Part shown: positions 1 through 64,000 of the stretch, piece after piece | Layout: each line of letters starts with the position of its first letter | How positions within the stretch are numbered: the stretch's first letter is position 1 | Virus record (IMG/VR): IMGVR_UViG_3300020205_002848 | Location: 14,561 to 78,560 of that record | Origin: a virus | Length of the DNA stretch: 64,000 nucleotides | Strand: one strand, 5' to 3' | Notes under the pieces: model-generated | The model's database searches: none | The model's input: only the letters and a program-made list of their open reading frames with translations | Told to the model about the DNA's origin: nothing | Made by a program: the position numbers and the translations under genes

Positions 1-35
1 CCTATATTTTGAGCCATTTATTTATTTTTAATTTT

Positions 36-1055
36 TTAACTTATTACCACATTTAATGGAGAATTTTGTAAAGTATTACTTATCCAAACTTCATAATCAC
101 TCCCAGTAAATAAAAATTGATTTATAAAAGCGAAATTTGTTTTCACTCTCGTAAAAGCACTACTCCCTAAATTATTAACAGTGAATATAGGAGTGTAAGA
201 ACCAGACATATTACTAGGCCAAGCAAATATTAAATACTGACCCGCTCCATTCATACTATTATATGTTTTATTTTTAGTTATAGACAATTCATTACCATAA
301 GCATTACCATTGGCAACAGCCCCTGTTAAATTTTTAATTAAAGTTGATGTAACTAAAGACGAAACGGTAGAAGCAGATCCAGGATTCGTTGTTAAATTAG
401 GATTACCAATTGATGTTAAATCCATTTTCCCCCAAAATATTCTATTTTTCCAAGTAATGCTTGCTGTTTTTGAAATTGTTGATGTACCGTCACTAATTGA
501 CATAGTATAAGACTGAATAGTACCTGGATTAGATGATGGATTAGAAGAACTATGTGTAGATGTAACAAGTTGAGTTCCACTTAATGGACTCAAAGGTTTA
601 ACAACACTATTAACAGTAATAGATGTTAGTGGACTAGTATTAACAGTAGCCGACCAACTTAAATTAAATGAATAACCACTTGTATCACCATATTCTTTTG
701 CAAAAGTAGGACTTAAAGAACCACCTGGAGCAACATATGGATATAACATTCTATCTAAAACATCTTGAACCGTACCTGAAAAAGTAGATCCAGATGAAAT
801 ACCACCAACTGCAATTGTAGACGGAGCGGTTCTAATATAATCAACAGAAGAAGTCCCAATATTTGAAACGCTGGCACTAATTTGTCCAATTTTTTCCCAT
901 AAAGTATAAACAGAATCTCTAACGTCACTAGCGTCAATTAACCCAGAAGAGTTATTTGGAAGTTGTATTAAAATTTCATCCAAAGTAGAGTACTCTCTAC
1001 TCTCCGTTATGGTAGAATATGAACCACCAACTGAATAAGTACTTACTATAGCCAT
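36..1055 (-). CDS. putative virion structural protein (Ser/Thr-rich, beta-rich)
   Basis: 339-aa ORF, S/T/G-rich, preceded by TAATATATA late-type motif at 1076-1084. Confidence 0.5.
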   Translation of the reverse strand: MAIVSTYSVGGSYSTITESREYSTLDEILIQLPNNSSGLIDASDVRDSVYTLWEKIGQISASVSNIGTSSVDYIRTAPSTIAVGGISSGSTFSGTVQDVLDRMLYPYVAPGGSLSPTFAKEYGDTSGYSFNLSWSATVNTSPLTSITVNSVVKPLSPLSGTQLVTSTHSSSNPSSNPGTIQSYTMSISDGTSTISKTASITWKNRIFWGKMDLTSIGNPNLTTNPGSASTVSSLVTSTLIKNLTGAVANGNAYGNELSITKNKTYNSMNGAGQYLIFAWPSNMSGSYTPIFTVNNLGSSAFTRVKTNFAFINQFLFTGSDYEVWISNTLQNSPLNVVIS

Positions 1056-1133
1056 TTAATAATTTACTTTTGATGTATATATTAAAAGTGGAAGGTCAAA
1101 ATATATAAAATTAGTATCATGATGTTTCATGTT

Positions 1134-1844
1134 TTAAGAAATCCAGATAAAATAATCGTTTTTCTCACCTTCAAATGACCAATCTTCTCCTAAACAAGTA
1201 GAAATTAATTTTTTAACAACATTATCTGTTAAAATATCCATTAATTTTATTGAAAATTTTTCCTCGTCAATTAAATCAGACAAACTGATACTTATATCAT
1301 CAGTTAAGTCTATTTTTTTCTTTTTAGACTCTTCATAAAAATGATCTAAAATATTATTAACAATTATATCATAATCTTCTTTAGAATAAACAATAACTTC
1401 CCAGTCATCATTTTGCCAATCATTTAATTTAAATTTATGCTTATCAGAATCAAGAACATCTAAACCACCTAGATTAATATCAAAATAATCAGCTAAAATT
1501 TTCTCCATTTTAATATCTGATTTTTCAATACCTTTATAAAGACATTCTTTTAAAGAAGAAATTTTAAAATCATTTGATTCAAAATATTTAAAAGATTCAA
1601 ATGTAATAACACCATCACTTTCCATATTATATCTATCTTCAATAAGGTCTTTTAAAATTGTTTCAGACCCTTTAATATCTTTTAACTTATTTCTTTCTAG
1701 AAATTTATTAAATTTATCACCACCCGGTTTCAAATAATTTCTTAAACTTGAAGGTCTTATTTTATGAGTATCAATATAATGATCAAGTAAACTATTTATC
1801 AAGTCAGAATATTTATTTACATCTTCTCTATTATTAATTGACAT
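1134..1844 (-). CDS. hypothetical protein
   Basis: 236-aa ORF overlapping upstream gene; internal ITFESFKYFES copy of the capsid-targeting-like motif. Confidence 0.7.
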   Translation of the reverse strand: MSINNREDVNKYSDLINSLLDHYIDTHKIRPSSLRNYLKPGGDKFNKFLERNKLKDIKGSETILKDLIEDRYNMESDGVITFESFKYFESNDFKISSLKECLYKGIEKSDIKMEKILADYFDINLGGLDVLDSDKHKFKLNDWQNDDWEVIVYSKEDYDIIVNNILDHFYEESKKKKIDLTDDISISLSDLIDEEKFSIKLMDILTDNVVKKLISTCLGEDWSFEGEKNDYFIWIS

Positions 1845-2142
1845 CTTTATTTCTTATATTATATAGATCAAGAAATTTATCTTTATCTTTTTGTCTCTCT
1901 TCTTCTAAATCTTCTTTTTCATCATCATCTAATCTTTCACCAATAGTGTCATAATATTCATCCTCAGATAATTCTTCCAATTCTCGAGAATTACAAAATT
2001 TACAATCATCTTCAGTTGAATTAACTGATTTATAAAGGGCATTACACCCGTCACAATGGTAATAACTCGTCAAAACATCCTGACTAGTTGTTGGTAAAGT
2101 TTGACTAAAATCAAACATCTCATATGCTTTTATATACTTCAT
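1834..2142 (-). CDS. small zinc-ribbon protein with N-terminal capsid-targeting-like peptide
   Basis: MKYIKAYEMF; CDGC...CKFC; TAATATATA at 2149-2157. Confidence 0.7.
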   Translation of the reverse strand: MKYIKAYEMFDFSQTLPTTSQDVLTSYYHCDGCNALYKSVNSTEDDCKFCNSRELEELSEDEYYDTIGERLDDDEKEDLEEERQKDKDKFLDLYNIRNKDVN

Positions 2143-2206
2143 ACAAATTATATATTAAATATAATTTTTCATTTTTTTATAATTTATAAATCAAAGATTA
2201 ATAGAT

Positions 2207-2215
2207 TAATATATA
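2207..2215 (+). promoter_or_regulatory. putative phage late promoter TAATATATA (representative of at least 17 perfect copies)
   Basis: Perfect copies 4-30 nt before start codons: + strand at 2207, 4333, 17123, 19727, 35361, 40683, 45985, 57179, 60747; - strand at 1076, 2149, 8618, 10720, 15959, 19276, 26592, 59821. Analogous to T4 TATAAATA. Confidence 0.8.
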
Positions 2216-2219
2216 GACT

Positions 2220-3122
2220 ATGAATTTATCACAACTAAAAGATTTTTATAATAAAAAGCCGGTAGAATTTGTTATCAAAGAGCATTATAACTTAATTGAA
2301 GACAATGAATTCATTCCTAGATTCTCATTAAAGAATGTTAAAGACATATCAAACATTCCTATTAACAAACCTATTAAATATTCTGATGATATTATGGCAA
2401 AAGCTATAAAATACGGAATGATGTTTTTAATAAATTATAAAGGAGAAGAAGATAAACACTTCGCTGGTCACGAAAGAGTAATCTATCCAATGGTTTTGGG
2501 TAGATCATCAAAAGGTAAAACTCTTTTAAGAGGATGGCACTTGAATGGTTGGTCGGTTTCTCAAAAAAGACATGTTAATAAAATTTGGAGATTATTTAGA
2601 ACCGATAGAATTCTTTCTATGACATTCACTGGATCATTTTATAGATTACCCCCTTCAGGTTATAAAATGGACGATAAAGGAATGAGAGGTGGTATAGTAG
2701 CTAAAGCAGATTTTAGTGAAATTAGAAGAAATCAACAAAATTTAGTTAACCAAAATAAGATACAAAATAGAGAAGAAGTCACAATGGGTGATGAAGAAAG
2801 GAAATTTATATCTATTAGAGCTAAAGATACTAAGACTCAACTGGATTTAACAAAAGCGATGGAAAATTCATATATTAATAATCTAAAAGATACAGAAGCT
2901 TTAAGACTTTCTTTTTTAAAGAGTATTTATGGTAATAAATATATCGCAATATTAGGAGCTTTGGGTCAACCGGGTAATACTGTTAAAGTATTTACTGAAC
3001 AAGGGTCTCAAATAGGAGTTTTTAAGGTATTAGACTCTATAACAGGTCAAGTATTAAAAAGTATTAAGAATGTTAAAGGCAACACTTTATATGATTTATA
3101 TCTTTTTGATAAAAAGGTATAA
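2220..3122 (+). CDS. WYL-like domain protein
   Basis: ERVIYPMVLG...LRGWHL...WRLFRTDRILSM resembles the WYL domain signature. Confidence 0.6.
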   Translation: MNLSQLKDFYNKKPVEFVIKEHYNLIEDNEFIPRFSLKNVKDISNIPINKPIKYSDDIMAKAIKYGMMFLINYKGEEDKHFAGHERVIYPMVLGRSSKGKTLLRGWHLNGWSVSQKRHVNKIWRLFRTDRILSMTFTGSFYRLPPSGYKMDDKGMRGGIVAKADFSEIRRNQQNLVNQNKIQNREEVTMGDEERKFISIRAKDTKTQLDLTKAMENSYINNLKDTEALRLSFLKSIYGNKYIAILGALGQPGNTVKVFTEQGSQIGVFKVLDSITGQVLKSIKNVKGNTLYDLYLFDKKV

Positions 3123-3180
3123 TATTTATACACTAAATCGATATAAATATTTTTATATATACTGAAAAATATATTTTTTT

Positions 3181-4335
3181 ATGCTTTATAAATTTAAATC
3201 TTTCTTAAAAGAAGAATTGAGAATCAGTGAAATGGATGGGTCTTCTTTATCTACATTAAAAGTAAATTTAATGGATAGATTAGTTGAATATAGAACCTAT
3301 ATTCTATCATCTATTATATACAACTTTGATACAAATAAAATAGAATATAAAGATTTAGACTCTATTGACACTAAAGTTATTATCAGAGAATTATCAAATG
3401 AATTCACTGAAGAAGTGGTTCAAGAAATAAATATAGAATCATTTCTTAGAAAACTAAATCAAATATTAGAACTTAGAAAAAGAAATACAAAAAGAAAAAT
3501 CAGAGAATCTTTTGACGATTATTTTAAATCATTAAATGATAGAATAGAACAAATTCATCAATCTGATACAAAAGATAACCTTGATGAATTTGAAGGAGAA
3601 GAATCTCTTTTGGATAGAAAAAAATATGAATCTGAGAAGTTTAAACTACAAGTTGAATTAGCAAAACTTCAAGAATGGGTTATTAAAAATAATAAAAAAG
3701 TAGCTATTGTCTTTGAAGGTAGAGATGCTGCTGGAAAAGGTTCTACAATCAAAAGATTTATTGAATATTTAAACCCAAAAGTCTACAGAGTTGTTGCTTT
3801 AGGTGTCCCAACAGAAGAAGAGAAAGAAAACTGGTTCGAAAGATATGAACAACACCTACCTAATGATGGAGAAATAGTATTTTTTGACCGTTCTTGGTAC
3901 AATCGAGCGGTTGTCGAGCCGGCAATGGGTTATTGTACTGAAGAACAGTATGGCGAATTTATGAACAAAGTAGTTAAATGGGAAGAAAAACTAATAAAAG
4001 ATAAGGATATAACTTTAATTAAATTTTGGTTCTCTATAACACAAGATAAACAAATTAAAAGATTCGAATTAAGACAAGCATCCCCATTAAAATATTGGAA
4101 ATTCTCACCAAATGACGCAAAAGTACTTGATAAATGGGAAATAATTGGAAACTTTAAAAGACAAATGTTTACACAAACATCATCAAGAAAATCACCATGG
4201 GTTATTATTAATTCAAATGATAAAAAAATAGGTAGACTTAACGCAATAAGATATGTTCTTTCTAAAATAAACTATGAAGATAAGGACCCTGAAATGTGTA
4301 AGTATTACCCAGAGGTTGTTAATATTTTAATTTAA
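3181..4335 (+). CDS. ppk2: polyphosphate kinase 2 with about 140-aa N-terminal extension
   Basis: FEGRDAAGKGSTI Walker A, FFDRSWYNRA, KFWFSI, LKYWKFSPND. Confidence 0.95.
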   Translation: MLYKFKSFLKEELRISEMDGSSLSTLKVNLMDRLVEYRTYILSSIIYNFDTNKIEYKDLDSIDTKVIIRELSNEFTEEVVQEINIESFLRKLNQILELRKRNTKRKIRESFDDYFKSLNDRIEQIHQSDTKDNLDEFEGEESLLDRKKYESEKFKLQVELAKLQEWVIKNNKKVAIVFEGRDAAGKGSTIKRFIEYLNPKVYRVVALGVPTEEEKENWFERYEQHLPNDGEIVFFDRSWYNRAVVEPAMGYCTEEQYGEFMNKVVKWEEKLIKDKDITLIKFWFSITQDKQIKRFELRQASPLKYWKFSPNDAKVLDKWEIIGNFKRQMFTQTSSRKSPWVIINSNDKKIGRLNAIRYVLSKINYEDKDPEMCKYYPEVVNILI

Positions 4336-4361
4336 TATATAATAAAAAATAAATAAAAAAG

Positions 4362-4982
4362 ATGAGTAATTTACAATCATTTTCATCATTTAATGAAGAG
4401 AAAAAAGATAAATGGATTAAAGACGCTATTAAAAAACCTGGATCTTTAAGAAAATCCTTAAATAAAAAAGAAGGTGAGAAAATCACTAAAGGGGAAATAG
4501 ATTCTGAATTACAAGCTCTTAGAGGAAAAGATAAAGACCCTAAGAAAAAAGGAGTTCAAGGTCTTTCTAAAAACGATTTAGCTAAATATAGAAAATTAAA
4601 TTTAGCCAAAACTCTTAAAAGTTTAAAAGAACACGTAGAAATACAAAATTATATGTTTTTCGGAAATCTTCAAACAATGAAAAGACTAATCGATAAGATG
4701 TTAGAGATGGATGAATCAAAACTTGATGAAATATTAAAAGAACATAACTGGGCTTTAGACCATATCGCAACTTCTAAGGATGATGTTGAAGAAGTTTTTA
4801 ATTTTTTAGCTAGCAGTGATGAATCCGGTTATGAATCAGATAATGATGATATACATTTACAACACCGTAACATGAGTTCTGATGATAATTCACAAGAAAG
4901 TGAAGAAGAAATGAATAATCAAATGGTTAAGCCAGAAGACGATGAGACTAAAAACATTAAAGGTTTTTCAGATTTTAAATAG
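4362..4982 (+). CDS. hypothetical putative internal head protein
   Basis: MSNLQSFSSFNEE N-terminus, C-terminal IKGFSDFK, late motif upstream. Confidence 0.65.
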   Translation: MSNLQSFSSFNEEKKDKWIKDAIKKPGSLRKSLNKKEGEKITKGEIDSELQALRGKDKDPKKKGVQGLSKNDLAKYRKLNLAKTLKSLKEHVEIQNYMFFGNLQTMKRLIDKMLEMDESKLDEILKEHNWALDHIATSKDDVEEVFNFLASSDESGYESDNDDIHLQHRNMSSDDNSQESEEEMNNQMVKPEDDETKNIKGFSDFK

Positions 4983-5000
4983 TAAAAAATAAATAATTAT

Positions 5001-5594
5001 ATGTATAGTAAAGAACAAATAGAAACAGCTTTGAAATCCAAAGGATATGTCTGGTTCGAGGATTTATCTAATAAAGGATTTGATGTAAATATAGTTGGTG
5101 TTAGAAATTCTTCCACTGGAGATAAAGTAACAAATGTATTTGATGATTACTTAACAGTATCATATAAAGAAAATGGTGAATGGAAATTTCATTCTTGGTC
5201 AGCAACAACCGATCCTGGTACTAAGGGAATTTTAGAAACTACCAATAAGAGTGGAATCGCAAGACTAGTTGAAGGTCAATATAGAGGGTCACATACAATT
5301 AGATTACACCAAGGTAAATATGAAGCTTTAGGACAAGCTAAAAAAGTTAAAGTTTATCGCGATGCTAATCGTGATATGAAATATGATGAATCTAAAATTG
5401 AGGAGGGTGTGTTTGGAATAAATATACACCACGCAGGCGCTGACTCAACGTATGTTAACGATTGGTCAATGGGTTGTCAGGTATTCAAAAAGACTAAAGA
5501 TTTTGAAGAGTTTATGAAAATTTGTCGCAAATCAAGAGACATACATGGTAATTCATTTACATATACACTAATTGAAAGTTCGGATATAAAGTAG
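5001..5594 (+). CDS. L,D-transpeptidase/YkuD-like cell wall enzyme
   Basis: GINIHHAG...WSMGCQV His/Cys motif, TTDPG. Confidence 0.6.
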   Translation: MYSKEQIETALKSKGYVWFEDLSNKGFDVNIVGVRNSSTGDKVTNVFDDYLTVSYKENGEWKFHSWSATTDPGTKGILETTNKSGIARLVEGQYRGSHTIRLHQGKYEALGQAKKVKVYRDANRDMKYDESKIEEGVFGINIHHAGADSTYVNDWSMGCQVFKKTKDFEEFMKICRKSRDIHGNSFTYTLIESSDIK

Positions 5595-6271
5595 TGATTG
5601 ATTTTATTAAAAACTTCCCAGAAACCTCTGGTATATACAAAATAGTATCACCGACTGGTAGAATATATATAGGAGAGGCTAAAAATCTAAAAATAAGATG
5701 TTCTTATTACCTAAATCCGAATAGAATTAAAGGACAAAGGGCGATATATAACTCAATTGTTAAATATTCACCGGAAGCTCATTCGATTGATATTTTAGAA
5801 TTTTGCGAAATAGAATTATTATTAGAAAGAGAGAGATATTATCAAGAGTTATATGATAGTGTTGAAAATGGATTAAATTGTTTTTTTACTTCAACTAAAA
5901 ATAAAAAGATGGTCTGGTCAGAAGAAACCAAACGTAAAATGTCGGAAAACCAAAAGGGTGAAAATAACTCATTTTTTGGTAGAAAACATTCAAAAGAATC
6001 AATAGATAAAATTTCAAAAAGATCATCCGGTGAAAATAATCCAAACTATGGTGGTAAGTTTAAGACCAATGAGTGGATAAAAAAACAAAGTATATCGAAT
6101 AGTAAGGTGTTTATTAAAATCATTGATACTATTACCGGTGAAGAATATCTGTTCATAAATTCAAAGGAGGCGGCTACCTTCTTTGGTTGTTCATCAAGTT
6201 CAATAAGAGAAAATAAAAAAAATAATTGGAAATTAAAAGGCCGTTATACAATAGAAGATATCGCCAAATAA
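5594..6271 (+). CDS. GIY-YIG homing endonuclease with NUMOD3-type repeats
   Basis: SGIYKI...IYIGEA; SEETKRKMSE, NSFFGRKHSKES. Confidence 0.9.
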   Translation: MIDFIKNFPETSGIYKIVSPTGRIYIGEAKNLKIRCSYYLNPNRIKGQRAIYNSIVKYSPEAHSIDILEFCEIELLLERERYYQELYDSVENGLNCFFTSTKNKKMVWSEETKRKMSENQKGENNSFFGRKHSKESIDKISKRSSGENNPNYGGKFKTNEWIKKQSISNSKVFIKIIDTITGEEYLFINSKEAATFFGCSSSSIRENKKNNWKLKGRYTIEDIAK

Positions 6272-6275
6272 AATT

Positions 6276-6305
6276 AAACCTCTTAAAATACTAAGAGGTT
6301 TTTTT
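6276..6305 (+). terminator. intrinsic terminator
   Basis: AAACCTCTTA/TAAGAGGTTT hairpin followed by T-run. Confidence 0.8.
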
Positions 6306-6311
6306 ATGCTC

Positions 6312-6338
6312 TAAACAAATCAGAAATTATTAATAAAA
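6312..6338 (+). promoter_or_regulatory. putative phage middle promoter (T/A)AAAC-N15-17-ATA(A/T)A (representative)
   Basis: Similar elements at 10737, 26623, 51355, 58797, 59828 (+) and upstream of 50418, the tRNAs and (looser) primase (-). Confidence 0.5.
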
Positions 6339-6343
6339 GTAAT

Positions 6344-6604
6344 ATGGAAAGCGCTACTCCCTATATTAAATATCTAATATCCGACATGGTTTTAGTAAAT
6401 GATTGGATAGAAAAATTTGGAATAGGGGGAGATGATGAAATTATTAAAAGTTCTGAAAAAATAGCATCTGAAATAAATTCTATTTTGAATAGAATGGAAG
6501 AAATGGGAATTGAGATAGGTGAAATCCATAATGAGTCATATAATGTTGATAAACATATTAGAGATTTCAAGATAAAAAGAATATTAAACAATGAAGGAAA
6601 TTGA
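6344..6604 (+). CDS. hypothetical protein with C-terminal RDxKIxxIL motif
   Basis: HIRDFKIKRIL. Confidence 0.65.
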   Translation: MESATPYIKYLISDMVLVNDWIEKFGIGGDDEIIKSSEKIASEINSILNRMEEMGIEIGEIHNESYNVDKHIRDFKIKRILNNEGN

Positions 6605-7013
6605 TGAATTCTTAGAGTTTCTTATGGATCACAAAGAAGATGACAGACTATTATTTAGTAAAAAAATGAAATATGGTCATAGATATTACCATATAAACTT
6701 CATGGTCGATGACCAGCCAGATTCTAAAAGTTCAAATAACATGAGCTTTAGATATAGAGATACATTGGAAATAATATTTGATAACAGAAACCAATGTATT
6801 GAAATTATAGGGAGTGATGAGCCATCTTCATTAATAATAGAAGATGTTGAATTATTAAAGAAATGGTGTGATAAGTTAGAAGTTTTTATAAATGATAAGT
6901 TAGATAGTAGAGTAATGTCAATTTTTGAAAATACGTTAAATAACTGTTATAATAAAAATCTACATAGAGAATATCAAATGAAAAAAATACTACCAGAAGA
7001 TGAATCTTTATAA
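6591..7013 (+). CDS. hypothetical protein
   Basis: coupled ORF; C-terminal HREYQMKKIL variant motif. Confidence 0.7.
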   Translation: MKEIDEFLEFLMDHKEDDRLLFSKKMKYGHRYYHINFMVDDQPDSKSSNNMSFRYRDTLEIIFDNRNQCIEIIGSDEPSSLIIEDVELLKKWCDKLEVFINDKLDSRVMSIFENTLNNCYNKNLHREYQMKKILPEDESL

Positions 7014-7494
7014 TCAAGAAGAAGTAGATAGAATTAATAAAGCAAAAGAAACCAATGATAAATTAGAGGATTTTTTTGGAGATAAAAGAAATGATTGGAA
7101 TAAAAATGTTGAGCCACTTTTTAAAGTACTAGCAACAGATTTAAGTAACCCATCTAATTCTAAAGGATTATTAGAGGCACAATCTATCGCTCTTTCATTT
7201 AGACAACAGATTAATGAACAAGTTAACTTTTTTTTAAATAAAAGAAGTAAAGAGACCGCTAAACTTAAAAAATTAAGACAAGATAAGTTTGTTTTTTATG
7301 CAACTGGATTTGGAGTTAAAACAAATTTAGGTGAAAAGGGTATCTTAATCGATGGTCACTTAGCTGAGAATGATAGAAGTATTGAACTAATCGAAAGTTA
7401 TATAGAATTTCTCAGAGATACTGTTAGAAATCTTGAAAGCTTTGGATTCTCAATTAAGAATATGATTGAACTAATGAATTACTTAGGTAGATAA
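7000..7494 (+). CDS. uvsY: UvsY-like recombination mediator
   Basis: helical 164 aa; C-terminal YIEFLRDTVRNLESFGFSIKNMIE resembles the UvsY C-terminus. Confidence 0.55.
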   Translation: MNLYNQEEVDRINKAKETNDKLEDFFGDKRNDWNKNVEPLFKVLATDLSNPSNSKGLLEAQSIALSFRQQINEQVNFFLNKRSKETAKLKKLRQDKFVFYATGFGVKTNLGEKGILIDGHLAENDRSIELIESYIEFLRDTVRNLESFGFSIKNMIELMNYLGR

Positions 7495-7503
7495 AATAAT
7501 CTA

Positions 7504-8610
7504 TTAATCTTTCGTTACCTTCTTATTCCATTTAGTCTCAATTCCCATTGATTTTAGTTCTTGGTGACCAATTGAACACCCATCACATAAATTCCCATCA
7601 TCAATTATCATACCATGGCAATCATCACATCTATCTTTACTCCCGTAAACTGAGTGTAGTTGCCAAGATTTTTTATCCGGTAAATTTGACAGAATATCTT
7701 TAGATTTTCTTAAAAAACAAAGTGTATCAACAAATGGATATTTTCTAAAATCACCTTTTACCTCTACCTTTATTTCACCTGAAACTTCTTTACCCTTATA
7801 AACAAATAGAACATTGGTATCAAGGTGGCTATTCATTTTCTTTTTATACATCCAATTATTTGAATCAGCAAATTCTCTAAATCTATTAATATCAGAATCC
7901 CTATTAGAATAAACTCTATCCATAAAATATTGTGACTCACAAGGAGAAGTTTTTAACTTCCAAACAAGAGCCCTCCCATGTATCTTATCATCAGAATCAA
8001 CGTAAATTAACAATTTAACACTATCATTTTCAGAATATAATTTAAATGTAGAATTTCCTTCTTCTTTCATACAAGACCCACCCAAAGAACCATTTCTAGT
8101 ATAATAATTATCCTCTTTATAATATTTAGATATATCAGATCCACTTACCAATTTAAACTCAATACTATTTTCTGTATTTGATGACTTCCAAAGATTTACA
8201 AATGATTCTAAGTCGGAATCAGGTAAACTCATATTTCTTAGTTTGTAAAGATATTTTACAATTCTTCCAATTTTTATTTCACCTCTACCCGGCATCGAAT
8301 ATGGAAATTCAGGATGTTCATCCTCATCATAATCAGCAGCTAACACCTTATGATTATTTATAAATGATACCTTATCTTCTTCTGATGTAATATCAAAATA
8401 GTTTTGCTTAACATCACCACTGTTGAACCATTGCTCACTTTCAATTATATTTAATATTTGTTCAGCAATTGCACCAGATCTACCACCCTTTTTAAATATA
8501 TCCTTTAATTTGAATATAAAATCAGTAGTCCCATATAAATGGTCTTCTAATAATGAAAACATTTCAAACTTTAATTTCTCTAATAAAAAACCATCATATT
8601 TCTTTAACAT
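7504..8610 (-). CDS. conserved phage protein (GSCM/GRALVW/MDRVY/YPFVDT family), paralog of 60776..62296
   Basis: shared motifs with the 60776 ORF; MLKKYDGFLLE N-terminus; C-terminal CxxC pair. Confidence 0.75.
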   Translation of the reverse strand: MLKKYDGFLLEKLKFEMFSLLEDHLYGTTDFIFKLKDIFKKGGRSGAIAEQILNIIESEQWFNSGDVKQNYFDITSEEDKVSFINNHKVLAADYDEDEHPEFPYSMPGRGEIKIGRIVKYLYKLRNMSLPDSDLESFVNLWKSSNTENSIEFKLVSGSDISKYYKEDNYYTRNGSLGGSCMKEEGNSTFKLYSENDSVKLLIYVDSDDKIHGRALVWKLKTSPCESQYFMDRVYSNRDSDINRFREFADSNNWMYKKKMNSHLDTNVLFVYKGKEVSGEIKVEVKGDFRKYPFVDTLCFLRKSKDILSNLPDKKSWQLHSVYGSKDRCDDCHGMIIDDGNLCDGCSIGHQELKSMGIETKWNKKVTKD

Positions 8611-8636
8611 ATAAGTATATATATTATTTTTTTATT

Positions 8637-9008
8637 ATGAAATATCCTAAATTTAAATTAAACACCGATTGGACATACGAAACAGATTTTCTTGGAACCA
8701 AAACAACGAAAATTCTTTATATAAAAGACCATATTTTTGAAGCTAATGATGATGGTAAGTATGAAGTTATCAATCCAACTGGGGAAATATCCTTTTTAAC
8801 CGATATTAGAAATATTAAAATAAATAATGAGTTTATATTTGATGAAGTATTAGAGGTTAAAGAATTTGAAATCCTTATTGAGGAATTACCAGATGATGAT
8901 GATACACTGGTTCAAAGTTGGAGAATTCAATTAGATGTCAAGACAACCAAAAGTAAACTTAAAGAAGTTCAGAGAATTATCGAAGAACATGTGAGACCTA
9001 TTTTATAG
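8637..9008 (+). CDS. hypothetical protein
   Basis: ORF; start moved to ATG 8637 to avoid overlap with the divergent gene. Confidence 0.6.
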   Translation: MKYPKFKLNTDWTYETDFLGTKTTKILYIKDHIFEANDDGKYEVINPTGEISFLTDIRNIKINNEFIFDEVLEVKEFEILIEELPDDDDTLVQSWRIQLDVKTTKSKLKEVQRIIEEHVRPIL

Positions 9009-9009
9009 G

Positions 9010-9381
9010 TTATTTCTTCTTATTCTTTTTTGCCTTTGCTGCCTTAGCTTTAGTCCATAAATCGGCATCTGCTTTTCTAGCACCACCGGCACCGGTGATA
9101 AATGAGTTTACTCTACCAGTTGCCCAAGCTTGTTGTGGAGTCCCTGGACGATGTCCACCGTTCCAGGCCGCTGAGCCGCGCTTATAAACTTTTTTAAGAA
9201 TTCCAACTGAAATTCCACTTTGTTTTGATTTCTTCTTTATCATCTTACCAGATTTTGAATTTGGATTATCAATAGATCCAGCAGTCGCTTTTTCTAATAA
9301 TAGTATATCCTCCACCAAGTAAAAATATTTTTCATAATCCAATTCATCCGAAAAGGATTCAAAAGTTAATAATTTTTCCAA
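9010..9381 (-). CDS. DUF5824-like protein (C-terminal half)
   Basis: ILKKVYKRGSAAWNGGHRPGTPQQAWATGRVNSF; TTG start. Confidence 0.65.
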   Translation of the reverse strand: MEKLLTFESFSDELDYEKYFYLVEDILLLEKATAGSIDNPNSKSGKMIKKKSKQSGISVGILKKVYKRGSAAWNGGHRPGTPQQAWATGRVNSFITGAGGARKADADLWTKAKAAKAKKNKKK

Positions 9382-9389
9382 AATCTTTT

Positions 9390-9833
9390 TTACATTTTAT
9401 TTTCACTATCTAAACCAATAGCATAATTCAATTCATCAAGAATAACATCTGTGGGTATTTCATCATCATCTTCATTATAAAACTTTCCTTCAGTTCCATA
9501 CTCAGAGTAACTAACTAATGGAGTTCCTTCTTCAACTATCTCATTATATAATGAAATGATATCGTCTGAATTAGCTTCACCTGAATCTTCGAGACCAAGT
9601 TCAATTCTTACACCACTATATTGAGTTGGTATATGAATTTTACCTTCATTAAACATTTGTTTATTTTTTCCAATAGAGTCAACTATTTGTTTAACTTTAT
9701 CTAAACTAAAGTCTAATTCAATAGCAATCTGTTCAATTCCTAGACCTTCTTCTAGCAATTCTTTAACATCTTCGATATCAGCGTGTGTGAAGTCTTCAAA
9801 TGTATATGTCTCAAATGTTTTTAAGTATCTCAT
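9390..9833 (-). CDS. hypothetical putative internal head protein, HTH-like segment
   Basis: MRYLKTFETY; LGIEQIAIELDFSLDKV. Confidence 0.65.
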   Translation of the reverse strand: MRYLKTFETYTFEDFTHADIEDVKELLEEGLGIEQIAIELDFSLDKVKQIVDSIGKNKQMFNEGKIHIPTQYSGVRIELGLEDSGEANSDDIISLYNEIVEEGTPLVSYSEYGTEGKFYNEDDDEIPTDVILDELNYAIGLDSENKM

Positions 9834-9875
9834 AGTTTATATATTTACTTTTTAATTTAAAAATTCTTTTTTATT

Positions 9876-10190
9876 TTATAATCTAGAATTACTATCATAG
9901 AAGGTATGTAAATCTGATAAAAATTCACTAGGACCTACTATTTCTTCCCCATCAATTTCAATTCCAAATGTTTCTAATGATTCTTTATCATCAAGATTAT
10001 TTAACAGGAATTTTTCTCGACCATCACTATATTGTTCAATAATGATATATAAATCCTCACCTTTTATATCTATATGGATATTACCATATTCAATAACACC
10101 TTTTGAATGAGCACCTACAAAAACAATTGGAGATTCTTGGTATTTACTATTTTCTTTTAACAAATTGTTAAATTTTCTAATATGTTTCAT
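9876..10190 (-). CDS. hypothetical putative internal head protein
   Basis: MKHIRKFNNLLKE. Confidence 0.65.
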   Translation of the reverse strand: MKHIRKFNNLLKENSKYQESPIVFVGAHSKGVIEYGNIHIDIKGEDLYIIIEQYSDGREKFLLNNLDDKESLETFGIEIDGEEIVGPSEFLSDLHTFYDSNSRL

Positions 10191-10199
10191 ATTTACTTC

Positions 10200-10715
10200 T
10201 TATTTATTTCCAAACATTCTTTGGTATGCTTTTGTAGAAGCTGACTTTTTAGTCTTAATTCTTTTATTACTTCTCTTGTCGTAATCAGCTTCCCAATCTT
10301 TTTTGTATACTTTCTTACCCTTAAAAGTCTCAATCTCTTTTTTCATAGCTTTTGGCTTACGAGTTAAGTATTTTTTAGGTATTTTATTTTCAGAAATTCC
10401 TAAAATAGATTGTATGTCCTTTTCTATCAAATCTAAACCTTCGTCCATTGACTCAACATTAGTCTCGAAGTCTATTACATCTCCAGCTGTTTTACTTACG
10501 TATAAATCATCTATGTTAAATTCATATTTGATAGACAAGTCACCTGTTGAGAAACTAACAGATAAATGGTGGTCTTCTTTATTTTCCCACTCGTATATCA
10601 TACTTTTATTAGATATAGAGTCAATAAGCTCTTTTAACTCTTGCATTTTAGCATCTACTAAACTATTTGAGTTATCTAAAAACTCTCTTATGAATTGGTT
10701 CCATTTTTTAATCAT
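10200..10715 (-). CDS. hypothetical putative internal head protein with basic C-terminal module
   Basis: MIKKWNQFIRE; C-terminal KTKKSASTKAYQRMFG. Confidence 0.7.
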   Translation of the reverse strand: MIKKWNQFIREFLDNSNSLVDAKMQELKELIDSISNKSMIYEWENKEDHHLSVSFSTGDLSIKYEFNIDDLYVSKTAGDVIDFETNVESMDEGLDLIEKDIQSILGISENKIPKKYLTRKPKAMKKEIETFKGKKVYKKDWEADYDKRSNKRIKTKKSASTKAYQRMFGNK

Positions 10716-10763
10716 GGTTTATATATTAAAATAGAATAAACAAAATTGTTTTTTTTATATATC

Positions 10764-11546
10764 ATGTTTGATATGGTAAAGAAATTAAAATTTAAAATTA
10801 AATCGGATAAAATCTCTGACTTTATTGATAAGTTGGAAGATTTGACTAAGATAGAAGATAGTATAAAACTTAAAATAGATTCTGATAATATTTTGATGTA
10901 TTCTATTTTAGGTGGTAACATTATGTTAGCATTTAAAAACTATCTTGTTGATACTAATGATTACTTTGAAGGTAATGAGTTTGATTTTACATTAGATGTT
11001 ATAATTGGAAATGCTAAGAAATTCGTTAAAAATCTTAATTTCTTAAAAGAATCACCTAATGTAAGTATCGAGTTCACATATAAAGAATCACAAGATGATG
11101 ATAGTATTATGAACGCTAGATCAATTCAGGTTGTTGGTGGTAAACTAAAAGTAAATTGGTTGGCCGCTGAGCATTATGAAGTTAGAGATATAAACAAAGA
11201 TAGTCTTAAAAATAATCTTAATATAAAGAATAGAAAGTGGTACTTTAATATAGATAAACAAGATTTCTCAGATGTTAAAAAACTTTCTAATATAAATAGC
11301 GATAGGATTATTAATATTAGCATCGTATCTGGTAAAGTTATATTTTCTGAGAAGTCAGCATGGGAGTTAGATATTGATGCAATAGAAGAAGAAAGAAATG
11401 AAAATCTGATATTGAATAAAAAATTCCTATCTTGTATTAATGATGAAAAGAATATACAATTTAGTATTTTTGAAAACTTTATGTTAGTTAAAGACGATTG
11501 CTCAAATTTAATGCTCTCGTTTGAACAATCATTCGAAGATGATTAA
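10764..11546 (+). CDS. putative sliding clamp (gp45/PCNA-like)
   Basis: about 260 aa, two-fold alpha/beta pattern typical of clamps, near polymerase; motif-level only. Confidence 0.5.
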   Translation: MFDMVKKLKFKIKSDKISDFIDKLEDLTKIEDSIKLKIDSDNILMYSILGGNIMLAFKNYLVDTNDYFEGNEFDFTLDVIIGNAKKFVKNLNFLKESPNVSIEFTYKESQDDDSIMNARSIQVVGGKLKVNWLAAEHYEVRDINKDSLKNNLNIKNRKWYFNIDKQDFSDVKKLSNINSDRIINISIVSGKVIFSEKSAWELDIDAIEEERNENLILNKKFLSCINDEKNIQFSIFENFMLVKDDCSNLMLSFEQSFEDD

Positions 11547-11585
11547 TTAAAATAAATATAAATATAAATTAAAATATAAATTAAA

Positions 11586-11924
11586 ATGATCAAAGATAGA
11601 CAAAGAGTAGTTAGATTGAGAAAAAGGTTATCATTACTTTTAATGCTCATTATAGTAATTTTATTATGGGTTAAGAATAAATATAATGATGTAGAGTATC
11701 TACAAGACCAGATGGATTATCAATCAATTGTAATTGAAGAACAATGTAAATTAATTGATTCACTAAGTGGAATATTTGAGAATAATATAAAAAAAGATAC
11801 AATTATTGCAAAAATTGAACCGGTTAAATTTAAAAAACGTAAAAATGAAGATGTTAAATTAGAACCAGTTAAAATAACAATAGATAGTATTAAAAAAGAA
11901 GAATTGGTGTCTGACACTTTATAA
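11586..11924 (+). CDS. membrane-anchored coiled-coil protein
   Basis: N-terminal TM LSLLLMLIIVILLWV. Confidence 0.6.
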   Translation: MIKDRQRVVRLRKRLSLLLMLIIVILLWVKNKYNDVEYLQDQMDYQSIVIEEQCKLIDSLSGIFENNIKKDTIIAKIEPVKFKKRKNEDVKLEPVKITIDSIKKEELVSDTL

Positions 11925-11925
11925 A

Positions 11926-12393
11926 ATGATAACTAAAATATCCATATTAGGTAAAGAAAATTCTAAAAAAACTAGGTTAACTAAAGATTTAGCATGTTAT
12001 TATAATACTAATTTTGTATTGGATTATAAATATCTTATTTTTGGGAGTTTTGAAAAAACTCCAGAATGTGAGGATTACCTTAAAATTTCCAATGATAGAC
12101 TATCATTGGAAAATTGGCTTTTAAAGAGTTCCAATAAGATACTATTTTCAGATACTGATGACTTTAGTTTATATTTAGATGTTTCAAAAAAATTCCCAAA
12201 AAATAAAAAAGTAAAAGAGGAAATTCTATCAAGAGTTTTAAATAAAAAGTTTGATTATTATTTTCTAATAAATCCTACCGATGAAATAATTTCAGAAGCT
12301 AATAAATTAAAACTAAATATCGAAATATTTAAGGGAGAGTATGATGAAATTAAAAATAAATGTATATCATTTATAAATAAGTCTATAAATTAA
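11926..12393 (+). CDS. NadR-type P-loop kinase-like protein with degenerate Walker A
   Basis: KISILGKENSKKTRLTKDLA...ILFSDTD. Confidence 0.6.
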   Translation: MITKISILGKENSKKTRLTKDLACYYNTNFVLDYKYLIFGSFEKTPECEDYLKISNDRLSLENWLLKSSNKILFSDTDDFSLYLDVSKKFPKNKKVKEEILSRVLNKKFDYYFLINPTDEIISEANKLKLNIEIFKGEYDEIKNKCISFINKSIN

Positions 12394-13486
12394 ATTTTTC
12401 TAAAAATTCTGATTCAATTAGATAACCTTTGGTAGAATTAATATATCTCTTAGTTATACATAAATTCTCTATAGATCCAATCGTTATTGGATCTATAGAG
12501 AATTTAAATCCATAATACACAGATACTTTATGATCAATAGTTGGGAAAAATCTATGAGTGTGACTTTTTGATAAGTATCCTTTTATAAATTCATCATCGT
12601 AATAATCAACGCCATTCCATTTTTCATATAAAAACTTCTTGTTAGAGTTGGTAATTCTTCTAACCAACTTTTTATACTTATACCAATCACTCGTTTCGGA
12701 ATCAGATATAATGGTTCCGTTAGATTCTTTAGTATATTTTATTTTTCGTTGTATATCACCAACTTTACTAACATTATCAACTCCATATCTTTCTAGACAA
12801 GTTTCTCTACACTTTTTAATAGTTTCTGATAATTTTGATTTAAAAATGGATTTCCAATAGTCAGTCTTTGATAAATATTCATTACCATATCTTTCTAAAA
12901 ATGTTATTTTTATCTTTTCAATAGTTTGTATAATTTTAGAATCAATTGTCTTCTTAAATTGGTCAGTCTTTGAGTATGAATCAACTCCATATTTTTCCAA
13001 CATAGTTTTTTTAGATTTGTCTTTAAACTCATCAGATGACATCCACTTTCTATTCATCTCTCTACTTTCATCAGTTTTGAAATAAGAGTCAACTCCATAT
13101 TTTTCCAACATAGTTTTTTTACCCTTTTCAGAACCCTTTTGAATACCTTTCCATTTAATACTCTCTGTCAATTTAAACTCATCAGTCATTGAATATGACT
13201 TAACGCCCCATTTTTCTAAACATGTTTTCTCCTTTACATGATTTTTACACATAAAGCAAGAATAATATCCTTTGTCACTTCTGTTTTTATTAACTAAATA
13301 TTTCGAATAGGGTATATGGTTTTCGGAACTACATATTTCACAAATAGCTGTTATTTTATTCTTTGTACCCACTGGTAAGTCATTAACATTGACGAAAATC
13401 TCATTAGATATTGTATATCCTAAATTTAAATAGTAAGATCTATTTCTCAAATTAACTTTAACCAAAACTTTATCCTCCTTAATCAT
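12383..13486 (-). CDS. free-standing HNH-type homing endonuclease with EKYGV repeats
   Basis: CEIC/CFMC Zn motif, about 5 (C/M)LE(K/R)YGVD-like repeats, C-terminal PTIDHKVS...NLCITKRYINSTKG. Confidence 0.7.
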   Translation of the reverse strand: MIKEDKVLVKVNLRNRSYYLNLGYTISNEIFVNVNDLPVGTKNKITAICEICSSENHIPYSKYLVNKNRSDKGYYSCFMCKNHVKEKTCLEKWGVKSYSMTDEFKLTESIKWKGIQKGSEKGKKTMLEKYGVDSYFKTDESREMNRKWMSSDEFKDKSKKTMLEKYGVDSYSKTDQFKKTIDSKIIQTIEKIKITFLERYGNEYLSKTDYWKSIFKSKLSETIKKCRETCLERYGVDNVSKVGDIQRKIKYTKESNGTIISDSETSDWYKYKKLVRRITNSNKKFLYEKWNGVDYYDDEFIKGYLSKSHTHRFFPTIDHKVSVYYGFKFSIDPITIGSIENLCITKRYINSTKGYLIESEFLEKFNL

Positions 13487-13563
13487 ATAAACTATATACT
13501 TTTTATTATATATAAAATTATATAAGTCCCATTAGAGACAAATTTTAAAAAAAAACATAAAAA

Positions 13564-15029
13564 ATGACAAGAGAAGAAAAAATATTCAAGATCGAGTCTT
13601 TAAAAAAACAAGCGAGCGAGCTAAAGAAGGAAGCGGATTACTACAACGCACTTCAGCTCGCTCTTGTTTAGCCCCCGGTATTTATTATCGGGGGCAAAAG
13701 AGACTAAAATTAGTTCTAAATGGAAGTTACGGCGCATTCGCTACATCCTACTTTATATTATATAATAACCACGTAGCTGGTACAATTACTGCACAAGGCA
13801 GGGACCTTACACAAACAATGGACAGGGTCAATGAAGACTATTGGTATAACCAGTGGCACAACGACCATGAACTTCATTTTAAATTAGGTATTAAAGATGT
13901 AAGTGAAATATCTAAAAGTGAACCAGTTTCTATATATGCTGATACTGATTCATTATTCGTTTCTTTCAAACCAGCAATTGACCATTGTAATTGGAAAGAT
14001 TTAATATTCAATAAAGAATATTTAGATTCGATTGATGAGAAGTTTATCATATTAACAAATGATGAGACAAAAACAAATAATCCTAATTGTTTAGGAATCG
14101 CATCTAACTTAGATGATTTATCTGAATTAATAAAAAATGATTATAAAGTTTTATTATTCGATGGTAACTTTATTAAAGACAGAGGGTTGAATAAGATGAT
14201 AAAAAATGGAGTATTCACATCTAGTATTGGGTGGAATTGGCCAAGTGAGCAAGACTTTATACAGGGTGTTGATCATTTTAGATTTGGTGGATACTTTAAA
14301 AAATGTTTAGAAGATTACGCATCATCTTTTGGTGTTGAAAATAAAGAAGATTTTGAATTAGAAAGAATATCTGAATCGATTATCAATCTTGCTAAAAAGA
14401 AATATATTTGTCACATAACATATGAAGATGGCATCCCATTTGATAGACTGACTTATCTTTATCCAAAAGGTGTTGAGCTTGTTAGATCGTCTACTCCGGC
14501 ATTTGCTAGAGATAAGATTGTTGGTATTGTTAAGTATCTATTTACACACCCAGATACCTTTAATATAAAAGATTTATTAAAATTAGTTAAGGGTTTAAGG
14601 AAAGAGTTTGAGTTAGCTGATATTGATGATATCGCAATGCAGTCTTCTTGTTCTAATTATGATATTAAGGTTCTAAATGATAAATCATTACCTCTTCAAT
14701 TTGTATCAGGTGCTCACTTTGCGGTTAAATCAGCAGCTCACTATAACTATCTTTTATCAAAGAGTAAAGACCATCAACAAAAGTATGAGTTTATTAAATC
14801 AGGGACTAAGATTAAATACTTTGTATGTAAAGATAAATCGGTAACTGATATGTTTGCTTATATTAGAGGTTCTTATCCACATGAATTTGCACCACCTATT
14901 GATTATGATACACAGTTTTCCAAATCTATTTTATCACCGGTGAATTCTATTATAGAGCCATTGGGAATGCCAGAGATTACTAAAAGGTTATCAGTTGTAA
15001 TGGATATATTTAGCGGTTTTTCGAAATAG
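13564..15029 (+). CDS. family B DNA polymerase, C-terminal subunit (gp43B-like); interrupted by a 41-nt insert (join 13564-13665 and 13707-15029, about 474 aa)
   Basis: MTREE...YYNALQLAL then GTT TAG; other frame resumes CTA AAA = (L)KLVLNGSYGAF...TITAQGR; YADTDS, KKKY, KGVELVRSSTP. Confidence 0.9.
13606..13706 (+). other. candidate programmed translational bypass element (5' stem-loop, take-off CTT, TAG, gap hairpin, landing CTA)
   Basis: GAGCGAGCT(13614-22)/AGCTCGCTC(13655-63) plus AAACAA/TTGTTT stem; GCCCCCGGTA/TATCGGGGGC hairpin 13671-13695. Confidence 0.75.
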
Positions 15030-15953
15030 TTAGAAGATTATACCTTCAGGGTGTTTATTACTAAACACCTTTACTTTTCTAACAAAACTTGGATCAGTAT
15101 CATCTTCAATTACATCTAGAACTGGAGAGCATATTAAATCTATTTTTGAATATTTATTATTAGTTAATGACTTTTTAGCTTCACCTTCTCTACTTTTAAC
15201 CTGAACTGTATAAACTACTGAACCCCTTTTCATAATTAAGTCAATTCCATATATCATATCAATCCAATCGCCATCACCACCTTGGTATAATATTTCAAAA
15301 CCTTTTGATTTAAAATATTCAGCAACAAAGTTTTCAGCTTCTTCACCGATATCACTCATTTTTCTATTAAATGAAACATATTCTCTTACATCAAAATTAT
15401 CTCTTATTATCTCTTCAACATTATTTGTACTAAAAAATACCTTTAACCAAGATTTCAAATCAGCGACATTTAATTTTTTTATTTCTTCTATTTTTCCTAG
15501 AAGTTCTAAGACATCATATAATATATCAGCTTGATCTGAATAGTTGGTATTCAATTTATTAACAGGGTGGTATTCACCATTAGCATCTACTACTCTAACC
15601 AATTCTTTTAAATTAATTGACCAATAACCTGTTGGATATTTTTTTATATCAGGATATTTACCGGTTTCGAATAATATTTTAAGAGGTTCTTGATAGAATT
15701 TATTATAATTTTTCTTACTTGACATATCTAATAAAATATTATCAATAATACCTCTCATATTTAAATTATAAATAAGAAATTCTTTAAGATTACTTAATTT
15801 TGAAAAAAGAATAAGATTTTTTTCCTTTTTAGGGGTTTCGATAACTTCTTCTTTATCATCTTCTTTTTTGAAAAGTGGATCACCTTGATAAGCGTTTTCA
15901 AAACCAAATGATAACTGTCCTTCTTTTATAAATTCATTGTATTTTTTTATCAT
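15030..15953 (-). CDS. PD-(D/E)XK nuclease-like protein with capsid-targeting-like N-terminus
   Basis: GEEAENFV...DMIYGIDLIM...TVQVKS; MIKKYNEFIKE. Confidence 0.6.
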   Translation of the reverse strand: MIKKYNEFIKEGQLSFGFENAYQGDPLFKKEDDKEEVIETPKKEKNLILFSKLSNLKEFLIYNLNMRGIIDNILLDMSSKKNYNKFYQEPLKILFETGKYPDIKKYPTGYWSINLKELVRVVDANGEYHPVNKLNTNYSDQADILYDVLELLGKIEEIKKLNVADLKSWLKVFFSTNNVEEIIRDNFDVREYVSFNRKMSDIGEEAENFVAEYFKSKGFEILYQGGDGDWIDMIYGIDLIMKRGSVVYTVQVKSREGEAKKSLTNNKYSKIDLICSPVLDVIEDDTDPSFVRKVKVFSNKHPEGIIF

Positions 15954-15985
15954 AATGGTATATATTAAAAAAAGATATATAATTT

Positions 15986-16216
15986 ATGAAAAATGATGAA
16001 TTATATCCATTCTATTTAGTCTATCTAGATATTAGACTTAGTGGTCTAAAAATATCAAATGGTTCTTACTCTTTATTAAAAATGAGTAGAAGTTCTTTCG
16101 AAGACTTTAAATATAAATTTGAAAATGATGAACTTTTTTCAGAAAAGATTATAAAAATAAAGACTTCTGAAATAAGAGATAAAAAAATAGACGATTTATT
16201 TGATGATTTTAATTGA
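15986..16216 (+). CDS. hypothetical protein with RDxKI motif
   Basis: EIRDKKIDDLF. Confidence 0.65.
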   Translation: MKNDELYPFYLVYLDIRLSGLKISNGSYSLLKMSRSSFEDFKYKFENDELFSEKIIKIKTSEIRDKKIDDLFDDFN

Positions 16217-16595
16217 AGAGATAAAAGTTGATAATACCAATATTAGGTTTTATGATGGAATTGACTTCAATGAAATATTGAATCATGCAAAAGATGGATC
16301 AAATGGGTTTATTTTTTGTTACATAGACAGTTGGGAAAAAGAAGTTAAATCTTATGAAAGAGATAGTAAATTAGTATCTATTTTAAATAAATCAAAGTTT
16401 AATAAATTCAAAAGTGAATACATAGATAATAATTATGTCTCGATTTACCAATTGTCAAATACAAAGGTGGAAACTTTACACCAAATAATCAAAGAAAAGG
16501 TGATAAATAACCAATTTCATGACCATCCTTGGGTTCCAATTAGTGGATTTTCATCAGGTGGGTGGAAAATATCAAATAGTGAAGATCCTAATTAA
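16200..16595 (+). CDS. hypothetical protein
   Basis: internal ERDSKLVSIL motif. Confidence 0.65.
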   Translation: MMILIEEIKVDNTNIRFYDGIDFNEILNHAKDGSNGFIFCYIDSWEKEVKSYERDSKLVSILNKSKFNKFKSEYIDNNYVSIYQLSNTKVETLHQIIKEKVINNQFHDHPWVPISGFSSGGWKISNSEDPN

Positions 16596-16616
16596 ATATA
16601 TACTTTAGTGAGAATT

Positions 16617-17111
16617 ATGAAACATTTAATGAGATATGAAGGTTATACATCTATGGAAAGAGTAGATGACATTTTAGATAAAATATCTAAATATGGTATA
16701 AAATCGCTTACTCAGTTAGAAAAAGAGTTCTTAGATTCTCACAAATCAGGGCACGAAGAAGAATTACATGTAAAATTAGCAGAGTATGAGAATGAAACTA
16801 CTTTTGTTGATGATAATGGTAACTTTAAATTTGAATTTCTCAATTGTGAAGAATATGGTGGTGAAAAACATTATACAGGGGTTTTATATGTACCTGATCT
16901 AATACTAAAAAGTGGTAAAAGAATTCAAGGTATTTTAGGGGGTAAAATAATCGTTTATGAAAATGGTGGAATTTCTCCGGAATTTTATTCAGTTTCAAAA
17001 GACCCAAACACACATGAAAACTATGAAATTTTCGATTTCTGTGAGGGATTAGAGTATGAATTGGATTCATTTTTAGATTATGTGGTTGATGAACTAGAGG
17101 ATAAAAACTAA
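16617..17111 (+). CDS. DUF6576-like domain protein
   Basis: ERVDDILDKISKYGIKSLTQLEKEFL. Confidence 0.6.
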   Translation: MKHLMRYEGYTSMERVDDILDKISKYGIKSLTQLEKEFLDSHKSGHEEELHVKLAEYENETTFVDDNGNFKFEFLNCEEYGGEKHYTGVLYVPDLILKSGKRIQGILGGKIIVYENGGISPEFYSVSKDPNTHENYEIFDFCEGLEYELDSFLDYVVDELEDKN

Positions 17112-17152
17112 AGTTTGATATTTAATATATAATAAAAAAAAATAAGATTATT

Positions 17153-17701
17153 ATGATTAAAAAATATAATCAATTTGTGGATAGTAAAGCAAACGAAGAA
17201 TTTACGTTTAGTGATACTGCACAAACTCCGGTTAGACCTGATGTTAGACCTGGCGTTAAACCTGAAGAAGAAATAACACCATCAAAACCATCACCATTTA
17301 AAAGAAACAGACCATCTGTTGAGCCACAACCTAAAGCTAATTTAGAAATGGAAATGGAAGATGAAGAAGTTGAAGTTGATAAATACACACACGCTTTGAG
17401 AAAATTAGCAGAAGCTTTAGGTTCTGAATATAATGAAAGTGATAAATTTGTGATGGTTGATGGTAAGAAAGTAATTTTCCCACCGGAAACTGAAAAATAT
17501 CACGTAGAAGGTATTAAAAAACCATTCGCTACTTTAGAAGATGTTATTTCTCATTTTGAGACTCAAGATACTGAAGAAATAGAGAATAGAACTGAAGAGG
17601 CATCAGCTGAGATGGATTCTATTAAAGACGAATCATTTTTAGATTCAGGTGAGAACCAATTTGAATCGAAAAGTTATAAACTTAAAAGATTTAAAAAATG
17701 A
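17153..17701 (+). CDS. acidic/Pro-rich putative internal head protein
   Basis: MIKKYNQFV; late motif at 17123. Confidence 0.7.
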   Translation: MIKKYNQFVDSKANEEFTFSDTAQTPVRPDVRPGVKPEEEITPSKPSPFKRNRPSVEPQPKANLEMEMEDEEVEVDKYTHALRKLAEALGSEYNESDKFVMVDGKKVIFPPETEKYHVEGIKKPFATLEDVISHFETQDTEEIENRTEEASAEMDSIKDESFLDSGENQFESKSYKLKRFKK

Positions 17702-17811
17702 GATTAATTTTAATAATTGTAACTTTATTGATTATATCATCATGTAAAACTACAGAAGAACATTGTGACGCATACTCACAAAATGAAATAAAAAAAGACC
17801 ATCAAATTTGA
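17698..17811 (+). CDS. small lipoprotein (37 aa), not in ORF track
   Basis: MRLILIIVTLLIISSC lipobox then KTTEEHCDAY; ATGA overlap with upstream stop. Confidence 0.65.
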   Translation: MRLILIIVTLLIISSCKTTEEHCDAYSQNEIKKDHQI

Positions 17812-17823
17812 TGGTCTTTTTTT
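17791..17823. terminator. bidirectional intrinsic terminator
   Basis: AAAAAAGACCATCAAATTTGATGGTCTTTTTT between convergent genes. Confidence 0.8.
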
Positions 17824-17838
17824 ATTTTTAAATAATAA

Positions 17839-18147
17839 TTATTGATCCATTTCTTTTTCCTTTTGTATCTTACTTATAATATAACCAGATACTGCAAACT
17901 CAGCAGCTGACCATAAAAGGAATTCACCCATTGTAAGTGTTGGATATTTCTCCATTAAGAAGAATATCATACCCCATTGAGCGATTAAAAAAGCCATTCC
18001 TGACTCAATTCTCTTTTTTGAAAAGAATGAACTACTATTAGAATATATTTTTAATAATTCTGTAATACCCCATTTTATATTCCCCCATCCAAAAAACCAT
18101 TTTTTCTTTGTTGGTTTTGTATCCAACTCTTTGTTTTCCTTTACCAT
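17839..18147 (-). CDS. two-TM membrane protein (holin-like)
   Basis: SKKRIESG followed by two hydrophobic helices. Confidence 0.5.
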   Translation of the reverse strand: MVKENKELDTKPTKKKWFFGWGNIKWGITELLKIYSNSSSFFSKKRIESGMAFLIAQWGMIFFLMEKYPTLTMGEFLLWSAAEFAVSGYIISKIQKEKEMDQ

Positions 18148-18224
18148 AGTGATTAATTAATTTTTATAAATTATATATAAAATTAGGAAAAGAACTTTTG
18201 TCAATATATACAACGATATTATAT

Positions 18225-18698
18225 ATGAAATTGATAAAAACACTAAAATTTCTTTTAATTTCTGAGCATCAACACTTTTTATCAGTAGATGTTACGACTT
18301 ATAAAAGATGGAAAATACTAATAAAACTGGTTATAAATCTAAATAAGAACTACAAAACTTGTGAAATATATAGAAAGAAATTCAAATACTTAGAAGACTT
18401 TGTAGTTGTTGGACTTAGATATAACGGGAAAAATGTTAGAAGAAGAACATCTGGATTCGCTAAAGAATTTGTAGAACAACATAAAGACTCTAAATGTATT
18501 TACTGTGACATTTCTTTAACACCTGAAAATGCAACAGCTGACCACATAATTCCGATTTCATCTGGTGGAAATAATTCCCAGGTTAATTTGATTGTGTGTT
18601 GTAAAGATTGTAATGCTGAAAGAGGAAATTTAGAATTTAGTTCATACTTAGTTCAGAAAAATAAAAATCACAAAACATCAAGAAATTTATTTATTTGA
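18225..18698 (+). CDS. HNH endonuclease
   Basis: CIYC...TADHIIPISSGG...NLIVCCKDCNAERG. Confidence 0.9.
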   Translation: MKLIKTLKFLLISEHQHFLSVDVTTYKRWKILIKLVINLNKNYKTCEIYRKKFKYLEDFVVVGLRYNGKNVRRRTSGFAKEFVEQHKDSKCIYCDISLTPENATADHIIPISSGGNNSQVNLIVCCKDCNAERGNLEFSSYLVQKNKNHKTSRNLFI

Positions 18699-19271
18699 TA
18701 TTTTAACCTTTTTAAAAACTTTGAAATTATCTTCCCAAGGAATAAAAACTACACCGTCAGCCAAAACTTCAAGTTTTATTTTACCAATCTGACCTTCTTT
18801 CAATATGTTAAGTTTTTTAACAGGTATTATACATTTCCCATTTTCAACCTCACCTAAGAACATAATATTCCAATCATCTGATTCTATTACTAATCTAGTA
18901 GTTACTTTCGATGTATCAGTCCCATCTATGTGAATATCACAAGAAAAGTTTTCATTAACATCTTGATATAATTTATAATAATTGGTGTTTGTGTTTTCGA
19001 ATTGTAAATTACTTTCAAGTGAATTGTCTTCATCATCTTCATCATCTTCATCAAAATCAAAATTTTGTTTATTTTCAACATCTTGATCATTTAGATTTTC
19101 TTTCTCATTTTCTTGATCAACTTCTACAGTTTCTTCAAAATCATCTTGTTCAAATGAATAATCTTTAACATCATCCTCTTCATCAAATGAATCATCATTT
19201 AAAATTGGCGCACTTTCATTTATAAATTTATTGGATATAAAATCTTTGAAACTTATCACATCTTTAATCAT
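18687..19271 (-). CDS. acidic hypothetical protein with C-terminal beta domain
   Basis: 194-aa ORF, late motif 19276-19284. Confidence 0.7.
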   Translation of the reverse strand: MIKDVISFKDFISNKFINESAPILNDDSFDEEDDVKDYSFEQDDFEETVEVDQENEKENLNDQDVENKQNFDFDEDDEDDEDNSLESNLQFENTNTNYYKLYQDVNENFSCDIHIDGTDTSKVTTRLVIESDDWNIMFLGEVENGKCIIPVKKLNILKEGQIGKIKLEVLADGVVFIPWEDNFKVFKKVKISNK

Positions 19272-19281
19272 GATTTATATA

Positions 19282-19677
19282 TTATTTTTTAATATCAATT
19301 TTTATATTTACTCCAGAATTTATAAATCTTTCAAAATCATTAGTTGACACTTTTATATCCTCTTTTTTCTCTAAAACCTTTTCATAATCAATATCATTTA
19401 CTCTACAATATAATTTTATTATTTTTTCGGTTTTCTCATCTCCTATATTCTCTCTTAACTTATTCCATGGATTTCCATCTATATAATCTTTAAAAGGATA
19501 TCCTCCTGATCCACCTCTTTTTACTTCTAAAAGAATGAATATTTCATCCCAGGTCATATCTATATTTTCCCATTTGAGATTTAGTTCATCCCAATCTAAA
19601 TATTTCTTACCATTTGATATTTCTTCATCAGACCAATCAACATTGGTTCCTAGAAGAGATGAGTATTTTAACGACAT
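19282..19677 (-). CDS. hypothetical protein
   Basis: 131-aa ORF, Trp-spaced N-terminus. Confidence 0.65.
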   Translation of the reverse strand: MSLKYSSLLGTNVDWSDEEISNGKKYLDWDELNLKWENIDMTWDEIFILLEVKRGGSGGYPFKDYIDGNPWNKLRENIGDEKTEKIIKLYCRVNDIDYEKVLEKKEDIKVSTNDFERFINSGVNIKIDIKK

Positions 19678-19744
19678 AAATATTATAAGCTTTTTAGTAT
19701 ATATAAAAAATGTAAGATTAAACTATTAATATATATATCAAATT

Positions 19745-22700
19745 ATGAATTATAATTTAACAGGAGTCACGGCCTCTCAATCATATGGTAGATTGGTACA
19801 AGTAGAATTAGGAACACCCAATTCTTTTTATGATGGGTTTGGTAACCCAATATCAATTGGGGGAGTCGGTCCAACTGGATCACCTGGACCTGCTGGTCCA
19901 ACATTTTTAGTTGGTAACGCAGGGGATAATAGAGTAATGACTTCAGTGGGTACAAATTCAGCATATGCTGAATCTAATTTAACATTTGATGGATCGACCT
20001 TGAATGTAGTTGGTGATATAACAAGTACTTCTGTTAATACAGATTCACTTGGTGTTGATTACTTAGACGCATATCATGGGACATTTTCAACAGTTGATAC
20101 ATCTTACTTATATACTGATAGTTTAGTAATCAATAGTATTTCTTCTACTTCGAGTTTGACTAGTTATTTAGTAATTGATGGGAGTGGAAATGTTTATTCA
20201 CAAGTAGGTATTATAGGTGGTTCTGGATCGAATGGATCAAGTGGGACTTCTGGATCAAACGGACTTGATGGATCAAGTGGAACATCTGGATCAAACGGAT
20301 CTGATGGACTTGATGGATCAAGTGGAACATCTGGGTCTAACGGAATTGATGGACTTGATGGATCAAGTGGAACTAGTGGATATAACGGAATTGATGGATC
20401 AAGTGGAACTAGTGGATCTAACGGAATTGATGGATCGAGTGGGACATCTGGATCAAACGGATCTGATGGACTTGATGGATCGAGTGGAACATCTGGATCA
20501 AATGGAATTGATGGATCAAGTGGAACAAGTGGATCTAACGGAATTGATGGATCATCTGGGACATCTGGGTCAAACGGAATTGATGGATCAAGTGGAACAA
20601 GTGGGTCAAACGGAATTGATGGATCAAGTGGAACAAGTGGGTCAAACGGAATCGATGGAACTTCAGGGACAAGTGGATCAAACGGAATTGATGGATCATC
20701 GGGAACAAGTGGTGTTAATGGATCATCCGGAACAAGTGGATCAAGCGGAACTGGGTTTAACTCAATTATAAATCCAACTGATTATAGAATATTGACATCT
20801 ACTGGGTCTTCTACGAATTCAGCATTGGCTAATACAGGATTAACTTATGATGGTAATACATTCTCTGTTCATGGGGGTACTATTGACTCAGTTAAATATG
20901 TTGATTTTGGTGAGTATGCAATATCAGCGACTAAAACAGGTAGAACTTTCTTTGATGAAACTGACAAAGCTCTATCTTATTTCCCTGATACTGGTCAAGA
21001 TGTCTTGGTTAAAACCGGTCAGCAATTATATACAAGAGTTTATAATAACTCTGGAATTTCAATACCAAAGGGGTCAGCTGTTAAGATATTATCAGCTTCT
21101 GGTAGTTTACCTTGTGCTACTTTAGCATTGGCTACACATACTGTTAATAATCAAGTTTTAGGACTAGCCGCTTCAGATATTCCAAATTTAGGAGCAGGTT
21201 TAATTTTAAATAAAGGTATATTAAGAGGAATTGCTATAAATACATTTAGTGTAAATGATATTGTATACTTATCAGATACTATACCAGGTGGGTATACAAA
21301 AACCCTATCTGTTTTACCAGGTGCGATAACCCCTAGAACAAATCAAATAGGGTATATTTTAGCTACTGGTTCAACAACTGGTGAAATATATGTTGATGTG
21401 GTTAATGAACCAGTTAGTTTAAGTTTAACTAATATTGAGAGAAATATATTAGAGGGTAATGTTATTTCAACTGGGGCTTACGCTTTCGGTGGTATAACAC
21501 AAACATCAGGGACTACGTTTACTATTGGTACTGTTAGTGCTTGGATAGTTCAAAATACTTATGAGTATGCAACATTACCCGATGTTATTAATGTTCAATA
21601 TCCTATGACTACTGGGTTGACAAGTTCTTATATAAATACAGCGGATTCAACTTATTTACTATTAACTCGCACATCTTCTATTACACAACAAGGGACTTTT
21701 CCAACACCTCAACAAAGAAGAGAGAATGTATATTTAGGAAAAATAACACACCCCAATAGATCATCATTCCAGAATGTTAATAATTCAGCGGATTATGATG
21801 TTTCCCCAATGTCGTCGCTAAGAGACTTATGGGCACCAATTAAACTTATCAATGATGGTATTGTTGTTTCTTCAAATGCTGCTAATTTAACTATTAAAAC
21901 ATCATATGGTAAATTATGGGGTAATGGTATTAACTTCCAATTAAATGAATTAGATCCAAATAGTTTGGTTATATCAGCAACCACACCATCAACATTCCAA
22001 TATAGAACACAAACCGGTGGCACTTTCAGTAATACTACTAATATAGACCCTGGATTCTATGACTTAGCTGGAGTGAGAACTGCTATTCCTGGTTCATCAT
22101 CAAGAGCTAGTAATCAAAGAATCTATCTATTCCCAACTGGAATAATTAGAATTCAGTATGGCCAACAATGGTATGCTAATTTAACAGATGCTGTTACTGG
22201 TTTGGAAGGTGAGACATTTATAGAATATCCTAATAATAAAGAATCTGGTATACTAATAGGAATTTTAAGTGTTGTGAAGGGAGCGACCAATTTACAAACT
22301 ATCGCAGATGCTAAATTTCAATTTGTTTCTAAGTTTGGTGAATTATTAGGGGGGACCGGTGGTTTATCAACAACGACATTACAACAAGCTTATGATAACT
22401 CTACTAGTCCTGAAATATTAACAGATTCTACATTGGGTGCAGTTACATTCAAAAGAGGAAGTACATCCGATAGTGATAATGTTATTGAGGTTTTAAGTGG
22501 ATCTAATGGTGTTACTTTTAGTGTAACTGGTCATGGTAAAACAACTACAAATACTTTATCAATTAAAGGAATCGGTTCAACATCATCAGCAACTAAATAT
22601 ATGGTTGTTGATGATAGTGGTGATACTTACTACCAAACTACAAATATTGGATCAATTGGGGCTACTGGGGCAACTGGATTAGGGGGAGCTTTGGGTAATT

Positions 22701-23443
22701 ATGGAGCATTTTATGATACAGCAACACAATTAAACCCAACGGCTAGTACTGCAATGCCAATGTATATTAACTCTACTTTTGAAAGTAATGGAGTTTCATT
22801 AGCAAACGGTTCGAAAATGTTATTTAGTAACCCAGGAACTTATAATATTCAATTCTCAACTGTTTTTAATAAGTCTAATTCATCTTCTGGATTGGTTGAT
22901 ATATGGTTTTCAAAAAATGGACAATATATAACTCAATCGAATACATCATTTAATATCGCTGGACAAGCAAATACAATAGCATCTTGGAATTTTATAAACA
23001 CAGTAAATGCAAATGATTATATAGAATTATATTGGAGTTCACCTGATACAACTATATCTATAGTTCCTACCGGGACACAATCAAACCCAACAAGACCAGC
23101 TGTACCTTCTGTTATATTAACTGCTCAACAAGTTATGTACACACAAACAGGACCAAGTTACTATTCTACAGCAACTGCTAGTTCAGTTACTTATAGTGTT
23201 GTTTTAGACCTAGAGCCAACTCAATATATTGGGGTTACATATTCTACAGCTTCTACTATACATATACCTAATTCAACACAAGATGGGAAAGTAGTAATAG
23301 TAAAAGATGAGTCTGGGTTAGCTTCATTGAATAATATTACAATAGAGGCTTCTAAAATAGATTCGGGTACACAATCTTTAATTTCTTCAAATCATGGACA
23401 TGTTAATTTAATGTGGAGAGGGAGTACTTGGTGGATAATTTAA
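19745..23443 (+). CDS. tail fibre-like protein with Gly-X-Y (GSSGTS) repeats
   Basis: 1232 aa, T/S/G-rich, collagen-like repeats, late motif at 19727. Confidence 0.75.
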   Translation: MNYNLTGVTASQSYGRLVQVELGTPNSFYDGFGNPISIGGVGPTGSPGPAGPTFLVGNAGDNRVMTSVGTNSAYAESNLTFDGSTLNVVGDITSTSVNTDSLGVDYLDAYHGTFSTVDTSYLYTDSLVINSISSTSSLTSYLVIDGSGNVYSQVGIIGGSGSNGSSGTSGSNGLDGSSGTSGSNGSDGLDGSSGTSGSNGIDGLDGSSGTSGYNGIDGSSGTSGSNGIDGSSGTSGSNGSDGLDGSSGTSGSNGIDGSSGTSGSNGIDGSSGTSGSNGIDGSSGTSGSNGIDGSSGTSGSNGIDGTSGTSGSNGIDGSSGTSGVNGSSGTSGSSGTGFNSIINPTDYRILTSTGSSTNSALANTGLTYDGNTFSVHGGTIDSVKYVDFGEYAISATKTGRTFFDETDKALSYFPDTGQDVLVKTGQQLYTRVYNNSGISIPKGSAVKILSASGSLPCATLALATHTVNNQVLGLAASDIPNLGAGLILNKGILRGIAINTFSVNDIVYLSDTIPGGYTKTLSVLPGAITPRTNQIGYILATGSTTGEIYVDVVNEPVSLSLTNIERNILEGNVISTGAYAFGGITQTSGTTFTIGTVSAWIVQNTYEYATLPDVINVQYPMTTGLTSSYINTADSTYLLLTRTSSITQQGTFPTPQQRRENVYLGKITHPNRSSFQNVNNSADYDVSPMSSLRDLWAPIKLINDGIVVSSNAANLTIKTSYGKLWGNGINFQLNELDPNSLVISATTPSTFQYRTQTGGTFSNTTNIDPGFYDLAGVRTAIPGSSSRASNQRIYLFPTGIIRIQYGQQWYANLTDAVTGLEGETFIEYPNNKESGILIGILSVVKGATNLQTIADAKFQFVSKFGELLGGTGGLSTTTLQQAYDNSTSPEILTDSTLGAVTFKRGSTSDSDNVIEVLSGSNGVTFSVTGHGKTTTNTLSIKGIGSTSSATKYMVVDDSGDTYYQTTNIGSIGATGATGLGGALGNYGAFYDTATQLNPTASTAMPMYINSTFESNGVSLANGSKMLFSNPGTYNIQFSTVFNKSNSSSGLVDIWFSKNGQYITQSNTSFNIAGQANTIASWNFINTVNANDYIELYWSSPDTTISIVPTGTQSNPTRPAVPSVILTAQQVMYTQTGPSYYSTATASSVTYSVVLDLEPTQYIGVTYSTASTIHIPNSTQDGKVVIVKDESGLASLNNITIEASKIDSGTQSLISSNHGHVNLMWRGSTWWII
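20218..20754 (+). repeat. coding tandem repeat, 36-nt unit (GSSGTSGSNGID)
   Basis: more than 10 imperfect copies, some with an extra GLD/GSD triplet. Confidence 0.9.
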
Positions 23444-23498
23444 ATAGATTTGATTGTGGTTTTAAAAATATACTTTTTACTACCACAATCAAGTAAAT

Positions 23499-24695
23499 TT
23501 ATAATTTGTTAAAATTATCAAATTTCCTATTATATTCATTATTCTCATCTATATTCTTTTTCTTTCTAAATTTAGGAATCCATTTTATATCCAAAATGTC
23601 AGAACTGAAGAATTCTTCCAATACTAACTTCTTATAAGGATCTTCAACTAATTGAGCTAATTTATTTATATCTTTAACTTTACTTATTCTATGAAGAAGA
23701 CTATATGGGTCTTTTGAATTCTTTTTATCAACAATATCTTCAAATAATTTTCTCCATAAGAAAATGGGATAACCTTCTTTAAGTTTTTCTTCAGATTTTT
23801 TATAACCAGCTTCATCATTATCAAAAAAGTATTGAATATCCAACTCATTATTCTCAAGGAAAGTATAATCAGTATTTACACCCACCAGTCCAATAGAATT
23901 TGGATAAAATAAAGAATCTAAATAACCCTCAAATACAGTAAGTCTATCCATTAAATCAACATTTAAAATATTGAAATAATATGAAAGTTTATTGTAAACA
24001 ACAATCTGTGATATATCCATATCGACTATATTTTCCCTACCTATATTAGTCCATTCTAAAAGATTTTCATAATTGTAAATCTTAAACATACGCCTCTTAC
24101 CCTCTTTAAGATTACGGACTTGCATACCCAAAACTTTAGTATCTCTACGATTTAACATAATTATAATCCACTCTGATTCATCTTCATTCTTCCAATACTT
24201 TGCTTGGTAAATATTTTTATGAAATTCAGGTGGGATTCCCCTACCAATTAAATACTTATAAACACCACCATTTACTACAATAGGTTTAAAGTCTGTTATA
24301 GGGGTTAATTCTTGACTAAATACTCTTTCCAACTCTGATAACTCTATCAAGTCATCAAATTTAGCATCAACAAAGTCACCAGCATAATCAGAATAGGTCA
24401 TAACACTATTTAAGTGTTCTATCATTTCAAGCTTCTTGTCAGGGTCTAATTGTTCATTGAAATCTTTGCAGAGTTTATCTAAAGTTGTTCTTCTATCACA
24501 ATTAAAACAGATGAAAAATAATTTATTAAAGTATAAGTTACCCCGCTTTGCGTATTTATTTTTACCGGAATCACCACAACAAGGACAGCAAAAGTTTAGC
24601 CTATCATTATAGACTACTATTTTTCTACGAGTAGGGTCTGAAAATTCTTTATTTAAAATGTTCTGAATTAACCCTGTTACATAAACCTTATCCAT
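23499..24695 (-). CDS. DNA primase (T4 gp61-like)
   Basis: NFCCPCCGDS...KRG...CFNC Zn domain; TOPRIM VFEGYLDSLF, FFDNDEAG, KDIN. Confidence 0.9.
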   Translation of the reverse strand: MDKVYVTGLIQNILNKEFSDPTRRKIVVYNDRLNFCCPCCGDSGKNKYAKRGNLYFNKLFFICFNCDRRTTLDKLCKDFNEQLDPDKKLEMIEHLNSVMTYSDYAGDFVDAKFDDLIELSELERVFSQELTPITDFKPIVVNGGVYKYLIGRGIPPEFHKNIYQAKYWKNEDESEWIIIMLNRRDTKVLGMQVRNLKEGKRRMFKIYNYENLLEWTNIGRENIVDMDISQIVVYNKLSYYFNILNVDLMDRLTVFEGYLDSLFYPNSIGLVGVNTDYTFLENNELDIQYFFDNDEAGYKKSEEKLKEGYPIFLWRKLFEDIVDKKNSKDPYSLLHRISKVKDINKLAQLVEDPYKKLVLEEFFSSDILDIKWIPKFRKKKNIDENNEYNRKFDNFNKL

Positions 24696-24814
24696 TTTTA
24701 TAATTTTTTAATCATATGTATTATTATTCATATAATAAATATCACACTCCCAATTTTATAGATTGGTAAAAGAAGTAAGTTTAAATCAAAAAAATTAATT
24801 AGTATATTTATATT

Positions 24815-25072
24815 ATGAGAACATTAAAAGAGTTATATGATTTGGGGTTAGATGTCAGAGATTCTGATATCCCAAAAATCTGGAAAGAAAGTTTTGAAAA
24901 ATTCATTTTTGGATCTACCTGCCAAGTTGAAACCAATGAAGATGGATCAATTAGAGAATTTATATACTATGGGTCTGATTTCCGTCATTGGTATTACCAA
25001 AATAAAGAAGTTATCGAGAGGGATATTAAAATAGATGAATTATTAGATAATAAAAAAAGTCCTCTTATTTAG
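24815..25072 (+). CDS. hypothetical protein with RDxKI motif
   Basis: IERDIKIDELL. Confidence 0.65.
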   Translation: MRTLKELYDLGLDVRDSDIPKIWKESFEKFIFGSTCQVETNEDGSIREFIYYGSDFRHWYYQNKEVIERDIKIDELLDNKKSPLI

Positions 25073-25084
25073 AGGACTTTTTTT
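25052..25084. terminator. bidirectional terminator
   Basis: AAAAAAAGTCCTC...GAGGACTTTTTT between convergent genes. Confidence 0.7.
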
Positions 25085-26240
25085 GTTTATTTGTTTCTTT
25101 TATTTCTTTTCTCATTTCTTTCGAATTTCTAGCCAGATAATCTACTTGTCTTTTAAATTGATTATAAAAGTCATCCTGTCTATTTTCAGGACCAGATGGG
25201 TTTAATCTACCAGTCATATTACCAAATTGAGTACAAGTAAGTACTGAACTTTCAAGACCAGTTGATTGATTTGAAGTTTCAACTATTTTGTTGAAATTTT
25301 TGAAACTTTTTACAATTGACTCTTTTTTATAAATTGTTGTTTGGGTTTCATCTCCACCTGTATCAAATAAATAAAACTCTTTTACATTTGAGTAAGTCTC
25401 ATTATGAAGTTCTTTCAAAACCTCATCCATGTGTCCGACATTCCCTGGATCATCATCAGAAAATCCAACTTTAGCAACCACTTTCCAATTTTCACCGCTC
25501 TTATTAAAATCCTCTTCTAATTCTTTTGCATAATTATCACATTTTTTAACAAATTCTAAGAAAGCATCTTCTTTTGATTTCTCTGGGTTGTCTGGTTTTC
25601 CTCCTCTTGATGGAGCAGATACTCCTATAAATTGACATTGATCTAAATAATCATTTATTAAATCATCATCTGATTTAATAGGTTGATTGAATAAGTGAGA
25701 ATACATTTTTAAATGATCCATCATACTCGCTCTTTCTGTTGGACTAAATTTACTTATTATAAACTCAACTCCTTCTCTCATAGGTCCTGAATTATTATTA
25801 GGCCCAGATTCGTGTCCTCTAGCGGTGATTATAGAAAAAAGAGAACCAGTTGTAAGACATTTTTTGAATTTATCATAAGATTTTGCGAACATTCTATTGT
25901 TTATCGCTTTTTCAACATCTTTAACAAAGATTTTTGGTTCAACCTCATCTCTAAAATATCTAAATGAATCTTTTGCGTATCCAGTTATAACTTGACCATT
26001 ATATTCAAAATTTTCAACACCTATAATTGAACGGTATTCCGCGAAATCTTGAGTAGACATTCCTACTTCTTCACCTTTATCATTTGAAAGAAATATTTCA
26101 GTTGGCATATGTAGTATATTATCATCCCAGTCAAATGCATAATAAAGCAATTCATATACTTTATAATCTGAACCAGAAGCATCTTGAAATTGACCTTCTC
26201 TATACTCTTCTTTAAGGTATTGATTAAACTTTTTAATCAT
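25065..26240 (-). CDS. HAD-superfamily-like protein with capsid-targeting-like N-terminus
   Basis: YYAFDWDDNI, IITARGH, GFSDDD; MIKKFNQYLKEE. Confidence 0.7.
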   Translation of the reverse strand: MIKKFNQYLKEEYREGQFQDASGSDYKVYELLYYAFDWDDNILHMPTEIFLSNDKGEEVGMSTQDFAEYRSIIGVENFEYNGQVITGYAKDSFRYFRDEVEPKIFVKDVEKAINNRMFAKSYDKFKKCLTTGSLFSIITARGHESGPNNNSGPMREGVEFIISKFSPTERASMMDHLKMYSHLFNQPIKSDDDLINDYLDQCQFIGVSAPSRGGKPDNPEKSKEDAFLEFVKKCDNYAKELEEDFNKSGENWKVVAKVGFSDDDPGNVGHMDEVLKELHNETYSNVKEFYLFDTGGDETQTTIYKKESIVKSFKNFNKIVETSNQSTGLESSVLTCTQFGNMTGRLNPSGPENRQDDFYNQFKRQVDYLARNSKEMRKEIKETNKQKKSSK

Positions 26241-26246
26241 TTTAGG

Positions 26247-26573
26247 TTATTTTTTTTTGTTTAAAAATGATTGGAAAGATTCTAAAGCGGAACCTTCTAC
26301 TCTTTTCTCATCTTCTTCTTCTTGAGACTCATCTTCATCTTCATCTTCATCATCTTCTTGAGACTCTTCTTGACCAAAATCTTCTTCTTCTTGACCAAAT
26401 TGACCAAATCCTTGAACTTCATCATTATCAGACTCTTCACCTTCTTCACCTTCTTCGATTTCGATTGTGAATTCTTCGATAACTTCTTCGTCTTTAGTAG
26501 CATTAACAGAGATAACACCTTCTAATTCTTCGATACTTATTACATATCCGTTTATTTCAACACTAGTTTTCAT
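26247..26573 (-). CDS. highly acidic small protein
   Basis: E/D-rich; C-terminal LESFQSFLNKKK; late motif at 26592. Confidence 0.7.
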   Translation of the reverse strand: MKTSVEINGYVISIEELEGVISVNATKDEEVIEEFTIEIEEGEEGEESDNDEVQGFGQFGQEEEDFGQEESQEDDEDEDEDESQEEEDEKRVEGSALESFQSFLNKKK

Positions 26574-26665
26574 ATTTTCTATTTTTTTTATTATATATTA
26601 AAATCCAATATCGCTTTTATATAAAACTTTATCTATTTTTTTTATAAAAAACAAAAACTATTAAC

Positions 26666-27328
26666 ATGAATAAGGACTTAAATAAATTTCTAAATAGTCA
26701 ATCAATATCAAGTACATTTCAAAATGATTATTTTAAAAAAATGCAAATACGAAATTCAACAGCTAATCTCCTAGAAAGTAATGGGATGCCAGTTGATATT
26801 TTCTCAAAACTTTTAGATGATAGAATTATCTTTCTTACTGATGAGGTTGATTCCGATATCTGTAATATAATCAAAGCTCAATTGCTTTATTTAGATATGG
26901 AAAGCTCTGATGATATATCAATTTATTTAGACACTCCAGGTGGATCTGTTTATTCAGGATTGGGACTTTTAGATGTTATGGATTATATAAAATGTGATAT
27001 ATCAACTGTCAATACAGGACTTGCTGCATCGATGGGCGCTGTCATTCTATGTTCTGGTACAAAGGGGAAAAGAAAAGCTCTTAAAAGAAGTAGGACAATG
27101 ATCCATCAACCGATGAGTTACGGTGGTTATGTTCAACAAGCCTCTGATATGGAAATTGAAGCAAAAGAAATGAACTCACTTAAAAAGGAATTATATGAGA
27201 TAATTTCAGACAGAACTGGTCAAAATTATGATAGAGTTTATAAAGATGGTGATAGAGATTATTGGATGTCTTCACAAGATGCTAAGAAGTATGGAATGAT
27301 TGATGAAATCGTGGTAAAAAGAAAGTAA
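26666..27328 (+). CDS. clpP: ATP-dependent Clp protease proteolytic subunit
   Basis: DIFSKLLDDRIIFL, TPGGSV, GLAASMG, MIHQP, DRDYWMS. Confidence 0.95.
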   Translation: MNKDLNKFLNSQSISSTFQNDYFKKMQIRNSTANLLESNGMPVDIFSKLLDDRIIFLTDEVDSDICNIIKAQLLYLDMESSDDISIYLDTPGGSVYSGLGLLDVMDYIKCDISTVNTGLAASMGAVILCSGTKGKRKALKRSRTMIHQPMSYGGYVQQASDMEIEAKEMNSLKKELYEIISDRTGQNYDRVYKDGDRDYWMSSQDAKKYGMIDEIVVKRK

Positions 27329-27329
27329 A

Positions 27330-28079
27330 ATGATAAATAAAATATTTAACGAGAGTAATTTAGAAACTATGTTAAAAATTACAGATAAGTCAATTTCTGG
27401 AATTATAACATCACCACCTTATAACATCACCTCTAAAAGAAAGGATGGTTACTATAATAATGGATATTCTGATATGGATAATCTAACCCCAGATGAGTAT
27501 TTAGAAGTAAGAACAAATGAGTTTAAAGAATTTTCTAGAATAATGGAAGATAAAGGTGTTATTTGTTATAACATATCATATCATAATGAGAATCCGATTC
27601 TACCAACTTTATTGATTGCTAAAATTCATAATGATACAGACCTAACAGTTGCTGATATTATAACTTGGAAGAAACCAGTTGCAATTCCATTTGCGACAAG
27701 TCCAACTAAGCTATCAAGGATATGTGAGTTGATTTATGTTATTGTTAAAAAGGATCATTTACATGATTTCATGACAAATAAAGAAATTAGTTCGGTTAGT
27801 AAAAAGACGGGTCAGACTTTTTATAAAAATTACCAAAATATAATTGAAGCCAAAAACAATGATGGTGTTAATTGTAAATTGAAAGCTTCTTTTTCAGAAG
27901 ACTTAGTCAATAAACTACTTAATATTTATTTCCCTATTGGTTCGACTATTTACGACCCGTTTATGGGCATATCGACAACTGCTAGAGCTTGTGAAAAGTC
28001 AGGTAGAAACTTTATAGGATCTGAATTAGACAAAGAACACTTTGAAATCGGATTAGAAACACTTAAAGAAAAAGTTTAA
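27330..28079 (+). CDS. DNA methyltransferase (N4-C/N6-A, beta class)
   Basis: ITSPPY, YDPFMGISTT, FIGSEL. Confidence 0.9.
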   Translation: MINKIFNESNLETMLKITDKSISGIITSPPYNITSKRKDGYYNNGYSDMDNLTPDEYLEVRTNEFKEFSRIMEDKGVICYNISYHNENPILPTLLIAKIHNDTDLTVADIITWKKPVAIPFATSPTKLSRICELIYVIVKKDHLHDFMTNKEISSVSKKTGQTFYKNYQNIIEAKNNDGVNCKLKASFSEDLVNKLLNIYFPIGSTIYDPFMGISTTARACEKSGRNFIGSELDKEHFEIGLETLKEKV

Positions 28080-28083
28080 GCAT

Positions 28084-28116
28084 AAAAAAACCACTCAAAT
28101 AATTTGAGTGGTTTTA
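28084..28116. terminator. bidirectional terminator
   Basis: AAAACCACTCAAAT/ATTTGAGTGGTTTT. Confidence 0.8.
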
Positions 28117-28132
28117 ATTTTTTCAGTAGAAA

Positions 28133-28462
28133 TTACTCACCTTGTTTTTTAGGTCTTGGTTTTCTACGAGTTTTAGCTTTAGGTTTTTTCTCACCTTCAA
28201 CCTCTTCAACTTTAGGTTGTTCAACTTTAGTAGATTTAACATTAGCCTTTATTTCTTTAGCTGTTACCTTTTCTTCTTCAACTTTAGGTTGAGCAGCTTT
28301 AGGTTGAGCAGCTTTAGGCTTTCTTTGAGTTTTAGGTTGTTCAGCTTTAGGAGCTTCATTCTTAACCTCATTCTTAACAACAGGAGATTTTTCAATACTC
28401 ACTGTTTCCACTTTAGTTTGATCCTTACCAAAACTAAAAAATCTTTTGATAGATTCCCACAT
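28133..28462 (-). CDS. Lys/Pro-rich low-complexity protein
   Basis: PKAAQ repeats, basic tail, amphipathic N-terminus. Confidence 0.65.
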   Translation of the reverse strand: MWESIKRFFSFGKDQTKVETVSIEKSPVVKNEVKNEAPKAEQPKTQRKPKAAQPKAAQPKVEEEKVTAKEIKANVKSTKVEQPKVEEVEGEKKPKAKTRRKPRPKKQGE

Positions 28463-28563
28463 AATTAGATTTATTTTTTTTGTATATATAGAAAATATTC
28501 ATCTCCCTATATAAAAAACCACAAAAAATTCGATGAAAAGATGGATTTTTTATATATAAATTT

Positions 28564-30036
28564 ATGAAATTTAGATATGACAAAGAAACCGAAGAGATAG
28601 TAGTATCAGAAGCTTCAAGAATTGAATATCACCAATTAGAAATTTGGTTGACTCGTCATGTCAAGGGATATAAGTATATGCCGGCATTTAAAATGGGAGT
28701 TTGGAATGGACAACAAACATATTTTAGAAACGGTAGATTCAATCTAGGACTTTGGAAAGAAGCTATGAGGGGTTGTAAAGAAATAGAAATGCCTTTTATA
28801 CTTGAAAACAAAAATGATTTTCCACTTAATAGAGATGTTACTTTAGAAGGGGTTAAAGAATTTTGTAAAGATTTTTTTAAAGAACATAAAGTTAGAACAA
28901 AAGATGGTCAATGGATACCATTTGCTCCATATGATCATCAAATAGAATCTGCTTATAAAATTCTTAAAAATAGATATTGCATGGCAGAGGTAGCAACATC
29001 AGGTGGTAAATCTCTAATAATATCTATTGTCATGTTTTACACATTGAAAAATATAGACGAAACTGCTAAATTTTTAATTATTGTACCATCAATAACTTTA
29101 GTAACACAATTTTATGATAATATAATAGAATATAATTATGGTATTAATAACTTATTGGAGATGAGAGAAAAAGAATCTGACCACATTTTAACCGGTACTC
29201 ACTTACCATGTGATGTTAGAGTTGAAGAGGTTATGTCAGAGAGACCTAGAAAATTCTCAGGTACACAAAATGCTAATGTTTATGTTGGTACTTATCAATC
29301 ATTAGAGAAATGGCCAAAAGAGTTTTTTCAACAATTTCACACAGTTGTAACAGATGAGGCACATGGGGCTAAAGCAAAAACAATTACTACTATTCTAGAG
29401 AATACTTTCAAACATGCTTACTCGAGATTTGGAGTTTCTGGTACATTTCCAGAAGATGATACTTGTGAAATATTAACAATACAATCAGTGTTGGGTCCAA
29501 AAATAACAGAGGTCTCTGCTAATGAATTAAAAGAAAAGGGAATTATAACACCTATGGAAATAAAAGCTGTTATAATGAATCACAATGACTTAGAATTTGA
29601 TGAGAGAATGACTATTATTAAAAGAAGTGGTAATGGTAAAGATGCTTTCGAATTGGAAAAACAATACATACATGCTTCTGATAGAAGATTGGACTTTATT
29701 AAAAAAATAGTTGATAAATGTGATTCAAATACTTTACTACTTTTTCACACAATTGAATATGGTCAAAGAATATTTAATAAACTAAAAGAGGATCTACCTG
29801 ATAAAGAATTTTACTATATTGATGGTGAGGTTTCTGGTAAAAAAAGAGAAGTAATTAAAAAGGAAATGGAAATAACCAAAGAGAAAGTCGAATATACGAT
29901 TTTGAATTTTGGTGATTATGAGATTGAGTTTAAATCAGACTTTAAAATATTACTAAGTGATGGATTATTTAAAAAAGCATGTGATATATCACCAGATGAT
30001 GATATTGATGATGATTTTATAAATAAATATAAATAA
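28564..30036 (+). CDS. uvsW: UvsW-like SF2 helicase, N-terminal part (motifs I-IV) ending in an intein-like tail
   Basis: PYDHQ, ATSGGKS, VPSITLVTQ, TDEAH, GVSGT, YIDGEV. Confidence 0.9.
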   Translation: MKFRYDKETEEIVVSEASRIEYHQLEIWLTRHVKGYKYMPAFKMGVWNGQQTYFRNGRFNLGLWKEAMRGCKEIEMPFILENKNDFPLNRDVTLEGVKEFCKDFFKEHKVRTKDGQWIPFAPYDHQIESAYKILKNRYCMAEVATSGGKSLIISIVMFYTLKNIDETAKFLIIVPSITLVTQFYDNIIEYNYGINNLLEMREKESDHILTGTHLPCDVRVEEVMSERPRKFSGTQNANVYVGTYQSLEKWPKEFFQQFHTVVTDEAHGAKAKTITTILENTFKHAYSRFGVSGTFPEDDTCEILTIQSVLGPKITEVSANELKEKGIITPMEIKAVIMNHNDLEFDERMTIIKRSGNGKDAFELEKQYIHASDRRLDFIKKIVDKCDSNTLLLFHTIEYGQRIFNKLKEDLPDKEFYYIDGEVSGKKREVIKKEMEITKEKVEYTILNFGDYEIEFKSDFKILLSDGLFKKACDISPDDDIDDDFINKYK

Positions 30037-30044
30037 ATATAAAT

Positions 30045-30387
30045 ATGGCTAAAATAATAGACAAAAGAAAAATAATCAGAGAAGAAGGGGCGACTAAAGT
30101 TTTAGTCGCCTCTTACTGAGGACGGTACATTATCCACAGGAGTATCGATAAATGCTATTTTTAATGTAATATTCGCTGATTCTTTTAAATCGGAGCAAAT
30201 TATTATACAATCAATTGGTAGAGCACTTCGTTTACACTCTGATAAAAAGAAAGCAAATATCTTTGATTTGGTTGATATTTTTAATTCCAATAATATGAAT
30301 AATATATTATTTAGACACTTTAAAGAAAGAGAAAAATTTTACACAAAAAGACAATATCCTTACAAAATAATCAAAGTTAATCTTTGA
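30045..30387 (+). CDS. uvsW: UvsW C-terminal part (motifs V-VI); interrupted by a 7-nt insert (join 30045-30116 and 30124-30387, about 111 aa); missed by ORF track
   Basis: MAKIIDKRKIIREEGATKVLVASY TGA G GAC then GTLSTGVSI...QSIGRALR...IFDLVD. Confidence 0.85.
30085..30123 (+). other. candidate 7-nt translational bypass element
   Basis: 13-bp hairpin AAGGGGCGACTAA/TTAGTCGCCTCTT ending at take-off TAC, then TGA, landing GAC. Confidence 0.7.
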
Positions 30388-30417
30388 ATGTAGGGTGTTG
30401 TTTAAAATATATAATTT

Positions 30418-33400
30418 ATGGGCGGCTTTAGAAATAAATTAAATTCACAACAAAAAATAAACATGGATGTTATAATCGATACCTTGAAAAAGGGAGGTTA
30501 TACAAACCCATATACGATAGCTGGAATTTGTTCCATTATTAGCAAAGAGAGTGTATTTAATCTAATTAGAGAAAACATGAACTATTCAACTGATAGAATA
30601 GGTCAAGTTTGGGGTAGATTGAGGGGTAGAAGTGACTTAGGTCACAATCCTGAAAAGTTAGCAAATACGGTATATGGCGGTAAATATGGAAATGCTGCAC
30701 AAGATGGGTATCGATATAGAGGCGGTGGATTCAACCAATTAACATTCAAGGGGAATTATGATTTTTACGGTAGTAAAAGTGGAACTCAATTGGGTAGTAA
30801 TCCTGATTTAATAGGTGATATATTAACTGCTTCTAAAGTAATTTTATATTATTATAAATCAAACTATTCAATTCTTAAAAATAGTGGGGCTCTAAAAGAA
30901 TATGGTGCATCGGGTGATGGGAATACTTTTACTGACCTTAAAGGGGCCATATTGGGAGCTTATCATGCAACAGCCGGTGTTGGTAAAAAAGTATCATATG
31001 TTAAGGGATTATTAACCAGTGATTCACTGGGTGGTATGACAAAAGCACAGGCAAATGGGCCTGATATATTAGCCTATGTTAAATCATTTTCGGGTTTAAC
31101 ACAACCACCACCATCGCTGGTACCATCTGATGGTGGATCAACATCAACAACAGCAGCCGAATCACCCGCTACTTCAGTGGTAACTCCACCAGAGCCTAAG
31201 TATGTTATTAATAATGTAAAATTAATTAAAAAAAGCGGACCAGGTGAGATAATGGGTGTAGTTGAAGTCCCTGCTTATTTAGGAGAGGCTTCATTTTCAG
31301 GTATTCAATTTGACGAACCAGGTGATTATGTTATACATGCTGTCGGTGATGATGATTCCATCGAACCACTTGAATTTAAAATAACGGTTAGTGGCGATCC
31401 ATCTCCAAAAAGTCAAGAGAAAGCAGCTGCTTATGAAAAATTAGTAGCTGATGGTAATAGACCAATTATTGCTCAAATAGACCAACCAAGTGTTTCATTA
31501 CCACCAATGAAATATGATGTAGCCCCGGCTGATGCGCAAACAAATACAGATATAATTACATCTATAGGTTTGAATCCATTTTTGTGGCTAGGTGGATATC
31601 AAATAAGAGAAGCTGATATAAAATCACTTAGCTTATATCATCAAGGAATTACACCATGTGCTCAAGTTGTGTTTAATGACGCTCAGGGTATAATGAAAAG
31701 AGAGGGATTTCCTTTGAATAATGCAACATTTGAAATTTTCCTAAACTCTAGTTCTCCATATTTGAAATCAATTCATATGAAATTTAGATTAGTAAATTTT
31801 CAAGAAAATTCTGATAAAAGTATGACAATTACAGGTATGATAGAGTTAAAAGACTTTTATAAGATAAATTATAACTCATATAGTGGAACCTCATTTGAAG
31901 TTTTAAGATCAATATCAAAAGAGTTACAACTTGGATTTAACTCAAATATAAATTCTACATCGGATTCTATGAAGTGGACTAATGTTGGTAAGACATTTAA
32001 CGAATTTATGAGTAGTATAATGCAATTTTCCTATATAGATGATAAATCATTTGTAATGGGTTATATAGATTTTTACTACTGTTTCAACTATGTAGACTTG
32101 GAAAAAGAATGGTTGAGAAATATAGGAAATGATGTTGGTATTAGTTCAGGGGGTATTGGTAGATTAGCAACGACTAAATCAGATGAACAGATAGCAAGGC
32201 TATATTTATCAAATGAGAAATCAACAAATGGTAGTGATTTATATTTCCAAAATTACACTGTTAAAAATGACTCAACTGAAAAATCAATTACAAAAGGTCA
32301 AAGAACTGTTGTGAAATATTATGATACATATTCAAAGTCTTTTTTAATTTTTGACATTGATGGATTAACAACACCTGGTGATGACAATATAATACTTAAA
32401 GGCAATCCAGCCGATTCAAAAGATATGGAAGAAAACTATAGAACAGTTGATGGTGGTAGATTCGATTTATCTAATGTTCATAAAGAATATCTATATGCAA
32501 AAACATTAAATGATAGAAATCTAAGTGATTTGAGTAAAATATCGGTAACACTGGAGATACCAGCTTTGAATTTTAATTTTTATAAATTTCAAAAGGTTGG
32601 TATACAATTTGTCAATGAGGCTCAAACTATTTCCGACCCAAGTCTTATACAAGAGAGGATATCCGGGGAATGGATGATAACAGAAATAAAATATATTTGG
32701 ATAAAAAATAAGATAAACCAAACTCTAACTTGTGTAAGAAAAGAACTTGGTAAAATAATAGAAGAGAAAAGACAAGATAGTGGTAATAAAGAACCTGAAA
32801 AGAAATCAGGGGGTACTGTTGCACACGATGGATACTTTGGGAATGAGGCTGTTCCTGCTGTGCCACCAAATAGTATATTTAAAATAGGTGAAACTTATAC
32901 TGTTCAAGATAAAGATGGAAGATTATTTACAGTGACAATTGAAAATTTAGAATCTAATGGAAATGATATACAAGGATATATACTGGAAAATTCAGAACAA
33001 CCAGAATTAAAACCAATAATAAATACTGGTACTTCAGGAACATCTGGTATAAATGGGACAAGTAGCACATCTGGTGTAAATGGAACATCTGGTGTAAATG
33101 TAACTCCAGTTACTTCAGCTTCACAGACTTCCGGTCCTATAAATTTTGTAATAGGTGATTCAATAGCTGCTGGTTTGGCTAAACTAGCCATATCATCAAC
33201 AAATAGAAGTGGGGCTTATAATGATAGAAATGGTAAAAGAGTGCCACCATCAAAAGATGAATGGGGTATATCACAAGTTGGGGCAAACCCTGGTGCTATC
33301 TTAGGATTTATAAATGAAATAGGTAGTAGTAAATTATCCGGAAAGAAAGTATTACTTTCATCAGGGTATACGAATGGACCAGCTCAGAAACAAAAGGTGA

Positions 33401-33651
33401 AAGATCAGTTAGCACTTCTTAAGGAATGGGGATGTAAAGTTCTTTTAGTAGGGGCTACGAATAACCCACCTCAGAACCTTTCGGGTTCTGCTCCAAATGG
33501 ATTATCAGATGCTAATACTCAATTAAAAGCACTAGCAGAGCAATATGGATTTACTTTCTTAGGAGAGTTTACTCCTAACTCCAGTGACCATATACACCCT
33601 AATAGTTATCCAGTATACTACAATACTAGTATTTTACCATATACTAAATAA
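30418..33651 (+). CDS. baseplate hub-like protein with N-terminal GH19-like lysozyme and C-terminal SGNH hydrolase
   Basis: ENMNYS...PEKLANTVYG...DGYRYRGGGFNQLT; central ISGEWMITEI hub-like region; VIGDSI...DHIHP. Confidence 0.75.
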   Translation: MGGFRNKLNSQQKINMDVIIDTLKKGGYTNPYTIAGICSIISKESVFNLIRENMNYSTDRIGQVWGRLRGRSDLGHNPEKLANTVYGGKYGNAAQDGYRYRGGGFNQLTFKGNYDFYGSKSGTQLGSNPDLIGDILTASKVILYYYKSNYSILKNSGALKEYGASGDGNTFTDLKGAILGAYHATAGVGKKVSYVKGLLTSDSLGGMTKAQANGPDILAYVKSFSGLTQPPPSLVPSDGGSTSTTAAESPATSVVTPPEPKYVINNVKLIKKSGPGEIMGVVEVPAYLGEASFSGIQFDEPGDYVIHAVGDDDSIEPLEFKITVSGDPSPKSQEKAAAYEKLVADGNRPIIAQIDQPSVSLPPMKYDVAPADAQTNTDIITSIGLNPFLWLGGYQIREADIKSLSLYHQGITPCAQVVFNDAQGIMKREGFPLNNATFEIFLNSSSPYLKSIHMKFRLVNFQENSDKSMTITGMIELKDFYKINYNSYSGTSFEVLRSISKELQLGFNSNINSTSDSMKWTNVGKTFNEFMSSIMQFSYIDDKSFVMGYIDFYYCFNYVDLEKEWLRNIGNDVGISSGGIGRLATTKSDEQIARLYLSNEKSTNGSDLYFQNYTVKNDSTEKSITKGQRTVVKYYDTYSKSFLIFDIDGLTTPGDDNIILKGNPADSKDMEENYRTVDGGRFDLSNVHKEYLYAKTLNDRNLSDLSKISVTLEIPALNFNFYKFQKVGIQFVNEAQTISDPSLIQERISGEWMITEIKYIWIKNKINQTLTCVRKELGKIIEEKRQDSGNKEPEKKSGGTVAHDGYFGNEAVPAVPPNSIFKIGETYTVQDKDGRLFTVTIENLESNGNDIQGYILENSEQPELKPIINTGTSGTSGINGTSSTSGVNGTSGVNVTPVTSASQTSGPINFVIGDSIAAGLAKLAISSTNRSGAYNDRNGKRVPPSKDEWGISQVGANPGAILGFINEIGSSKLSGKKVLLSSGYTNGPAQKQKVKDQLALLKEWGCKVLLVGATNNPPQNLSGSAPNGLSDANTQLKALAEQYGFTFLGEFTPNSSDHIHPNSYPVYYNTSILPYTK

Positions 33652-33668
33652 AAATTAAAAAAATATAA

Positions 33669-35333
33669 ATGGCAACACAAGCAGAAAAAGATTTTTATGA
33701 CTTTATACGTAAAAGAATAAATGATAATTATAAATATAAAGGATATAAAGTTTATAATATGACCGCTGATGATGTTAGCAAGTTAAAGGGGTTGGGTGAC
33801 AAATGGGGTATCCCATTTGAGTGGTTGTGTAATTTAATGAACCATGAATCAGCAGGTACTTTTAACCCAGCTATACAAAATAGCATTGGGGCTACTGGAT
33901 TAATACAATTTCTTGGAAGCACAGCGAGGGGATTAGGAACTACTACATCATCACTAGCATCTTTATCATTTCAGGGTCAATTAACTTGGGTTGATAAATA
34001 TTTAGATAGCTGGAAATCGCTTTGGAAAAGAAAGGGAATAATTACAGGGGGTAAAGCAAATGATAAATTTAATCAATCTGACCTTTTCATGACAATTTTT
34101 TACCCAAAGTCAGTTGGTAACCCAAATTATGATTTTCCGAGTAGTGTTACCAGTGCCAATGGTGGTATAAGAACACCAACGGATTATACTAGAAAGGCAT
34201 TGCTCAATCCACCATTTCCACTAAGTGATGTTCCTTCCAGTTTACCAGAATATAGAAGAAAGGTTTCAGGTGGAGATGCTGGTGCAATTCCAGGTGGTGA
34301 TGTCGCTACAACACCAGCAGCTGTAACGGGTGAATCCGGTACATCTGGTGAATCCGGTACATCCGGTACATCCGGTAATACAATAACACCTGTACCTAAA
34401 AAGTTCGGATCATACGTATTTGACGTTACAAAGCCAAATTATTTTTATAATTCAGAATTTGGAGATTTAATGATTATTGATAAAGAACAGATAGACCCCT
34501 TTATATTTGAACCGGTAGAAAATGAAGAATTACTATCACCTGAATATACAGAGACTGACTATACAGGACCAGCAGAAGAAACAATAAAATTTGATGGTGA
34601 GATTATGACATTATTTTCAAATGATGAATTAGAAAGAGATGAGTCGGCTACGGTCGAGGATGGTAGTGGTAAAGATCCAGAAACCGGAGCAGCTATACAA
34701 TTTGGTGGATCCGATGTTAAAACAATAACTGGGAATGTCTCAAACTTATCAGTTACTCTACCAATGGATTTAGCAAATGTGCAGAATTCAAATGTAATAA
34801 CTAAACAATCAATGGGTAATGGTTCATACCGATCAATAGGTACTGATATAACAACTCCAAAAGGTGAAAAGATGTCGGGTGCTGGAATTACAAAAAATAT
34901 GAATGAATTTGTTCAAGATGTTTTGGGGCCCTTTGCTACATGGTTAAAAAACAACTATCCGGGATTATATAAAAGTTGGTATATAACAAGTGCTACTAGG
35001 GGATATGTTCCAAAGGGAGGGTCTTTAACATCACAACATATGAGAGGGCAAGCCGTGGATAGTCAAATACCTTCATCAAGAGCTGCTAATCCTGAAAAAA
35101 ACATTGAATTGTGTAATGCTATATTGGAGTGGTATAAGACTAATAAAGTTGGATATGGCCAGATACTATTTGAAACTAGAGATAGTTCTTGTTGGATACA
35201 CTGGTCATATGCAAGAGGTAATAGTAGATTAATGTTTGCTAGATTTTCTCAAGATCGTACCAAAAAGGCATCAGCTAATAAAACAGGATCTTATGTTTTA
35301 CCACCATTGTCAAAATCATCTTTAGGTTTTTAA
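33669..35333 (+). CDS. virion lysin: SLT-like transglycosylase plus M15-type peptidase
   Basis: MNHESAGTFNP...GATGLIQF; SQHMRGQAVD...WIHWSY. Confidence 0.8.
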   Translation: MATQAEKDFYDFIRKRINDNYKYKGYKVYNMTADDVSKLKGLGDKWGIPFEWLCNLMNHESAGTFNPAIQNSIGATGLIQFLGSTARGLGTTTSSLASLSFQGQLTWVDKYLDSWKSLWKRKGIITGGKANDKFNQSDLFMTIFYPKSVGNPNYDFPSSVTSANGGIRTPTDYTRKALLNPPFPLSDVPSSLPEYRRKVSGGDAGAIPGGDVATTPAAVTGESGTSGESGTSGTSGNTITPVPKKFGSYVFDVTKPNYFYNSEFGDLMIIDKEQIDPFIFEPVENEELLSPEYTETDYTGPAEETIKFDGEIMTLFSNDELERDESATVEDGSGKDPETGAAIQFGGSDVKTITGNVSNLSVTLPMDLANVQNSNVITKQSMGNGSYRSIGTDITTPKGEKMSGAGITKNMNEFVQDVLGPFATWLKNNYPGLYKSWYITSATRGYVPKGGSLTSQHMRGQAVDSQIPSSRAANPEKNIELCNAILEWYKTNKVGYGQILFETRDSSCWIHWSYARGNSRLMFARFSQDRTKKASANKTGSYVLPPLSKSSLGF

Positions 35334-35373
35334 ATAAAAACTATCAGAGTTTAATAATATTAATATATAGAGT

Positions 35374-38300
35374 ATGATAAAGAATGATAAGGGTGAAAAT
35401 TTGATGATGGATGATGGAGGTGTTGTTAAAACTCCTGAGATGATGATAGAATCCGCAAAGTTTACACAAGATTTGTTGCAAAAAATAACTGGGAGTCCTT
35501 GGCCACAAACCACTATCAATCCTGAATTTTCAAAAACTACCGGATTTCTACCAAGTGTTCTTATACAACCAACAATAAGCTCCGTTTCTAGGACAAAGGA
35601 TCAAAATGAAGATATGGAGATTATAAAGGGTAAATATGGTGAATACATTTGGAAAGACTGGAGAGGTCAAATTTTGACAGAACAACCAATTTTAATTAAA
35701 ACAGAAGATAGATTTAAATTACACAATGATTTACCTAGAACAGGAGCGGATTTGTTCAAAAAGCCATACTCTTCGAGAGACTGGCTTGCCGCATTTGGTG
35801 ATAAAAGTACCGATTATTTTAAGAATGGACTGCAAGTAATTGATGGATTGACACCGATTGAGAACCCAATTAATGGAGAATCTAATTTAAGATTAAGCCA
35901 AAATGGTTTCGATAATTGGCTGACTCCTTTCGAGTTAAACGATCCTGTATATTTTGGATTTGATATAATATTTGATGCTGTAAGTTCTCCATTATTAAAT
36001 GGATCGGTTAAAGATTTTATAAATAACTATTCAAGTATAAATGAAATATCAACTAAAAAACAAGTATATGAAGAATTTAAAAATCAATTTCTTAAATTCT
36101 TTAGAACAAATGCTAAAGTTAGTGTTGATGATACTCAAGTTACAATGACTAAAACAAATGTAAATCCAGCAAATTTGGATACTCAATCAACAATTTTCGA
36201 AGCAGGTAAGAAATCTTACTTTTCTAGTTACGTTCAAAAAATAACTGGATTTGACTCTTTAGCTGAAACAAATAAAGGAGATACATTTAAATATATCCCG
36301 GAATGGAAAAAGGATTTTATAACAATAACAATGAGAGAGGATACTTCTCTAAGTACAGGGGCTTTGGCTCATTTATATAAGTTGTTATATTGGTCAAGAC
36401 CAAACGGCAAGGGACTTATACCAGAAAACCTTCTGAGGTTCAACTGTGATATAATAGTATCAGAGGTTAGAAACATGAACAGAGTTAGAAAAGCAAAAGA
36501 GACTGGTAATATAGAAGTTATTAAAGATAACGTCGCTAGATGGATTTATACTTTAAGAGATTGTCAGTTTTGGTTTGATAAACTACCAGTTGATGATACC
36601 GTGGATATGTCAACTGATATGAAATCGTATGAAAACTTTATAATATCTATAGATTTTAAATATTCAAGTCATAAACTTGAAAGGTTTGTACCAACTCCTG
36701 AATCAAAAGATGAAAATGGAGTATCTTGGGGATCTTATGTTGGATTTGACGCTGGAGCTATTTGGAAAATAGGAAATGCGGGAGCTAGAGGTAGTAGCGG
36801 GTCTGTATCCTCATCCTTGCCTCAATTTTACACAACAAATACAAATACCTTTAATCAGAATGGTATATCATCACCATATATACTTAGCATATACGGCGAT
36901 CCGTCAAAAGAGAAACAAGTTACTAGTAATATTAGCTCGTTAACAAATCTATCAGATAAAGCCGATGCTGATGAAGTAAAAAACACTGCTGGTGCTACGG
37001 ATAAAGCAGCTGAAGCAGCAGCAGCAGCTCAAACACCAGGTCAAGATATCACAACTATTGTTTCATCAACTCAGGTTTCAAATGCTATTGATGAAAAAAG
37101 TTCGACTAAAATGACTTTAGGTGCTAAAAGTATAGGGGGTCTTAAAAATATTTCAAGTCCTTTCTTTGATAAAATGGGATCACTTACTGGAAGTCCACTT
37201 GAATCCATTAAAGGAACAGATTTAAATTCAATGACAGGTAAATTCTCATCATTAATTAATAAGCCAACCAGTGGATTTTTTGATATTAGGAGCAGTTTAA
37301 AAGAAAGTATAAACTTATCATCAATTAAAACAAGTTTCAGTTTATCATCAATTAAAACAAGTCTTGAATCTGAAGTATCAAATTTTAAATCAACCGTTAA
37401 AGGATCAGTTGGTGACATTGTTGGTAAATATTCAAATATAAACATCCCATCGACAAATGGATTCTTCGATAAAATGGGTGCACTTACTGGTAATCCACTT
37501 GAATCCATTAAAGGATCGGTTGGTGACATTGTTAATAAATACTCGATCGATATACCATCAACAAATGGATTCTTTGATAAAATGGGTGCTCTTACCGGCA
37601 ATCCACTTGAATCCATTAAAGGATCGGTTGGTGACATTGTTAATAAATATTCAAATATAAACATACCATCGACAAATTCATTCTTCGATAAAATGGGCGC
37701 TCTTACTGGTAATCCACTTGAATCCATCAAGGGATCAGTTGGTGATATTGTTAATAAATACTCGATCGATATACCATCGACAAATGGATTCTTCGATAAA
37801 ATGGGTGCACTTACCGGTAATCCACTTGAATCCATTAAAGGGTCGGTTAGTGACATTGTTGGTAAATATTCAAATATAAACATCCCATCAACAAATGGAT
37901 TCTTCGATAAAATGGGCGCTCTTACTGGCAATCCACTTGAATCCATCAAGGGATCGGTTAGTGACATTGTTGGAAAATATTCAGCTGATATACCATCAGC
38001 AAATTCATTCTTTGATAAAATGGGAGCTCTTACTGGAAATCCAGTCGAATCCATTAAAGGATCACTTGGTGATATTGTTGGAAAATATTCAGCTGATATA
38101 CCATCAGCAAATTCATTCTTTGATAAAATGGGTGCTCTTACTGGCAATCCGGTCGAATCCATTAAAGGATCACTTGGTGACATTGTTGGCAAATATTCAG
38201 ATGATATACCATCAGCAAATTCATTCTTTGATAAAATGGGTGCTCTTACCGGTAATCCAGTCGAATCCATTAAAGGATCGATTGATGGTATTGTTGGTAA

Positions 38301-38556
38301 ATATTCAAATGCTATTGAGATACCAAAAACTTCATTTTTTGATATTAGGTCTGATATAAAGCAGTTAACTGGTAATGACACATCATCTACTAATATGAGA
38401 ACAAATCTATTAAACAAAACTTTGGAAAAAGTATATAATCAAAAGGTTGGAACTCCATCTGATAAAAAATCTGACCCACCAACATCTAACTCATTTTTTG
38501 ATACTAATAATCAATTAAGAGATTTCTTAGGTGGTAATTTAGGAAATATTATATGA
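35374..38556 (+). CDS. tail/baseplate protein with C-terminal 36-37-aa tandem repeats
   Basis: N-terminal region suggestive of a tail-tube-like fold; located in the baseplate block; late motif at 35361. Confidence 0.55.
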   Translation: MIKNDKGENLMMDDGGVVKTPEMMIESAKFTQDLLQKITGSPWPQTTINPEFSKTTGFLPSVLIQPTISSVSRTKDQNEDMEIIKGKYGEYIWKDWRGQILTEQPILIKTEDRFKLHNDLPRTGADLFKKPYSSRDWLAAFGDKSTDYFKNGLQVIDGLTPIENPINGESNLRLSQNGFDNWLTPFELNDPVYFGFDIIFDAVSSPLLNGSVKDFINNYSSINEISTKKQVYEEFKNQFLKFFRTNAKVSVDDTQVTMTKTNVNPANLDTQSTIFEAGKKSYFSSYVQKITGFDSLAETNKGDTFKYIPEWKKDFITITMREDTSLSTGALAHLYKLLYWSRPNGKGLIPENLLRFNCDIIVSEVRNMNRVRKAKETGNIEVIKDNVARWIYTLRDCQFWFDKLPVDDTVDMSTDMKSYENFIISIDFKYSSHKLERFVPTPESKDENGVSWGSYVGFDAGAIWKIGNAGARGSSGSVSSSLPQFYTTNTNTFNQNGISSPYILSIYGDPSKEKQVTSNISSLTNLSDKADADEVKNTAGATDKAAEAAAAAQTPGQDITTIVSSTQVSNAIDEKSSTKMTLGAKSIGGLKNISSPFFDKMGSLTGSPLESIKGTDLNSMTGKFSSLINKPTSGFFDIRSSLKESINLSSIKTSFSLSSIKTSLESEVSNFKSTVKGSVGDIVGKYSNINIPSTNGFFDKMGALTGNPLESIKGSVGDIVNKYSIDIPSTNGFFDKMGALTGNPLESIKGSVGDIVNKYSNINIPSTNSFFDKMGALTGNPLESIKGSVGDIVNKYSIDIPSTNGFFDKMGALTGNPLESIKGSVSDIVGKYSNINIPSTNGFFDKMGALTGNPLESIKGSVSDIVGKYSADIPSANSFFDKMGALTGNPVESIKGSLGDIVGKYSADIPSANSFFDKMGALTGNPVESIKGSLGDIVGKYSDDIPSANSFFDKMGALTGNPVESIKGSIDGIVGKYSNAIEIPKTSFFDIRSDIKQLTGNDTSSTNMRTNLLNKTLEKVYNQKVGTPSDKKSDPPTSNSFFDTNNQLRDFLGGNLGNII
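37400..38310 (+). repeat. coding tandem repeat of 108/111 nt, 8 copies (plus a degenerate copy near 37160)
   Basis: FFDKMGALTGNP(L/V)ESIKGS(V/L)GDIV(N/G)KYS..IPS. Confidence 0.95.
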
Positions 38557-40685
38557 AAAAAACGGTAGAGGCTGGTAAAACTTATATAGGCGTTGTAGAA
38601 GATATAAAAGATCCAGAAAAAAAAGGCAGAATAAAAGTAAGAGTTATGGATATCTTTGATGATCAAAAAGTCGAAGATATTCCATGGGCTGCTCCTTGGA
38701 AAGATTTATCAGGTGGTCAGTTTTCTCTACCAGAAAATGGAAAAGTTGTAATTGTCGTATTTGAAAAGGGTGATACTTATAAACCCGAATATATTTTCAC
38801 AGAACATTGGAATATAAATCTTGAGAATAAACTTAAAGGTTTGGGTGATGCTGATTATGAGTCAATGAAATCTGTTATATTTGACCACAAAACACAAATA
38901 TATTCTAATGATTCAGAGGGTCTTAAAATAGACCACAAATTTAATAACATTAACATCAAGGAAAATGGTATAAACGTAAATTTGAAAGATAATAATGCTA
39001 TGTTAAATTTAGGTGACTCTACAGCTGACCAACAAATGATATTAGGGAATCATTGGATGGATTGGTTTGATGAATTCGTAGGGGTTTTTATGGAAAATAC
39101 CGCATTTTTAGGAAATTTAGGAGCACCGGTTTTAGCAAGTCCTAGGTTAATAAATATTATGCTTAAATATAAGTCCAAAAGAGATCCTGTTTTTCTTTCA
39201 CACCATGTTAATATAGTCGATAATGATAAAGTATCAACTGTTAAAAATGATAAGAGAGAGGAAACTGCTCAATTAGGTGATGGTTGGAAATCAACAATAA
39301 GAGAAAACAAAACAACAACTGTTACTCAAGAAACTAGTCAACCAACAGATGGTGTTAAACCAAAGTATGATGATAAATTTGTCGGACCTGACACTAGTGT
39401 ACCCGTACCTGTTCAAACAGTTACCAATCCTTTACCACCACCTACTAAAGAAGAAGTCCCTCCAATTCCGGTTAAATCATCTATTCAATCTAATCCAAAA
39501 GTTGAAAAAATAATTTGGTTCTTAAAATCAAAAAATTATGAAATTTATGAAACCCCAAATGTATTAAACATGGTGGCTTTTAGAAATAAAGAATCAAATA
39601 TAACTAATAAATTTGATGACCGTTTATGTGTATTCTTTAGAAATGATAATAATAACTGGGAGTTAATGGAATATTCTATAACTACTGTACCTGGATTTTT
39701 ACCGGGTAAGAAGTATTTACCAGTACCTGTTAGCATTTTGAGATTGGGTCAATATGTTAAACAACTTAGTATGACCATTTTTGCTGGTGATGAAAATCAT
39801 AAATGTTTAGTTTTTGAAAAATGTGCTCTACATAAAAATACATCTAAAGATAGTTATAACTATGAGTCACCTACTGAAATAGGTGAATTTCCACTGACTA
39901 TTCACAGATCAAATAAAACAGGCACATCTGAATATGTTTTTAATTACTCTAAGGGTTCTCAGGCTTTTAAAAATATAAATCAATATAATCAATTTATAGA
40001 AATTTGTGAAAAACAAGTAACTTCTGGTGATAAAAAGTTTACATATACACTATGTTCTAAAAAAGAGTTTGATTCTTATGCGGACCCTGATGAACAAAGA
40101 GAAAAGTTGGAAAAATTTGGACAAACCGCGTCGGTTGTTGTCTCACCTCCGGTTGTGGTGGCTTCCCCTGTACAATCAGGAACAGCTTCTTCTCAAGGAT
40201 CTTTGACAATAGGAGAATCTGTTAAAAATATTGAAAAATTGGTAAAAGATGGATTTGAATTAGAAAATCCAGGGGTGGTTACTTTTAGACAAGTTTCCGA
40301 AAGATCTAAAAAAGAAGGTAGGATTCTTAATACTAGAGAAATATTTACATATGCCTCTCTTGATGTTGGAGCCGATGTTGATATTATTAAAACAAAAAAA
40401 GAAGCAATGGCTAAAACATATGAAAAATTCATTAAAAAATATGGAAAGTCACCCAATCTACTTAAAGATGGATATATAATGGTTTGGAACGCATATTCAG
40501 TAAAACAATATATTGGAGATCCAAAAGCTTCTTCTTCTTCTGAAGACTCTCAAGATAAAGCTAGAAAAAAATTATTAAATAAGTTTGGAATTAAAGTTCC
40601 TGAAAATTTAGCAATAAGAGGAATAATAGAGGCTAAAATTATCCCATTTGGTAAAAAGATACAATTTACCACTGCTAAAAAATAA
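38553..40685 (+). CDS. gp5/VgrG-like baseplate spike with OB-fold and LDT-like domain
   Basis: GVVEDIKDPEKKGRIKVRV...IPWA...LPENGKVVIVVF; second domain similar to 5001..5594. Confidence 0.8.
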   Translation: MKKTVEAGKTYIGVVEDIKDPEKKGRIKVRVMDIFDDQKVEDIPWAAPWKDLSGGQFSLPENGKVVIVVFEKGDTYKPEYIFTEHWNINLENKLKGLGDADYESMKSVIFDHKTQIYSNDSEGLKIDHKFNNINIKENGINVNLKDNNAMLNLGDSTADQQMILGNHWMDWFDEFVGVFMENTAFLGNLGAPVLASPRLINIMLKYKSKRDPVFLSHHVNIVDNDKVSTVKNDKREETAQLGDGWKSTIRENKTTTVTQETSQPTDGVKPKYDDKFVGPDTSVPVPVQTVTNPLPPPTKEEVPPIPVKSSIQSNPKVEKIIWFLKSKNYEIYETPNVLNMVAFRNKESNITNKFDDRLCVFFRNDNNNWELMEYSITTVPGFLPGKKYLPVPVSILRLGQYVKQLSMTIFAGDENHKCLVFEKCALHKNTSKDSYNYESPTEIGEFPLTIHRSNKTGTSEYVFNYSKGSQAFKNINQYNQFIEICEKQVTSGDKKFTYTLCSKKEFDSYADPDEQREKLEKFGQTASVVVSPPVVVASPVQSGTASSQGSLTIGESVKNIEKLVKDGFELENPGVVTFRQVSERSKKEGRILNTREIFTYASLDVGADVDIIKTKKEAMAKTYEKFIKKYGKSPNLLKDGYIMVWNAYSVKQYIGDPKASSSSEDSQDKARKKLLNKFGIKVPENLAIRGIIEAKIIPFGKKIQFTTAKK

Positions 40686-40711
40686 TATATAACTAAAAAT
40701 AAATTGATATT

Positions 40712-40966
40712 ATGAATAACCCAAAATACCTTGTGAATATATCACACTCTCCATCTGTTCCTAACGGACAATATCTTATTAACGTTAATGGTGTTACACA
40801 ATCAATGCCAACTTATAGTGAGGAATTATTTGTAGCTAGTATGCCAGAAATTAAGACATATGCAACGGGATCTTCATATACAGAAGCATTGGATAATCTT
40901 TTAACATCTGTTTCATCAGTTGTTGATCCAGGAAATGGTCCTTTAAGTGGCATAGTAACTAACTAA
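40712..40966 (+). CDS. hypothetical protein
   Basis: 84-aa ORF after late motif at 40683. Confidence 0.6.
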   Translation: MNNPKYLVNISHSPSVPNGQYLINVNGVTQSMPTYSEELFVASMPEIKTYATGSSYTEALDNLLTSVSSVVDPGNGPLSGIVTN

Positions 40967-42741
40967 GCTATACCAACAGAGTTTAATAATTGTTTAAATA
41001 GAGGATATATGGTTCCTTTAGAACCTGTGCTGTTTAGTTTTGTATAATCATATCCCATCTTTTTAAGATCAGATTCAAATGGTTTCCAATATTTTGATAT
41101 TTGACTTGATTTAATTTCAAAATGATGGTACTCAGTAACTCCTCTTTTTTGAACCATTCCTTCAGCTGGATTAGATTTACCCCATTCAGCTCCCCATGTT
41201 AAATCACCTTGTGTTTTAACCCAATTGTGAATGGTTTTAGTTAGTTTGGCATCTTTTGCTAAATTACCATTATCACCAATGGAAGACCACTTAAACCCAG
41301 GTATTTTAAATATAACGTCTATAGCTAATCCACATCCGTGTAATGAAGCAACCGCTCTTGCGGGACTACTTGGGTATGTTGATGCGACCATGTCCCTGGT
41401 TACCCCATTGTTTCCCAGTTTAGCTCCTGGATATCCATTAGCATTTAAATATTTTGCCAAATCAGTTAGTACATTTTTAAGTCGATGTCCTGCTAATCCA
41501 TTTCCAGAACCACTGATATAATATAGTCCACCTGCTTTAGTGAATAATTTACTACCCACTGGTGGGCCTGGTCCAATAGGAGTTGTTGAAACATCATTAG
41601 ATGTTGTCTCTGATGATGTTTCTGATGATGTTCCTGTAGTTTCATCAGCTGGTACTCCAGTCGGAGCATCATCTTCTTCATTTAGTGACATCTCAATTAA
41701 TTCTTCAGATCCAACATATGGAGTCTCTATATACTCAGACGCTAATAAACTTAAATCATCATCACCTTCAAAAATAAAACCATCTACCGGTTCATTAGGT
41801 AGGGGATCGCCTATCCATATTTGAAATGGAGGTACATCCTCTCTAGTTTTTATTTCAAAATCCTGAGGGAAAACAGCATTTAATTTAATTTTAGCAGAAG
41901 CTGCATCCGAAGCACTAGATCCAGTACCACCTGTACTACCTGTACCGCCTGTTGTTTCGGAAATCTCCAGTGAAAATGGACTTATATATGGCTGGTTATT
42001 CTTTCTTAATTCAGCCAATGATAAATTATCATAGGTACCTACCTCAATTCTCCACTTTTGTATAATCTCATCTATAATCTCAGCATCTAATATAACACCC
42101 TCGTATCTCTTTGGTGATACATTATCTTTTAAAATAGTAAATTCTTCATCACTTGATAAAGTAAAAGTTTCACCCTTTCCTTCTATTTTAATAGTTTTAG
42201 TTATATAAGGCTTTGTGCTCTCAGTAGCTCCCTTTTCTATAGTTAACTCAACTCCATTTCCATCACTCCAAGACTTACCACCAACACTTTTATCAAGTGG
42301 GACCTGAACAATAGATACTGTACTACCTGTACCACCTGTACCACCTGTACCAACTACTACAGAATAAGTCGATGGAGCACCGGTATAATACCAATTTATA
42401 CTAATAACCGAACCATTATTGAAATAATATGGATCATATCCAAATGATCTCCATGTAGGTGGTGTATCTGACCAAGGGTCTTGTATTATCTCATAATATA
42501 AATTGGATGATGCTGGGTCTTTTTCCCTAGATTTTACAGAGATACCATCATTTATAAAATCATAATTACTGAAGTTTTCATAACTCCCTTCTCTTTTATA
42601 ATTAATAGAATTAGAAAGATCCAACGAGTCAGTCCATTCGAATCTATAATTATTACCATTCTCACTATAAAGAGATGCCTTGAAATCACCAGGTGTTCCA
42701 TCCTTGGCTCTTACACGTACCGATTTTATTAATTCAGACAT
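40963..42741 (-). CDS. virion protein with C-terminal M15-family peptidase
   Basis: SLHGCGLAID...WGAEW...EYHHFE. Confidence 0.75.
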   Translation of the reverse strand: MSELIKSVRVRAKDGTPGDFKASLYSENGNNYRFEWTDSLDLSNSINYKREGSYENFSNYDFINDGISVKSREKDPASSNLYYEIIQDPWSDTPPTWRSFGYDPYYFNNGSVISINWYYTGAPSTYSVVVGTGGTGGTGSTVSIVQVPLDKSVGGKSWSDGNGVELTIEKGATESTKPYITKTIKIEGKGETFTLSSDEEFTILKDNVSPKRYEGVILDAEIIDEIIQKWRIEVGTYDNLSLAELRKNNQPYISPFSLEISETTGGTGSTGGTGSSASDAASAKIKLNAVFPQDFEIKTREDVPPFQIWIGDPLPNEPVDGFIFEGDDDLSLLASEYIETPYVGSEELIEMSLNEEDDAPTGVPADETTGTSSETSSETTSNDVSTTPIGPGPPVGSKLFTKAGGLYYISGSGNGLAGHRLKNVLTDLAKYLNANGYPGAKLGNNGVTRDMVASTYPSSPARAVASLHGCGLAIDVIFKIPGFKWSSIGDNGNLAKDAKLTKTIHNWVKTQGDLTWGAEWGKSNPAEGMVQKRGVTEYHHFEIKSSQISKYWKPFESDLKKMGYDYTKLNSTGSKGTIYPLFKQLLNSVGIA

Positions 42742-42757
42742 TTAATTAAATTTTATT

Positions 42758-43267
42758 TTAAATACCTCCAATGTTAAATTGACCATTCTTAATCGTTACT
42801 GGACTCTTTGGTGTGGAATTAACAGTTGGCGGTAAAGAGATATCATTTTTTAGATATTTCTGTCTAGCAGGGTCAACCTTTGTTTGTTTATTAGGTTTAC
42901 CTAGTCTACCTAAAATATCAATTCTTTTCTTAGAAAGATCGGTAGGTACTCCGATTCGGAAGAAATCAATTTCTCCAAGATCTGGATATTTTATAACCAT
43001 ACCTTTTTTAATATTCAATGGATTGTCAATATTGTTAATAGTTAAAATAATATCAATATGTTCTAAATAATTAACAGATTGTGATGGTGATAGATTATAA
43101 ATATTTTGAAATAACAAATCAATTCTCATCTCTTCAATTTCTTGGACAACATACTCTTCGAGATTTGATCCAATATCTTGTCTTATAGTAGATGTGAATA
43201 AATCGAATAGACTATCATTCGAGCTTGATAACCTTCTAATTTGCTTATGTAATGACTTGATATCCAT
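42758..43267 (-). CDS. baseplate wedge gp53-like / LysM-like protein
   Basis: EEMRIDLL...ILTINNIDNPLNIKKGMVIKYP. Confidence 0.65.
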   Translation of the reverse strand: MDIKSLHKQIRRLSSSNDSLFDLFTSTIRQDIGSNLEEYVVQEIEEMRIDLLFQNIYNLSPSQSVNYLEHIDIILTINNIDNPLNIKKGMVIKYPDLGEIDFFRIGVPTDLSKKRIDILGRLGKPNKQTKVDPARQKYLKNDISLPPTVNSTPKSPVTIKNGQFNIGGI

Positions 43268-43283
43268 ATTTTTATTTATTTAT

Positions 43284-45413
43284 TTATTTATCACCAACGA
43301 CATCTTTAACCATCTCAACAAGTTTAGCCTCATCTTTAGGAGTCCAAACTCCAGATACAGATTGGCCATCAACGGTTTGTGTTTTAGCACTTTCAAAAAC
43401 TTTAGCATTTTCTTTATTATAAACTATCACACTTCTAAGATTACCTGTCTTAACAAGACTATATTTATATCCCTTTTCACTACTAGAGTTAGCATTAGCA
43501 ACCGGGTCAATATCCTGATCGGATTGTTGATTTTGTTGAGATTGAGCATTACCTGATGTACCTGATGTACCTGATGATTGAACAGTTGGTGATGTAGTAA
43601 CAGACTCTCCTTTTACGGGTCCAGTGGCTGAATTTGGATCAGAGTTAACACTCAAAGAACTTTGATTTTCTTTAGTAGTTGTAGAAGGTGCTGTTAAATT
43701 TTGATTAGTTGGACTAGCTGGACCACCCGCTGAGCTCTGAGCCCCAGCAACGCCACTAGTTCCACTGTCACCAGCCGGTAGTCCATTTCCTGTATTATGA
43801 TAAGCTCCTGATAATAGACTTTGAGCCGGACTTAAACTAGCGGAGTCAACTTGTGTATTTACAGTTCTTAAATTACCAGTATTAAATTTACCCATAATAT
43901 CTCCTAATCCCCAAGGTCTAGCATTTGCTAAAGTAAAGTCAATTTTAATATTTGATGGCAAGTCGTTAAAAGCTAAATTTGTACCAAGACTTAATGCGAC
44001 ACTGGTTGTATACATATCACCTGAGCAAAAAACAGGCCTTAGTGGATTACCAAGTGTTATATGCCATGGAGTTGACGCAGATAACATTAAAGCATTTGCA
44101 ATACCCTTAATCTCTTCTGCATATTTATTAACACACTTTGCAATACTATCAGTTACCGCGCTTATTACATCTTCAATCATCCCTTTAACTTGTTCCAGTA
44201 ACTCTTCCTCTGCACTCTCTTCATCTGCAGTTGCTGGTGGGGGATTTGTTTTTGCAGCGGCGGCTTTACCCTTTGCATCTGCTTCTTCGTCATCTGCCTT
44301 AGCTACATCGTCCTCAAGAAGTTTTAAAACCATCGTCTTAGCAGCTGTAATAGCTTTCTCTATAGCCGATGTCATGTCTGATATAAGACTTTGTGGATTA
44401 TCGGCCCATTTTTTAATTTTAGCGCCGAATTCCACACTCAATCCATAATCCACATGATTAGATGTTCCAAATCTTAAAACATTTGATAAAATATCCATAT
44501 ATGCTATAGTAGGGTCAATTCCAGAAATGAATTTTTGTTCATATTCACAAGTCATTTTAATACTAACTGTGCATGTTAGTCCAGTTCCAGCCTCGCCCAT
44601 TCCTAAAGTTTTTCTTCTTTTAGCCATCTTAATTAAGTTTGGGTTACCAGCTGCTAGTCGCCTAGTCTTCACATCTCCATTTAATATACCCAGTTCTACC
44701 AGAAGACCTTGTACCAATGCTTCTGACCAACCCGGTATAGGGACTATACCAAGTCCAGCACCACCAACACCACCAACAGGTTTTATTTTTGCTAGATCTT
44801 CTCCTATATTATTTATAACTTCGGTGAAATCAGCTTTAGCATCTATCCACTCTTCACCAAAACTAATTTCCAAAAAATCTTCAACTGGTGTTTTCCAACT
44901 TATTAAAATAGCAGCAGGTCTGGTTGATATTCCATAAATGTCATCAGGGGCTGGACTATTAAATCTCCTAGCAATCATAAGTCTATTATTTGGATAAACT
45001 CCGATGTTCTTTAGGTATGCAAAATCAGATGGTCTTAGTTGAGCGGCTGTATTTGCAGTTCTCTCTACGATATTTAAAATAGATGTGTCATAAACATCAT
45101 TATTATGAAGAGTTTTTCTACCAACTCCGTTATAAGGAACTCCGATTCCTGTTTTTAATTTTTCCTCACTGCCTCCTGGTTGAATATTCCCCCATGGTTT
45201 AACAACAGTACCCCCTGTAAATAATGAAAATGCTCCAGATTTGCTATCTAGTTTAGCTTTGGCTAATCTTTCTTTATCATCTGTTCTACCAGAGTTATAA
45301 AGATTTACATTGACATTTCTACTTCTACCACCATTAAATGTAGACATACCGGTTTTACTTGGACCAGACATTATTCCAATAAGACCTAACGGGGATCCTC
45401 CTAATACAGCCAT
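43284..45413 (-). CDS. putative baseplate/tail structural protein
   Basis: 709 aa; PWHITLGNPLRP...FNDLPS; adjacent to gp53-like gene. Confidence 0.55.
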   Translation of the reverse strand: MAVLGGSPLGLIGIMSGPSKTGMSTFNGGRSRNVNVNLYNSGRTDDKERLAKAKLDSKSGAFSLFTGGTVVKPWGNIQPGGSEEKLKTGIGVPYNGVGRKTLHNNDVYDTSILNIVERTANTAAQLRPSDFAYLKNIGVYPNNRLMIARRFNSPAPDDIYGISTRPAAILISWKTPVEDFLEISFGEEWIDAKADFTEVINNIGEDLAKIKPVGGVGGAGLGIVPIPGWSEALVQGLLVELGILNGDVKTRRLAAGNPNLIKMAKRRKTLGMGEAGTGLTCTVSIKMTCEYEQKFISGIDPTIAYMDILSNVLRFGTSNHVDYGLSVEFGAKIKKWADNPQSLISDMTSAIEKAITAAKTMVLKLLEDDVAKADDEEADAKGKAAAAKTNPPPATADEESAEEELLEQVKGMIEDVISAVTDSIAKCVNKYAEEIKGIANALMLSASTPWHITLGNPLRPVFCSGDMYTTSVALSLGTNLAFNDLPSNIKIDFTLANARPWGLGDIMGKFNTGNLRTVNTQVDSASLSPAQSLLSGAYHNTGNGLPAGDSGTSGVAGAQSSAGGPASPTNQNLTAPSTTTKENQSSLSVNSDPNSATGPVKGESVTTSPTVQSSGTSGTSGNAQSQQNQQSDQDIDPVANANSSSEKGYKYSLVKTGNLRSVIVYNKENAKVFESAKTQTVDGQSVSGVWTPKDEAKLVEMVKDVVGDK

Positions 45414-45507
45414 AATAATAAAATATAATTTTTATACATTATATATATAATTTTTAATCTTTTGTATGATATAAAAATAAGTTTTATATAATAAAATCAT
45501 TAATTAT

Positions 45508-45897
45508 CTAGTAGTCACGTATTATTTGAGAGTTTGAAAATTTTGAGAGATTTCCGAGAACATCATCCATAATATCTGGATTTTTTCTGAACTCGTTGTA
45601 AAATATTAAAACATTGAAATTGTTTTCACCTAATATCTTTTTTAAATTAATTAGTTTTTCTATTGAAAAGTCCTGGTCAAAGTCAGGAATGTAATAGATA
45701 TCTTTCTTTTTATCTATCGCTTGTTGTATTTTATTAAATATCAATATCTTTAGATAGGTCTTATCATTTTGAAAGTCAAGTTCCTCTTCATCAACTATCT
45801 TCTTGATATCGATTATATACTTATTTTTGATACGGTTCACTTTAACGAACTTATCAAACTTTTTTCTAGTCTTGCAATAAACACAAAAGAACTCCAT
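45508..45897 (-). CDS. hypothetical protein
   Basis: 129-aa ORF. Confidence 0.6.
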   Translation of the reverse strand: MEFFCVYCKTRKKFDKFVKVNRIKNKYIIDIKKIVDEEELDFQNDKTYLKILIFNKIQQAIDKKKDIYYIPDFDQDFSIEKLINLKKILGENNFNVLIFYNEFRKNPDIMDDVLGNLSKFSNSQIIRDY

Positions 45898-45998
45898 TCA
45901 TATAAATAATTTTAGTTAATTATATATAATTATTGATAAAGCCCCTTTGATTTTACTGAATTTGATAAATAAGATTAATTATTTTAATATATACTTTT

Positions 45999-47387
45999 AT
46001 GAGAAAATATTCTGATAAATTTCTTAATCAGTCTGGTAAATTAAAAGACGCAAAAATAGGATTCGAGTTCGAATTCTATATGAAAGACTTGTCCTATTAC
46101 AAAACACTAGAACTATTAAACACAGAACTAACTCCAGTAAAGGTATGGGGTTTTAGACAGTATCACTCTGACTTCACCCCAGATGATAAAAACTTTAAAA
46201 TCGAGCCCGATTTATCAGGGGGTTCTAACATGGTTGAATTAGTAACGGGCCCTTTAGACTTTTATGACGCTAAATATTATTTGATAAAAATAATAAAATT
46301 CATACAGAATTATGGATATACTAATGAGAAGTGTTCAATACATTTTAATATCTCATTTAATGATAAAGATTTAAATAACTTAAATATTCTCAAATTGATT
46401 CTTAATGTAGATGAAGATGAGATTTATAGATCATATCCATCGAGAAAGGACAATGTTTATGCAAAAACCATTAAAAAGATAATACCTTATAAAGAATATG
46501 ACTTTTTCAATATCCCAATATCAGTAGTTAAAAATAACATGAGACTACCAAATGATAAATACTATGGTGTAAACTTTTTAAATATAAATAACGAAAAGGA
46601 TAGTCAAAGATTAGAGTTTAGATATATTGGTGGTAAAGATTATGAAATTAATTTAGGACAACTGATGTATTTTATGGAAAGATTTGTAATATCTGTTCAT
46701 GATTCTATCGATGCTGATTTTAACCCGGAAGATGTTAATAAATTAGAAGAATATCTACAAGATAATATTTCAACATTTAAGAATTTTTCAAGTTATGATA
46801 ACTTTATAGTTGACTTTTCTTCAATTCAAATTCAAATAGACCAAAACTCTAATTATGATATAGTTTCTACTTATTACCATAAGATATATAATAGGATTTA
46901 TAGTTTGATAGATAATACCGAGGGATTAAAAGAGTGTATTGTTAACTATGTTACATCAACTCAAACCTTAGAAATTGTCGATGCTACTATTAGAACGACA
47001 TCAACTTTGAAAAATTTAGATATGGTTAATTGTAATTTAGAAGGAGTTTTTGAAGATTGTTTATTTTTAGGATGTGAGATTAGAAGATCACAATGTGTTA
47101 AATCAAAACTTATTCAAAGTGACGCTGATGATTCAAAAATATTAAATTGTAAAGTGGATCAATCATCTCTAACTGACTGTTATTTTATGGAAGGTATATT
47201 AAATGGGGATATGTTTGGTGGTGTTTTCCGTTCAGGTAAATTAGGTCCATTTGCTACAATGGACTCTGAAGTGAAAGTAGTAACTGATAATAATAACTTC
47301 TTTGATACTAAATATGATGATGAAGAAGGTAAAGGTGATAAAAAAGGAATTATTGATGGTTATGGAAAATCGTTCGGTAAAAAATGA
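45999..47387 (+). CDS. putative amidoligase (COOH-NH2 ligase-like) with C-terminal beta-helix-like repeats
   Basis: IGFEFEF, EPDLS, VELVTGP, CSIHFNIS, KYYGVN, LEFR. Confidence 0.75.
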   Translation: MRKYSDKFLNQSGKLKDAKIGFEFEFYMKDLSYYKTLELLNTELTPVKVWGFRQYHSDFTPDDKNFKIEPDLSGGSNMVELVTGPLDFYDAKYYLIKIIKFIQNYGYTNEKCSIHFNISFNDKDLNNLNILKLILNVDEDEIYRSYPSRKDNVYAKTIKKIIPYKEYDFFNIPISVVKNNMRLPNDKYYGVNFLNINNEKDSQRLEFRYIGGKDYEINLGQLMYFMERFVISVHDSIDADFNPEDVNKLEEYLQDNISTFKNFSSYDNFIVDFSSIQIQIDQNSNYDIVSTYYHKIYNRIYSLIDNTEGLKECIVNYVTSTQTLEIVDATIRTTSTLKNLDMVNCNLEGVFEDCLFLGCEIRRSQCVKSKLIQSDADDSKILNCKVDQSSLTDCYFMEGILNGDMFGGVFRSGKLGPFATMDSEVKVVTDNNNFFDTKYDDEEGKGDKKGIIDGYGKSFGKK

Positions 47388-47402
47388 ATATATGTATAAA
47401 AT

Positions 47403-47437
47403 AAAAAAAGAGTTAAGAAAATCTTAACTCTTTTTTT
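47403..47437. terminator. bidirectional terminator
   Basis: AAAAAAGAGTTAAGA/TCTTAACTCTTTTTT. Confidence 0.8.
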
Positions 47438-47438
47438 A

Positions 47439-49328
47439 TTATTTATTATTTTTAAACTTCTCGAATTTAGCAATTATTTTTCGATTTTCTCTATCAATTT
47501 CCATTTCATTTGGCTTCATTGCTTTATCAAAGCCAGCTTTTACAAATTCATCTCTAGTAACATCTCTAGTATTACCATCTTTATCTTTTATTTGATAATC
47601 AAAGTTTTCAACTAAGTTACCTTCTTTATCCAATTTAGTTACATCTTCTGTTCCCAAAACTTTGAAATCCATATCTGGTTCTTTAGCTTTGTATCCACTA
47701 CTTTCACTATCTTCTTTCCATTTAAGACCAAAACTCCATGTAACTCCAGATAAATCACCTATAATTTTATTTTTGAATAAGTCAATATATTTCTTACCTT
47801 CATTGTTTAGTAATATTTTACTAACTTCAATTTGGTTTCCTTCTTCATCTGTTTCTTTTTCAACTTTAACACTTCCAAAAACATTTGAAATTGAACCAAT
47901 ACCACCATGGCCACCAGAAACTGTAATTTCATCTTGACCAATTGATGTATCTGGATCATAATAATCTAAATGTTGTTTAAAGTTATTTAATAAACCAGTC
48001 ATATAAACACCTAAGTCATCAATTTCTTTACCTTCTTTAGTTTTAGGTAATTTAGGAGTTTCTTTAATATTACTATAAGAACATACTTGTAAAGTACCAC
48101 CGTATTGTAATAAAATAAATTTAGGCAATTTAGGAATTGTCCAAACATTACCAAATTTATCAACTCTTCTTGAGAATAAATATATTTCTTCATCTGTTAG
48201 AAATTTTTGTAATTCGGGAATCTTAAAAAGGTCTAACTTATCAACAATGCCATCAGCTAAAGCTTTATCAACTTTACTCATTATGATACCCATCTCATAA
48301 TCTTCCATTATAATTGTTCTTGCTCTTAGTGCATTAGCCCAAGTTCCTGTTGGTACAAAAGCTAAATCTCCAATAAGTGCATAACCATCTGAGAATATTG
48401 TAAATGTGCTTGTTATTCTTGCATCACCAACTGAAGATCTTTCAAAGTCTTGTAAAAACTCTTGTTGACTCATATAAACTTTCTTTTGTTTTTTAGTCCC
48501 TCTTGTTTTCTTTTGCATTTCTTTAAGTCTCCATTCAGCATCTTCTAAGAAATCTTTACCTTGACCTTTCTTTGGTCCAAAAGTATTGACATTATGTTGT
48601 GTATAAACCCTACTCATTGTATGGAATATTGAATAGATAGAAGCATCTTTACAGTTGTGAATAACTGAAATTAAAGTTTTGTGATCACCTCTTTTTAACA
48701 TTTGGTTAAAAGCTGCACCGAATTCTAATCTACCTTGTAATGATAATACACCATCTTCTTTTTTAGCAATAGCTTCTTTAGCAAACTTAATAATATCAGT
48801 TAAGTTATAATCTAAAAGTCTTTTCCAAGAAACTTTATATTCATCATATTTAGCAGCATCAATCATTCTAATAACTGATACTGTTAAATCGTCTTGTGGA
48901 ACACCTAAGTTTAAACAGATAGCTTCGTAAGCTGACGCTGTACTTGATTTACCAACTGGTGATGATTTATATTTTTCTTTTTGTTCATCTGTAAATACAC
49001 CATGATGATCTAAATAATAATCAATCATTTCATCTCTTTCATCACCCGGCATATTAGCAAAGTCAACTACAACATTTATTAGTTTAGGATCAACTTTTGT
49101 ATATTTCCAACCGTTTGAATAATCAAGAATACCATACTTAACGATTTCAAAACCATTATCTAAAAGATATTTTTTAACTTCAATAGCGGAGAATATACCA
49201 TCCATATCATCATGTGTATAAAGGGCAACTTTCTTACCATCTTTTCCTTTCTTCGACCAATACTCTTCGTTCTTAGGTAGTCTAGGAGAAGCTTCTTCGT
49301 TTATGAATTCAGCGTATCTTTTTAACAT
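47439..49328 (-). CDS. DHH-family phosphoesterase-like protein
   Basis: YTHDDMDG, VVDFA, YLDHH, SGGHGG; MLKRYAEFINEE. Confidence 0.7.
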   Translation of the reverse strand: MLKRYAEFINEEASPRLPKNEEYWSKKGKDGKKVALYTHDDMDGIFSAIEVKKYLLDNGFEIVKYGILDYSNGWKYTKVDPKLINVVVDFANMPGDERDEMIDYYLDHHGVFTDEQKEKYKSSPVGKSSTASAYEAICLNLGVPQDDLTVSVIRMIDAAKYDEYKVSWKRLLDYNLTDIIKFAKEAIAKKEDGVLSLQGRLEFGAAFNQMLKRGDHKTLISVIHNCKDASIYSIFHTMSRVYTQHNVNTFGPKKGQGKDFLEDAEWRLKEMQKKTRGTKKQKKVYMSQQEFLQDFERSSVGDARITSTFTIFSDGYALIGDLAFVPTGTWANALRARTIIMEDYEMGIIMSKVDKALADGIVDKLDLFKIPELQKFLTDEEIYLFSRRVDKFGNVWTIPKLPKFILLQYGGTLQVCSYSNIKETPKLPKTKEGKEIDDLGVYMTGLLNNFKQHLDYYDPDTSIGQDEITVSGGHGGIGSISNVFGSVKVEKETDEEGNQIEVSKILLNNEGKKYIDLFKNKIIGDLSGVTWSFGLKWKEDSESSGYKAKEPDMDFKVLGTEDVTKLDKEGNLVENFDYQIKDKDGNTRDVTRDEFVKAGFDKAMKPNEMEIDRENRKIIAKFEKFKNNK

Positions 49329-49382
49329 AATTTCAATTGTTTTTTGTATATATATAAAAATCCGTAAATCAAAATTATAATA

Positions 49383-49754
49383 CTAAATTATGATATCTAT
49401 ATCTAAATCTTTTATTAACTCATCTGTACCAAGAATAGCATTTATTTTATTCTCTCGCATTCCTTGTAAATTCTTTGACATTATTATTTTATTATCAGTT
49501 ATATACATGTCTACATAACAATCATATCCACAATATGACCCAACTTTAAATATATTAGTTGGGTTAGTAATCGAACATGATGAAAATCTAGAATCAGACT
49601 CTATGATATTAAAAACAAACATAGGCATTATTATAAAATTATAATCATCATTGAGTTTATTAACACTATTATAAATACAAGAAGATTTTAATCTATTCAT
49701 TTCATATTCAGTTTCAACTTGACCAAGTTGTATATTATTTAAATCAATTTTCAT
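49383..49754 (-). CDS. hypothetical protein with RExKI motif
   Basis: MRENKINAILG. Confidence 0.65.
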   Translation of the reverse strand: MKIDLNNIQLGQVETEYEMNRLKSSCIYNSVNKLNDDYNFIIMPMFVFNIIESDSRFSSCSITNPTNIFKVGSYCGYDCYVDMYITDNKIIMSKNLQGMRENKINAILGTDELIKDLDIDIII

Positions 49755-50418
49755 ATAGTAAACTATTAATTTTATCTTCTCTAATCTTTAGAGTATTCTT
49801 TACTCTTACTTTTATGGATTTAAAACTACAGTTATAAACAGGGTAATTAATAATATGTTTATTATCATAAGTACCCTCTTCCATTTTATACTCTAAGTTT
49901 TGTAAAGTCCATACAAGACTTTGTATACTACTGTCTGTTATATAAAAACAAAAATCATCAATCTCATCTTTTATTAAAGGTGAGTAATACCCATATACAT
50001 CACTACTTAGAAATAAAAAACTAAATCCTTTATTAAAGTGACTTGGTAAAAAACGACCTTTTACATTCTTCGTATTAAAGTAATGTCTAAGAGTGAATAT
50101 AGAATTGGAATTATTTGAATAGAAGATATACTTAGGTGAAATTTTATACTTATTCGAAATATCAATTAGAATGTCATCAATATCTGAAATTTTATCTTTT
50201 GAATAAATGACCTCTTCGGAACTATCGATCATTTTTCCAAAGGACCAGTTATAAATATCCTCCATAACTACCTTTATCAAGTCCGCAGAAAATGAAGTAT
50301 GTTTTAAATACAAGTGATTTTGTTTTTTTTCTGAATTAATAACATCACCTGAATATAAAAAATCTACCTTTTCCAATAAATCCTCCAATGTTTTTTTATA
50401 CATTTCTATAGTTTCCAC
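49744..50418 (-). CDS. hypothetical protein with RExKI motif
   Basis: IREDKINSLL; GTG start. Confidence 0.65.
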   Translation of the reverse strand: METIEMYKKTLEDLLEKVDFLYSGDVINSEKKQNHLYLKHTSFSADLIKVVMEDIYNWSFGKMIDSSEEVIYSKDKISDIDDILIDISNKYKISPKYIFYSNNSNSIFTLRHYFNTKNVKGRFLPSHFNKGFSFLFLSSDVYGYYSPLIKDEIDDFCFYITDSSIQSLVWTLQNLEYKMEEGTYDNKHIINYPVYNCSFKSIKVRVKNTLKIREDKINSLLYEN

Positions 50419-50460
50419 ATTATTTTTATTTTTTATTTTATAAAAGTTTATATATAATAA

Positions 50461-51036
50461 ATGAAACGGATTAAACTTTTTGAAGAATTTGAAAATAACT
50501 CGCTTAGTGAACTAATAAATAAACTTAAGAGTTATGATATACCCTGTGATTTATGGGGAACTGGCCAATCTAAAACAGTTAGATATCTATTAAAAGAATT
50601 AGAAGAAAAAGAATGTTATTTAGAAGAAAAAGATGGTTTGATAACTAGATATATCGAGTTTGTCGGTATTAAAGTCTTTTTTAGAAAAGATGATGGTGAA
50701 GTTTTAAAATTAAAAGAGGATAGACAAGAGTTCAATGATGGTAGATCTAGAAAAAGAAATATGCCAAGTTCAGTATCCGAAAAAATGAAAGCCGGAGAGG
50801 ATCCACTTTCTTCAGCTGTTAGAGGAGTAAAAGAAGAATTGGGAATTGACATAGATGAATCTCAATTACAAAAATACAGTGACCTTTATTATGATGGTGG
50901 TTCTCTTTCTTACCCTGGTTTAATTACTAAGTATAAAGGACATAGATATGTTTGTTACTTAACACCTGAACAGTTTGAACCAAATGGTTACGTTGAGATA
51001 CAAGAAGATAAAAAAACATTCTTTACTTGGTCATAA
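50461..51036 (+). CDS. Nudix-like hydrolase
   Basis: KMKAGEDPLSSAVRGVKEELGI; MKRIKLFEEF. Confidence 0.7.
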   Translation: MKRIKLFEEFENNSLSELINKLKSYDIPCDLWGTGQSKTVRYLLKELEEKECYLEEKDGLITRYIEFVGIKVFFRKDDGEVLKLKEDRQEFNDGRSRKRNMPSSVSEKMKAGEDPLSSAVRGVKEELGIDIDESQLQKYSDLYYDGGSLSYPGLITKYKGHRYVCYLTPEQFEPNGYVEIQEDKKTFFTWS

Positions 51037-51073
51037 TCACATTTAATTTTTTTAAAAATTTTTTAAAAAATGC

Positions 51074-51103
51074 TTTGCAATAGATAAAAGTTTATTATAT
51101 TTG
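51074..51103 (+). promoter_or_regulatory. Bacteroidota-type sigma70 promoter TTTG-N18-TATATTTG
   Basis: matches the -33/-7 TAnnTTTG consensus; others at 54394-54425 (-), 55521-55528 (-), 59295-59302 (+). Confidence 0.75.
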
Positions 51104-51144
51104 TATCAGTTAAAAAATTATTAATAAATTAAAAATTAATCAAA

Positions 51145-51357
51145 ATGGGTATTAAAAAAAATGATTTGGGTAAAGTAATTGGACAAGTTGGTGGGTTTCG
51201 TATTCGACAAATTGCTAGTATTGGACGTGTTGGTAACAAAACAGTTACTAAATCAACACAGATTGGTATTTTTGCTGGTAAATCAAAAGTAGAGTTTGGA
51301 TTCAAAACAAAAGAATCCGCTATCGATAGAGCTAAAGAAATTCAAAAAAATAAATAA
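51145..51357 (+). CDS. small basic hypothetical protein (early)
   Basis: ORF directly after host-type promoter. Confidence 0.65.
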   Translation: MGIKKNDLGKVIGQVGGFRIRQIASIGRVGNKTVTKSTQIGIFAGKSKVEFGFKTKESAIDRAKEIQKNK

Positions 51358-51401
51358 ACCTTTTTATTTTTAAATCATATAATTAAAAAAAATTATTTAT
51401 T

Positions 51402-51815
51402 ATGATTGAAAATGGAACAGTAGTTAATGTGAACTATACTGGCAAATTAACAGATGGTAGTGTTTTTGATACATCGGAAGGGAAAGGTCTTTTAAGATTT
51501 GAAGTTGGAACAAACCAAATTATACCGGGATTCGAAAATGCTTTAATTGGTAAAAATGTTGGTGATAAAGTAACCGTGAACATTCAACCAGAAGAAGGGT
51601 ACGGTCCAGTTATGGAAGACCTTTTTGTTAAAATTGAAAAAGACAGAATGCCAGAAGGTGTTGAAGTCGGACAAGCATTACAAGCATCTAATGAGGATGG
51701 TATTAGTAATGTCATTGTAACTGAAGTTAATGATGATTATGTGTTAATAGATGGGAATCATCCTTTAGCTGGTAAAGAAATTATATTTGATATCGAAGTT
51801 GTTTCTTTGGGTTAA
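51402..51815 (+). CDS. slyD: FKBP-type peptidyl-prolyl isomerase (SlyD-like)
   Basis: YTGKLTDGSVFDTS, IIPGFE, PEEGYG, DGNHPLAGK. Confidence 0.95.
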   Translation: MIENGTVVNVNYTGKLTDGSVFDTSEGKGLLRFEVGTNQIIPGFENALIGKNVGDKVTVNIQPEEGYGPVMEDLFVKIEKDRMPEGVEVGQALQASNEDGISNVIVTEVNDDYVLIDGNHPLAGKEIIFDIEVVSLG

Positions 51816-51834
51816 TTATTAAAAACTTTAAAAA

Positions 51835-51871
51835 TAAAAAAAGACTATTCGATTTGAATAGTCTTTTTTTT
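51835..51871. terminator. bidirectional terminator
   Basis: AAAAAAGACTATTC/GAATAGTCTTTTTT. Confidence 0.8.
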
Positions 51872-51876
51872 ATTTA

Positions 51877-52023
51877 TTATCTTCCCTGTCCCTTGTAGGA
51901 TTTTTTATAATGTTTAGCATTTTTACTATTAGAACTTTTCTTTTTTGAATGTACTCCAGGTCTTTTACTTTTAGAGTCTGATTTAACTCCGTTTGTTGTT
52001 GATGTAGTGGGTTTCTTCGCCAT
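51877..52023 (-). CDS. 48-aa highly basic peptide, not in ORF track
   Basis: MAKKPTT...KRPGVHSKKKSSNSKNAKHYKKSYKGQGR; late-like motif upstream, terminator downstream. Confidence 0.7.
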   Translation of the reverse strand: MAKKPTTSTTNGVKSDSKSKRPGVHSKKKSSNSKNAKHYKKSYKGQGR

Positions 52024-52071
52024 AATTATATATTTTTTTCTTTTATATATAAATAAATTAATAAAAAAAAT

Positions 52072-52797
52072 ATGAAAAATGTACTGGTTCTTATTTTTAT
52101 AACAACTTATTTAAATTTATTTTCACAAATAGATGATTCTGTGAAAATATCACTGGATAATAACCTAACAGGGATGTTAGGTACGTCCGAAAGTACACAA
52201 TTTGGTTTAAATTTTTCAGGAAATAACGGAGTTGATTTTAAAAGAATGGGTATAGATCTAACAACCAATTACAACATTGGATATTCAAATGAATTAACAT
52301 CGAGTGAATTGGTACAAAAGGAAAATATTACATATAATAGAAGTAAATCGGATTTATTTTTCACACACCAATTTAACTATTCTTATTTGAGACAGATAAG
52401 AAGTGATAATTCTTTTGGTGTTGGTGTTGGTTTGAAGAAAAAATTAAATAGTGGTAAAATATCATTATCATATGCACTTATATACCAAACAGTAGACTAT
52501 CAATCAAATACATATTCTGATGTATTTAGACATTCAGTTAGAGCTAAATTTGTTTATGAAAATAAATTAATGGGGTTATCATTTGAATATTATTACCAAC
52601 CTTCTATCTTAAAATCAAATGATTATATAATTTACGGAACAACAAAGATGTCAATTAAAACGAAAAGTAAAATAACTTTTATAATACAAGATGTTTTAAA
52701 TTTCAGAAGTATGAGTAGTATTAAAACAATAAACAATTTAACTTTTGGAGTTGGATATCAACTATCAAAAAATTATATTAAAAAACCTACTAATTAG
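52072..52797 (+). CDS. outer-membrane beta-barrel protein (DUF481-like)
   Basis: signal peptide ending LFSQ; alternating beta strands; YYYQPS; C-terminal LTFGVGYQL. Confidence 0.65.
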   Translation: MKNVLVLIFITTYLNLFSQIDDSVKISLDNNLTGMLGTSESTQFGLNFSGNNGVDFKRMGIDLTTNYNIGYSNELTSSELVQKENITYNRSKSDLFFTHQFNYSYLRQIRSDNSFGVGVGLKKKLNSGKISLSYALIYQTVDYQSNTYSDVFRHSVRAKFVYENKLMGLSFEYYYQPSILKSNDYIIYGTTKMSIKTKSKITFIIQDVLNFRSMSSIKTINNLTFGVGYQLSKNYIKKPTN

Positions 52798-52818
52798 ATT
52801 AGTAGGTTTTATTTTAGA

Positions 52819-53166
52819 TTAGTAATCTGATGAAGAATTAAAATTAACTTGAAACCCTCCGGTTTTTGTCCAAGTTTCATCAACTATTCCAGATTCTAAC
52901 CAAGAATCTTCACCTTTCCAAGTTGAGTTACTATACTCACTCCACTCTGGTTCCCATATTTTATTCAACTCATTTAAAGTTTCTTCCCCAAACTCTTCAT
53001 AGATTTCTTCAAGTTCATATCTATTTTCTTCAAGATAAGTTAAAAATTCTTCTTCTCCTTCTCCTTCGAAAGGGACTGATAAGTTTCTGAAATCATCTGG
53101 ATTTAAATTAGCTACTTCGGTCATTTGCCATGAAGTAATTCTTTCACATTTTCTTATTTGATACAT
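52819..53166 (-). CDS. acidic hypothetical protein
   Basis: 115-aa ORF. Confidence 0.65.
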   Translation of the reverse strand: MYQIRKCERITSWQMTEVANLNPDDFRNLSVPFEGEGEEEFLTYLEENRYELEEIYEEFGEETLNELNKIWEPEWSEYSNSTWKGEDSWLESGIVDETWTKTGGFQVNFNSSSDY

Positions 53167-53183
53167 AATTTTTATTTTAAATT

Positions 53184-53384
53184 TTAATCTTCTTCTATTT
53201 CAAAATCTTCTGAGTCATTATCTTGCACATCATCCCATTCTAATTCCTGGTTAGCTGTGTAATCTACCTCACTGAAGAATTTTTCTTCATCATTTTCGAA
53301 CAATTCTGCTTCTTCGTCTGTTAATTCCGCTGAATACTTACATCTTGTTGTGTAAGATTCAAACCATACTAATTTTTTTCCCAT
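53184..53384 (-). CDS. acidic hypothetical protein
   Basis: 66-aa ORF. Confidence 0.6.
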   Translation of the reverse strand: MGKKLVWFESYTTRCKYSAELTDEEAELFENDEEKFFSEVDYTANQELEWDDVQDNDSEDFEIEED

Positions 53385-53425
53385 AATAATATAATTTTAA
53401 TTGTTTGTTTTATAAAAATTTTAAT

Positions 53426-53620
53426 TTATTTAACATTAGTTTTAATTATTTCAATTGTGTCATTTTGATATCCCTCAAATAAGTCTTTCCTGTCTAAAGT
53501 AGCACGACTAACTCCCAATTGATCATTCGTATAATTAGAATATATTTTTCCTAAATTAACGAATACTTCAATTCTCCCTGTTAGCTTCCAACGAATACAA
53601 ATAGCTGTCTGACTTCTCAT
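53426..53620 (-). CDS. small HTH-like protein
   Basis: DQLGVSRATL. Confidence 0.55.
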   Translation of the reverse strand: MRSQTAICIRWKLTGRIEVFVNLGKIYSNYTNDQLGVSRATLDRKDLFEGYQNDTIEIIKTNVK

Positions 53621-53623
53621 AAA

Positions 53624-54376
53624 TTATCTCTCCTCCCAAAGTTCGTTAACATTTAACAATCGGTGCTTTATCCCATCAATTGTGATTGTATCACTTTTGT
53701 GGAAATGACCATAATAATGATGAGTTATGTTACTGTTATTCATTTTAAGAATAGCAAAAGCGTCGGTAACTTGATTACGTTCTATTGTTAAATCATTTTT
53801 CAACTCATTGTCTTTAGTTTTTCTTATAATATCCTCTACAAAAGGTCCAAATCCGAAAGTATTATCTGGTTCACAATAATGTGGCGTTGTATGTGTAACA
53901 ACAATATCTATATCACGGTATTCACTCAATTTATCTCGATCCAAAACAAATGTTTCATCTGGCCACCAACTCTCAACTCCTAAAGTTTGATTTTCAAAAA
54001 CTCCCATTTTCTGTTTGACTGTGTATCGCCAATTGCGGTCAACACTTATCGCCCCACCGATACAAAGAATATTCTTATCACATAAATTTAAAACAGTATA
54101 ATCAGGGACTAGGTGTATATTACTGAAACCAAAGGGGTCATTATCAAAGTGTGGTTTATAATCATGATTTCCTCGAATGGCCCAAACATGAACATTGTTA
54201 TTAACAAGTTGAGTGTGATATAGTTCTAGCATTCGTTTTTCTTTATCTATGCTTTTAAACCCAACACCAAAGTCACCCACTTGAATTATGTGTGTGTCTT
54301 TAATCTCGTGTAATTTTACATATTGGTGAATAATACTGAAAGAACCATGAATATCACCTAAAAACATTAATCTCAT
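53624..54376 (-). CDS. calcineurin-like metallophosphoesterase
   Basis: GDIHG, GDFG, RGNHD, YGHFH. Confidence 0.92.
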   Translation of the reverse strand: MRLMFLGDIHGSFSIIHQYVKLHEIKDTHIIQVGDFGVGFKSIDKEKRMLELYHTQLVNNNVHVWAIRGNHDYKPHFDNDPFGFSNIHLVPDYTVLNLCDKNILCIGGAISVDRNWRYTVKQKMGVFENQTLGVESWWPDETFVLDRDKLSEYRDIDIVVTHTTPHYCEPDNTFGFGPFVEDIIRKTKDNELKNDLTIERNQVTDAFAILKMNNSNITHHYYGHFHKSDTITIDGIKHRLLNVNELWEER

Positions 54377-54504
54377 CTTATAAATTTTGTATACAAATAT
54401 AGTTAAAAATAATTAAGAAACCAAATTATATAATAGTATATCATGATGTTACATGAATAAATATTATTAATTATATTTGTTATATAAAATTTTATATATA
54501 AGTT

Positions 54505-55065
54505 ATGAAAAAAATTAAGGATTTTGAATCCTTTCAAGAAGGTGTTGGAAAAATAACCAATTATCTTAATAGAATATTAAGAAAAGGAGGTGAATTTGCC
54601 TCTAATGTTTGGGAAGCTACTAAAATAGAAGGTAAAGAAACTAGAATAGCCGTTGAGATTTTAGGTAGATTGATAAAAGGTGAAGAAGTCTCTGTTAAAG
54701 AAAAATCATTTTTAAAAGAACAATCAAAAGATTTAGCTAGAATTATTCCACTAGTTGCTATATCAGGAATTCCAATTCCAATTCCAATCACGCCTTTACT
54801 TATAGTTTTGGGTAAAAAATATGGATTTGATTTCATACCTAAAGACCACAGAGGAATTTTAAACAATGAAGTTGAATTAACTCTTGATTTACAAGAAATT
54901 ATAAAAAGCCAACCCGAAAAGGGAATGGGTTATCATATTGTTGACTTAATTTTAAAAAATGGTAGAGTATTAAGTGGTAGAAGAGTATTAAATGGTTCTA
55001 TTTTAATATTAAACCCAGGTGATACACTAAATATTGAAGATATTGAAGATATAATTATTGAATAA
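54505..55065 (+). CDS. hypothetical protein with hydrophobic Pro-rich segment
   Basis: MKKIKDFESFQE; IPIPIPITPLLIV. Confidence 0.65.
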   Translation: MKKIKDFESFQEGVGKITNYLNRILRKGGEFASNVWEATKIEGKETRIAVEILGRLIKGEEVSVKEKSFLKEQSKDLARIIPLVAISGIPIPIPITPLLIVLGKKYGFDFIPKDHRGILNNEVELTLDLQEIIKSQPEKGMGYHIVDLILKNGRVLSGRRVLNGSILILNPGDTLNIEDIEDIIIE

Positions 55066-55078
55066 AAATTTAATATTT

Positions 55079-55516
55079 TTACTTATTCATTAAATATTCA
55101 ATGACACTTGGCCAATTTAAGAATTTAATATCACTGCCAAAGTGAATATGCTCCCCTTCAAATTCGGTTTGTCCATTTTTAGTATCATCATCTATTAAAT
55201 AGTTACCTTTAACCAAAGACTTATCTGGACAAATAATCATATTCTCTAACATAGATTCTCCTAAATATTTTTTAATCCATTGAGCCTTCTCAGTATAACA
55301 ATGAATATTTTTAATAGATGGTCTGGTTAGTATATAAACATCGTATTTTGTTTGTAAAGTTGACATGCCTTCGATAGCTCCCTCTAAAGGTTCCAAATCT
55401 AAAAAGAATCCAATCTTAGAGTGAGGGTATTTAATTGAATAATCACCTCTCTTAAAGGGCCCGATGAAGTCACAAAGTGTGTCATCCATGTCTACATATA
55501 CTTTTTCTCTTTTCAT
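55079..55516 (-). CDS. 5'(3')-deoxyribonucleotidase (NT5C-like HAD)
   Basis: YVDMDDTLCDF, EKAQWI, LIDD. Confidence 0.9.
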   Translation of the reverse strand: MKREKVYVDMDDTLCDFIGPFKRGDYSIKYPHSKIGFFLDLEPLEGAIEGMSTLQTKYDVYILTRPSIKNIHCYTEKAQWIKKYLGESMLENMIICPDKSLVKGNYLIDDDTKNGQTEFEGEHIHFGSDIKFLNWPSVIEYLMNK

Positions 55517-55573
55517 ATTACAAATGTACGGATTATTATATAATGTCCGTTAAAATTGAACGGATTTTTTATT

Positions 55574-55900
55574 TTAATCTCGATTTTCTAAAACAAATTT
55601 AATGTCTTTTATTTTACTTTTTGATTTCTCGTATAAATCTTTGTTAGCAAATTTATTTTTTATAAAGAAAAATACTATGAATGCTAAAACAAAGTTGTAA
55701 AAGTAAAACTTTGATAAAATCGAACCAACTGTAAAAAATAAAACGATTGATGGTGAACAAAATAAAATCATTGAGATTAAGAAAACCAAATACTCATTAG
55801 TGTAAAGTAATAACTTTTCACATCCTGATTTCATTTTTAAAAGTTCGTCTTTAGAATATTCGGAAAACTTGTCTAATAATAATTGGTCTTTGTAATTCAT
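55574..55900 (-). CDS. membrane protein
   Basis: two hydrophobic helices; start placed at ATG 55900. Confidence 0.55.
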   Translation of the reverse strand: MNYKDQLLLDKFSEYSKDELLKMKSGCEKLLLYTNEYLVFLISMILFCSPSIVLFFTVGSILSKFYFYNFVLAFIVFFFIKNKFANKDLYEKSKSKIKDIKFVLENRD

Positions 55901-56005
55901 AACACTTATTTTTTTAATTGTTTTAAAAATATACAAAATTTATAAAAATAAAAAAATGAAATTAAAAATAATTAATTTCATTTTTTAAAATTGTTTAAAA
56001 ATCAG

Positions 56006-56092
56006 CGGAAAGTGTAGGATTCGAACCTACGGTACCTTTCGGTACAACAGTTTTCAAGACTGTCTCGATAAACCGGACTCTGACAACTTTCC
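56006..56092 (-). tRNA. tRNA-Ser(UGA)
   Basis: GGAAAGT acceptor, ACAGT-CTTGAAA-ACTGT anticodon arm, long variable arm, GGTTCGAATCC. Confidence 0.95.
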
Positions 56093-56096
56093 TGGG

Positions 56097-56170
56097 TGGA
56101 GGATAACGGAGTCGAACCGTTGACCCCCTGCGTGCAAGGCAGGTGCTCTAGCCAGCTGAGCTAATCCCCC
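56097..56170 (-). tRNA. tRNA-Ala(UGC)
   Basis: GGGGGAT/ATCCTCC acceptor with G3:U70, CCTGC-CTTGCAC-GCAGG, GGTTCGACTCC. Confidence 0.95.
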
Positions 56171-56263
56171 AAATAATAAATATATATATAATTATTTAAC
56201 TACCTCTTTTTTTATATGATCGTTGATATTAAAAGTTTATAGGGTTTTATTGTATTTTTTATT

Positions 56264-56629
56264 TTACAATTTTGATAAAGATTCAATTTTATAATTTCTG
56301 AACTCGATTTTTGACCAGTCTATAAATTTTTCATCAAACCAAAATACTTTATTTAATTCTATGTGTAAAGTTTCAAAGTCTAAATCTTTTAATTTATAAC
56401 ACCCAAATAAATTAACACCAGCTAACATAAAATCTACATACTTTGTACCATCGCCATGTTTATTATAGGATATACTTATTTCCAATTTACCTAACATTGG
56501 TATAAATGTCTTATAATAAGATGGTACTCTATTGAATACTTTACCATCAATAGTTTCAACCATATAAACACCTTCGTCCTTAAAAAATCCAGTACTCATT
56601 AAATACCTTTCTAAGTCAACGCCTGTCAT
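56264..56629 (-). CDS. hypothetical protein with RxxKI motif
   Basis: EFRNYKIESL. Confidence 0.65.
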   Translation of the reverse strand: MTGVDLERYLMSTGFFKDEGVYMVETIDGKVFNRVPSYYKTFIPMLGKLEISISYNKHGDGTKYVDFMLAGVNLFGCYKLKDLDFETLHIELNKVFWFDEKFIDWSKIEFRNYKIESLSKL

Positions 56630-57171
56630 AGTTCTAAAATGTTATTTAATTTCTCACTACGTCTCAATGTTTTCAACTTAGAAGAAATATCATCGATGAT
56701 TGATTGATAGTGATTTCTACTTTCATCATTCTCATTCTGGTGATATTCGATAATATAATCCCAAAGAAAAATTATAACATCATCAGAAAATTTAGAATCA
56801 TTGTTAATACTTACACTTCCGCCAATTCCGGAATTTAATATATTGAATGATGATAAATATATTTGACCACTATCTCTTACCCTTGATCTAATAATAATTC
56901 CGGTAGGTGACTCAAATTTTACCATCCAGGTTTTTGAATGGTATGATAAATCAGCTTGTACTTCTACTTTCCAACACTCTAACTTTACACTTTCCATTAC
57001 ATCATAAACCAATTTATTCTTTGGATCCAACAACTCATAAGTTGGTTTATCTGGAATAACTTTGAGTATTATACCTTCAGGTTTGGGTTTAAAAATTGGC
57101 TTAATCTTATTAAAAATAAGATAGAAACTTACTATCTGGGAGATAGCTAATAAAATTATAAAAAATGCCAT
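56626..57171 (-). CDS. membrane-anchored hypothetical protein with RxxKL motif
   Basis: N-terminal TM; LRRSEKLNNIL. Confidence 0.65.
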   Translation of the reverse strand: MAFFIILLAISQIVSFYLIFNKIKPIFKPKPEGIILKVIPDKPTYELLDPKNKLVYDVMESVKLECWKVEVQADLSYHSKTWMVKFESPTGIIIRSRVRDSGQIYLSSFNILNSGIGGSVSINNDSKFSDDVIIFLWDYIIEYHQNENDESRNHYQSIIDDISSKLKTLRRSEKLNNILEL

Positions 57172-57192
57172 ATGAATTTAATATATACAGTT

Positions 57193-58206
57193 ATGATTAA
57201 CAAATATAATGAATTTATTTTAGAAAAACAATTTGAGGAAATAATTAGTGATATTTTTAGAATTGTTGAATCAGAAGGTCGAATGACTGGTGATAACACA
57301 TATGAGTGGGATTTCTCTAAAAAGGTTGATGATTCTGATATATCTGATAGAAGTTTAATAAAACTTAAAGAGTTTATTTTAAAACTTTCAAAAGAGCAAG
57401 CTAGAAAGTATTATATAAAACTAATTAATAAACTAAAAAATCTACCAGATAGATTAAGAAGATTTTTAATTATGCACTATACTAGTGTCTTTTTAGGAAT
57501 AGCCTCACTTGGATATCTAACAAATGTGGAAGAGCCTGTTAAGACTGATAAATCATCAACAAAGGTTGAGCAAGAAATAGAACCTTCTGTTAATAGTGAA
57601 ATAATAGAACCTTCTATTAAAAAGGAAATAATAGAACTACATAAAAAATCTTCTTTTGAAGATGCTCAATCAGCAGTAAAAGAAGCTGAGGCTGGTTACT
57701 CTGATGATAGAGATGATACGGGTAACTGGGTTGAAGTTCCTGGATATGGAAAAAGATTTGTAGGTACCAATCATGGTATATCTGCCCCAATTTTACAAAA
57801 ATATTTAGGTAGAATTCCTAAAAGAGAAGATATGGAAAAACTTTCCTATGAAACAGCTCTTAAAATATACAGAAAAGATTACTGGGATGCTCAAAATTTA
57901 GGATTATTATGTGATCAATCTGTTGCAAATATAATATATGATGGGTGTGTTAATCAAGGAGTGGAAGGAATGAGACAAGTTATATCAGATGCTATAAGTG
58001 ATCAAAATATAAAGATATCAGGTGATGTTTATTCCAAAAAGAATATCGGTAAAATAAAATCATCTGATCAAAAAAAGTTATTTAACTCTATTAAAAAACA
58101 AAGAGAGATTAGATATAAGAACGCGCCAACTTGGTATAAACATGGCGAAGGGTGGATGAATAGATTGTCAGGTATAGGATATGAAAATAATAATGATATG
58201 ACATGA
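57193..58206 (+). CDS. GH108-like lysozyme with N-terminal extension
   Basis: EAGYSDDRDDTG...GTNHGIS, IYRKDYW, DGCVNQG, GWMNR; start MINKYNEFILE after late motif. Confidence 0.85.
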   Translation: MINKYNEFILEKQFEEIISDIFRIVESEGRMTGDNTYEWDFSKKVDDSDISDRSLIKLKEFILKLSKEQARKYYIKLINKLKNLPDRLRRFLIMHYTSVFLGIASLGYLTNVEEPVKTDKSSTKVEQEIEPSVNSEIIEPSIKKEIIELHKKSSFEDAQSAVKEAEAGYSDDRDDTGNWVEVPGYGKRFVGTNHGISAPILQKYLGRIPKREDMEKLSYETALKIYRKDYWDAQNLGLLCDQSVANIIYDGCVNQGVEGMRQVISDAISDQNIKISGDVYSKKNIGKIKSSDQKKLFNSIKKQREIRYKNAPTWYKHGEGWMNRLSGIGYENNNDMT

Positions 58207-58799
58207 AATACTTAAAAAAATTTGAAGATATTAAAATTCCAATAAATGTTGGGGATACTATTCTTGGTGGTCGTTTTAAGAACAAGAAGACTCTTGTTAA
58301 AAAGATTGGAAAGAACGCAAAAGGTGATATTACAATTAATGGAAAACCCCTTCTTAAATATAGAATTGTTAAAGAGTCTTTAAGTTCAGAAGTAGATGAA
58401 TATTTAAAACATATAGAAGGTGATGGATTTGAAATATCTACATCAGATTCTAAAAACAATGGTTATGTTTTCCAGAACATAAGAATCTATAAACCAAAAA
58501 GTCAAAGTACTGGATATGAATATTCAAATTGTATAAATTTTGATTATAAAGAAATAGGTGATGAGGTTTATAGATTTTTACAAGAGACGAGTCTCAACAT
58601 ATCTTATTTATATTTAATAAAAGATGGACGTTCAAAAGCTCTTTTCTCTCCGCTTTTAATTAGTGAATTCCCTACTTTTTCTCCATCAGTTATCTCTGAT
58701 GTTACTTCTCGTGTGAGAGAAATTATTTCATTAGAAGATATTTTAAACAACAATGATAATTTCGGCATGATTAAATCAATTTGTATTGGAACTAACTAA
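58203..58799 (+). CDS. hypothetical putative internal head protein
   Basis: MKYLKKFED; VGDTILGGRFKNK module. Confidence 0.7.
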   Translation: MKYLKKFEDIKIPINVGDTILGGRFKNKKTLVKKIGKNAKGDITINGKPLLKYRIVKESLSSEVDEYLKHIEGDGFEISTSDSKNNGYVFQNIRIYKPKSQSTGYEYSNCINFDYKEIGDEVYRFLQETSLNISYLYLIKDGRSKALFSPLLISEFPTFSPSVISDVTSRVREIISLEDILNNNDNFGMIKSICIGTN

Positions 58800-58841
58800 A
58801 CTTTTTTATTCTTAGATATATAAATATTAAATATAAAAATT

Positions 58842-59033
58842 ATGGCTAAGAAATCTAAAAAATCAGAAAGAATAATTAAGACACATATGAACTTCTTTGT
58901 CATTAATGAAGAAGATAAAGTGGATAAAATATTAGTACCTTGTTCAATGGCGCAAAGTTACATCGACACATTCGGATTATTAACTGTTAGAACAAAAGAA
59001 GAAGTTGAAAACTGGTTAAATCAAAAAAGTTAA
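58842..59033 (+). CDS. hypothetical protein
   Basis: 63-aa ORF after AAAC-type motif. Confidence 0.6.
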   Translation: MAKKSKKSERIIKTHMNFFVINEEDKVDKILVPCSMAQSYIDTFGLLTVRTKEEVENWLNQKS

Positions 59034-59035
59034 AT

Positions 59036-59290
59036 ATGTCAAATAGTAAAGAATCAAATGGTATCGGATTAGCAGGTATACTGTTCATAGTTTTTTTAGT
59101 CTTAAAATTAACAGGTAATATTACTTGGTCTTGGTGGTGGATTACTTCACCGATTTGGATACCAGTCGCTTTATTTGTATCATTTTTTACAATAACTGTA
59201 ATAATCGTCTATATATTTTTAATTATTGGTGGATCCAATGCTAAAATTATAGTAGAAAATTGGAAAGAAAAGCTTAAAATTAAAAAATAA
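59036..59290 (+). CDS. small membrane protein (WSWWW family)
   Basis: VFLVLKLTGNITWSWWWITSPIWIP. Confidence 0.7.
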   Translation: MSNSKESNGIGLAGILFIVFLVLKLTGNITWSWWWITSPIWIPVALFVSFFTITVIIVYIFLIIGGSNAKIIVENWKEKLKIKK

Positions 59291-59354
59291 TCACTATATT
59301 TGTATCAAGGTATTTAATTATACCGAAACAAAAATTAATAAATATTCCTATATA

Positions 59355-59566
59355 AGTTAGTCGCGGCAACTTCTAATGAATAATAGGCCGACTTTTGCCG
59401 AGGTTGAGGGGATAATAAATCTGTTGGTCCCGCAGTAGATGTCAGTATCAATCATATCGATACGGTTGAATTAAAAGGTGTATGATAAATAGGTGGATGA
59501 ACTGTGAATTTTGAAACCATTACGAACCGATTAGTGTCTGATTCACACAGACACAATCGGTTTTTT
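59355..59566 (+). ncRNA. candidate structured ncRNA with three tandem pseudoknots
   Basis: GC-elevated intergenic block without a long ORF, between promoter-like motifs and a terminator; pairings listed in findings. Confidence 0.55.
59525..59566 (+). terminator. intrinsic terminator
   Basis: AACCGATT-A-GTGTCTG/CAGACAC-AATCGGTT followed by T-run. Confidence 0.8.
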
Positions 59567-59624
59567 CATTTTATATCTTCAACATGTGTAACTCCTTTAG
59601 CAGGCGATAAATCTCTCATATCAG

Positions 59625-59816
59625 TTACTTAGTTGGGTCTCCTTTTTTTCTCTTTTCTTTCTTAAATGTAAAACCTATATCACCAGAGCCTTCGGTTCCG
59701 GTTGTTCCTGCTAATGCTCCTGGTTGAGCAGCAGAAACCGCACCCATACCTGATGTTGTAGAAGCGTTACATGTTGCATCTTCTTTAAATAATCTATATG
59801 ATTTTAAAAATCTCAT
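59625..59816 (-). CDS. small putative internal head protein, possibly frameshifted near the 3' end
   Basis: MRFLKSYRLFKED; the -1 frame continues VTDMRDLSPAKG... Confidence 0.6.
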   Translation of the reverse strand: MRFLKSYRLFKEDATCNASTTSGMGAVSAAQPGALAGTTGTEGSGDIGFTFKKEKRKKGDPTK

Positions 59817-59860
59817 AAGGTATATATTAAACTTTATTATTATTTTTAATAAATAAATTG

Positions 59861-60085
59861 ATGAGTAATAAAATAGATTTGCATGGTATAAAACACGAAG
59901 ATGTCAGAAGGTCATTGGATAGATTCTTCTGGGAGAAAATGCAAAATAATCACAGTGAAGTTGAAATAGTTACGGGTATAAGTATAAAAATGAAAGAAAT
60001 AGTTAAAGGTATTTCAAATGAATATAATTTTAGAGTGGAAGAAATTATATTAAACCCTGGTATATTAATTGTTTATATTAAATAA
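59861..60085 (+). CDS. Smr-domain protein
   Basis: KIDLHGIKH...EIVTG...NPG. Confidence 0.8.
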   Translation: MSNKIDLHGIKHEDVRRSLDRFFWEKMQNNHSEVEIVTGISIKMKEIVKGISNEYNFRVEEIILNPGILIVYIK

Positions 60086-60367
60086 TTATAAATATTTAAC
60101 AACATCTGGTCCTGGTTTTTGAACATTAACCGCCATATATCCATCCTTTCCTCTTTGATTCAAATCTAAATCATCTATTATTGTCTTAGAGAATTCTAAA
60201 GGGGTTATATCATTTTCAATTTGTGAATCTATATCATATTTGCTAATCAATTCCCTTATATAAACAGCGGTTAAATTAAACTGTGATAATATAGTGGTTA
60301 GTTCTTGAACAAACTCTTCTAAACAATAGACAGATTCAAATAATTTATAAGATTTAATATAATTCAT
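60086..60367 (-). CDS. hypothetical putative internal head protein
   Basis: MNYIKSYKLFES. Confidence 0.65.
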   Translation of the reverse strand: MNYIKSYKLFESVYCLEEFVQELTTILSQFNLTAVYIRELISKYDIDSQIENDITPLEFSKTIIDDLDLNQRGKDGYMAVNVQKPGPDVVKYL

Positions 60368-60394
60368 AAACTATATATAAAAAAGAGAGAGTGG

Positions 60395-60643
60395 TTAAAA
60401 ATCACTCTCCTTTCTCTTCTCCATTACCTTTGAGATATTTATAAAATTCATCTTAAGAGAATCCTTTAATAAAATAATAACCATTAAGATTATCGCAAGC
60501 GGTGGCATTATAAAGATGCTCCTAAGTGATCTAGTCCAAAATTTATTTTCGAAAAGACCATTACGTATTAACTCAGTTAATACTTGAAGATTTAAAGTGT
60601 AAATTAAGTACACAATGACGTAGAAAAAAAATTGATTTACCAT
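60395..60643 (-). CDS. small membrane protein
   Basis: two hydrophobic segments. Confidence 0.55.
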   Translation of the reverse strand: MVNQFFFYVIVYLIYTLNLQVLTELIRNGLFENKFWTRSLRSIFIMPPLAIILMVIILLKDSLKMNFINISKVMEKRKESDF

Positions 60644-60775
60644 AATTAAAATATTTGTTTAATAAAGATAGTATATTAAATTGAATAAGTTTTTATAATG
60701 TTGATAACTAGTAGTATTGTTAATAAGTAAAACGCCTTTTGATTTTTAATATATAATAAAAACTTTTATAAAAAA

Positions 60776-62296
60776 ATGATTAGAAAATATTTCGACTTTG
60801 TTAATGAGTCTCTAGAATTGATATTAGAGTCTGATGTTGTATTCTCGAAAAAATTCAGATTAGCTCTTTCTAAAATGGAAAATCCATTGGCTAAATCTAT
60901 TTTAAGTATTGAGAATGAGGATCTACCAGTTGCGTCAAATTATTTTGATATTTCTAAAGATAAAAATGATACATTAAGTTTCATACCGGATAGAAAGGCT
61001 AAAGAAATTTTAGGAGACACTAAAGAAAATGTTAGATTTATTGGATCAGGAGGTGGTTGGTTAAGACACTCTGAATCAAATGCTAATATATTTAAAGATT
61101 TAGGTTATGAACCAGAGGGTTCTGCTTATCAACCAAACTCTTCTGAAGTTGGTGAAGTAGTTTCTAAAGTTACTGGAAAATCATCTGGTAAAATTTGGGT
61201 CTATGTCAAATTTCCAAATGGTAAAGGGGTTTTTAATCAAGATAAACTACAAGCATTTGACCAAAGACAAAATGAAGTTTGGTCTAAAAATAGACAAGAG
61301 GTTAAAATCGGTAGAGCTATAAGAGCTTTGTTAAAAACTGCTGGTGTTGAAGCTTTAGATAAAGATATAGAAGTTTTTGTAAATCAATATAAAGCAACAA
61401 TCGATAAAATGAATGATATATTCCAATATTTTGATGTTGTTGATGGTGAAGAAATTGGGAATTGGTATCATTATAATACTTATTATAACAGAAGTGGCAC
61501 ATTGGGATCATCTTGTATGTCAAATGTTAGTACAAGATATTTTGATATTTATATTACCAATAAAGATGTTTGTAAATTGGTTATACTTAAATCAACTGAA
61601 GATGATAGTAAAATTGTGGCTAGGGCTCTTCTCTGGAAATTAAGAAATGGTAAACAGTTCATGGATAGAATCTATACTATAAATGATTCCGATGTAAATC
61701 TATTTAGAGACTATGCAAAAGAAAATGGATGGTATTCTAAATATTACAATAGTAGTTCTGATAATTCACAAGCTTATGCACCTGATGGATCAACTATTCA
61801 ATTAGACCTTATAGTTGATATTAGAAAAGGTGATTATAATGGGTATCCATATTTAGACACAGTTAAATATTTTAATCCAAATTTTGGCACACTTTCTAAT
61901 GAAAAGGACGATGATGATTATACATTGGAAAATACTGATGGTACAGCACAAGGCGAATGTTCTACTTGTGATGGTCATGGTAGAGTAGATTGTTATGAAT
62001 GTGATGGGTCAGGGAGAGTAGAATGTAATGAATGTGATGGAAACGGTGACGCAGAATGTAACGATTGTGAAGGTAGTGGTAATGAAGAATGTTCTACTTG
62101 TGATGGTGGGGGATCAACAACCGATGATGAAGGTAATGAAGTTAATTGTAAAGACTGTGATGGTGATGGTAAAAATGATTGTGGAAATTGCGATGGTCAT
62201 GGTAGAGTAAATTGTGGTAAATGTGATGGTGATTGTGATCAAGAATGTTATAACTGTGATGGTGAAGGTAGAGTAGATTGTAGAGAATGTAATTAA
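60776..62296 (+). CDS. GSCM/ARALLW family protein with extended DnaJ-type CxxCxGxG zinc-finger array
   Basis: LGSSCM, ARALLW, FMDRIY, YPYLDT; 10 CxxC units. Confidence 0.8.
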   Translation: MIRKYFDFVNESLELILESDVVFSKKFRLALSKMENPLAKSILSIENEDLPVASNYFDISKDKNDTLSFIPDRKAKEILGDTKENVRFIGSGGGWLRHSESNANIFKDLGYEPEGSAYQPNSSEVGEVVSKVTGKSSGKIWVYVKFPNGKGVFNQDKLQAFDQRQNEVWSKNRQEVKIGRAIRALLKTAGVEALDKDIEVFVNQYKATIDKMNDIFQYFDVVDGEEIGNWYHYNTYYNRSGTLGSSCMSNVSTRYFDIYITNKDVCKLVILKSTEDDSKIVARALLWKLRNGKQFMDRIYTINDSDVNLFRDYAKENGWYSKYYNSSSDNSQAYAPDGSTIQLDLIVDIRKGDYNGYPYLDTVKYFNPNFGTLSNEKDDDDYTLENTDGTAQGECSTCDGHGRVDCYECDGSGRVECNECDGNGDAECNDCEGSGNEECSTCDGGGSTTDDEGNEVNCKDCDGDGKNDCGNCDGHGRVNCGKCDGDCDQECYNCDGEGRVDCRECN

Positions 62297-62301
62297 TAGA
62301 G

Positions 62302-63015
62302 ATGATAATAACTAAATTTAAACTATTTGAAGCGAAGTCAAAAGAGACTAAAAAGATAGAAGAGGTTGAGATATCACCCGATGTGAAAAAAGAAATTAAA
62401 AGATTTGATACAAAGTGGGGAATTGAATTAGACTCGACTTTTACTCTGACTGAAATTGATGTAATATCAGAAGGTCTATCCTATTATAATACTAAGTTTA
62501 TAAAGAATAGAATTGATAATATAGTTAGAGAAGATTTGGGGTCGGTTCATGGTAGATGGAAAGACACACCAAAGAAAAAACAAATGACTCTTAACCCTAA
62601 AATTTTCAAGTTTAAAAGAAAATGGAAAGAAGGTAAAACTGAAATACCATATGCTGTATTTGTTATAGTACATGAAACAGCTCACTGTGTTGACCATATT
62701 GAAAAGGTATCCTTCTCTAAAAAATGGCAAGCTATCTCTGGTTGGAAGAAATGTGATATAAATGAAAAAGTACCAGAGGGTTATATTAGATATGTTGAAA
62801 AAAGAAGTGGTAGAGAAATAGCTGGTCATAAAAGATCAAATTGGATACACAAAGAAGATGCTGACTTCTGTAGAAAATATACATCTAGAAATCCAAGAGA
62901 AGAATTTGCTGACTCTTTAGCATTTGTTATTTTAGATCTTGAAGAAAAAATGGATGGACCTGGATGTCAAAAAAAGCTAATAATAATAAAGGATTTACTT
63001 AAAAAGATAGATTAA
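62302..63015 (+). CDS. zincin-like metallopeptidase
   Basis: VHETAH...YTSRNPREEFADS. Confidence 0.75.
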   Translation: MIITKFKLFEAKSKETKKIEEVEISPDVKKEIKRFDTKWGIELDSTFTLTEIDVISEGLSYYNTKFIKNRIDNIVREDLGSVHGRWKDTPKKKQMTLNPKIFKFKRKWKEGKTEIPYAVFVIVHETAHCVDHIEKVSFSKKWQAISGWKKCDINEKVPEGYIRYVEKRSGREIAGHKRSNWIHKEDADFCRKYTSRNPREEFADSLAFVILDLEEKMDGPGCQKKLIIIKDLLKKID

Positions 63016-63069
63016 TTTAAAATTAATAACATTTACACTTTTATATATACTTAAAAATTAATTAAGCAT

Positions 63070-63801
63070 ATGTTATTAAAAAATGGTTCTAAAGGAGGAG
63101 ACGTAAAGAAACTCCAAGAAAAGTTAGGATTAACTGCTGATGGTTCATTTGGACCTGGTACTGAAAAAGCAGTTAAAGAATGGCAATCAAAAAATGGATT
63201 GACTGTTGATGGTATAATAACCTCAGCTAATAAAAGTTGGCCAATGATGTTTGACTCAAAACCACAACCAGAGGTAATTGTCTCTTCAGAAGGTTTGAGT
63301 TTGGAAAAACTTAAAGGTCATGTCCCATCTAATGTACTTTCTCAAATTCCAGAAACTGCTAAGAAATTTGGAATAACTAATAATTTAAGACTTGCTCACT
63401 TTCTTTCACAATGTGCACATGAAAGTGGTAATTTTAAATGGGTTGTTGAATTCGCTTCTGGTAAAGCATATGAAGGTCGTAAGGATTTAGGAAATACAGA
63501 AACAGGAGATGGAGTTCGTTTCAAGGGAAGAGGATATATCCAGCTTACCGGTAGGTCTAATTATTCTAAATTCTCTAAATTCTGTGGAGAAGACTGTGTG
63601 TCAAATCCAGATTTAGTTTCTAATAAATATCCAATGATGTCAGCCGCTTATTTTTTCAATTCAATTAAATTGTGGGAAACTTGTGATAAAGGTTCTTCTG
63701 ATGAGGTCGTTAAATTGGTTACCAAAAGAGTTAACGGTGGTTATAATGGTTTAGAAGATCGTCAGAAGAAATTTGATGAATTTTGGAAATTGTTAAATTA
63801 A
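63070..63801 (+). CDS. endolysin: peptidoglycan-binding domain plus GH19
   Basis: LQEKLGLTADGSFGPGT; FLSQCAHESG, KGRGYIQLTG, VNGGYNGLEDR. Confidence 0.92.
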   Translation: MLLKNGSKGGDVKKLQEKLGLTADGSFGPGTEKAVKEWQSKNGLTVDGIITSANKSWPMMFDSKPQPEVIVSSEGLSLEKLKGHVPSNVLSQIPETAKKFGITNNLRLAHFLSQCAHESGNFKWVVEFASGKAYEGRKDLGNTETGDGVRFKGRGYIQLTGRSNYSKFSKFCGEDCVSNPDLVSNKYPMMSAAYFFNSIKLWETCDKGSSDEVVKLVTKRVNGGYNGLEDRQKKFDEFWKLLN

Positions 63802-64000
63802 ACACTCAAAACCACTATTTTATTATAAAATAGCAGATTATTGTATAAAATATCTATAAAAAGTATTAAAAATTTCTATTTTTAATACTTTTTTTTGTAA
63901 ATTTGACTATGTTAAAATTATTTTCATATGGTTCTTTGTATAATAAAGATGTTCAATTAAAAGAATTTGGGCAAGAATTTATTGTTGAAGACTATTTAGA

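Follow-up and report, generated by a model that had tools for sequence, protein, structure and literature searches.

The 41 nt that interrupt, within an essential motif, the gene for the catalytic, C-terminal piece of the split family B DNA polymerase (polB-C) of a giant freshwater phage are, in our judgement, probably a programmed translational bypass within a nuclease-plus-gap cassette, analogous but not homologous to the mobA/gene 60 arrangement of phage T4, and no bench proof of this is available. The sequence-only reading of the window (the whole stretch of 64,000 nt of DNA analysed here) had proposed a gene 60-like bypass, and this proposal is supported, in that every testable comparative prediction was met; the protein product itself, a fusion of the two polB-C segments, remains inferred because there is no protein evidence. 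To our knowledge, bacteria and phages have only one family with long-range programmed bypassing, that of T4 gene 60 and its topoisomerase homologues, of which Bonocora et al. are said to have described, in 2011, the 50-nt translational bypass together with a MobA homing-endonuclease element. No polB case was reported in the literature that we searched and, if our interpretation is true, polB would join T4 gene 60 as a second natural bypass system of this kind.

The contig from which the window was taken is 78.5 kb long, has a GC content of 28%, and is approximately 32% complete. Throughout the clade polB is split into two distant genes, the exonuclease part lying about 100 kb away in complete relatives, and no such part was found on the window's own contig, which is a fragment. 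The features of the interrupted gene and of its neighbour are listed in Table 1. The Lys-rich leader of 34 residues encoded by the first segment is conserved both with and without the gap, and the GC content of this segment is 0.39, against 0.28 for the genome. The second segment matches Pfam DNA_pol_B (5e-16) and is 86% identical to that of an uninterrupted relative, L004. True inteins are present elsewhere in the same polB gene of relatives, at motif C.

Table 1. Positions in the window of the interrupted polB-C gene, the elements of its gap and the adjacent nuclease gene
Feature	Position	Strand	Remark
Free-standing putative homing endonuclease gene, 367 aa	12383..13486	-	Pfam DUF7487, 3e-17
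polB-C first coding segment, 34 codons, M to Leu of QLAL	13564..13665	+	Peptide kept in all relatives
5' stem-loop, 3' arm holding the take-off codon and the next codon	13606..13669	+	Fold -25.6 kcal/mol, z = -4.6
Take-off codon CTT (Leu)	13663..13665	+	Last codon homologous to uninterrupted relatives
Coding gap, 41 nt: GTT, TAG stop, hairpin, A-rich tail, landing triplet	13666..13706	+	
In-frame stop TAG, gap codon 2	13669..13671	+	
GC-rich hairpin, beginning 5 nt past the take-off codon	13671..13695	+	C5/G5 core kept across alleles
A-rich tail AAAAGAGA, without any CT dinucleotide	13696..13703	+	Read directly from the sequence
Landing triplet CTA (Leu)	13704..13706	+	
polB-C second coding segment: K of motif B (KLVLNGSYG), motif C (YADTDS), thumb, stop	13707..15029	+	

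As described in the sequence-only reading, the frame opened by the ATG at 13564 runs for 34 codons to ...YYNALQLAL (CTT, 13663-65) and then meets GTT (13666-68) and TAG (13669-71), while the resumption frame carries CTA (13704-06) followed by KLVLNGSYGAF... and ends at the stop at 15027-29. With the 41 nt (13666-13706) taken out, QLALKLVLNGSYG is regained just as uninterrupted relatives have it. Close relatives lacking precisely these 41 nt, which that reading had proposed to look for, do exist: L001, L002, L004, L005, and L006 have a continuous M..YYNALQLALKLVLNGSYG. Overall, 77 distinct related alleles were found, 34 with gaps of 36-48 nt and 43 gap-free and missing the 41 nt, and these counts overstate the number of independent events because the alleles are related by descent. 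The gaps occupy five codon positions of motif B (after QLA, QLAL, KLV, NGS, and NGSY), and every gap allele regains the motif when its gap is skipped in full. Gap length modulo 3 is 0, 1, and 2 in 10, 16, and 8 alleles, respectively, the in-frame gaps carrying stops; since all three frame classes are represented, no single frameshift or readthrough event can account for all of them. An in-frame stop lies within the first two gap codons in 28/34 alleles, with TAA, TAG, and TGA interchanging, and six alleles have no early stop. Most alleles, that of the window included, have one sense codon between the take-off codon and the stop, which is directly adjacent to the take-off codon only at the Val and Ser sites.

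In 26 of the 34 gap alleles the gap ends in a triplet synonymous with the take-off codon, and the two triplets share at least two nucleotides in 30. The matched pairs are CTT>CTA (11 alleles) and CTG>CTA for Leu, GCT>GCA (two) and GCT>GCT for Ala, GTT>GTA and GTT>GTT, TCT>TCA, and TAT>TAC (seven) and TAT>TAT; eight Tyr-site alleles end in non-synonymous landing triplets (AAC, AAT, AGC, GAC, TAA). The CTT-to-CTA pairing first proposed for the window is the rule in 12/12 distinct Leu-site alleles (take-off CTT or CTG), in which the CTA end is constant though the neighbouring tail varies. Both peculiarities to which the earlier reading had drawn attention, namely that the two codons are synonyms without being identical and that a sense codon precedes the stop, proved to be general features of the gap alleles and not defects. 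Between L007 and L032 the same hairpin core is displaced by one codon, and the end triplet follows suit, GCA giving way to CTA. Moreover, TTA or TTG encodes the take-off-site Leu in 16 of the 43 gap-free alleles and never in gap alleles, and the short, A-rich tails that follow the hairpin avoid dinucleotides resembling those of the take-off codon, with one in only 1/33 alleles against about 10 expected. Alternatively, insertion could have left a 2-nt target-site duplication, which would also make the first two bases match. The GAG noted just before the landing codon does precede CTA, by 1 nt and not by about 6 nt, and a role for it as a mini-Shine-Dalgarno (SD) element is not sustained in a genome without SD usage (an SD-like motif was found in 4/68 ORFs, below background), which is why a landing aid of the T4 type is probably absent. 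Most gap alleles have a run of five G residues 5-9 nt before the landing triplet.

Two RNA structures accompany the gap, and both had been recognised in the window by the sequence-only reading. The GC-rich hairpin (GCCCCCGGTA / TATCGGGGGC, 13671-95) has a perfect 10-bp stem and a 5-nt loop, gives the gap a folding energy of -20.2 kcal/mol, and is conserved in all gap alleles, where it begins 5-6 nt past the take-off codon. It is single-copy in the 78.5-kb contig (chance expectation, 0 matches), and no further copies were found in the window, its contig, or IMG/VR, so that it is not a dispersed repeat. Gap-free relative genomes, of which about 2 Mb were scanned, contain no C5..G5 hairpin; the sole other instance in a scan of five relative genomes was terminator-like, between convergent genes in G002. 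Searches of Rfam returned only sub-threshold chance matches. The upstream stem is also real, since the segment 13564-13760 folds into both stem-loops side by side (z = -5.75). Its 13-bp helix is paired in 93% of cells for gap-bearing alleles versus 42% for gap-free ones. The Ala-, Leu-, and Val-site gap alleles have a strong 5' stem-loop that ends at the take-off codon (-22 to -32 kcal/mol, z from -4 to -6.6), whereas none of the gap-free alleles has one, the mean there being -8.4 kcal/mol (z = -0.4); the register of the stem-loop moves with the take-off site, and Tyr-site alleles have only a weak form of it or none. Over 13579-13670 the window and L021 are 93-98% identical, compared with about 70% in the flanking coding DNA, which points to selection on the RNA itself.

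The nuclease gene diverges from polB-C, the start codon of which is 77 nt away, and matches the PHROG families annotated as homing endonuclease (phrog_3339, 1e-7; phrog_12131, 7e-7). Homologues at the same place were found only in gap-bearing relatives: a nuclease gene lies upstream of 22/27 gap alleles and of 0/29 gap-free ones (p = 4e-11). A related module is found within the ORF that splits nrdA of Acinetobacter phage KARL-1. The nuclease had no MobA-annotated match among phage records, a PDB sequence search with it gave nothing useful, and no HNH domain was recognised by Pfam in its C-terminus.

It is possible, though unlikely, that the gap is instead cut from the mRNA as a mini-intron of about 40 nt by an unknown hairpin-guided cut-and-ligate reaction, leaving the ribosome a continuous message; we know of no such system in bacteria or phages. 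Exact removal would restore the motif in 34/34 alleles, including the eight with a non-synonymous end triplet, the conserved hairpin could serve as a recognition element for an enzyme, and the ends of some Tyr-site gaps pair together (e.g., L013, L014, and L015). However, such excision predicts neither the in-frame stop, nor the codon-matched end triplet, nor the tail free of landing sites, nor the stem-loop at the take-off codon; moreover, the gap has no Rfam family match and is far too short for a group I or group II intron. The RNA libraries also speak against excision, since their contigs keep the insert: X16 crosses without a single mismatch from the first segment into the gap, covering 24 nt of the latter, X17 carries the hairpin of a relative, and no joined, gap-free form was found in four runs. 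These contigs (X16, X17, and X18) are short, none spans the whole gap, they may stem from contaminating DNA, and they cannot rule out a rare spliced form.

Very unlikely, in our view, is that the segments are never fused, and that a 35-residue peptide, a re-initiated C-terminal protein, and the distant N-terminal piece assemble non-covalently. The polB of this clade is already divided between two distant genes, and ribosomes terminating at the TAG could slide and restart nearby, but the resumption frame offers them no ATG, GTG, or TTG between 13536 and 13818, and L019 has two TGA stops in that frame directly before the landing codon. The break would also lie inside the motif B helix, between Q and K, and neither the codon-matched ends nor the 5' stem-loop would have any role. 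For the window only, a -1 frameshift within 13564-13671 could join the two frames and insert 13 residues in motif B, an explanation to which we give very little credence. The downstream frame is indeed open from 13536, overlapping the first segment, and the hairpin follows the overlap; nevertheless, there is no slippery heptamer (X XXY YYZ) before the hairpin, and the 13 extra residues would part the Q and K of motif B. Nor can it be the mechanism of the family, because in most alleles either the downstream frame is closed in the gap (e.g., L007 and L019) or an in-frame gap brings a stop. That the gene is dead, or the insert an assembly artefact or minority variant, is scarcely tenable: a second C-terminal piece cannot be excluded in this genome itself because its contig is only about 32% complete, yet a contig from an independent lake-water DNA run crosses 13531-13828 with the insert intact, as the earlier reading had wished to see confirmed, the sequence was borne out in 15 DNA runs, both flanking segments are under clear protein-level conservation in the 34 gap alleles, and the intact second polB that would have refuted the proposal was not found in a 98%-complete gap-bearing relative genome, where the interrupted gene is the only copy of the C-terminal piece.

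Some further candidates were rejected outright. Take-off at the GTT beside the stop, with landing at the GTT at 13713, would give a product without the motif B Lys, has no consistent matching codon in other alleles, and would skip codons that are conserved as coding. Reading TAG as a sense codon is of no help, as TAA follows in that frame and the two segments would remain in different frames; in addition, code 11 already gives long ORFs. A conventional intron or an intein is incompatible with 41 nt, no Rfam match, and a stop with a frame change, and neither a ribozyme core of hundreds of nucleotides nor an in-frame protein-splicing domain is present.

In the programmed bypass that we favour, a ribosome initiating at ATG 13564 would pause with peptidyl-tRNA(Leu) on CTT, and the gap hairpin, forming at or in the A site, would block normal decoding, the nearby stop disposing of ribosomes that fail to take off. 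The 5' stem-loop may then re-form behind the ribosome, strip the codon from the anticodon, and drive the mRNA forward, so that the retained peptidyl-tRNA would scan the CT-free tail and re-pair at CTA (13704-06). Decoding would restart at AAA to yield a single chain ...QLALKLVLNGSYG..., for which the expected tryptic peptide is EADYYNALQLALK, followed by LVLNGSYGAFATSYF.... The conserved motif B DNA is the presumed target of the endonuclease, and the gap would disrupt it; as for T4 mobA/gene 60, the inferred consequence is that a genome carrying the nuclease is immune and that gap-free relatives can be cut and converted.

The arrangement resembles that of T4 gene 60 and its MobA element (Manning and Atkins, bioRxiv 10.1101/2022.08.31.505936). 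In both, an untranslated gap of tens of nucleotides interrupts an essential replication gene, a few dozen codons past the start of a split-enzyme piece that is initiated on its own, with a stop at or near the gap start, a take-off hairpin, a 5' stem-loop, a 3' part devoid of landing sites, and an adjacent homing endonuclease that is sometimes lost or swapped for one of the GIY-YIG type. Nevertheless, the polB gap is an analogue and not a member of the MobA/gene 60 cassette family (topoisomerase II large subunit, Gly46/Asp45, MobA). The host gene is polB, at motif B, instead of a topoisomerase gene, with no sequence relation between the two, the nuclease is of the DUF7487 type and not MobA, and the gaps measure 36-48 nt instead of 50. 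The polB gaps occupy five positions and use codons for five amino acids, whereas the positions of gene 60 cassettes never differ by more than one codon and the codons used are for Gly or Asp. Furthermore, the polB split is clade-wide irrespective of the presence of the nuclease, and the genome makes no use of SD sites, whereas in T4 an SD-like element precedes the landing site by about 6 nt. In the polB alleles the stop usually comes one codon after the take-off codon, and the hairpin, with its conserved C5/G5 core, starts 5 nt downstream, whereas the T4 stem includes the take-off codon; these last two differences have no tested mechanism and count against a bypass.

A second likeness is with the mitochondrial "byp" elements of Magnusiomyces capitatus, reportedly described by Lang et al. 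in PNAS in 2014. These are also short GC-rich hairpin inserts (27-55 nt) in an AT-rich genome that are skipped in translation, at varied positions, with matched or near-matched take-off and landing triplets whose deviations are tolerated. Byps, however, are a repeated mobile element dispersed over many mitochondrial genes, while the polB hairpin is single-copy per genome, restricted to one motif, tied to a homing endonuclease, and decoded by a bacterial and not a mitochondrial translation system. Free-standing nucleases that split phage genes, such as nrdA in T4-like phages, share with the present case a nuclease polymorphic for presence or absence beside a conserved replication-gene target, but require no recoding, whereas here a gap in the coding sequence must be neutralised during expression.

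This independent family would provide a ready mutational series for establishing which bypass signals are essential, comprising 34 natural variants with five amino acids at take-off and differing stop positions, in a host without SD usage. If the bypass is true, selfish nucleases can recruit the removal of insertions at the level of translation, beside introns at the RNA level and inteins at the protein level. In practical terms, gene callers will annotate these giant phages as having a truncated or broken polymerase. Stop-containing gaps of 4-17 nt were also found in the uvsW genes of these giant phages; it is conceivable, but we consider it improbable, that the polB gaps are dealt with either by hairpin-guided excision of a mini-intron of about 40 nt or by a general recoding capacity that also serves the gaps in uvsW.

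The gene for the C-terminal piece of a family B DNA polymerase (polB-C) lies on an IMG/VR viral contig of 78.5 kb and approximately 28% GC, whose nearest named relatives are uncultured phages of 634-642 kb. The sequence-only reading had described two coding segments in different frames, a stop, a 41-nt hairpin gap and an upstream stem, and this description was accurate when frames, hairpin and fold were all re-derived. The 441-residue second part is a Pfam DNA_pol_B match. The gap hairpin occurs once in the contig, against a chance expectation of none, and folding of 13564-13760 (z = -5.75) places a long 5' stem-loop directly against it.

Features of the window discussed in the text
Feature	Position	Strand	Details
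Polyphosphate kinase 2 gene	3181-4335	+	Pfam PPK2, 1e-78; N-terminal extension of ~140 residues
Putative homing endonuclease ORF	12383-13486	-	Pfam DUF7487 and two PHROG families annotated homing endonuclease
First polB-C segment	ATG 13564	+	34 codons, ending ...YYNALQLAL (CTT 13663-65), then GTT, TAG
5' stem-loop	13606-13669		
Gap hairpin	13671-95		Perfect 10-bp stem, GC-rich, within the 41 nt
Second polB-C segment	CTA 13704-06 to stop 15027-29	+	Other frame; CTA, then KLVLNGSYGAF..., past motif C
uvsW C-part	ATG 30045		...VLVASY (TAC 30114-16), TGA, G, GAC; after a gap of 7 nt, helicase motif V continues from GGT 30124
uvsW hairpin	30090-30111		10 bp, just 5' of the uvsW gap
tRNA-Ser(tga) and tRNA-Ala(tgc)	56005-56171	-	Adjacent phage genes

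The 41 nt had been taken for an insert, and five related loci (L001, L002, L004, L005 and L006) lack exactly these nucleotides, being uninterrupted through M..YYNALQLALKLVLNGSYG. A pool of 32 IMG/VR loci, 80 metagenome loci and two phage records held 43 distinct gap-free alleles and 34 with a gap of 36-48 nt, placed at one of five codon positions (after QLA, QLAL, KLV, NGS or NGSY, hereafter the Ala, Leu, Val, Ser and Tyr sites). All 34 gaps share one plan: an in-frame stop, variously TAA, TAG or TGA, as first or second gap codon (28/34); in most alleles a C5/G5-core hairpin that begins 5-6 nt past the take-off codon, the last before the gap; and an A-rich tail, mostly 5-9 nt from the G-run to the last triplet, which is synonymous with the pre-gap codon in 26 alleles and has at least 2 nt in common with it in 30. 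Skipping of the whole gap restores the motif in every allele. We consider programmed translational bypass, in a cassette of nuclease plus gap, the best explanation and a likely one, the fused protein itself being inferred.

Excision of the gap from the RNA is the alternative that survives best, albeit as an unlikely one. One RNA library yielded a contig (13549-13689, zero mismatches) that crosses from the first coding segment into the first 24 nt of the gap, and a second library a contig with a relative's hairpin directly 5' of the resumed coding sequence. These favour retention of the gap in the mRNA but are not proof, as RNA libraries can contain DNA; the joined form was not found among the run contigs, from which a rare spliced form cannot be excluded. 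Even less probable is a three-piece enzyme whose segments are never fused: although polB is already two genes, some 100 kb apart, in two complete relatives and in a 95%-complete contig of 436 kb, the second frame contains no ATG, GTG or TTG before 13818. The C-piece starts approximately 33 codons 5' of motif B in every relative, so that the short pre-gap leader is a normal feature of the gene and not a by-product of the gap. A -1 frameshift specific to the window, where the second segment does lie in another frame, has slightly less still to recommend it; gap length modulo 3 equals 0, 1 and 2 in 10, 16 and 8 alleles, respectively, and stops are present within the in-frame gaps, hence neither one frameshift nor readthrough can serve the family. 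A dead gene or an artefact is barely credible: the stretch was found in DNA runs from many lake studies, a contig from an independent run crosses 13531-13828 and confirms the intact insert, and a 98%-complete relative genome bearing the gap has no second polB C-piece.

The split of polB is clade-wide and was also found in genomes without nuclease or gap; in L001/L036 (LR745206), L002/L037 (LR756502) and L005/L040 the N-piece has ~515 aa (exonuclease and the beginning of the polymerase domain) and the C-piece ~476 aa. The polB exonuclease part is missing from the window's contig. Three relatives carry, besides the motif B gap, an intein in motif C (YADTDS/C...VHN/S; L024 ~1374-3000, L028 ~1349-3000, L033 ~1350-3000), and thus insertions acting at the protein and translation levels coexist in one gene.

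When scoring was confined to alleles whose upstream flank measured 1.1 kb or more, a nuclease gene stood directly upstream of polB-C in 22 gap alleles and was absent from five, whereas it was absent from all 29 gap-free alleles (Fisher p = 4e-11). Such a pattern would follow if the gap abolished the site that the nuclease itself cuts, as the gene 60 gap has reportedly been shown to do for T4 MobA. Nucleases 46-74% identical to that of the window accompany Ala-, Leu- and Val-site gaps, and those with 30-40% identity Ser- and Tyr-site gaps. All are of the DUF7487 type except in L034 (2020-2784, - strand), L188 and L189, in which a GIY-YIG/NUMOD3 protein takes the same place, a kind of replacement also reported for gene 60 cassettes (Manning and Atkins). 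Five Tyr-site gaps without the upstream nuclease (L009, L013, L177, L187 and L195) may be leftovers after its loss; an IF3-like gene sits at its usual place in L009 and L013. In the Acinetobacter phage KARL-1, an ORF (41849-42748) flanked by the halves of a split nrdA has a repeat module in common with the window's nuclease.

For Ala-, Leu- and Val-site alleles, folding of the 77 nt up to a point just beyond the take-off codon gave -22 to -32 kcal/mol (z -4 to -6.6), compared with a mean of -8.4 kcal/mol (z -0.4) for gap-free alleles. The take-off codon is invariably where the 3' arm stops. The stem follows the site, since in the two Val-site alleles it is shifted downstream in its entirety. 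Across ten gap alleles, a 13-bp helix is paired in 93% of cells, with both sides changed at three pairs, compared with 28-44% after sliding of the 3' partners; in eight gap-free alleles, 42% of cells in these columns are paired. The stem is made of GC-rich synonymous codons (leader GC 0.39, genome 0.28). Identity between the window and the related locus L021 is 93-98% over 13579-13670 and only ~70% in the nuclease gene and downstream polB, which fits selection on the RNA itself. Folding found no strong 5' stem in Tyr-site alleles, eight of which have non-synonymous end triplets (AAC, AAT, AGC, GAC, TAA), mostly near-cognates of Tyr codons, and this subclass remains less well explained.

In all 12 Leu-site alleles, the gap is preceded by CTT (once CTG) and closes with CTA, beside tails that differ in nearly every one; the same Leu is TTA or TTG in 16 of the 43 gap-free alleles and never in gap alleles. 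A near-identical hairpin core follows Ala in L007 and L008 (end triplet GCA) and Leu in L032 (CTA). A take-off-like dinucleotide occurs between hairpin and landing triplet in 1/33 alleles, while shuffled tails predict ~10, and gene 60 homologs likewise avoid premature landing sites. The shared first two bases could stem from a 2-nt duplication of the target site when the element first inserted, although the one-codon-box restriction and the clean tails argue that the match is also maintained. The anticodons of the two tRNAs fit the A-ending landing codons TCA and GCA of relatives' Ser- and Ala-site gaps, a fit that may have arisen by chance, the phage being AT-rich.

On this reading the cassette resembles T4 gene 60 in its mode of action yet falls outside that family: gene and nuclease are different, there is no sequence relation, and polB has several insertion sites and codons. 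Moreover, its stop is usually one codon beyond the take-off codon, its hairpin lies downstream of that codon whereas the T4 hairpin contains it, and an SD context is lacking. No polB bypass case was found in the searchable literature, and Rfam gave no family match. An SD-like motif precedes only 4 of 68 long ORFs in the whole contig, below background, upstream regions being A/T-rich; the genome thus does not use SD sites, which undercuts the earlier proposal of GAG as a mini-SD landing aid. Together with distant polB matches to Flavobacterium-group phages, this points to a possible Bacteroidota host in which initiation is not SD-led. Some 2 Mb of gap-free relative genomes contain no C5..G5 hairpin. 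The sole other one in five relative genomes (L129 1495-1525; G002:147775-147794) separates two convergent genes and has the appearance of a bidirectional terminator rather than of a gap in a coding sequence.

A second recoding candidate in the window is uvsW, a continuous, single gene in most of 80 relatives. A subset has it split likewise, with stop-containing gaps of 4-17 nt right after a Tyr codon that end in GAC, AAC, TAG, TAC or TAA; one relative with split uvsW has no gap. These gaps resemble the Tyr-site gaps of polB, suggesting that these phages make repeated use of short hops.

Follow-up and report, generated by a model that had tools for sequence, protein, structure and literature searches.

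Separate gene 60/MobA-like mobile cassettes, probably decoded by translational bypassing, in two replication genes of a huge lake phage

Comparison with related loci indicated that, in a huge phage from a lake, the replication genes for the DNA polymerase PolB and a UvsW-like helicase carry separate mobile homing-endonuclease cassettes resembling gene 60/MobA, and that both would be decoded by translational bypassing; on sequence evidence, we give this reading as a whole a probability of roughly 0.7. The DNA examined was a 64,000-nt stretch (the window) of record IMGVR_UViG_3300020205_002848, the parent contig of which is 78.5 kb. The comparison established the anatomy, distribution among relatives (loci with L numbers) and mobility of the cassettes, the features of which are listed in Table 1.

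Table 1. Positions of cassette features and flanking gene parts in the window
Feature	Position	Strand	Basis
Putative free-standing homing endonuclease gene (367 aa)	12383–13486	−	Pfam/PHROG matches; divergent from PolB C-fragment gene
PolB C-fragment gene, first 34 codons with own ATG, the last being take-off CTT (13663–13665)	13564–13665	+	Comparison with L001 and L002
Polymerase 5' stem-loop; family-conserved 12-bp stem (13615–13626 with 13651–13662)	13606–13669	+	Fold z, pairing in alleles, dG
Polymerase coding gap, 41 nt: GTT, TAG stop (13669–13671), C5...G5 hairpin (13671–13695), A-rich spacer, landing CTA (13704–13706)	13666–13706	+	Missing from uninterrupted relatives
PolB C-fragment remainder, from motif B Kx3NGSYG, in a different frame	13707–15029	+	Pfam DNA_pol_B 5e-16
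UvsW-like helicase N-fragment; element-encoded C-terminal extension from 29871	28564–30036	+	Pfam DEAD, ResIII, UvsW_N
Helicase mobile element without endonuclease gene	29871–30121	+	Comparison with run X2 contig
Helicase 5' stem-loop, 12 bp, 3' arm directly before take-off codon	30086–30113	+	Fold z, pairing, dG
Helicase take-off TAC (30114–30116), gap TGAGGAC (30117–30123; stop TGA, landing GAC), resume GGT (30124–30126)	30114–30126	+	Comparison with relatives
Helicase C-terminal 87 codons, motifs V and VI	30124–30387	+	PHROG DNA helicase 4e-25

The polymerase gap is an insert within PolB motif B relative to uninterrupted relatives, and removing its 41 nt yields QLAL/KLVLNGSYG, as in those relatives. 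Across the polymerase and helicase junctions the uninterrupted relatives read QLALKLVLNGSYG and VLVASYGTLSTG, respectively, and the two ORF parts of each gene correspond to one contiguous homolog. Loci L001 and L002 have a separate gene start, as in the window, and read without a break into KLVLNGSYG. The frame following the polymerase gap contains no ATG, GTG or TTG before 13818, and the downstream part of the PolB C-fragment showed dN/dS values of 0.03–0.2 among gap-bearing alleles.

Eighteen distinct polymerase gap alleles were found at five codon positions spanning 9 codons, with gap lengths of 36–48 nt that include all values mod 3; even near-identical cassettes differ, with a gap of 41 nt in the window and 40 nt in L026. 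Most alleles have a synonymous landing codon, the take-off/landing pairs being CTT/CTA (window), CTG/CTA, GCT/GCA, GCT/GCT, GTT/GTA, GTT/GTT and TCT/TCA (seven synonymous types), while Tyr-site alleles land on near-cognate codons only (AAC, AGC, TAA or GAC). Every gap allele contains the C5...G5 hairpin, always 6–7 nt past the take-off codon, whereas 8–17 nt separate the hairpin from the 3' junction, a spread that tRNA scanning would predict. Inner positions of this hairpin use 4–6 pair types each, G.U included, indicating a covarying stem, and RNAalifold recovered both hairpins of the polymerase cassette with compensatory changes at 8 of 22 pairs. The stop codon directly follows the take-off codon in L028, L030, L038 and L114. 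Two features of the stop count against bypassing: one sense codon precedes it in 12 of the 18 alleles (window included), unlike gene 60, and a nearby stop is missing in L037 and L014.

The helicase of relatives is a single uninterrupted ORF, relative to which the window carries an element of 251 nt with a 7-nt gap at its end; removal of these 7 nt yields VLVASY/GTLSTG, again as in uninterrupted relatives. The element consists, in order, of a C-terminal extension, a stop, a new ATG (30045), an N-terminal extension, a recoded KVLVASY and the first 5 nt of the gap. A DNA contig from another lake sample (run X2), 99.5% identical in its flanks, has 38 nt of uninterrupted helicase in place of the 251 nt. 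Because this near-identical phage lacks it, the element is accessory and mobile and not an obligatory checkpoint. Seven helicase gap alleles were identified, with gaps of 4–17 nt; relatives have TGAGTAC, TGAC, TAGTAA or one 17-nt gap at the same site. Take-off and landing codons match at only two of three positions in the window (TAC/GAC), which, like the landing codons of the Tyr-site polymerase alleles, counts against bypassing; relatives have TAC/TAC or TAT/TAC. Two alleles can only be read by a hop: L065, with two in-frame stops (TAG TAA), and L110, whose 17-nt gap has stops in the other frames and a TAA before the resume codon. The C-terminal part of the helicase showed pN values of 0.10–0.23 (0.38–0.45 in pairs with the divergent L089) with pS saturated. 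The helicase tails in the window gave no Hint or intein match. Locus L110 carries a true split intein and a nuclease within the same helicase.

A stable 5' stem-loop abutting the take-off codon is specific to gap-bearing alleles. In the window, the 3' arm of such a stem reaches the take-off site in both genes, as the initial annotation had proposed (z = −6.5 for the polymerase and about −5 for the helicase). The polymerase stem was paired in 94% of cells across 10 gap alleles versus 44% in uninterrupted alleles, with dG values of −21 and −8.6 kcal/mol, respectively (p = 3e-4), although covariation of this stem alone was not significant (73 of 500 shuffles). For the helicase stem, 97% of cells were paired with two compensatory pairs, and dG values (−20.0 in gap alleles versus −7.2 kcal/mol) did not overlap in range. 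Where the take-off site has shifted (L028 and L038), the stem has shifted to other codons too, and it has been lost from the split but gapless L090 and the re-fused L053. Ser- and Tyr-site polymerase alleles lack a strong 5' stem, which counts against bypassing.

The initial annotation had attributed both interruptions to one RNA architecture, a phage-wide recoding switch. Its two junction strings do occur once each (13658–13671 and 30106–30123), and a stop follows closely on the take-off codon in both genes (polymerase TAG at +4, helicase TGA at +1). Their resemblance had been considered independent of protein sequence; it turned out to be largely protein-driven, TCGC(C)TCTT consisting of ordinary codons for L-A-L and V-A-S-Y that also occur in the uninterrupted L011. 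The proposed CTC/GAG pairing can form in the window (CUCUU/AAGAG and CCUC/GAGG), but a downstream GAG is present in just 2 of 17 polymerase gap alleles and in neither helicase L065 nor L066. A removable segment of the form T...GAC is likewise not conserved, since landing codons also include CTA, GCA, GTA, TCA, TAC, TAA and AAC. What the two sites share is a design (5' stem-loop at take-off, close stop, cognate or near-cognate landing), for which ribosomal bypassing is most likely the one decoding route, and not a single RNA motif: a covariance model of the polymerase cassette (R1) matched every polymerase allele but neither 30045–30130 nor six helicase cassette loci (E <= 10).

The suggestion that the gaps protect conserved sites from nucleases proved the best-fitting of the roles proposed, the gaps co-occurring with homing endonuclease genes. 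The endonuclease beside the polymerase matched Pfam DUF7487 (3e-17) and PHROG homing endonuclease families (1e-7), and 16 gap-bearing loci have a homolog of it 5' of the PolB C-fragment, whereas the 12 uninterrupted loci have none. An HNH-like motif was seen near its C-terminus by eye only. At the position of the helicase element, a Mob-like HNH gene is present in L061 and L066; its product is only 26–31% identical to Mob-type HNH proteins and unrelated to the polymerase endonuclease, so that two families are involved. Mobility is evident from L012 and L013, in which pS was 0.000 for the endonuclease and 0.163 for the polymerase. Variation in the two cassettes is also independent: one contig, that of L036 and L072, combines a polymerase gap with an intact helicase.

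That endonuclease invasion has left the interrupted genes as dead or dying scars, with the phage relying on other enzymes or on fragments, is improbable. Near-identical phages without the helicase element indicate that it is dispensable, and since cassettes home into intact genes, spreading into genes conserved from before the insertion, part of the purifying-selection signal may be older than the insertion. Against this, both flanking frames are intact in all gap alleles (about 430 codons in 18 polymerase and 87 codons in 7 helicase alleles), and a dead gene would not keep gap-specific 5' stems and matched codons. The window and L026 differ in endonuclease and polymerase to the same extent (pS 0.74 for both, polymerase pN 0.20), which indicates that the polymerase remained under selection throughout a long co-inheritance with its endonuclease. 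No second PolB exonuclease-domain match or spare copy was seen in the contig, itself only part of the genome.

A coordinated regulatory switch timing or gating replication enzymes, whatever the decoding, is very unlikely. Both targets are replication/repair enzymes whose level could follow bypass efficiency, and T4 bypassing is just about 50% efficient; yet the endonucleases are unrelated, there is no common RNA model, all affected loci are linked to homing endonuclease genes, and each cassette is present or absent among close relatives independently of the other. The idea of a phage-wide device also fails on scale: among 54 comparable genes in the contig only the PolB C-fragment and helicase genes are broken, a scan finding no further frame-broken gene, and the C5...G5 hairpin occurs once in the contig, at polymerase sites only in 878 kb of related loci and in zero to two copies in four near-complete relatives (436–508 kb), the extra one being intergenic. 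An obligatory timing or host-state checkpoint is contradicted by the near-identical phage that lives without the helicase element.

Excision of the gaps from mRNA by a phage or host endonuclease and ligase recognising the hairpins, followed by normal translation of the repaired message, is similarly disfavoured. RNA ligases are often encoded by T4-like and huge phages, and the constant 6–7 nt between the 5' junction and the C5 hairpin could serve as a nuclease ruler, whereas the 3' junction has no fixed spacing from the hairpin, helicase gaps of 4–7 nt have no internal structure, the flanking CUCUU/AAGAG pairing is not conserved, and neither site matches an Rfam family or intron-like fold. One RNA library (X19) yielded an exact contig of 151 nt that covers the sequence from 13549 up to 13689 within the gap; it reaches only 24 nt past the junction and may reflect DNA carry-over.

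A simple programmed frameshift, −1 for the polymerase and +1 for the helicase (at TAC-TGA), which would add 14 or 2 residues, has hardly any credibility: the downstream frame is open across both gaps in the window and an A-site stop after a structured region recalls known +1 sites, but gap lengths take all values mod 3, in L018–20, L028, L030, L065 and L110 stops lie in frame or close every usable frame, a slippery heptamer is absent, and the 14-residue insert would fall mid-motif B (Qx3Kx3N). A prfB-type +1 frameshift, considered for the helicase, was rejected, as it would not rescue L065 or L110.

Each cassette interrupts a replication enzyme, at its most conserved motif, with a short non-coding gap. 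The polymerase cassette comprises the upstream free-standing endonuclease, a recoded 5' gene end forming the 12-bp stem, and the gap with its stop and C5...G5 hairpin. The helicase element split its gene, extended each half with a tail and has the 7-nt gap last; its Mob-like HNH gene has been lost from this phage. Under translational bypassing, the ribosome would reach the take-off codon (CUU or UAC) with the 3' arm of the 5' stem still inside it, and the stop codon would stall decoding, a stall that the polymerase gap hairpin may strengthen. The peptidyl-tRNA would then detach, refolding of the 5' stem behind the ribosome would push it forward, and the tRNA would re-pair at the landing codon (CUA or GAC), allowing the normal protein to be finished. 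The gap probably serves to abolish the endonuclease's own target while leaving the protein unharmed.

The closest known system is the bypass cassette of T4 gene 60 and MobA (Huang 1988; Bonocora 2011). Its layout is a C-terminal extension, endonuclease, N-terminal extension, recoded homologous region and gap (Manning & Atkins, bioRxiv 10.1101/2022.08.31.505936). Our cassettes likewise associate a homing endonuclease with a gap that breaks a conserved coding motif of replication enzymes, with a 5' stem-loop, gaps kept after endonuclease loss, and gapless or re-fused derivatives; the helicase element also has the same order, its gap at the 3' end and a Mob-like HNH gene in relatives. Take-off and landing codons are matched or wobble-matched in part of the alleles and near-cognate in others, and a stop lies at or near the gap start in most. 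They differ in residing in PolB and SF2 UvsW-like helicase genes of huge freshwater phages and not in the Topo II large subunit. Beside the polymerase, the endonuclease is of a different family and is encoded on the opposite strand, 5' of a gene whose separation is ancient. A take-off stem-loop enclosing the take-off codon, as in gene 60, was not present: the polymerase hairpin starts 6–7 nt past the codon, with the stop usually one codon later, and the helicase gaps, only 4–17 nt long, have no hairpin or conserved structure. No sequence homology of either cassette to the gene 60 cassette was detected, and membership of the MobA family by homology was rejected on the host genes, the low identity of the helicase-cassette nuclease and the unrelated polymerase nuclease.

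Mitochondrial byps of Magnusiomyces capitatus (Lang 2014; Nosek 2015) are said to be GC-rich hairpin inserts of about 27–55 nt in an AT-rich genome, hopped between matching codons at varying positions. The polymerase gaps share the GC hairpin, matching codons and varying positions; however, byps are dispersed by the dozen per genome without an endonuclease partner, and the C5...G5 hairpin occurs at one locus per genome, so a dispersed byp-like element was rejected on its copy numbers. In the terminase of Streptomyces phage Hau3, 10-nt gaps are bypassed with a proposed 5' stem-loop stimulator (PMC10732093). The 7-nt helicase gap with its 5' stem-loop is similar, but the A-site codon here is a stop and not a rare UUA acting as host-state sensor, and the element is endonuclease-linked. 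A replication gene halved by an endonuclease-bearing element is also seen among fractured genes that combine split inteins with free-standing endonucleases (Dassa 2009, PMC2677866). The helicase break in the window, unlike these, would be bridged at the RNA/ribosome level and not by protein splicing.

To our knowledge, T4 gene 60 with its homologs, which all concern a single topoisomerase gene, is essentially the only natural case of programmed bypassing that has been studied in depth. Beyond it, the known examples are the byps of yeast mitochondria and, as a candidate, phage Hau3. In the literature, we found no paper reporting bypassing for these genes, outside topoisomerase in T4-like phages. 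With the present cassettes, bypassing would gain two more families, located in other genes. Their 25 natural alleles differ in gap length (4–48 nt), in the codon of insertion, in where the stop lies, and in hairpin sequence and landing codon, and would thus offer a natural mutational series for the take-off trigger, mRNA folding behind the ribosome as the drive, and landing-site choice. Gene callers will mark such essential genes of huge phages as broken. The chances appear about even that bypassing is a modular device and not a one-off of the T4 topoisomerase, recruited at least twice by unrelated homing endonucleases of huge phages, in PolB and a UvsW-like helicase, to immunise their own targets; its common driver would be a stem-loop refolding at the mRNA exit, which alone may be enough for hops of 4–7 nt and, with the C5...G5 hairpin, may power jumps of 36–48 nt, take-off being possible even when the A site holds a sense codon.

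The window comes from a 78.5-kb viral contig that has 74–80% nucleotide identity to the related huge phages LR745206 (634 kb) and LR756502 (642 kb). DNA of the window's phage was present in lake metagenomes of 17 studies. Loci of relatives were taken from viral contigs for the PolB C-fragment gene (n = 32) and the UvsW-like helicase gene (n = 70). In all four runs, the repeats at 20250–20820 drew numerous surplus contigs, joints and loose ends.

Features of the two interrupted genes and their surroundings (window numbering)
Feature	Position	Strand	Description
ORFs of 112 aa and 155 aa	11586-12393		Between conserved upstream gene and endonuclease; 155-aa ORF has a weak nicotinamide-nucleotide adenylyltransferase match
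Putative homing endonuclease ORF	12383-13486	minus	Matches to DUF7487 and PHROG homing endonuclease families
Small hairpin AAGTCCCATTAGAGAC	13524-13539		Between divergent endonuclease and polymerase genes
Polymerase C-fragment gene start	13564		Own ATG; 34 codons to ...QLAL, CTT at 13663-13665, then GTT, TAG
Polymerase motif B (KLVLNGSYG) resumption	from 13707		From AAA, in a different frame
Coding repeats	20250-20820		Gly/Ser/Thr-rich, within a 1232-aa ORF (19745-23443)
Helicase C-terminal extension	29877-30033		...DFKILLSDGLFKKACDISPDDDIDDDF...
Helicase split	30034-30036; 30045		Stop of C-terminal extension; new ATG; MAKIIDKRKIIREEGATKVLVASY; TGAGGAC; GTLSTG in N-fragment frame
tRNA-Ser(UGA) and tRNA-Ala(UGC) genes	56005-56171		Side by side

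Because two related loci, L001 and L002, carry the same separate polymerase C-fragment gene in unbroken form (...CTT GCT CTT AAA TTA...), the window gene contains an exact 41-nt insert. An alternative genetic code was discarded as an explanation, since a change of frame is not repairable by code, and a 47-nt hop from GTT to GTT was rejected because it would remove the lysine of motif B and could not occur in TTT-type alleles. The N-terminal (exonuclease) part of PolB was not found within the contig. RNA runs X19 and X20 yielded contigs with little coverage, one of which reached the polymerase gap and extended 24 nt past the junction, below the bridging rule applied. The small hairpin preceding the gene reads GTCC...GGAC or GTTC...GAAC in gap-bearing relatives, a covariation-like pattern, and may belong to the mobile element or serve as a regulatory site. 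Relatives also showed further insertions of 1.6–2 kb in the C-fragment gene, at the window equivalent of 13950 (L029, L038) or 14000–14280 (L033, L035, L036, L037), which could be introns, inteins or additional endonuclease elements.

Comparison of relatives revealed 18 distinct polymerase gap alleles. Their five sites all fall in a stretch of nine codons and follow the A, L, V, S or Y residue of QLALKLVLNGSY; the lengths, 36–48 nt, represent all values modulo 3, and the window gap measures 41 nt versus 40 nt in the nearly identical cassette of locus L026. Take-off and landing codons were synonymous at four sites (CTT/CTA, CTG/CTA, GCT/GCA, GCT/GCT, GTT/GTA, GTT/GTT, TCT/TCA) and merely near-cognate at the Tyr site (TAT/TAA, TAT/AAC, TAT/AGC, TAC/GAC). 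In 12 of the 18 alleles, including that of the window, the matched take-off codon is separated from the stop by a sense codon (GTT, TTT, GGA, AGA, GCT or GTC). In L114 the stop immediately follows CTT, an arrangement that supports take-off from CTT. Every allele contained a C4-5...G4-5 hairpin beginning 6–7 nt past the protein-restoring codon, with 4–6 pair types (G.U among them) at its inner stem positions and an A-rich spacing of 8–17 nt to the resume point. No C5...G5 hairpin was found elsewhere in the contig or, beyond the polymerase, in 878 kb of loci; a 464-kb relative held one that is intergenic and terminator-like. The anticodons of the two adjacent tRNA genes would read the TCT/TCA and GCT/GCA pairs of the relatives' gaps, which may be a coincidence.

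The helicase of relatives is a single ORF reading ...KKEMENTGDNVKVLIASYGTLSTG. Seven distinct gap alleles were observed, every one separating the Tyr and Gly codons of ASY|GT, comprising TGAGGAC, TGAGTAC (after TAT and after TAC), TGAC, TAGTAA and a 17-nt gap. Because TAGTAA places two in-frame stops in the path and the other routes through the 17-nt allele are closed by stops, a hop would be the sole reading that fits all seven. The C-terminal extension, kept in every relative that bears a cassette as well as in L053, the re-fused locus, resembles an intein N-fragment by eye; a Pfam search gave no Hint or intein match to it. In L110 (2884–5615) a true split intein further divides the helicase; both halves have Intein_splicing and Hint matches and a TnsA-like nuclease gene lies between them, forming a "fractured gene".

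The initial annotation had proposed that a single RNA switch, perhaps phage-wide, acts at both junctions. Its two junction strings each occur once in the window, and the long stem it described upstream of take-off was confirmed at both, its stability greatly exceeding that of shuffled sequence (z = -6.5 for the polymerase, about -5 for the helicase) and its 3' arm abutting the P-site codon. Folding energy over the 72 nt up to the polymerase take-off was -21.1 kcal/mol in 18 gap alleles versus -8.6 in nine uninterrupted ones (p = 3e-4), and pairing across the 12 stem columns reached 94% among gap-bearing alleles and 44% among uninterrupted alleles. L028 and L038, whose gap lies three codons later, form a different stem from other codons that ends at the shifted take-off site; Ser-site and Tyr-site alleles are missing a strong 5' stem. 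RNAalifold recovered both polymerase hairpins (compensatory pairs 8/22), and covariation in the 5' stem by itself was not significant. For the helicase, stem energies were -20.0 +/- 2.0 in seven gap alleles versus -7.2 +/- 3.0 in 39 gapless ones, with no overlap (p = 1.6e-5); the gapless L090 (split) and L053 (re-fused) gave -8.5 and -4.5. Two compensatory pairs in this stem were matched by 12 of 500 shuffles.

Endonuclease homologs lay upstream of the polymerase C-fragment at 16 gap-bearing loci and at none of 12 uninterrupted ones, and were absent from four gap-bearing loci. The 112-aa and 155-aa ORFs beside the window's endonuclease are missing from this place in L009 and L024. Between L012 and L013, pS was 0.000 for the endonuclease versus 0.163 for the polymerase, a contrast that indicates a recent transfer. 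The window and L026 showed a pS of 0.74 for both genes, a polymerase pN of 0.20 and 88.6% identity over 184 nt (N-terminal codons plus gap), values that indicate an old co-inheritance with the polymerase gene held under selection. Contigs of three runs matched only from 13703 on and diverged upstream, which places the right end of the polymerase element at the landing codon. In the helicase of L061 and L066, a 317–319-aa HNH protein (PHROG 8e-18), 26–31% identical to T4-type Mob endonucleases, lies between the gene halves, at 5033–5986 in L061; this gene has been lost from the window, and the polymerase and helicase endonucleases are mutually unrelated. An independent contig of run X6 confirmed the helicase cassette, and its boundaries were set by a run X2 contig with 99.5% identical flanks in which 38 nt of ordinary helicase sequence replaces 29871–30121. 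The 3' end thus lies within the 7-nt gap and precedes the resume codon by 2 nt, at a point where an AC repeat makes the junction ambiguous.

Other elements of the proposed common switch were not supported: the letters shared by the junctions, held to be independent of the protein, were codon-driven or unconserved, and neither the alternative CTC/GAG pairing nor a removable segment with T...GAC ends was conserved. A covariance model of the polymerase cassette, R1, matched neither the helicase junction nor the helicase cassette loci, and an Rfam search gave no match at either junction. Of the 54 genes for which LR745206 has a homolog, only the polymerase and helicase were split across frames, other multi-match cases being paralogs.

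The cassette layout agrees with the MobA/gene 60 element of Manning & Atkins (bioRxiv 10.1101/2022.08.31.505936), who reported such cassettes in the topoisomerase gene only, and a short gap with a 5' stem-loop has an earlier example in phage Hau3 (PMC10732093). Our literature search found no paper tying huge or jumbo phages to bypassing. The published proposal in which mRNA pushes the ribosome forward by refolding as it exits is inferred to apply here, and the 3' arm, sitting directly behind the P-site codon, fits it. The unconserved letters, the R1 result, the 54-gene scan, the hairpin confined to the polymerase and the independent variation of the two cassettes between relatives, together with the unrelated endonucleases, argue against a phage-wide switch; judged from sequence, the two junctions are best read as two selfish cassettes of convergent design.

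Follow-up and report, generated by a model that had tools for sequence, protein, structure and literature searches.

Remnant of a Mob-like endonuclease cassette splits a phage UvsW-like helicase gene and probably provides a half-Hint clasp

A UvsW-like repair helicase gene of a lake phage is split in the window, the stretch of 64,000 nucleotides of viral DNA analyzed here (part of IMG/VR record IMGVR_UViG_3300020205_002848). What splits the gene is probably the remnant of a mobile, Mob-like HNH cassette, with half-Hint tails holding the two chains together non-covalently. The cassette, with a Mob-like HNH homing endonuclease at its core, would have inserted into the RecA2 domain of the gene and so split it into two separately translated ORFs. 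It would have supplied an acidic tail of approximately 48 amino acids to the N-part and a basic head of 17 amino acids to the C-part. It would also have brought in the helicase strand that follows (KVLVASY), in recoded form, and a short coding gap. In the window, the endonuclease gene appears to have since been deleted, leaving an 8-nucleotide spacer in a tandem repeat.

Organization of the split helicase gene

The features of the region are as follows.

28564-30036, plus strand: helicase N-part ORF, 490 amino acids, with a UvsW-like N domain, RecA1, the first half of RecA2 through motif IV, and a cassette-borne C-terminal tail
29890-30033, plus strand: C-terminal tail (CTE), EYTILNFGDYEIEF...DDDIDDDFINKYK, acidic and homologous to the second half of split N-inteins (roughly residues 40-95)
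30018-30045, plus strand: 10-bp tandem repeat TATAAATAAA, 2.8 copies with 100% match, covering the last tail codons, the stop TAA (30034-36), and the 8-nucleotide spacer
30045-30095, plus strand: N-terminal head (NTE) of the C-part, MAKIIDKRKIIREEGAT, 17 amino acids, basic at its start, ATG invariant
30083-30112, plus strand: predicted 13-bp RNA hairpin, ending one nucleotide before the Tyr codon
30096-30116, plus strand: cassette-borne replacement copy of the helicase strand KVLVASY, ending in a Tyr codon (TAC), the presumed take-off codon
30117-30123, plus strand: 7-nucleotide coding gap TGAGGAC, with a stop directly after Tyr and GAC as its last triplet, absent from intact relatives
30124-30387, plus strand: rest of the helicase, 87 codons (motifs V and VI) and a stop, lacking its own start codon in the window; median dN/dS of 0.12 across gap-bearing loci

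The N-part ORF is identified as a UvsW-like SF2 helicase. Its only solved relative is T4 UvsW (PDB 2OCA, E of 6e-44). The C-terminus of the N-part reads ...KEKVEYTILNFGDYEIEFKSDFKILLSDGLFKKACDISPDDDIDDDFINKYK and is followed by the TAA stop at 30034-36. The C-part begins 8 nucleotides past this stop with an ATG at 30045 and opens with MAKIIDKRKIIREEGATKVLVASY. Reading from this ATG gives MAKIIDKRKIIREEGAT-KVLVASY, followed by a TGA stop at 30117. Motifs V and VI (GTLSTGVS...QSIGRALR) resume at 30124 in the same frame as the first ORF. This ORF map bears out the original prediction, which had placed a split between motifs IV and V and a new start in the next ORF. The break falls in the loop preceding the IIIVASY strand of T4 UvsW.

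Two intact relatives, LR745206 and LR756502, share approximately 79% nucleotide identity with the window and have uninterrupted ORFs of 536 amino acids. Compared with these, the window contains two inserts, one of 206 nucleotides (29890-30095) and one of 7 nucleotides (TGAGGAC, 30117-30123), which sum to 213 nucleotides, or 71 codons. An independent 9-kb contig from another sample and another study spans positions 29600-30400 with 4 substitutions and 0 indels. Independent contigs and the presence of the same architecture at approximately 45 distinct metagenomic loci rule out an assembly artefact. As the viral contig is a fragment, estimated to be 32% complete, a second, intact helicase may be present elsewhere in the genome. 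The sole metatranscriptome run with any matching words covered short downstream pieces only. The DNA polymerase is also split elsewhere in the window (approximately 13.5 kb), and its head, MTREEKIFKIESLKK..., differs from the helicase module type.

Tail, head, and tandem repeat

The N-part tail is about 48-49 amino acids in length, with a net charge of about -8 in its core and a predicted structure of four short beta strands and one helix. The tail is retained in 78 protein clusters, in all of which the sequence EYTILNFG is invariant. The head begins with ATG in 44 of 44 distinct DNA versions. A beta strand is predicted at head residues 2-6; in the alignment, it falls on the first strand that follows the endonuclease domain of large inteins. 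An acidic N-part and a basic C-part had been predicted, and the charge complementarity of tail and head is similar to that of genuine split inteins.

The duplication reported at the break is a real repeat. It is probably a deletion scar, because relatives carry an endonuclease gene at this place. In a contig from run X3, 160 nucleotides replace 39 nucleotides of the window at the repeat. Downstream of the head, identity over the 21-nucleotide KVLVASY segment is just 62-81%. The empty alleles nearest to the cassette alleles contain ASF, or other codons, in this segment.

Two other origins for the inserted sequence were rejected. A repeated mobile mini-element was rejected because the 78.5-kb record contains no second copy. 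A self-splicing intron was rejected because an Rfam search with permissive E of positions 29500-30500 returned nothing relevant, and the 206-nucleotide insert is protein-coding and conserved as protein.

Similarity to inteins

The tail profile was aligned (hhalign) with the genuine split N-inteins (IntN) of the same helicase family. Columns 3-46 of the tail align to residues 40-95 of the 100 IntN residues with an E of 2e-5 and a score of 30. In 200 column shuffles the mean score was 10.9 and the maximum 19.2, which places the observed score approximately 8 standard deviations above the shuffles. The fold of the module was also compared, using two AlphaFold models and 48,161 PDB representatives (Z of at least 2). 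Hint-fold chains make up 10 of the 13 matches for one model and 25 of the 29 for the other, and Npu DnaE N-intein is matched at residues 49-99, although all Z values are weak (4.4 or below). The models are of moderate confidence (pLDDT 72-75). In the head region pLDDT is about 50-65, so the models do not predict its pairing with the tail with confidence.

The Hint homology of the tail covers half of the fold only. No Hint-family match to the module was found in Pfam at E of 1 or below; reference genuine inteins match Pfam Hint at 1.2e-9. Foldseek searches of the PDB with the module models returned nothing below an E of about 1, with inteins merely at the top of the insignificant list. The predicted resemblance of the MxKIxxRK start to C-inteins does not exceed chance by sequence. 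The profile comparison of the head with C-inteins gave a score of 7.4, equal to the shuffle mean, so this argument is without statistical weight.

The catalytic blocks have been lost. The tail begins ...KEK|VEYTILNFG, and the first 39 or so IntN residues (CLHPD...), which contain block A, have no counterpart. The TxxH motif of block B is deleted from the tail, with an 8-residue gap in the hhalign alignment exactly over ITGNHKV. Blocks F and G, the terminal His-Asn, and a +1 Cys/Ser/Thr are also absent, and the head MAKIIDKRKIIREEGAT leads directly into KVLVASY. A genuine C-intein (IntC) of the same gene family ends ...NHNYFVDGLCVSN|C. These findings agree with the original prediction, in which the block A Cys/Ser, the block B Thr/His, and the terminal His-Asn were all missing.

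Genuine split inteins are present at motif II of the same helicase family (loci L062 and L081, and others), and a sister module lies at another site of the same helicase. This sister module matches inteins with an hhalign E of 2.7e-8. Its head, MKIKRISKIKI, resembles the IntC sequence MKIKKIKKIEH, and it contains NPDD in place of TGNH.

The module could be read as an atypical split intein that is still active and trans-splices the two halves, given that the gene family contains genuine split inteins and that atypical, cysteine-less split inteins are known from the literature. This is extremely unlikely. Without blocks A, B, F, or G no splicing chemistry is possible; the nucleophile is missing with the N-terminal residues, and the end of the head (...EEGAT) abuts KVLVASY. 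In natural fused forms, moreover, the module is permanently retained as an in-frame insert. A second reading takes the extensions as generic tails of a homing-endonuclease cassette without intein ancestry, their likeness to Hint being a convergent small beta-sheet arrangement combined with compositional coincidence. The lack of a Pfam match, the low Z values, the head that is unlike IntC by sequence, and the two gaps required by the tail-IntN alignment are all in line with it. It is nevertheless unlikely: the hhalign score stands far above the column shuffles, the unbiased scan returned nearly exclusively Hint folds on the same half of the fold, and the sister module, an intermediate at a second site of the gene, is clearly intein-like.

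The cassette in related phages

The same module occurs at approximately 45 distinct related lake-phage loci, in lake metagenomes from about 16 studies. The spacer between the two halves ranges from 2 nucleotides to 1.5 kb. In approximately 20 loci it is nuclease-sized (approximately 1 kb), and the two spacers of this size that were examined (L025 and L032) contain an intact HNH ORF of 325 amino acids. This endonuclease is Mob-like (phrog_12434, E of 8e-18) and shares 26-33% identity with MobD/MobE-like genes of T4-type phages. Decayed remnants are found between the halves in L024, L038, and L058; in the last, the C-part is an ordinary ORF of 112 amino acids that starts at an ATG of its own and lacks the gap. 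There is next to no spacer in L057 and in the window, that of the window being 8 nucleotides with the endonuclease ORF deleted. L014 and P0018 are in-frame fusions in which the module is kept. Wherever the gene is split, the tail on the first ORF and the head with its own start on the second are conserved.

The module is a mobile cassette, because near-identical helicases occur with and without it and its flanks contain co-conversion tracts of roughly 60 nucleotides. In a tree of the N-terminal 445 amino acids, the presence of the module requires at least 11-19 gains or losses. L045, with an empty site, and L096, with the cassette, share 98-100% identity as far as the last 60 nucleotides before the insert, and the flanking bins fall to 70-80% identity. 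The site sequence of an empty allele (L027) is ...GCTTCTTTT|GGAACA.... The original prediction had described the module as domesticated; it is instead carried by a mobile homing-endonuclease cassette.

The 7-nucleotide gap

The C-part can be completed only if ribosomes pass the 7-nucleotide gap. The post-gap frame is under purifying selection. Across loci the gap is 4-21 nucleotides long and occurs in every phase. The take-off context in the window is TAC TGA, and between them the loci use all three stop codons. The landing triplet in the window (GAC) matches the take-off triplet (TAC) at 2 of 3 positions. In relatives it is TAC, TAT, GAT, AAC, or TAA, and the second position is always A. The hairpin upstream has 97.7% of cells paired and three pairs with compensatory changes, and 0 of 500 shuffles were as good.

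To judge from its sequence, the gap looks like a ribosomal bypass of the T4 gene 60 type. By the most likely route, peptidyl-tRNA-Tyr would leave UAC at the UGA stop and re-pair at GAC. A hop of 7 nucleotides would produce the junction VLVASY-GTLSTGVSINAIFNVIFADSFK, and a +1 frameshift would produce VLVASY-ED-GTLSTG.... For the window alone, a +1 frameshift adding Glu-Asp is possible. As a general solution a simple +1 frameshift was rejected, since gap lengths fall in all three phases. An altered genetic code or read-through is excluded by the frame changes and the mixed TAA, TAG, and TGA stops. Independent initiation of the last 87 codons was also rejected. Some relatives do have a TTG, but only where the Val codon GTT happens to create one, and the window has none; in five gap types (6, 9, 11, 17, and 21 nucleotides) a stop, TAA, lies directly before the resume codon.

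Two chains or one

Two separately translated chains, rather than one, are supported by the invariant ATG and by the distance between the halves, which in many relatives amounts to approximately 1 kb (an endonuclease gene in both loci examined). This is in keeping with the two-chain helicase originally proposed. The prediction had offered as an alternative a single chain, with ribosomes hopping from AAA 30031 across the stop to AAA 30051, for which the matching AAA codons on both sides of the stop and the tandem repeat would speak. Such codons are, however, expected by chance in Lys-rich tails, and the hop is unnecessary. It is impossible in those relatives with spacers of up to 1.5 kb and an endonuclease ORF (two examined), and relatives with any spacer length keep the ATG at exactly this position. 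The Met is lacking only in secondarily fused forms, and a hop of this kind is hardly credible. The gene could also be a decaying pseudogene, damaged by the cassette and left with two non-functional pieces, as might be suspected from the two ORFs, the frame-breaking gap, the endonuclease already lost, and the incomplete genome record. Against this, no gap-bearing locus has lost any of the 87 downstream codons, and their dN/dS is low, as given above. The tail is kept in 78 clusters and the head in 44 versions, the arrangement recurs across the lake metagenomes, and the covariation of the hairpin is maintained, all of which makes decay very improbable.

Proposed explanation

The tail would be descended from, or at least fold like, the endonuclease-proximal lobe of a split intein, i.e., the second half of the N-intein. 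The head probably stands in for the first strand of the C-intein. The retained lobe would be the region of opposite charges by which the halves of natural split inteins make first contact. With all splicing residues and the catalytic lobe missing, the module would stay in the mature enzyme. A half-Hint clasp that holds the helicase pieces together non-covalently is most likely, because the tail corresponds to the binding lobe of a split intein from which the splicing residues and the catalytic lobe are gone. The non-splicing clasp and two-chain enzyme of the original prediction are thus supported by the homology of the tail, the absent catalytic blocks, and the invariant ATG; we infer the binding of tail to head and the activity of the two-chain enzyme.

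The region kept in the helicase module is presumably that of the charged IntN and IntC segments that bind first, in the capture step. Real inteins go on to collapse of the catalytic lobe and splicing, whereas in the helicase module assembly would stop at the capture lobe. According to PMC11766414, which cites Shah et al. 2013, split-intein assembly starts with an electrostatic capture, in which disordered anionic IntN and cationic IntC regions make the initial contact.

Comparison with known systems

There are two precedents: the T4 MobA element (genes 39 / mobA / 60), which puts C- and N-terminal tails on a split topoisomerase, and the MobE-split nrdA of phage Aeh1, where NrdA is extended in the same way (Bonocora 2011, cited by Manning and Atkins, bioRxiv 10.1101/2022.08.31.505936). 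The cassette described here likewise involves an HNH Mob-type endonuclease that splits an essential DNA-metabolism gene, with an in-frame C-terminal tail on the first ORF and an N-terminal head on the second. A short host-gene stretch is replaced and is followed by a coding gap beginning with a stop. There is a similar decay series (nuclease lost, gap lost, re-fusion), and the element is present or absent among near-identical genomes. The host gene differs, being a UvsW-like helicase of large freshwater phages and not a topoisomerase or RNR. The head is 17 amino acids in place of 44-45, the gap is 4-21 nucleotides in place of 50, and the take-off codon is Tyr in place of Gly. The tail can here be traced to the Hint fold. 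We know of no report of this fold in the tails of T4 or Aeh1.

In fractured genes, a free-standing endonuclease gene lies between the two parts of a naturally split intein (Dassa et al. 2009, PMC2677866). The order is the same here, namely N-extein and tail, endonuclease ORF, then head and C-extein. The acidic tail is homologous to IntN 40-95, the head is basic, and genuine examples occur in the same helicase at motif II. Unlike these inteins, the module is without blocks A, B, F, and G, has only about 65 of the approximately 135 Hint residues, and remains in the protein.

Significance

Homing endonucleases inside genes are thought to persist hidden in self-splicing introns or inteins. T4 MobA and Aeh1 MobE represent a third route, in which the gene is split and tails are added, and the nature of these tails was previously unclear. 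The tail described here was traced to the binding half of a split intein without any catalytic element. The same gene family also has genuine split inteins and an intermediate form, which gives a concrete origin for such tails. The module would be a case in which a Hint fragment has been under selection for its binding function only. As a putative, naturally evolved heterodimerization pair of approximately 65 residues, it is a possible protein-complementation tool. The relation of intein loss to gene splitting becomes experimentally approachable, and the cassette includes a bypass candidate that is very short and exists in dozens of natural variants.

A wider reading, offered tentatively and rather doubtful at present, is that the head and tail extensions of such cassettes (here, and perhaps in T4 gp39/gp60 and Aeh1 NrdA) are split inteins stripped to their binding lobe. 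They would form a natural class of non-splicing, intein-derived complementation modules, and here the 24-codon head would also provide the nascent-peptide and hairpin context for a minimal bypass of 4-21 nucleotides. If this is true, fractured genes and Mob-type split genes would be stages of one evolutionary path.

The helicase locus

The UvsW-like helicase gene is broken between motifs IV and V and has one copy in the 78.5-kb record. The ORF at 28564-30036 is the N-part of an SF2 helicase and is 490 aa long, with Pfam matches to DEAD and ResIII and a weak match to UvsW_N. The features at the break are listed below.

Tail (C-terminal extension of the N-part), 49 aa, after motif IV, ending at TAA 30034: VEYTILNFGDYEIEFKSDFKILLSDGLFKKACDISPDDDIDDDFINKYK
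30018-30045: perfect 10-bp tandem repeat, 2.8 copies, spanning the stop and the spacer
Head ORF (N-terminal extension of the C-part), ATG 30045, 8 nt past the N-part stop, TGA at 30117: MAKIIDKRKIIREEGATKVLVASY
From 30124: rest of the helicase (GTLSTGVS...QSIGRALR...), 87 codons, ORF1 frame, without its own start codon

The duplication noted at the break in the original prediction corresponds to the tandem repeat. An Rfam search of the insert region returned no family, and within the 78.5-kb record the insert occurs only once. DNA runs from approximately 16 different metagenome studies of lakes or freshwater (2017-2024) contain window 29600-30400, indicating a phage lineage that is widespread in lakes. 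In a contig of another lake sample (run X3), the stretch corresponding to 30014-30052 is 160 nt long, compared with 39 nt in the window, and is probably a longer endonuclease remnant.

Elsewhere in the window, a 367-aa ORF (12383-13486, minus strand) contains repeated KTMLEKYGVDSY-type motifs and adjoins a DNA polymerase piece at 13564-13830. The polymerase head (MTREEKIFKIESLKK...) is of a different type from the helicase module, defined here as tail plus head.

Intact relatives and distribution

The huge uncultured phages LR745206 and LR756502 (approximately 79% nucleotide identity) carry a single unbroken 536-aa ORF, ...MENTGDNVKVLIASYGTLSTGVS..., whose sole solved homologue is T4 UvsW (2OCA, E 6e-44). 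Relative to them, the window carries two inserts, one of 206 nt (29890-30095) and the other of 7 nt (TGAGGAC, 30117-30123).

A protein search with the tail only returned 78 clusters of N-parts of approximately 480-500 aa. All have the same tail, in which EYTILNFG is invariant and accompanied by the acidic motif DDDIDDxF. In viral and metagenome contigs, about 45 distinct loci with both halves were identified (L-numbers below). The spacer between N-part stop and C-part ATG falls into classes of 2-60 nt (which includes the window), 92-355 nt, and approximately 970-1480 nt (about 20 loci). Of the last class, L025 and L032 were examined, and each encodes an intact 325-aa HNH endonuclease of a type that matches phrog_12434 (E 8e-18) and is 26-33% identical to MobD/MobE-like genes of T4-type phages. 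Decayed remnants occur at L024, L038, and L058, and the L058 C-part is a plain 112-aa ORF that starts at an ATG of its own and lacks the gap. The decayed region at L058:4267-5140 also contains 216-aa and 78-aa ORFs unrelated to the HNH gene, which possibly entered the cassette as a second insertion. The module is kept in-frame in fused forms, at locus L014 and in protein P0018.

The head begins with ATG in 44 of 44 distinct DNA versions, in a search that imposed no Met requirement. This argues that the helicase is made as two chains, as originally proposed. The alternative offered then, an AAA-to-AAA hop giving one chain, is unnecessary, and would be impossible with the 1-kb spacer of relatives.

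Relationship of the module to split inteins

Genuine split inteins occur at motif II (DE|C) of the same helicase family. Their components are listed below.

N-intein (IntN): 100 aa, CLHPD...ITGNHKV...DEIIDFNFNI, matches Pfam Hint (1.2e-9)
C-intein (IntC): 35 aa, MKIKKIKKIEHNDNVYNLRIEDNHNYFVDGLCVSN|C, matches Intein_splicing (2e-5)
Free-standing endonuclease between the halves: approximately 285 aa, TnsA-like or PD-(D/E)xK-like, phrog_15427
Fractured genes of this kind: L062:3296-4540; likewise L063, L068, L077, L081, L110, and L146

L081, L110, and L146 have both the motif II split intein and the q450 cassette.

A profile built from ten window-type tails aligned to columns 40-95 of the genuine IntN (E 2e-5, probability 76-78%). 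The score was 30.0; 200 column shuffles averaged 10.9 +/- 2.3 and reached at most 19.2, and the reversed template scored 8.1. An 8-residue gap in the alignment removes exactly the TxxH block, in agreement with the absence of the block B Thr and His described originally. The similarity of the head to IntC was within chance, so the resemblance of the window-type head to a C-intein start has no statistical support by sequence. A Pfam search of the module gave no match.

Two AlphaFold2 models were made, one of the naturally fused L014 module (pLDDT 75.5) and one of L123, translated across the one TAA in its frame (pLDDT 72.0). In both, the tail forms four short strands and a helix (pLDDT 79-90); in L123, head residues ARIID form a strand (pLDDT approximately 63). 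VIA-align was run exhaustively against 48,161 PDB representatives: inteins were 10 of the 13 chains at Z>=2 for L014, and Hint folds, including hedgehog and a BIL domain, were 25 of 29 chains for L123. Z values were low: 4.4 for PI-PfuI (model residues 2-66, a match spanning its endonuclease domain) and 4.2 for Npu DnaE IntN (chain residues 49-99). Foldseek searches with the models returned nothing significant. Profile and predicted fold together indicate that the tail is probably homologous to that half of a split N-intein which lies next to the endonuclease, in support of its proposed half-Hint likeness. Position, charge, and a moderately confident predicted strand suggest an intein relationship for the head.

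A third interruption site lies in the variable loop before DVRVEEVMS (L072:1046-2527, L079:3044-4171, L080, and L119). It holds a sister module, a half-intein-like tail and head pair that, like the window-type module, has no catalytic block and that flanks another endonuclease (zinc-ribbon-rich HNH, phrog_559). The alignment of the sister tail, YKIEIEMEDGSIREFNPDDDIVTINRGIIKAKELNENDEL, to IntN 53-93 is gap-free (E 2.7e-8, score 41.7, shuffle maximum 16.8), and the sister head, MKIKRVSKIKIHKE, is closely similar to the beginning of the genuine IntC.

Mobility of the cassette

A quick IQ-TREE tree (82 rows) built from the N-terminal 445 aa interleaves module-bearing and module-free helicases. 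Module presence changes at least 19 times, with 11 changes forced by well-supported branches, a distribution that marks the module as mobile.

Paired empty and occupied alleles are almost the same until close to the insert, where they diverge. L045 and L096 are 98-100% identical per 60-nt bin and 87% in the last bin before it; for L027 and L125 the values are 90-98%, falling to 70% nearest the insertion point. Identity is 62-81% in the 21-nt KVLVASY segment and 72-83% in the first 60 nt downstream, recovering beyond. The closest empty alleles read ASF and the cassette alleles ASY in three of six compared pairs (L027, L074, and L029). It follows that the cassette supplies both tail and head, its own version of the strand that comes next, Tyr codon included, and the gap. 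The T4 MobA element is organised in the same way, with C- and N-terminal extensions, a bypass cassette, replacement of 55-75 nt of host gene, and stepwise loss and re-fusion (Manning and Atkins, bioRxiv 10.1101/2022.08.31.505936).

Coding gap and hairpin

The gap follows the Tyr codon of KVLVASY (gap at 30117-30123, within 30114-30126 of the window). Across about 45 loci it measures 0, 4, 5, 6, 7, 8, 9, 10, 11, 17, or 21 nt, with variants TGAC and TAAC (4 nt), TAGAC (5 nt), TAGTAA (6 nt), and seven of 7 nt. All types but one start with a stop (TGA, TAA, and TAG are each used), and the last triplet is NAY or TAA without exception. The 87 downstream codons are intact in all loci, with a median dN/dS of 0.12.

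A 12-13-bp hairpin ends just 5' of the Tyr codon in 32 of 32 gap-bearing sequences. Its pairing holds in 97.7% of cells, with compensatory changes at three pairs, and none of 500 shuffles was as good. Its energy is -13.5 to -20.9 kcal/mol with a gap, compared with a weak -2.9 to -11.1 in gap-less loci. The run X3 strain carries the compensatory pair G30092A/C30107T.

In the window alone, a +1 frameshift adding Glu-Asp is possible. Frameshifting as the general solution is ruled out because TAA immediately precedes the resume codon in five gap types. The gap and hairpin together fit a short gene 60-type bypass candidate.

One gap alone lacks an initial stop: L151:2444-2464 is in-frame and 21 nt long (CCCCGAAAGGGGAATCAGTAA), contains a separate small hairpin, and has TAA immediately ahead of the resume codon. 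In the 17-nt gap of L081, CUUACU and AGUAAG could pair, bringing the take-off and landing sites together.

Discussion

Natural split inteins first associate by capture, through oppositely charged disordered regions of IntN and IntC (PMC11766414, citing Shah 2013). The net charge is approximately -8 for the tail core and +2 for the first ten head residues, matching the acidic N-part and basic C-part of the original prediction; the genuine split inteins of this helicase family have -5.6 and +3 to +5. The module matches the capture region, and the catalytic lobe is gone. Because of this combination, a non-covalent clasp is its most likely function, in which tail-head binding would let the two RecA2-domain halves co-fold.

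Manning and Atkins suggested that split-gene tails may be a general strategy, assigned them no fold, and termed the gene 60 cassette unique (bioRxiv 10.1101/2022.08.31.505936). In full-text literature searches, neither a natural non-catalytic half-intein serving as a split-gene tail nor a helicase bypass cassette was found. The gap series amounts to dozens of naturally occurring variants of one minimal candidate for bypass, and the finding links two known kinds of arrangement, Mob-type split genes on the one side and fractured genes carrying split inteins on the other.

What the first reader, a model, noticed from the sequence alone, without database searches (positions are those of the whole stretch)
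59355..59566. Candidate ncRNA built from three consecutive H-type pseudoknots
Seen: a block of about 210 nt after TATATTTG (59295) and CTATATAA (59348) motifs, ending in a strong terminator. PK1: AGTCG 59359-63/CGACT 59389-93 crossed with CGGCAA 59364-69/TTGCCG 59395-400. PK2: GGGAT 59409-13/GTCCC 59427-31 crossed with ATCTGTTG 59419-26/CAGTAGAT 59433-40. PK3: GTATC 59445-49/GATAC 59459-63 crossed with ATCATAT 59451-57/GTATGAT 59480-86. I do not recognise the family. Speculative roles: decoy for type III toxin-antitoxin toxins (whose antitoxins are pseudoknot arrays), tmRNA-derived fragment, or nuclease-resistant RNA.
Basis: partly seen in the sequence, partly recalled or inferred. Interest (0 to 1): 0.7.

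Follow-up and report, generated by a model that had tools for sequence, protein, structure and literature searches.

The report
New structured RNA gene of megaphages
The gap holds a real, free-standing gene for a roughly 260-base, tightly folded non-coding RNA that large freshwater phages of Bacteroidota keep almost unchanged; it fits no catalogued RNA family and its job is still unknown.

Summary
Comparison with 47 homologues plus 2 divergent ones from lake phage contigs and two 630-640 kb phage genomes shows a real RNA gene on the + strand, about 59307-59566.

It has a Bacteroidota-type sigma-A -7 box (TATATTTG), a 5' hairpin (P1), an A-rich single strand, seven further helices and an intrinsic terminator. 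In the structure-aware alignment 96% of cells pair, against 28-45% when partners are slid, and 28 of 53 pairs show changes on both sides.

Of the three proposed H-type pseudoknots:
- PK3 is confirmed.
- PK1 is really a 6-bp loop-loop kiss between two hairpins. Its AGTCG/CGACT stem is not conserved.
- The second stem of PK2 has no support.

A second loop-loop kiss joins a new hairpin (P7) to the terminator loop.

There is no Rfam match, no conserved ORF, no tandem repeats and no tRNA-like domain. Each genome carries one copy, and the distribution among related phages is patchy. Lake metatranscriptome contigs cover the RNA.

Function is unknown. My best guess is an early, stable, trans-acting decoy or scaffold RNA. 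A self-assembling RNA is the main rival. This scan found the same RNA before on other DNA (e1-5970548).

The parts
59295..59302 (+). -7 promoter box TATATTTG (Bacteroidota sigma-A consensus TAnnTTTG). It predicts a start at about A59307. The -33 TTG/TTTG seen in most homologues is degenerate in the window.
   Evidence: TAnnTTTG is conserved at the same distance from P1 in every homologue listed. The consensus and its position (-12 to -5) are given in PMC9723704 and PMC7366714.
59309..59324 (+). P1, the 5'-terminal hairpin (GGUAU 59309-13 / AUACC 59320-24), followed by invariant GAAA 59325-28.
   Evidence: All 5 pairs change on both sides and 100% of cells pair. Variants include GAUAU/AUAUC, GGUAA/UUACC, GGUUA/UAACC and AUCCA/UGGA.
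59325..59346 (+). A-rich single-stranded linker with the invariant stretches GAAA and AAAUA among the 47 homologues. It differs in the divergent homologues L088/L089.
   Evidence: Invariant runs 59325-28 and 59340-44. One- and three-base indels occur here. L088 carries a different linker.
59347..59387 (+). P2 (CCUAU 59347-51 / AUAGG 59383-87) enclosing hairpin P3 (GUUAG 59356-60 / CUAAU 59373-77, G59363-C59370). The 6-base P3 loop is CGGCAA 59364-69.
   Evidence: P2: 5 of 5 pairs change on both sides (CCUGU/ACAGG, CCUUC/GAAGG, UCCGU/ACGGA, UCUCAU/AUGAGA). P3: 6 of 6 pairs change on both sides. The window clade has the P2 5' strand shifted by one base.
59364..59400 (+). K1, a loop-loop (kissing) pairing: CGGCAA 59364-69 (P3 loop) with UUGCCG 59395-400 (P4 loop).
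   Evidence: 100% of cells pair. C-G becomes U-A in 4 sequences. This pairing was not part of the covariance model, so the alignment was not fitted to it.
59389..59406 (+). P4 hairpin (CGACU 59389-93 / GGUUG 59402-06) with the loop UUUGCCGA.
   Evidence: 97.8% of cells pair and 2 pairs change on both sides. One is the window's own U-A to C-G change. The closing pair occurs as C-G, A-U and G-C.
59409..59440 (+). P5 hairpin (GGGAU 59409-13 / GUCCC 59427-31) with a 13-base loop, and the most conserved stretch of the RNA (59417-59437, AUCUGUU..CCGCAGUAG).
   Evidence: Invariant in 47 sequences. L088/L089 have GGAUU/AAUCC, which gives two compensatory pairs, but keep AUCUGUU and CCGCAGUAGAU. The PK2 stem shows only pair-breaking variation.
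59445..59486 (+). PK3, a classical H-type pseudoknot. P6 is GUAUC 59445-49 / GAUAC 59459-63. Its loop AUCAUAU 59451-57 pairs with GUAUGAU 59480-86. The crossing loop 59464-79 is A-rich.
   Evidence: P6: 5 of 5 pairs change on both sides and 99.1% of cells pair. Second stem: 4 of 7 pairs change on both sides and 97.5% of cells pair; it was not fitted by the model. L088 has an extra double change, UC to CU with GA to AG.
59491..59519 (+). P7 hairpin. P7a is AGGU 59491-94 / ACCA 59516-19. The conserved internal loop is GGAU 59495-98 / UGAA 59512-15. P7b is GAA 59499-501 / UUU 59509-11. The 7-base loop holds GUGAA 59504-08.
   Evidence: P7a occurs in 10 different pair combinations in a fixed register (GAGU/ACUC, AGAU/AUCU, GAAA/UUUC, UAGU/ACUA, AGAA/UUCU, AGUA/UACU and others). 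P7b shows GAG/CUC once. The internal loop is RRAU/UGAA in 41 of 43 sequences.
59504..59546 (+). K2, a loop-loop pairing: GUGAA 59504-08 (P7 loop) with UUCAC 59542-46 (terminator loop).
   Evidence: It covaries as GCGAA/UCGC (three lineages), CUGCGAA/UUCGCAG (L040) and GUGGG/CCCAC (L026). Every homologue has the motif in its terminator loop.
59527..59566 (+). Intrinsic terminator: a 13-bp interrupted stem 59527-59560 with the 7-base loop AUUCACA, then the U tract 59561-66.
   Evidence: The stem sequence and length differ among homologues (7-17 bp) but a hairpin plus U run is always present.

Best explanation
What it is (shown; my confidence about 0.95): a free-standing gene for a non-coding RNA of about 260 nt on the + strand, roughly 59307-59566. 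It is carried in one copy by a subset of very large T4-like freshwater phages.

How it is made. Shown from sequence and conservation: it has a Bacteroidota sigma-A type promoter and an intrinsic terminator. Inferred: the unmodified host RNA polymerase therefore transcribes it, which means early in infection.

How it is built. Shown by covariation: a 5'-terminal hairpin, an A-rich single strand, a bent hairpin (P2-P3) whose loop kisses the loop of the next hairpin (P4), an ultra-conserved hairpin (P5) with flanks, an H-type pseudoknot (PK3), and a second bent hairpin (P7) whose loop kisses the terminator loop.

How it most likely works (inferred; the confidence below refers to this part). It acts in trans as a stable, compact RNA. 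Both ends are buried in structure, which would protect it from exonucleases. Its invariant surface is about 40 nt around 59395-59440, plus the conserved RRAU/UGAA internal loop. That surface binds a conserved macromolecule of the host, or a phage protein encoded elsewhere. The RNA would sequester or re-direct this partner, acting as a decoy, sponge or RNP scaffold for host take-over or counter-defence. It does not act by coding, by cis regulation or by long antisense pairing.
For: Real gene:
- 47 homologues plus 2 divergent ones were found in IMG/VR, JGI metagenomes and two huge-phage genomes.
- 96.2% of cells pair, against 28-45% for slid partners. 28 of 53 pairs change on both sides, and 0 of 500 shuffles reach this. 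P7 and K2 covary as well.
- Many G-U pairs fix the strand as +.
- The -7 box sits at a constant distance from P1 in all homologues (PMC9723704).
- A terminator is always present.

Trans-acting and independent:
- The flanking genes differ or are inverted in L003, L007, L026 and L054 while the unit stays intact. The next downstream ORF is convergent in 12 of 19 loci.
- There is one copy per genome.

Strong constraint: 65 of 188 core positions are invariant and median identity to the window is 78%. Neighbouring proteins are only 49-68% identical.

Accessory, not core: the RNA is absent from 32 related contigs, including near-complete G007, while the positive control G001 was found. This pattern is typical of take-over or counter-defence genes (inference).

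Expression hint: contigs from four lake or marine metatranscriptome runs of four studies cover the RNA. X16 spans 59323-59495. An X18 contig of a relative has depth 370, against 17 or less for contigs on the flanks.
Against: - No partner has been identified. No conserved neighbouring gene encodes an obvious RNA-binding protein or nuclease.
- The metatranscriptome evidence comes from contigs, which cannot show strand, ends or true abundance, and may include DNA.
- The invariant core could instead be a catalytic or ligand-binding centre.
- The two covarying loop-loop pairings could be intermolecular, which would point to self-assembly rather than simple decoy action.
- Early timing is inferred from the promoter type only.
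Confidence: 0.45

Rival explanations
1. Self-assembling RNA. The two covarying loop pairs (CGGCAA/UUGCCG and GUGAA/UUCAC) pair between molecules rather than within one.
For: - Covariation cannot tell pairing within one molecule from pairing between molecules in a homo-oligomer. In ROOL, a kissing loop first read as tertiary from covariation proved quaternary (PMC12286853).
- Geometry (inference). P4 follows the outer end of P2 with 0-1 nt between them, while P3 leaves its inner end, so the two loops point apart unless the RNA folds back.
- The terminator stem varies from 7 to 17 bp and the linker from 3 to 11 nt, while P7 is constant, with no positive correlation. A coaxial kiss within one molecule is impossible with these linkers.
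Against: - Each kissing pair has one hairpin with a conserved purine-rich internal loop that could act as a bend. This would allow a side-by-side kiss within one molecule, as in the lysine riboswitch L2-L3 contact (my own knowledge).
- At about 260 nt it is far smaller than ROOL or GOLLD.
- There are no experimental data.
Confidence: 0.2
2. Base-pairing regulatory sRNA. The A-rich single strand between P1 and P2 (59325-46), or another exposed loop, pairs with host or phage mRNAs. The folded body serves for stability or chaperone binding.
For: It has the usual sRNA layout: its own promoter, an accessible conserved single strand with invariant AAAUA among 47 homologues, and a terminator hairpin.
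Against: - The linker is not kept in the divergent homologues L088/L089, which keep the folded core.
- Most of the selective constraint lies in the structured core, not the linker.
- The linker is AT-rich and of low complexity, so target prediction would be meaningless.
- About 200 nt of conserved knots is far more than a seed carrier needs.
Confidence: 0.12
3. Catalytic or ligand-sensing RNA. The invariant centre (P4-P5 and flanks) would be a self-cleaving ribozyme core, or an aptamer that controls the terminator through K2.
For: A block of 20-30 near-invariant nucleotides held by covarying helices is the usual signature of an active site or binding pocket. K2 touches the terminator loop.
Against: - No match to any ribozyme or riboswitch family in Rfam, even at E <= 10.
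- In most loci no co-oriented gene lies downstream for it to control.
- K2 pairs with the loop of the terminator, not its stem, so it does not compete with termination.
- One metatranscriptome contig runs unbroken across 59323-59495.
Confidence: 0.07
4. It is a decoy for type III toxin-antitoxin toxins (ToxI-like), or a tmRNA-derived or ribosome-rescue-related RNA.
For: - It is pseudoknotted and phage-borne. A ~10-codon frame without a start codon ends at the invariant AUAA in most homologues (my reading).
- A small Smr-domain protein is a frequent neighbour (27 loci). Smr nucleases act at collided ribosomes (my own knowledge).
- Earlier notes of this scan report ribosome-hop cassettes in this phage (not tested here).
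Against: - Type III: no tandem repeats, the units are unlike one another, and no toxin gene is nearby.
- tmRNA: no tRNA-like domain, no ARAGORN or Rfam tmRNA hit, and the ends are a local hairpin and a terminator rather than an acceptor stem.
- The 'frame' shows changes at first and second codon positions and rests on nucleotides that are invariant anyway.
- The Smr neighbour is missing in L007, L054 and L026.
Confidence: 0.06
5. Not an RNA gene. It is a small ORF, a DNA-level signal or chance complementarity.
For: The fold energy of the single sequence is not unusual (z = -1.1). One clade has an ATG that opens MISKPKTTNIP (note; seen in L005).
Against: - Compensatory changes occur in 28 of 53 pairs.
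- No ORF is shared. The longest stop-free stretch on the + strand has a median of 30 codons. Variable columns are spread 38/44/41 over the three phases, and single-base indels occur throughout.
- The ATG exists in one clade only.
Confidence: 0.02

Closest known systems
Orphan 'ornate' structured RNAs of phages and bacteria: ROOL, GOLLD, OLE and the raiA motif
   Same: These are stand-alone, highly structured RNAs known from covariation, and many are phage-borne and of lake origin. Their function is unknown. They contain pseudoknots and kissing loops. ROOL and GOLLD assemble through kissing loops that covary (PMC12286853).
   Different: No sequence or structure match (Rfam). At about 260 nt it is far shorter than their 500-800+ nt. 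It is not adjacent to a tRNA island (the nearest tRNAs are 3 kb away). Its oligomeric state is unknown.
phi29 packaging RNA (pRNA)
   Same: A small phage-encoded RNA transcribed from an early promoter.
   Different: No Rfam pRNA match. The host phages are T4-like (UvsW, gp5-type baseplate, family-B polymerase), and their packaging motors are not known to need RNA. There are two loop pairs instead of one. Whether the pairing is intermolecular is untested.
tmRNA (RF00023)
   Same: A chain of knots and loop contacts after a short start-less frame that ends in UAA. The size class is the same.
   Different: It has no tRNA-like domain, no acceptor or CCA end, and no alanine identity. It is not found by ARAGORN or the Rfam model. 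Only one classical H-type knot is supported.
Type III antitoxin RNAs (ToxI, CptI, TenpI) and the phage PhiTE pseudo-ToxI decoy
   Same: Pseudoknotted RNA. There is phage precedent for RNA mimicry of an antitoxin (my own knowledge).
   Different: It has no tandem repeat array, no toxin gene nearby and no repeat-sized processing units.
Unnamed candidates in the catalogue of about 10,000 structured RNAs predicted from IMG/VR (PMC10690425)
   Same: The data source and method class are the same. That catalogue lists 1241 candidates with intrinsic terminators. This RNA may be among them.
   Different: This could not be checked, because no supplementary text is held. The paper describes no RNA of this kind, and the core sequence occurs in no paper of the library.

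Membership tests
Any Rfam 15 family | Covariance-model match at the gathering score (or at least a suggestive E-value) | tested here: not met
   The whole window gives only two tRNAs. Positions 59200-59700 at E <= 10 give only four chance hits with E of 2.8 or more.
tmRNA | tRNA-like domain: the 5' and 3' ends pair into an acceptor stem with a T arm and a CCA or alanine-identity end | tested here: not met
   ARAGORN finds no tmRNA and there is no RF00023 hit. The 5' end is a local hairpin and the 3' end is a terminator.
tmRNA | Tag reading frame with a resume codon and a conserved C-terminal degradation tag | tested here: inconclusive
   A start-less frame of about 10 codons ends at the invariant AUAA. 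Its residues change at first and second codon positions and it has no ALAA-like end.
Type III toxin-antitoxin antitoxin RNA (ToxI-like) | Tandem direct repeats of about 34-45 nt, each forming one pseudoknot unit | tested here: not met
   TRF finds only a weak 15-nt two-copy match, and no direct-repeat families are found.
Type III toxin-antitoxin antitoxin RNA (ToxI-like) | Adjacent endoribonuclease toxin gene (ToxN, CptN, TenpN or AbiQ) | tested here: not met
   The neighbours are small hypothetical ORFs, a GH108-domain protein and an Smr-domain protein. No conserved partner is seen.
Riboswitch or cis-acting leader | A co-oriented gene directly downstream whose expression the element controls | tested here: not met
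   The next ORF is on the opposite strand in the window and in 12 of 19 loci examined.
ROOL / GOLLD / OLE | Match to the family model, length over 500 nt, and (for ROOL and GOLLD) a location beside tRNA arrays | tested here: not met
   No Rfam match. The length is about 260 nt. The tRNA-Ser and tRNA-Ala genes lie 3.1 kb away on the other strand.
phi29-type pRNA | Intermolecular pairing of two complementary loops that forms a ring on the portal | not testable with these tools
   Two covarying complementary loop pairs exist. Whether they pair within or between molecules cannot be told from sequences.
Bacteroidota sigma-A dependent transcription unit | TAnnTTTG at -12 to -5, with TTG/TTTG near -33 | tested here: met
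   TATATTTG lies at 59295-302, and TAnnTTTG is present in every homologue listed, 6 nt before P1. The -33 TTG is present in most homologues but degenerate in the window. The consensus is taken from PMC9723704 and PMC7366714.
Intrinsic (Rho-independent) terminator | GC-containing hairpin followed by a U tract | tested here: met
   for the window. All homologues have one, with different stem sequences.

The most novel reading that the evidence does not exclude
The RNA is a self-assembling building block. Its two covarying loop pairs (K1 CGGCAA/UUGCCG, K2 GUGAA/UUCAC) would join molecules head-to-tail into rings, filaments or a cage. That would make it a compact ~260-nt counterpart of the ROOL and GOLLD nanocages or of the phi29 pRNA ring, made early in infection by T4-like megaphages of Bacteroidota.
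Probability: 0.2. Interest if true: 0.85.

Novelty: categorically new. Interest (0 to 1): 0.72.

Why it matters
Very few phage-encoded structured RNAs have a known role, and huge phages are mined almost only for proteins. This is a small RNA gene with defined ends. Its architecture is supported pair by pair: two kissing-hairpin modules, one H-type knot and an invariant centre. It is under stronger constraint than the proteins around it, and it is present in only some related phages. That combination points to an RNA-based interaction with a conserved cellular machine, or to RNA self-assembly, in a phylum (Bacteroidota) whose RNA biology is poorly known. At 260 nt it is easy to transcribe, probe, image and pull down, so the question can be tested directly even though the hosts are uncultured. 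The family could also be added to Rfam as a marker for this phage group.

Tried and rejected
- Rfam at gathering and permissive thresholds gave nothing.
- Single-sequence folding of both strands was not significant. It cannot see knots or kisses.
- An alternative pairing of the P5 loop CUGUU with the P2 3' strand does not covary (my reading).
- Long-range complementarity between P1 (59313-25) and the PK3 loop (59463-75), seen, is broken in the L006, L003 and L002 clades without compensation.
- Small ORFs: the ATG-led mini-ORF exists in one clade only, and there is no 3-base periodicity.
- The tiny AUG-led frames in P7 are explained by pairing.
- Weak covariance-model hits L070 and L071 lie inside coding sequence and are chance hits.
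- Pattern hits L009, L010, L012, L016, L020, L030, L057, L060 and L076 are GC-rich chance matches.
- A search for a conserved protein partner in the neighbourhood found none. The large cluster 'c0' is held together by a shared N-terminal motif, not a family.
- The prokaryote genome scan found no host copy, only a chance hit in a Xanthobacteraceae MAG.
- There is no canonical tmRNA in the three large phage genomes. This is uninformative.
- An all-against-all column covariation scan for further helices was mostly clade noise, but it led to P7.
- Linker length against terminator length was tested as evidence for kissing within or between molecules. There is no positive correlation, but three rows were cut short by internal U runs, so it is only suggestive.
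- Resemblances of the core to the 16S rRNA 790-loop and EUB338 regions, recalled from memory, were not tested and were dropped.
- Metatranscriptome parts without cover say nothing.

Full report
**Where the window comes from.** The window is part of a 78.5-kb IMG/VR virus contig. Its genes (a UvsW-type helicase, a family-B DNA polymerase, PPK2, a baseplate module) and its nearest database relatives are very large T4-like phages from lakes. These relatives include two 635-642 kb 'uncultured phage' genomes. The finding lies in a 334-base gap between an 84-aa membrane-protein ORF (59036-59290, +) and a 63-aa ORF on the other strand (59625-59816, -).

**Checking the observation.** On this one sequence the pattern is not beyond chance. 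The minimum-free-energy fold has z = -1.1 and the reverse strand z = -1.15. Rfam gives no match at gathering score or at E <= 10, and ARAGORN sees only two tRNAs 3 kb away.

**Homologues.** The gap is 76-78% identical to LR745206 and LR756502, while the surrounding 5.5 kb is about 67-68% identical. Exact-pattern scans of the conserved centre found 6 IMG/VR contigs and 54 metagenome stretches. After removing GC-rich chance hits and duplicates, 47 sequences (46 distinct) remain. A scan with the 5' hairpin found two more divergent copies on 242-kb and 483-kb contigs. Each genome examined has one copy. No prokaryote genome holds it.

**Ends of the gene.**
- All homologues have TAnnTTTG six bases before the first helix, and most have TTG or TTTG about 20 bases further up.
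- This is the sigma-A promoter of Bacteroidota, with the box at -12 to -5 (PMC9723704; PMC7366714).
- In the window the box is 59295-59302, so transcription should start at about A59307.
- All homologues end in a hairpin plus a U run. The stem sequence and length differ (7-17 bp).
- The RNA is therefore about 260 nt, roughly 59307-59566, on the + strand. The many conserved G-U pairs, which would be A-C on the other strand, confirm the strand.

**Structure.** I built a covariance model from a hand-set nested structure, realigned all homologues and counted pairs, adding the knot and kiss pairings that the model does not contain. Of all cells, 96.2% form pairs, against 28-45% when partners are slid by 1-3 columns. 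28 of 53 pairs change on both sides, and none of 500 shuffles reaches any of the five measures.

By element:
- P1 (59309-13 / 59320-24): 5 of 5 pairs covary.
- P2 (59347-51 / 59383-87): 5 of 5 pairs covary.
- P3 (59356-60 / 59373-77 plus inner pairs): 6 of 6 pairs covary.
- P4 (59389-93 / 59402-06): 2 pairs covary, including the window's own U-A to C-G change.
- P6 (59445-49 / 59459-63): 5 of 5 pairs covary.
- Second stem of PK3 (59451-57 / 59480-86): 4 of 7 pairs covary.
- K1 (CGGCAA 59364-69 with UUGCCG 59395-400): pairs in every sequence and switches to CGGUAA/UUACCG in four. These two strands are the loops of hairpins P3 and P4, so K1 is a kissing-loop contact, not a stem of an H-type knot.
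- P5 (59409-13 / 59427-31): invariant in the 47, but GGAUU/AAUCC in the divergent pair L088/L089. That gives two compensatory changes.

A scan of all column pairs led to one more hairpin, P7. A fixed-register parse shows P7a (59491-94 / 59516-19) in ten different pair combinations. It also shows a conserved internal loop RRAU/UGAA, a short P7b (GAA/UUY, once GAG/CUC), and a 7-base loop holding GUGAA. GUGAA is complementary to UUCAC in the 7-base terminator loop. This pairing (K2) covaries as GCGAA/UCGC, CUGCGAA/UUCGCAG and GUGGG/CCCAC.

**What fails.**
- The second stem of PK2 (59419-26 / 59433-40) has no compensatory change, and its variation only breaks pairs.
- Its crossing loop would be a single G over a 5-bp stem, which is sterically implausible (my inference from pseudoknot geometry).
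- AUCUGUU and CCGCAGUAGAU are nevertheless the best-conserved bases of the whole RNA, even in L088/L089. Something other than this helix may hold them.

**Not coding, not repeated.** No ORF is shared among the homologues. Variable columns fall 38/44/41 over the three phases, and single-base indels are scattered through the alignment. An ATG-led mini-ORF noted earlier in this scan on another genome (e1-5784519) exists only in the L005 clade. There are no tandem or direct repeats.

**Context and distribution.**
- Neighbours are small hypothetical ORFs. In L003, L007, L026 and L054 they differ or are inverted while the RNA unit is intact. The next downstream ORF is convergent in 12 of 19 loci. 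This speaks against a cis-regulatory role.
- Neighbouring proteins are 49-68% identical between the window and its relatives. The RNA core is 78% identical at the median, with 65 of 188 positions invariant.
- Among 32 IMG/VR contigs with a related UvsW (58-82% identity), none has the RNA. These include near-complete G007 (249 kb, all candidates scored), G013 and G020. The positive control G001 was found. The gene is therefore accessory.

**Expression.** Six metatranscriptome runs hold a share of the 2-kb query (0.06-0.12) about the size of the RNA. When four were laid on the window, their contigs covered the RNA:
- X16 covers 59323-59495 with two differences.
- X15 covers 59407-59573 in pieces.
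- X18 has a contig of a relative at depth 370, against 17 or less for contigs on the flanking genes.

These are contigs from RNA libraries, so strand, ends and true level are not shown. I count this as a hint only.

**Mechanism.**
- Shown: a stand-alone gene with a host-type promoter, a terminator, and the architecture described above.
- Inferred: early transcription by host polymerase, protection of both ends by structure, and action in trans through the invariant centre and conserved internal loops on a conserved partner (decoy, sponge or scaffold). I give this 0.45.
- Main rival (0.2): self-assembly. Covarying kissing loops in ROOL proved to be intermolecular (PMC12286853). P3 and P4 leave opposite ends of P2. 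The terminator stem length varies while P7 does not. Against it, each kissing pair contains a hairpin with a conserved purine-rich internal loop that could bend it back for a contact within one molecule.

**Novelty.** No Rfam family matches. The core sequence is in no paper of the library. The IMG/VR catalogue of predicted structured RNAs could not be checked for it. The same RNA was found earlier by this scan on another genome (e1-5970548), with the same reading: hairpins, one pseudoknot, two loop-loop contacts and an unknown job. My analysis was made before I saw that note and agrees with it.

Noticed in passing
L069:1501-1660 (- strand) = LR756502.1 about 10925-11085: A second locus in the 642-kb phage has the same promoter, an identical P1 hairpin and GAAACCC. 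A quite different ~130-nt body follows (with an AUCCUC/GAGGAU hairpin), and then a protein ORF (MKHLKKYNESEF...). The promoter-plus-P1 module may be a reusable 5' cassette.
   Followed up: partly
window 59861-60085 (+): A 74-aa Smr-domain protein (Pfam E = 1.9e-6). Its family lies within about 1.6 kb of the RNA in 27 loci, including the otherwise non-syntenic LR756502 locus. It is absent near the RNA in L007, L054 and L026.
   Followed up: partly
window 59625-59816 (-), 60086-60367 (-), 60776-62296 (+), 62302-63015 (+), 58203-58799 (+): Many otherwise unrelated proteins here start with a shared motif of the type M-x-x-(I/L)-K-x-(Y/F)-x-x-F-E (MRFLKSYRLFKE, MNYIKSYKLFES, MIITKFKLFEAK, MKYLKKFEDIK). 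This motif glued 78 ORFs into one BLAST cluster.
   Followed up: no
window 60776-62296 (+): A 506-aa protein whose C-terminal third is a long run of CxxCxGxG-like repeats (CSTCDGHGRVDCYECDGSGRVEC...), reminiscent of the DnaJ zinc-finger. It has no Pfam hit and is conserved downstream of the RNA in about 21 loci.
   Followed up: no
window 57172-58206 (+): A 344-aa protein with a GH108 lysozyme-type domain (Pfam E = 6.6e-16) behind a long N-terminal extension.
   Followed up: no
window 56005-56171 (-): Adjacent tRNA-Ser(UGA) and tRNA-Ala(UGC) genes lie 3.1 kb from the RNA on the other strand.
   Followed up: no
window 3181-4335 (+): A polyphosphate kinase 2 (PPK2) gene in the phage (Pfam E = 1.3e-78).
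   Followed up: no
window 59472-59500: A weak 15-nt two-copy tandem match (UAAAAGGUGUAUGA / UAAAUAGGUGGAUGA) joins the 3' strand of PK3 and the 5' strand of P7. It may be a trace of an old duplication or may be chance.
   Followed up: no
window 59082-59172: Metatranscriptome contigs of several runs match only the transmembrane core of the 84-aa ORF at 85-95% identity and then run on unlike the window. This small membrane protein family seems widespread and expressed in lake communities.
   Followed up: no
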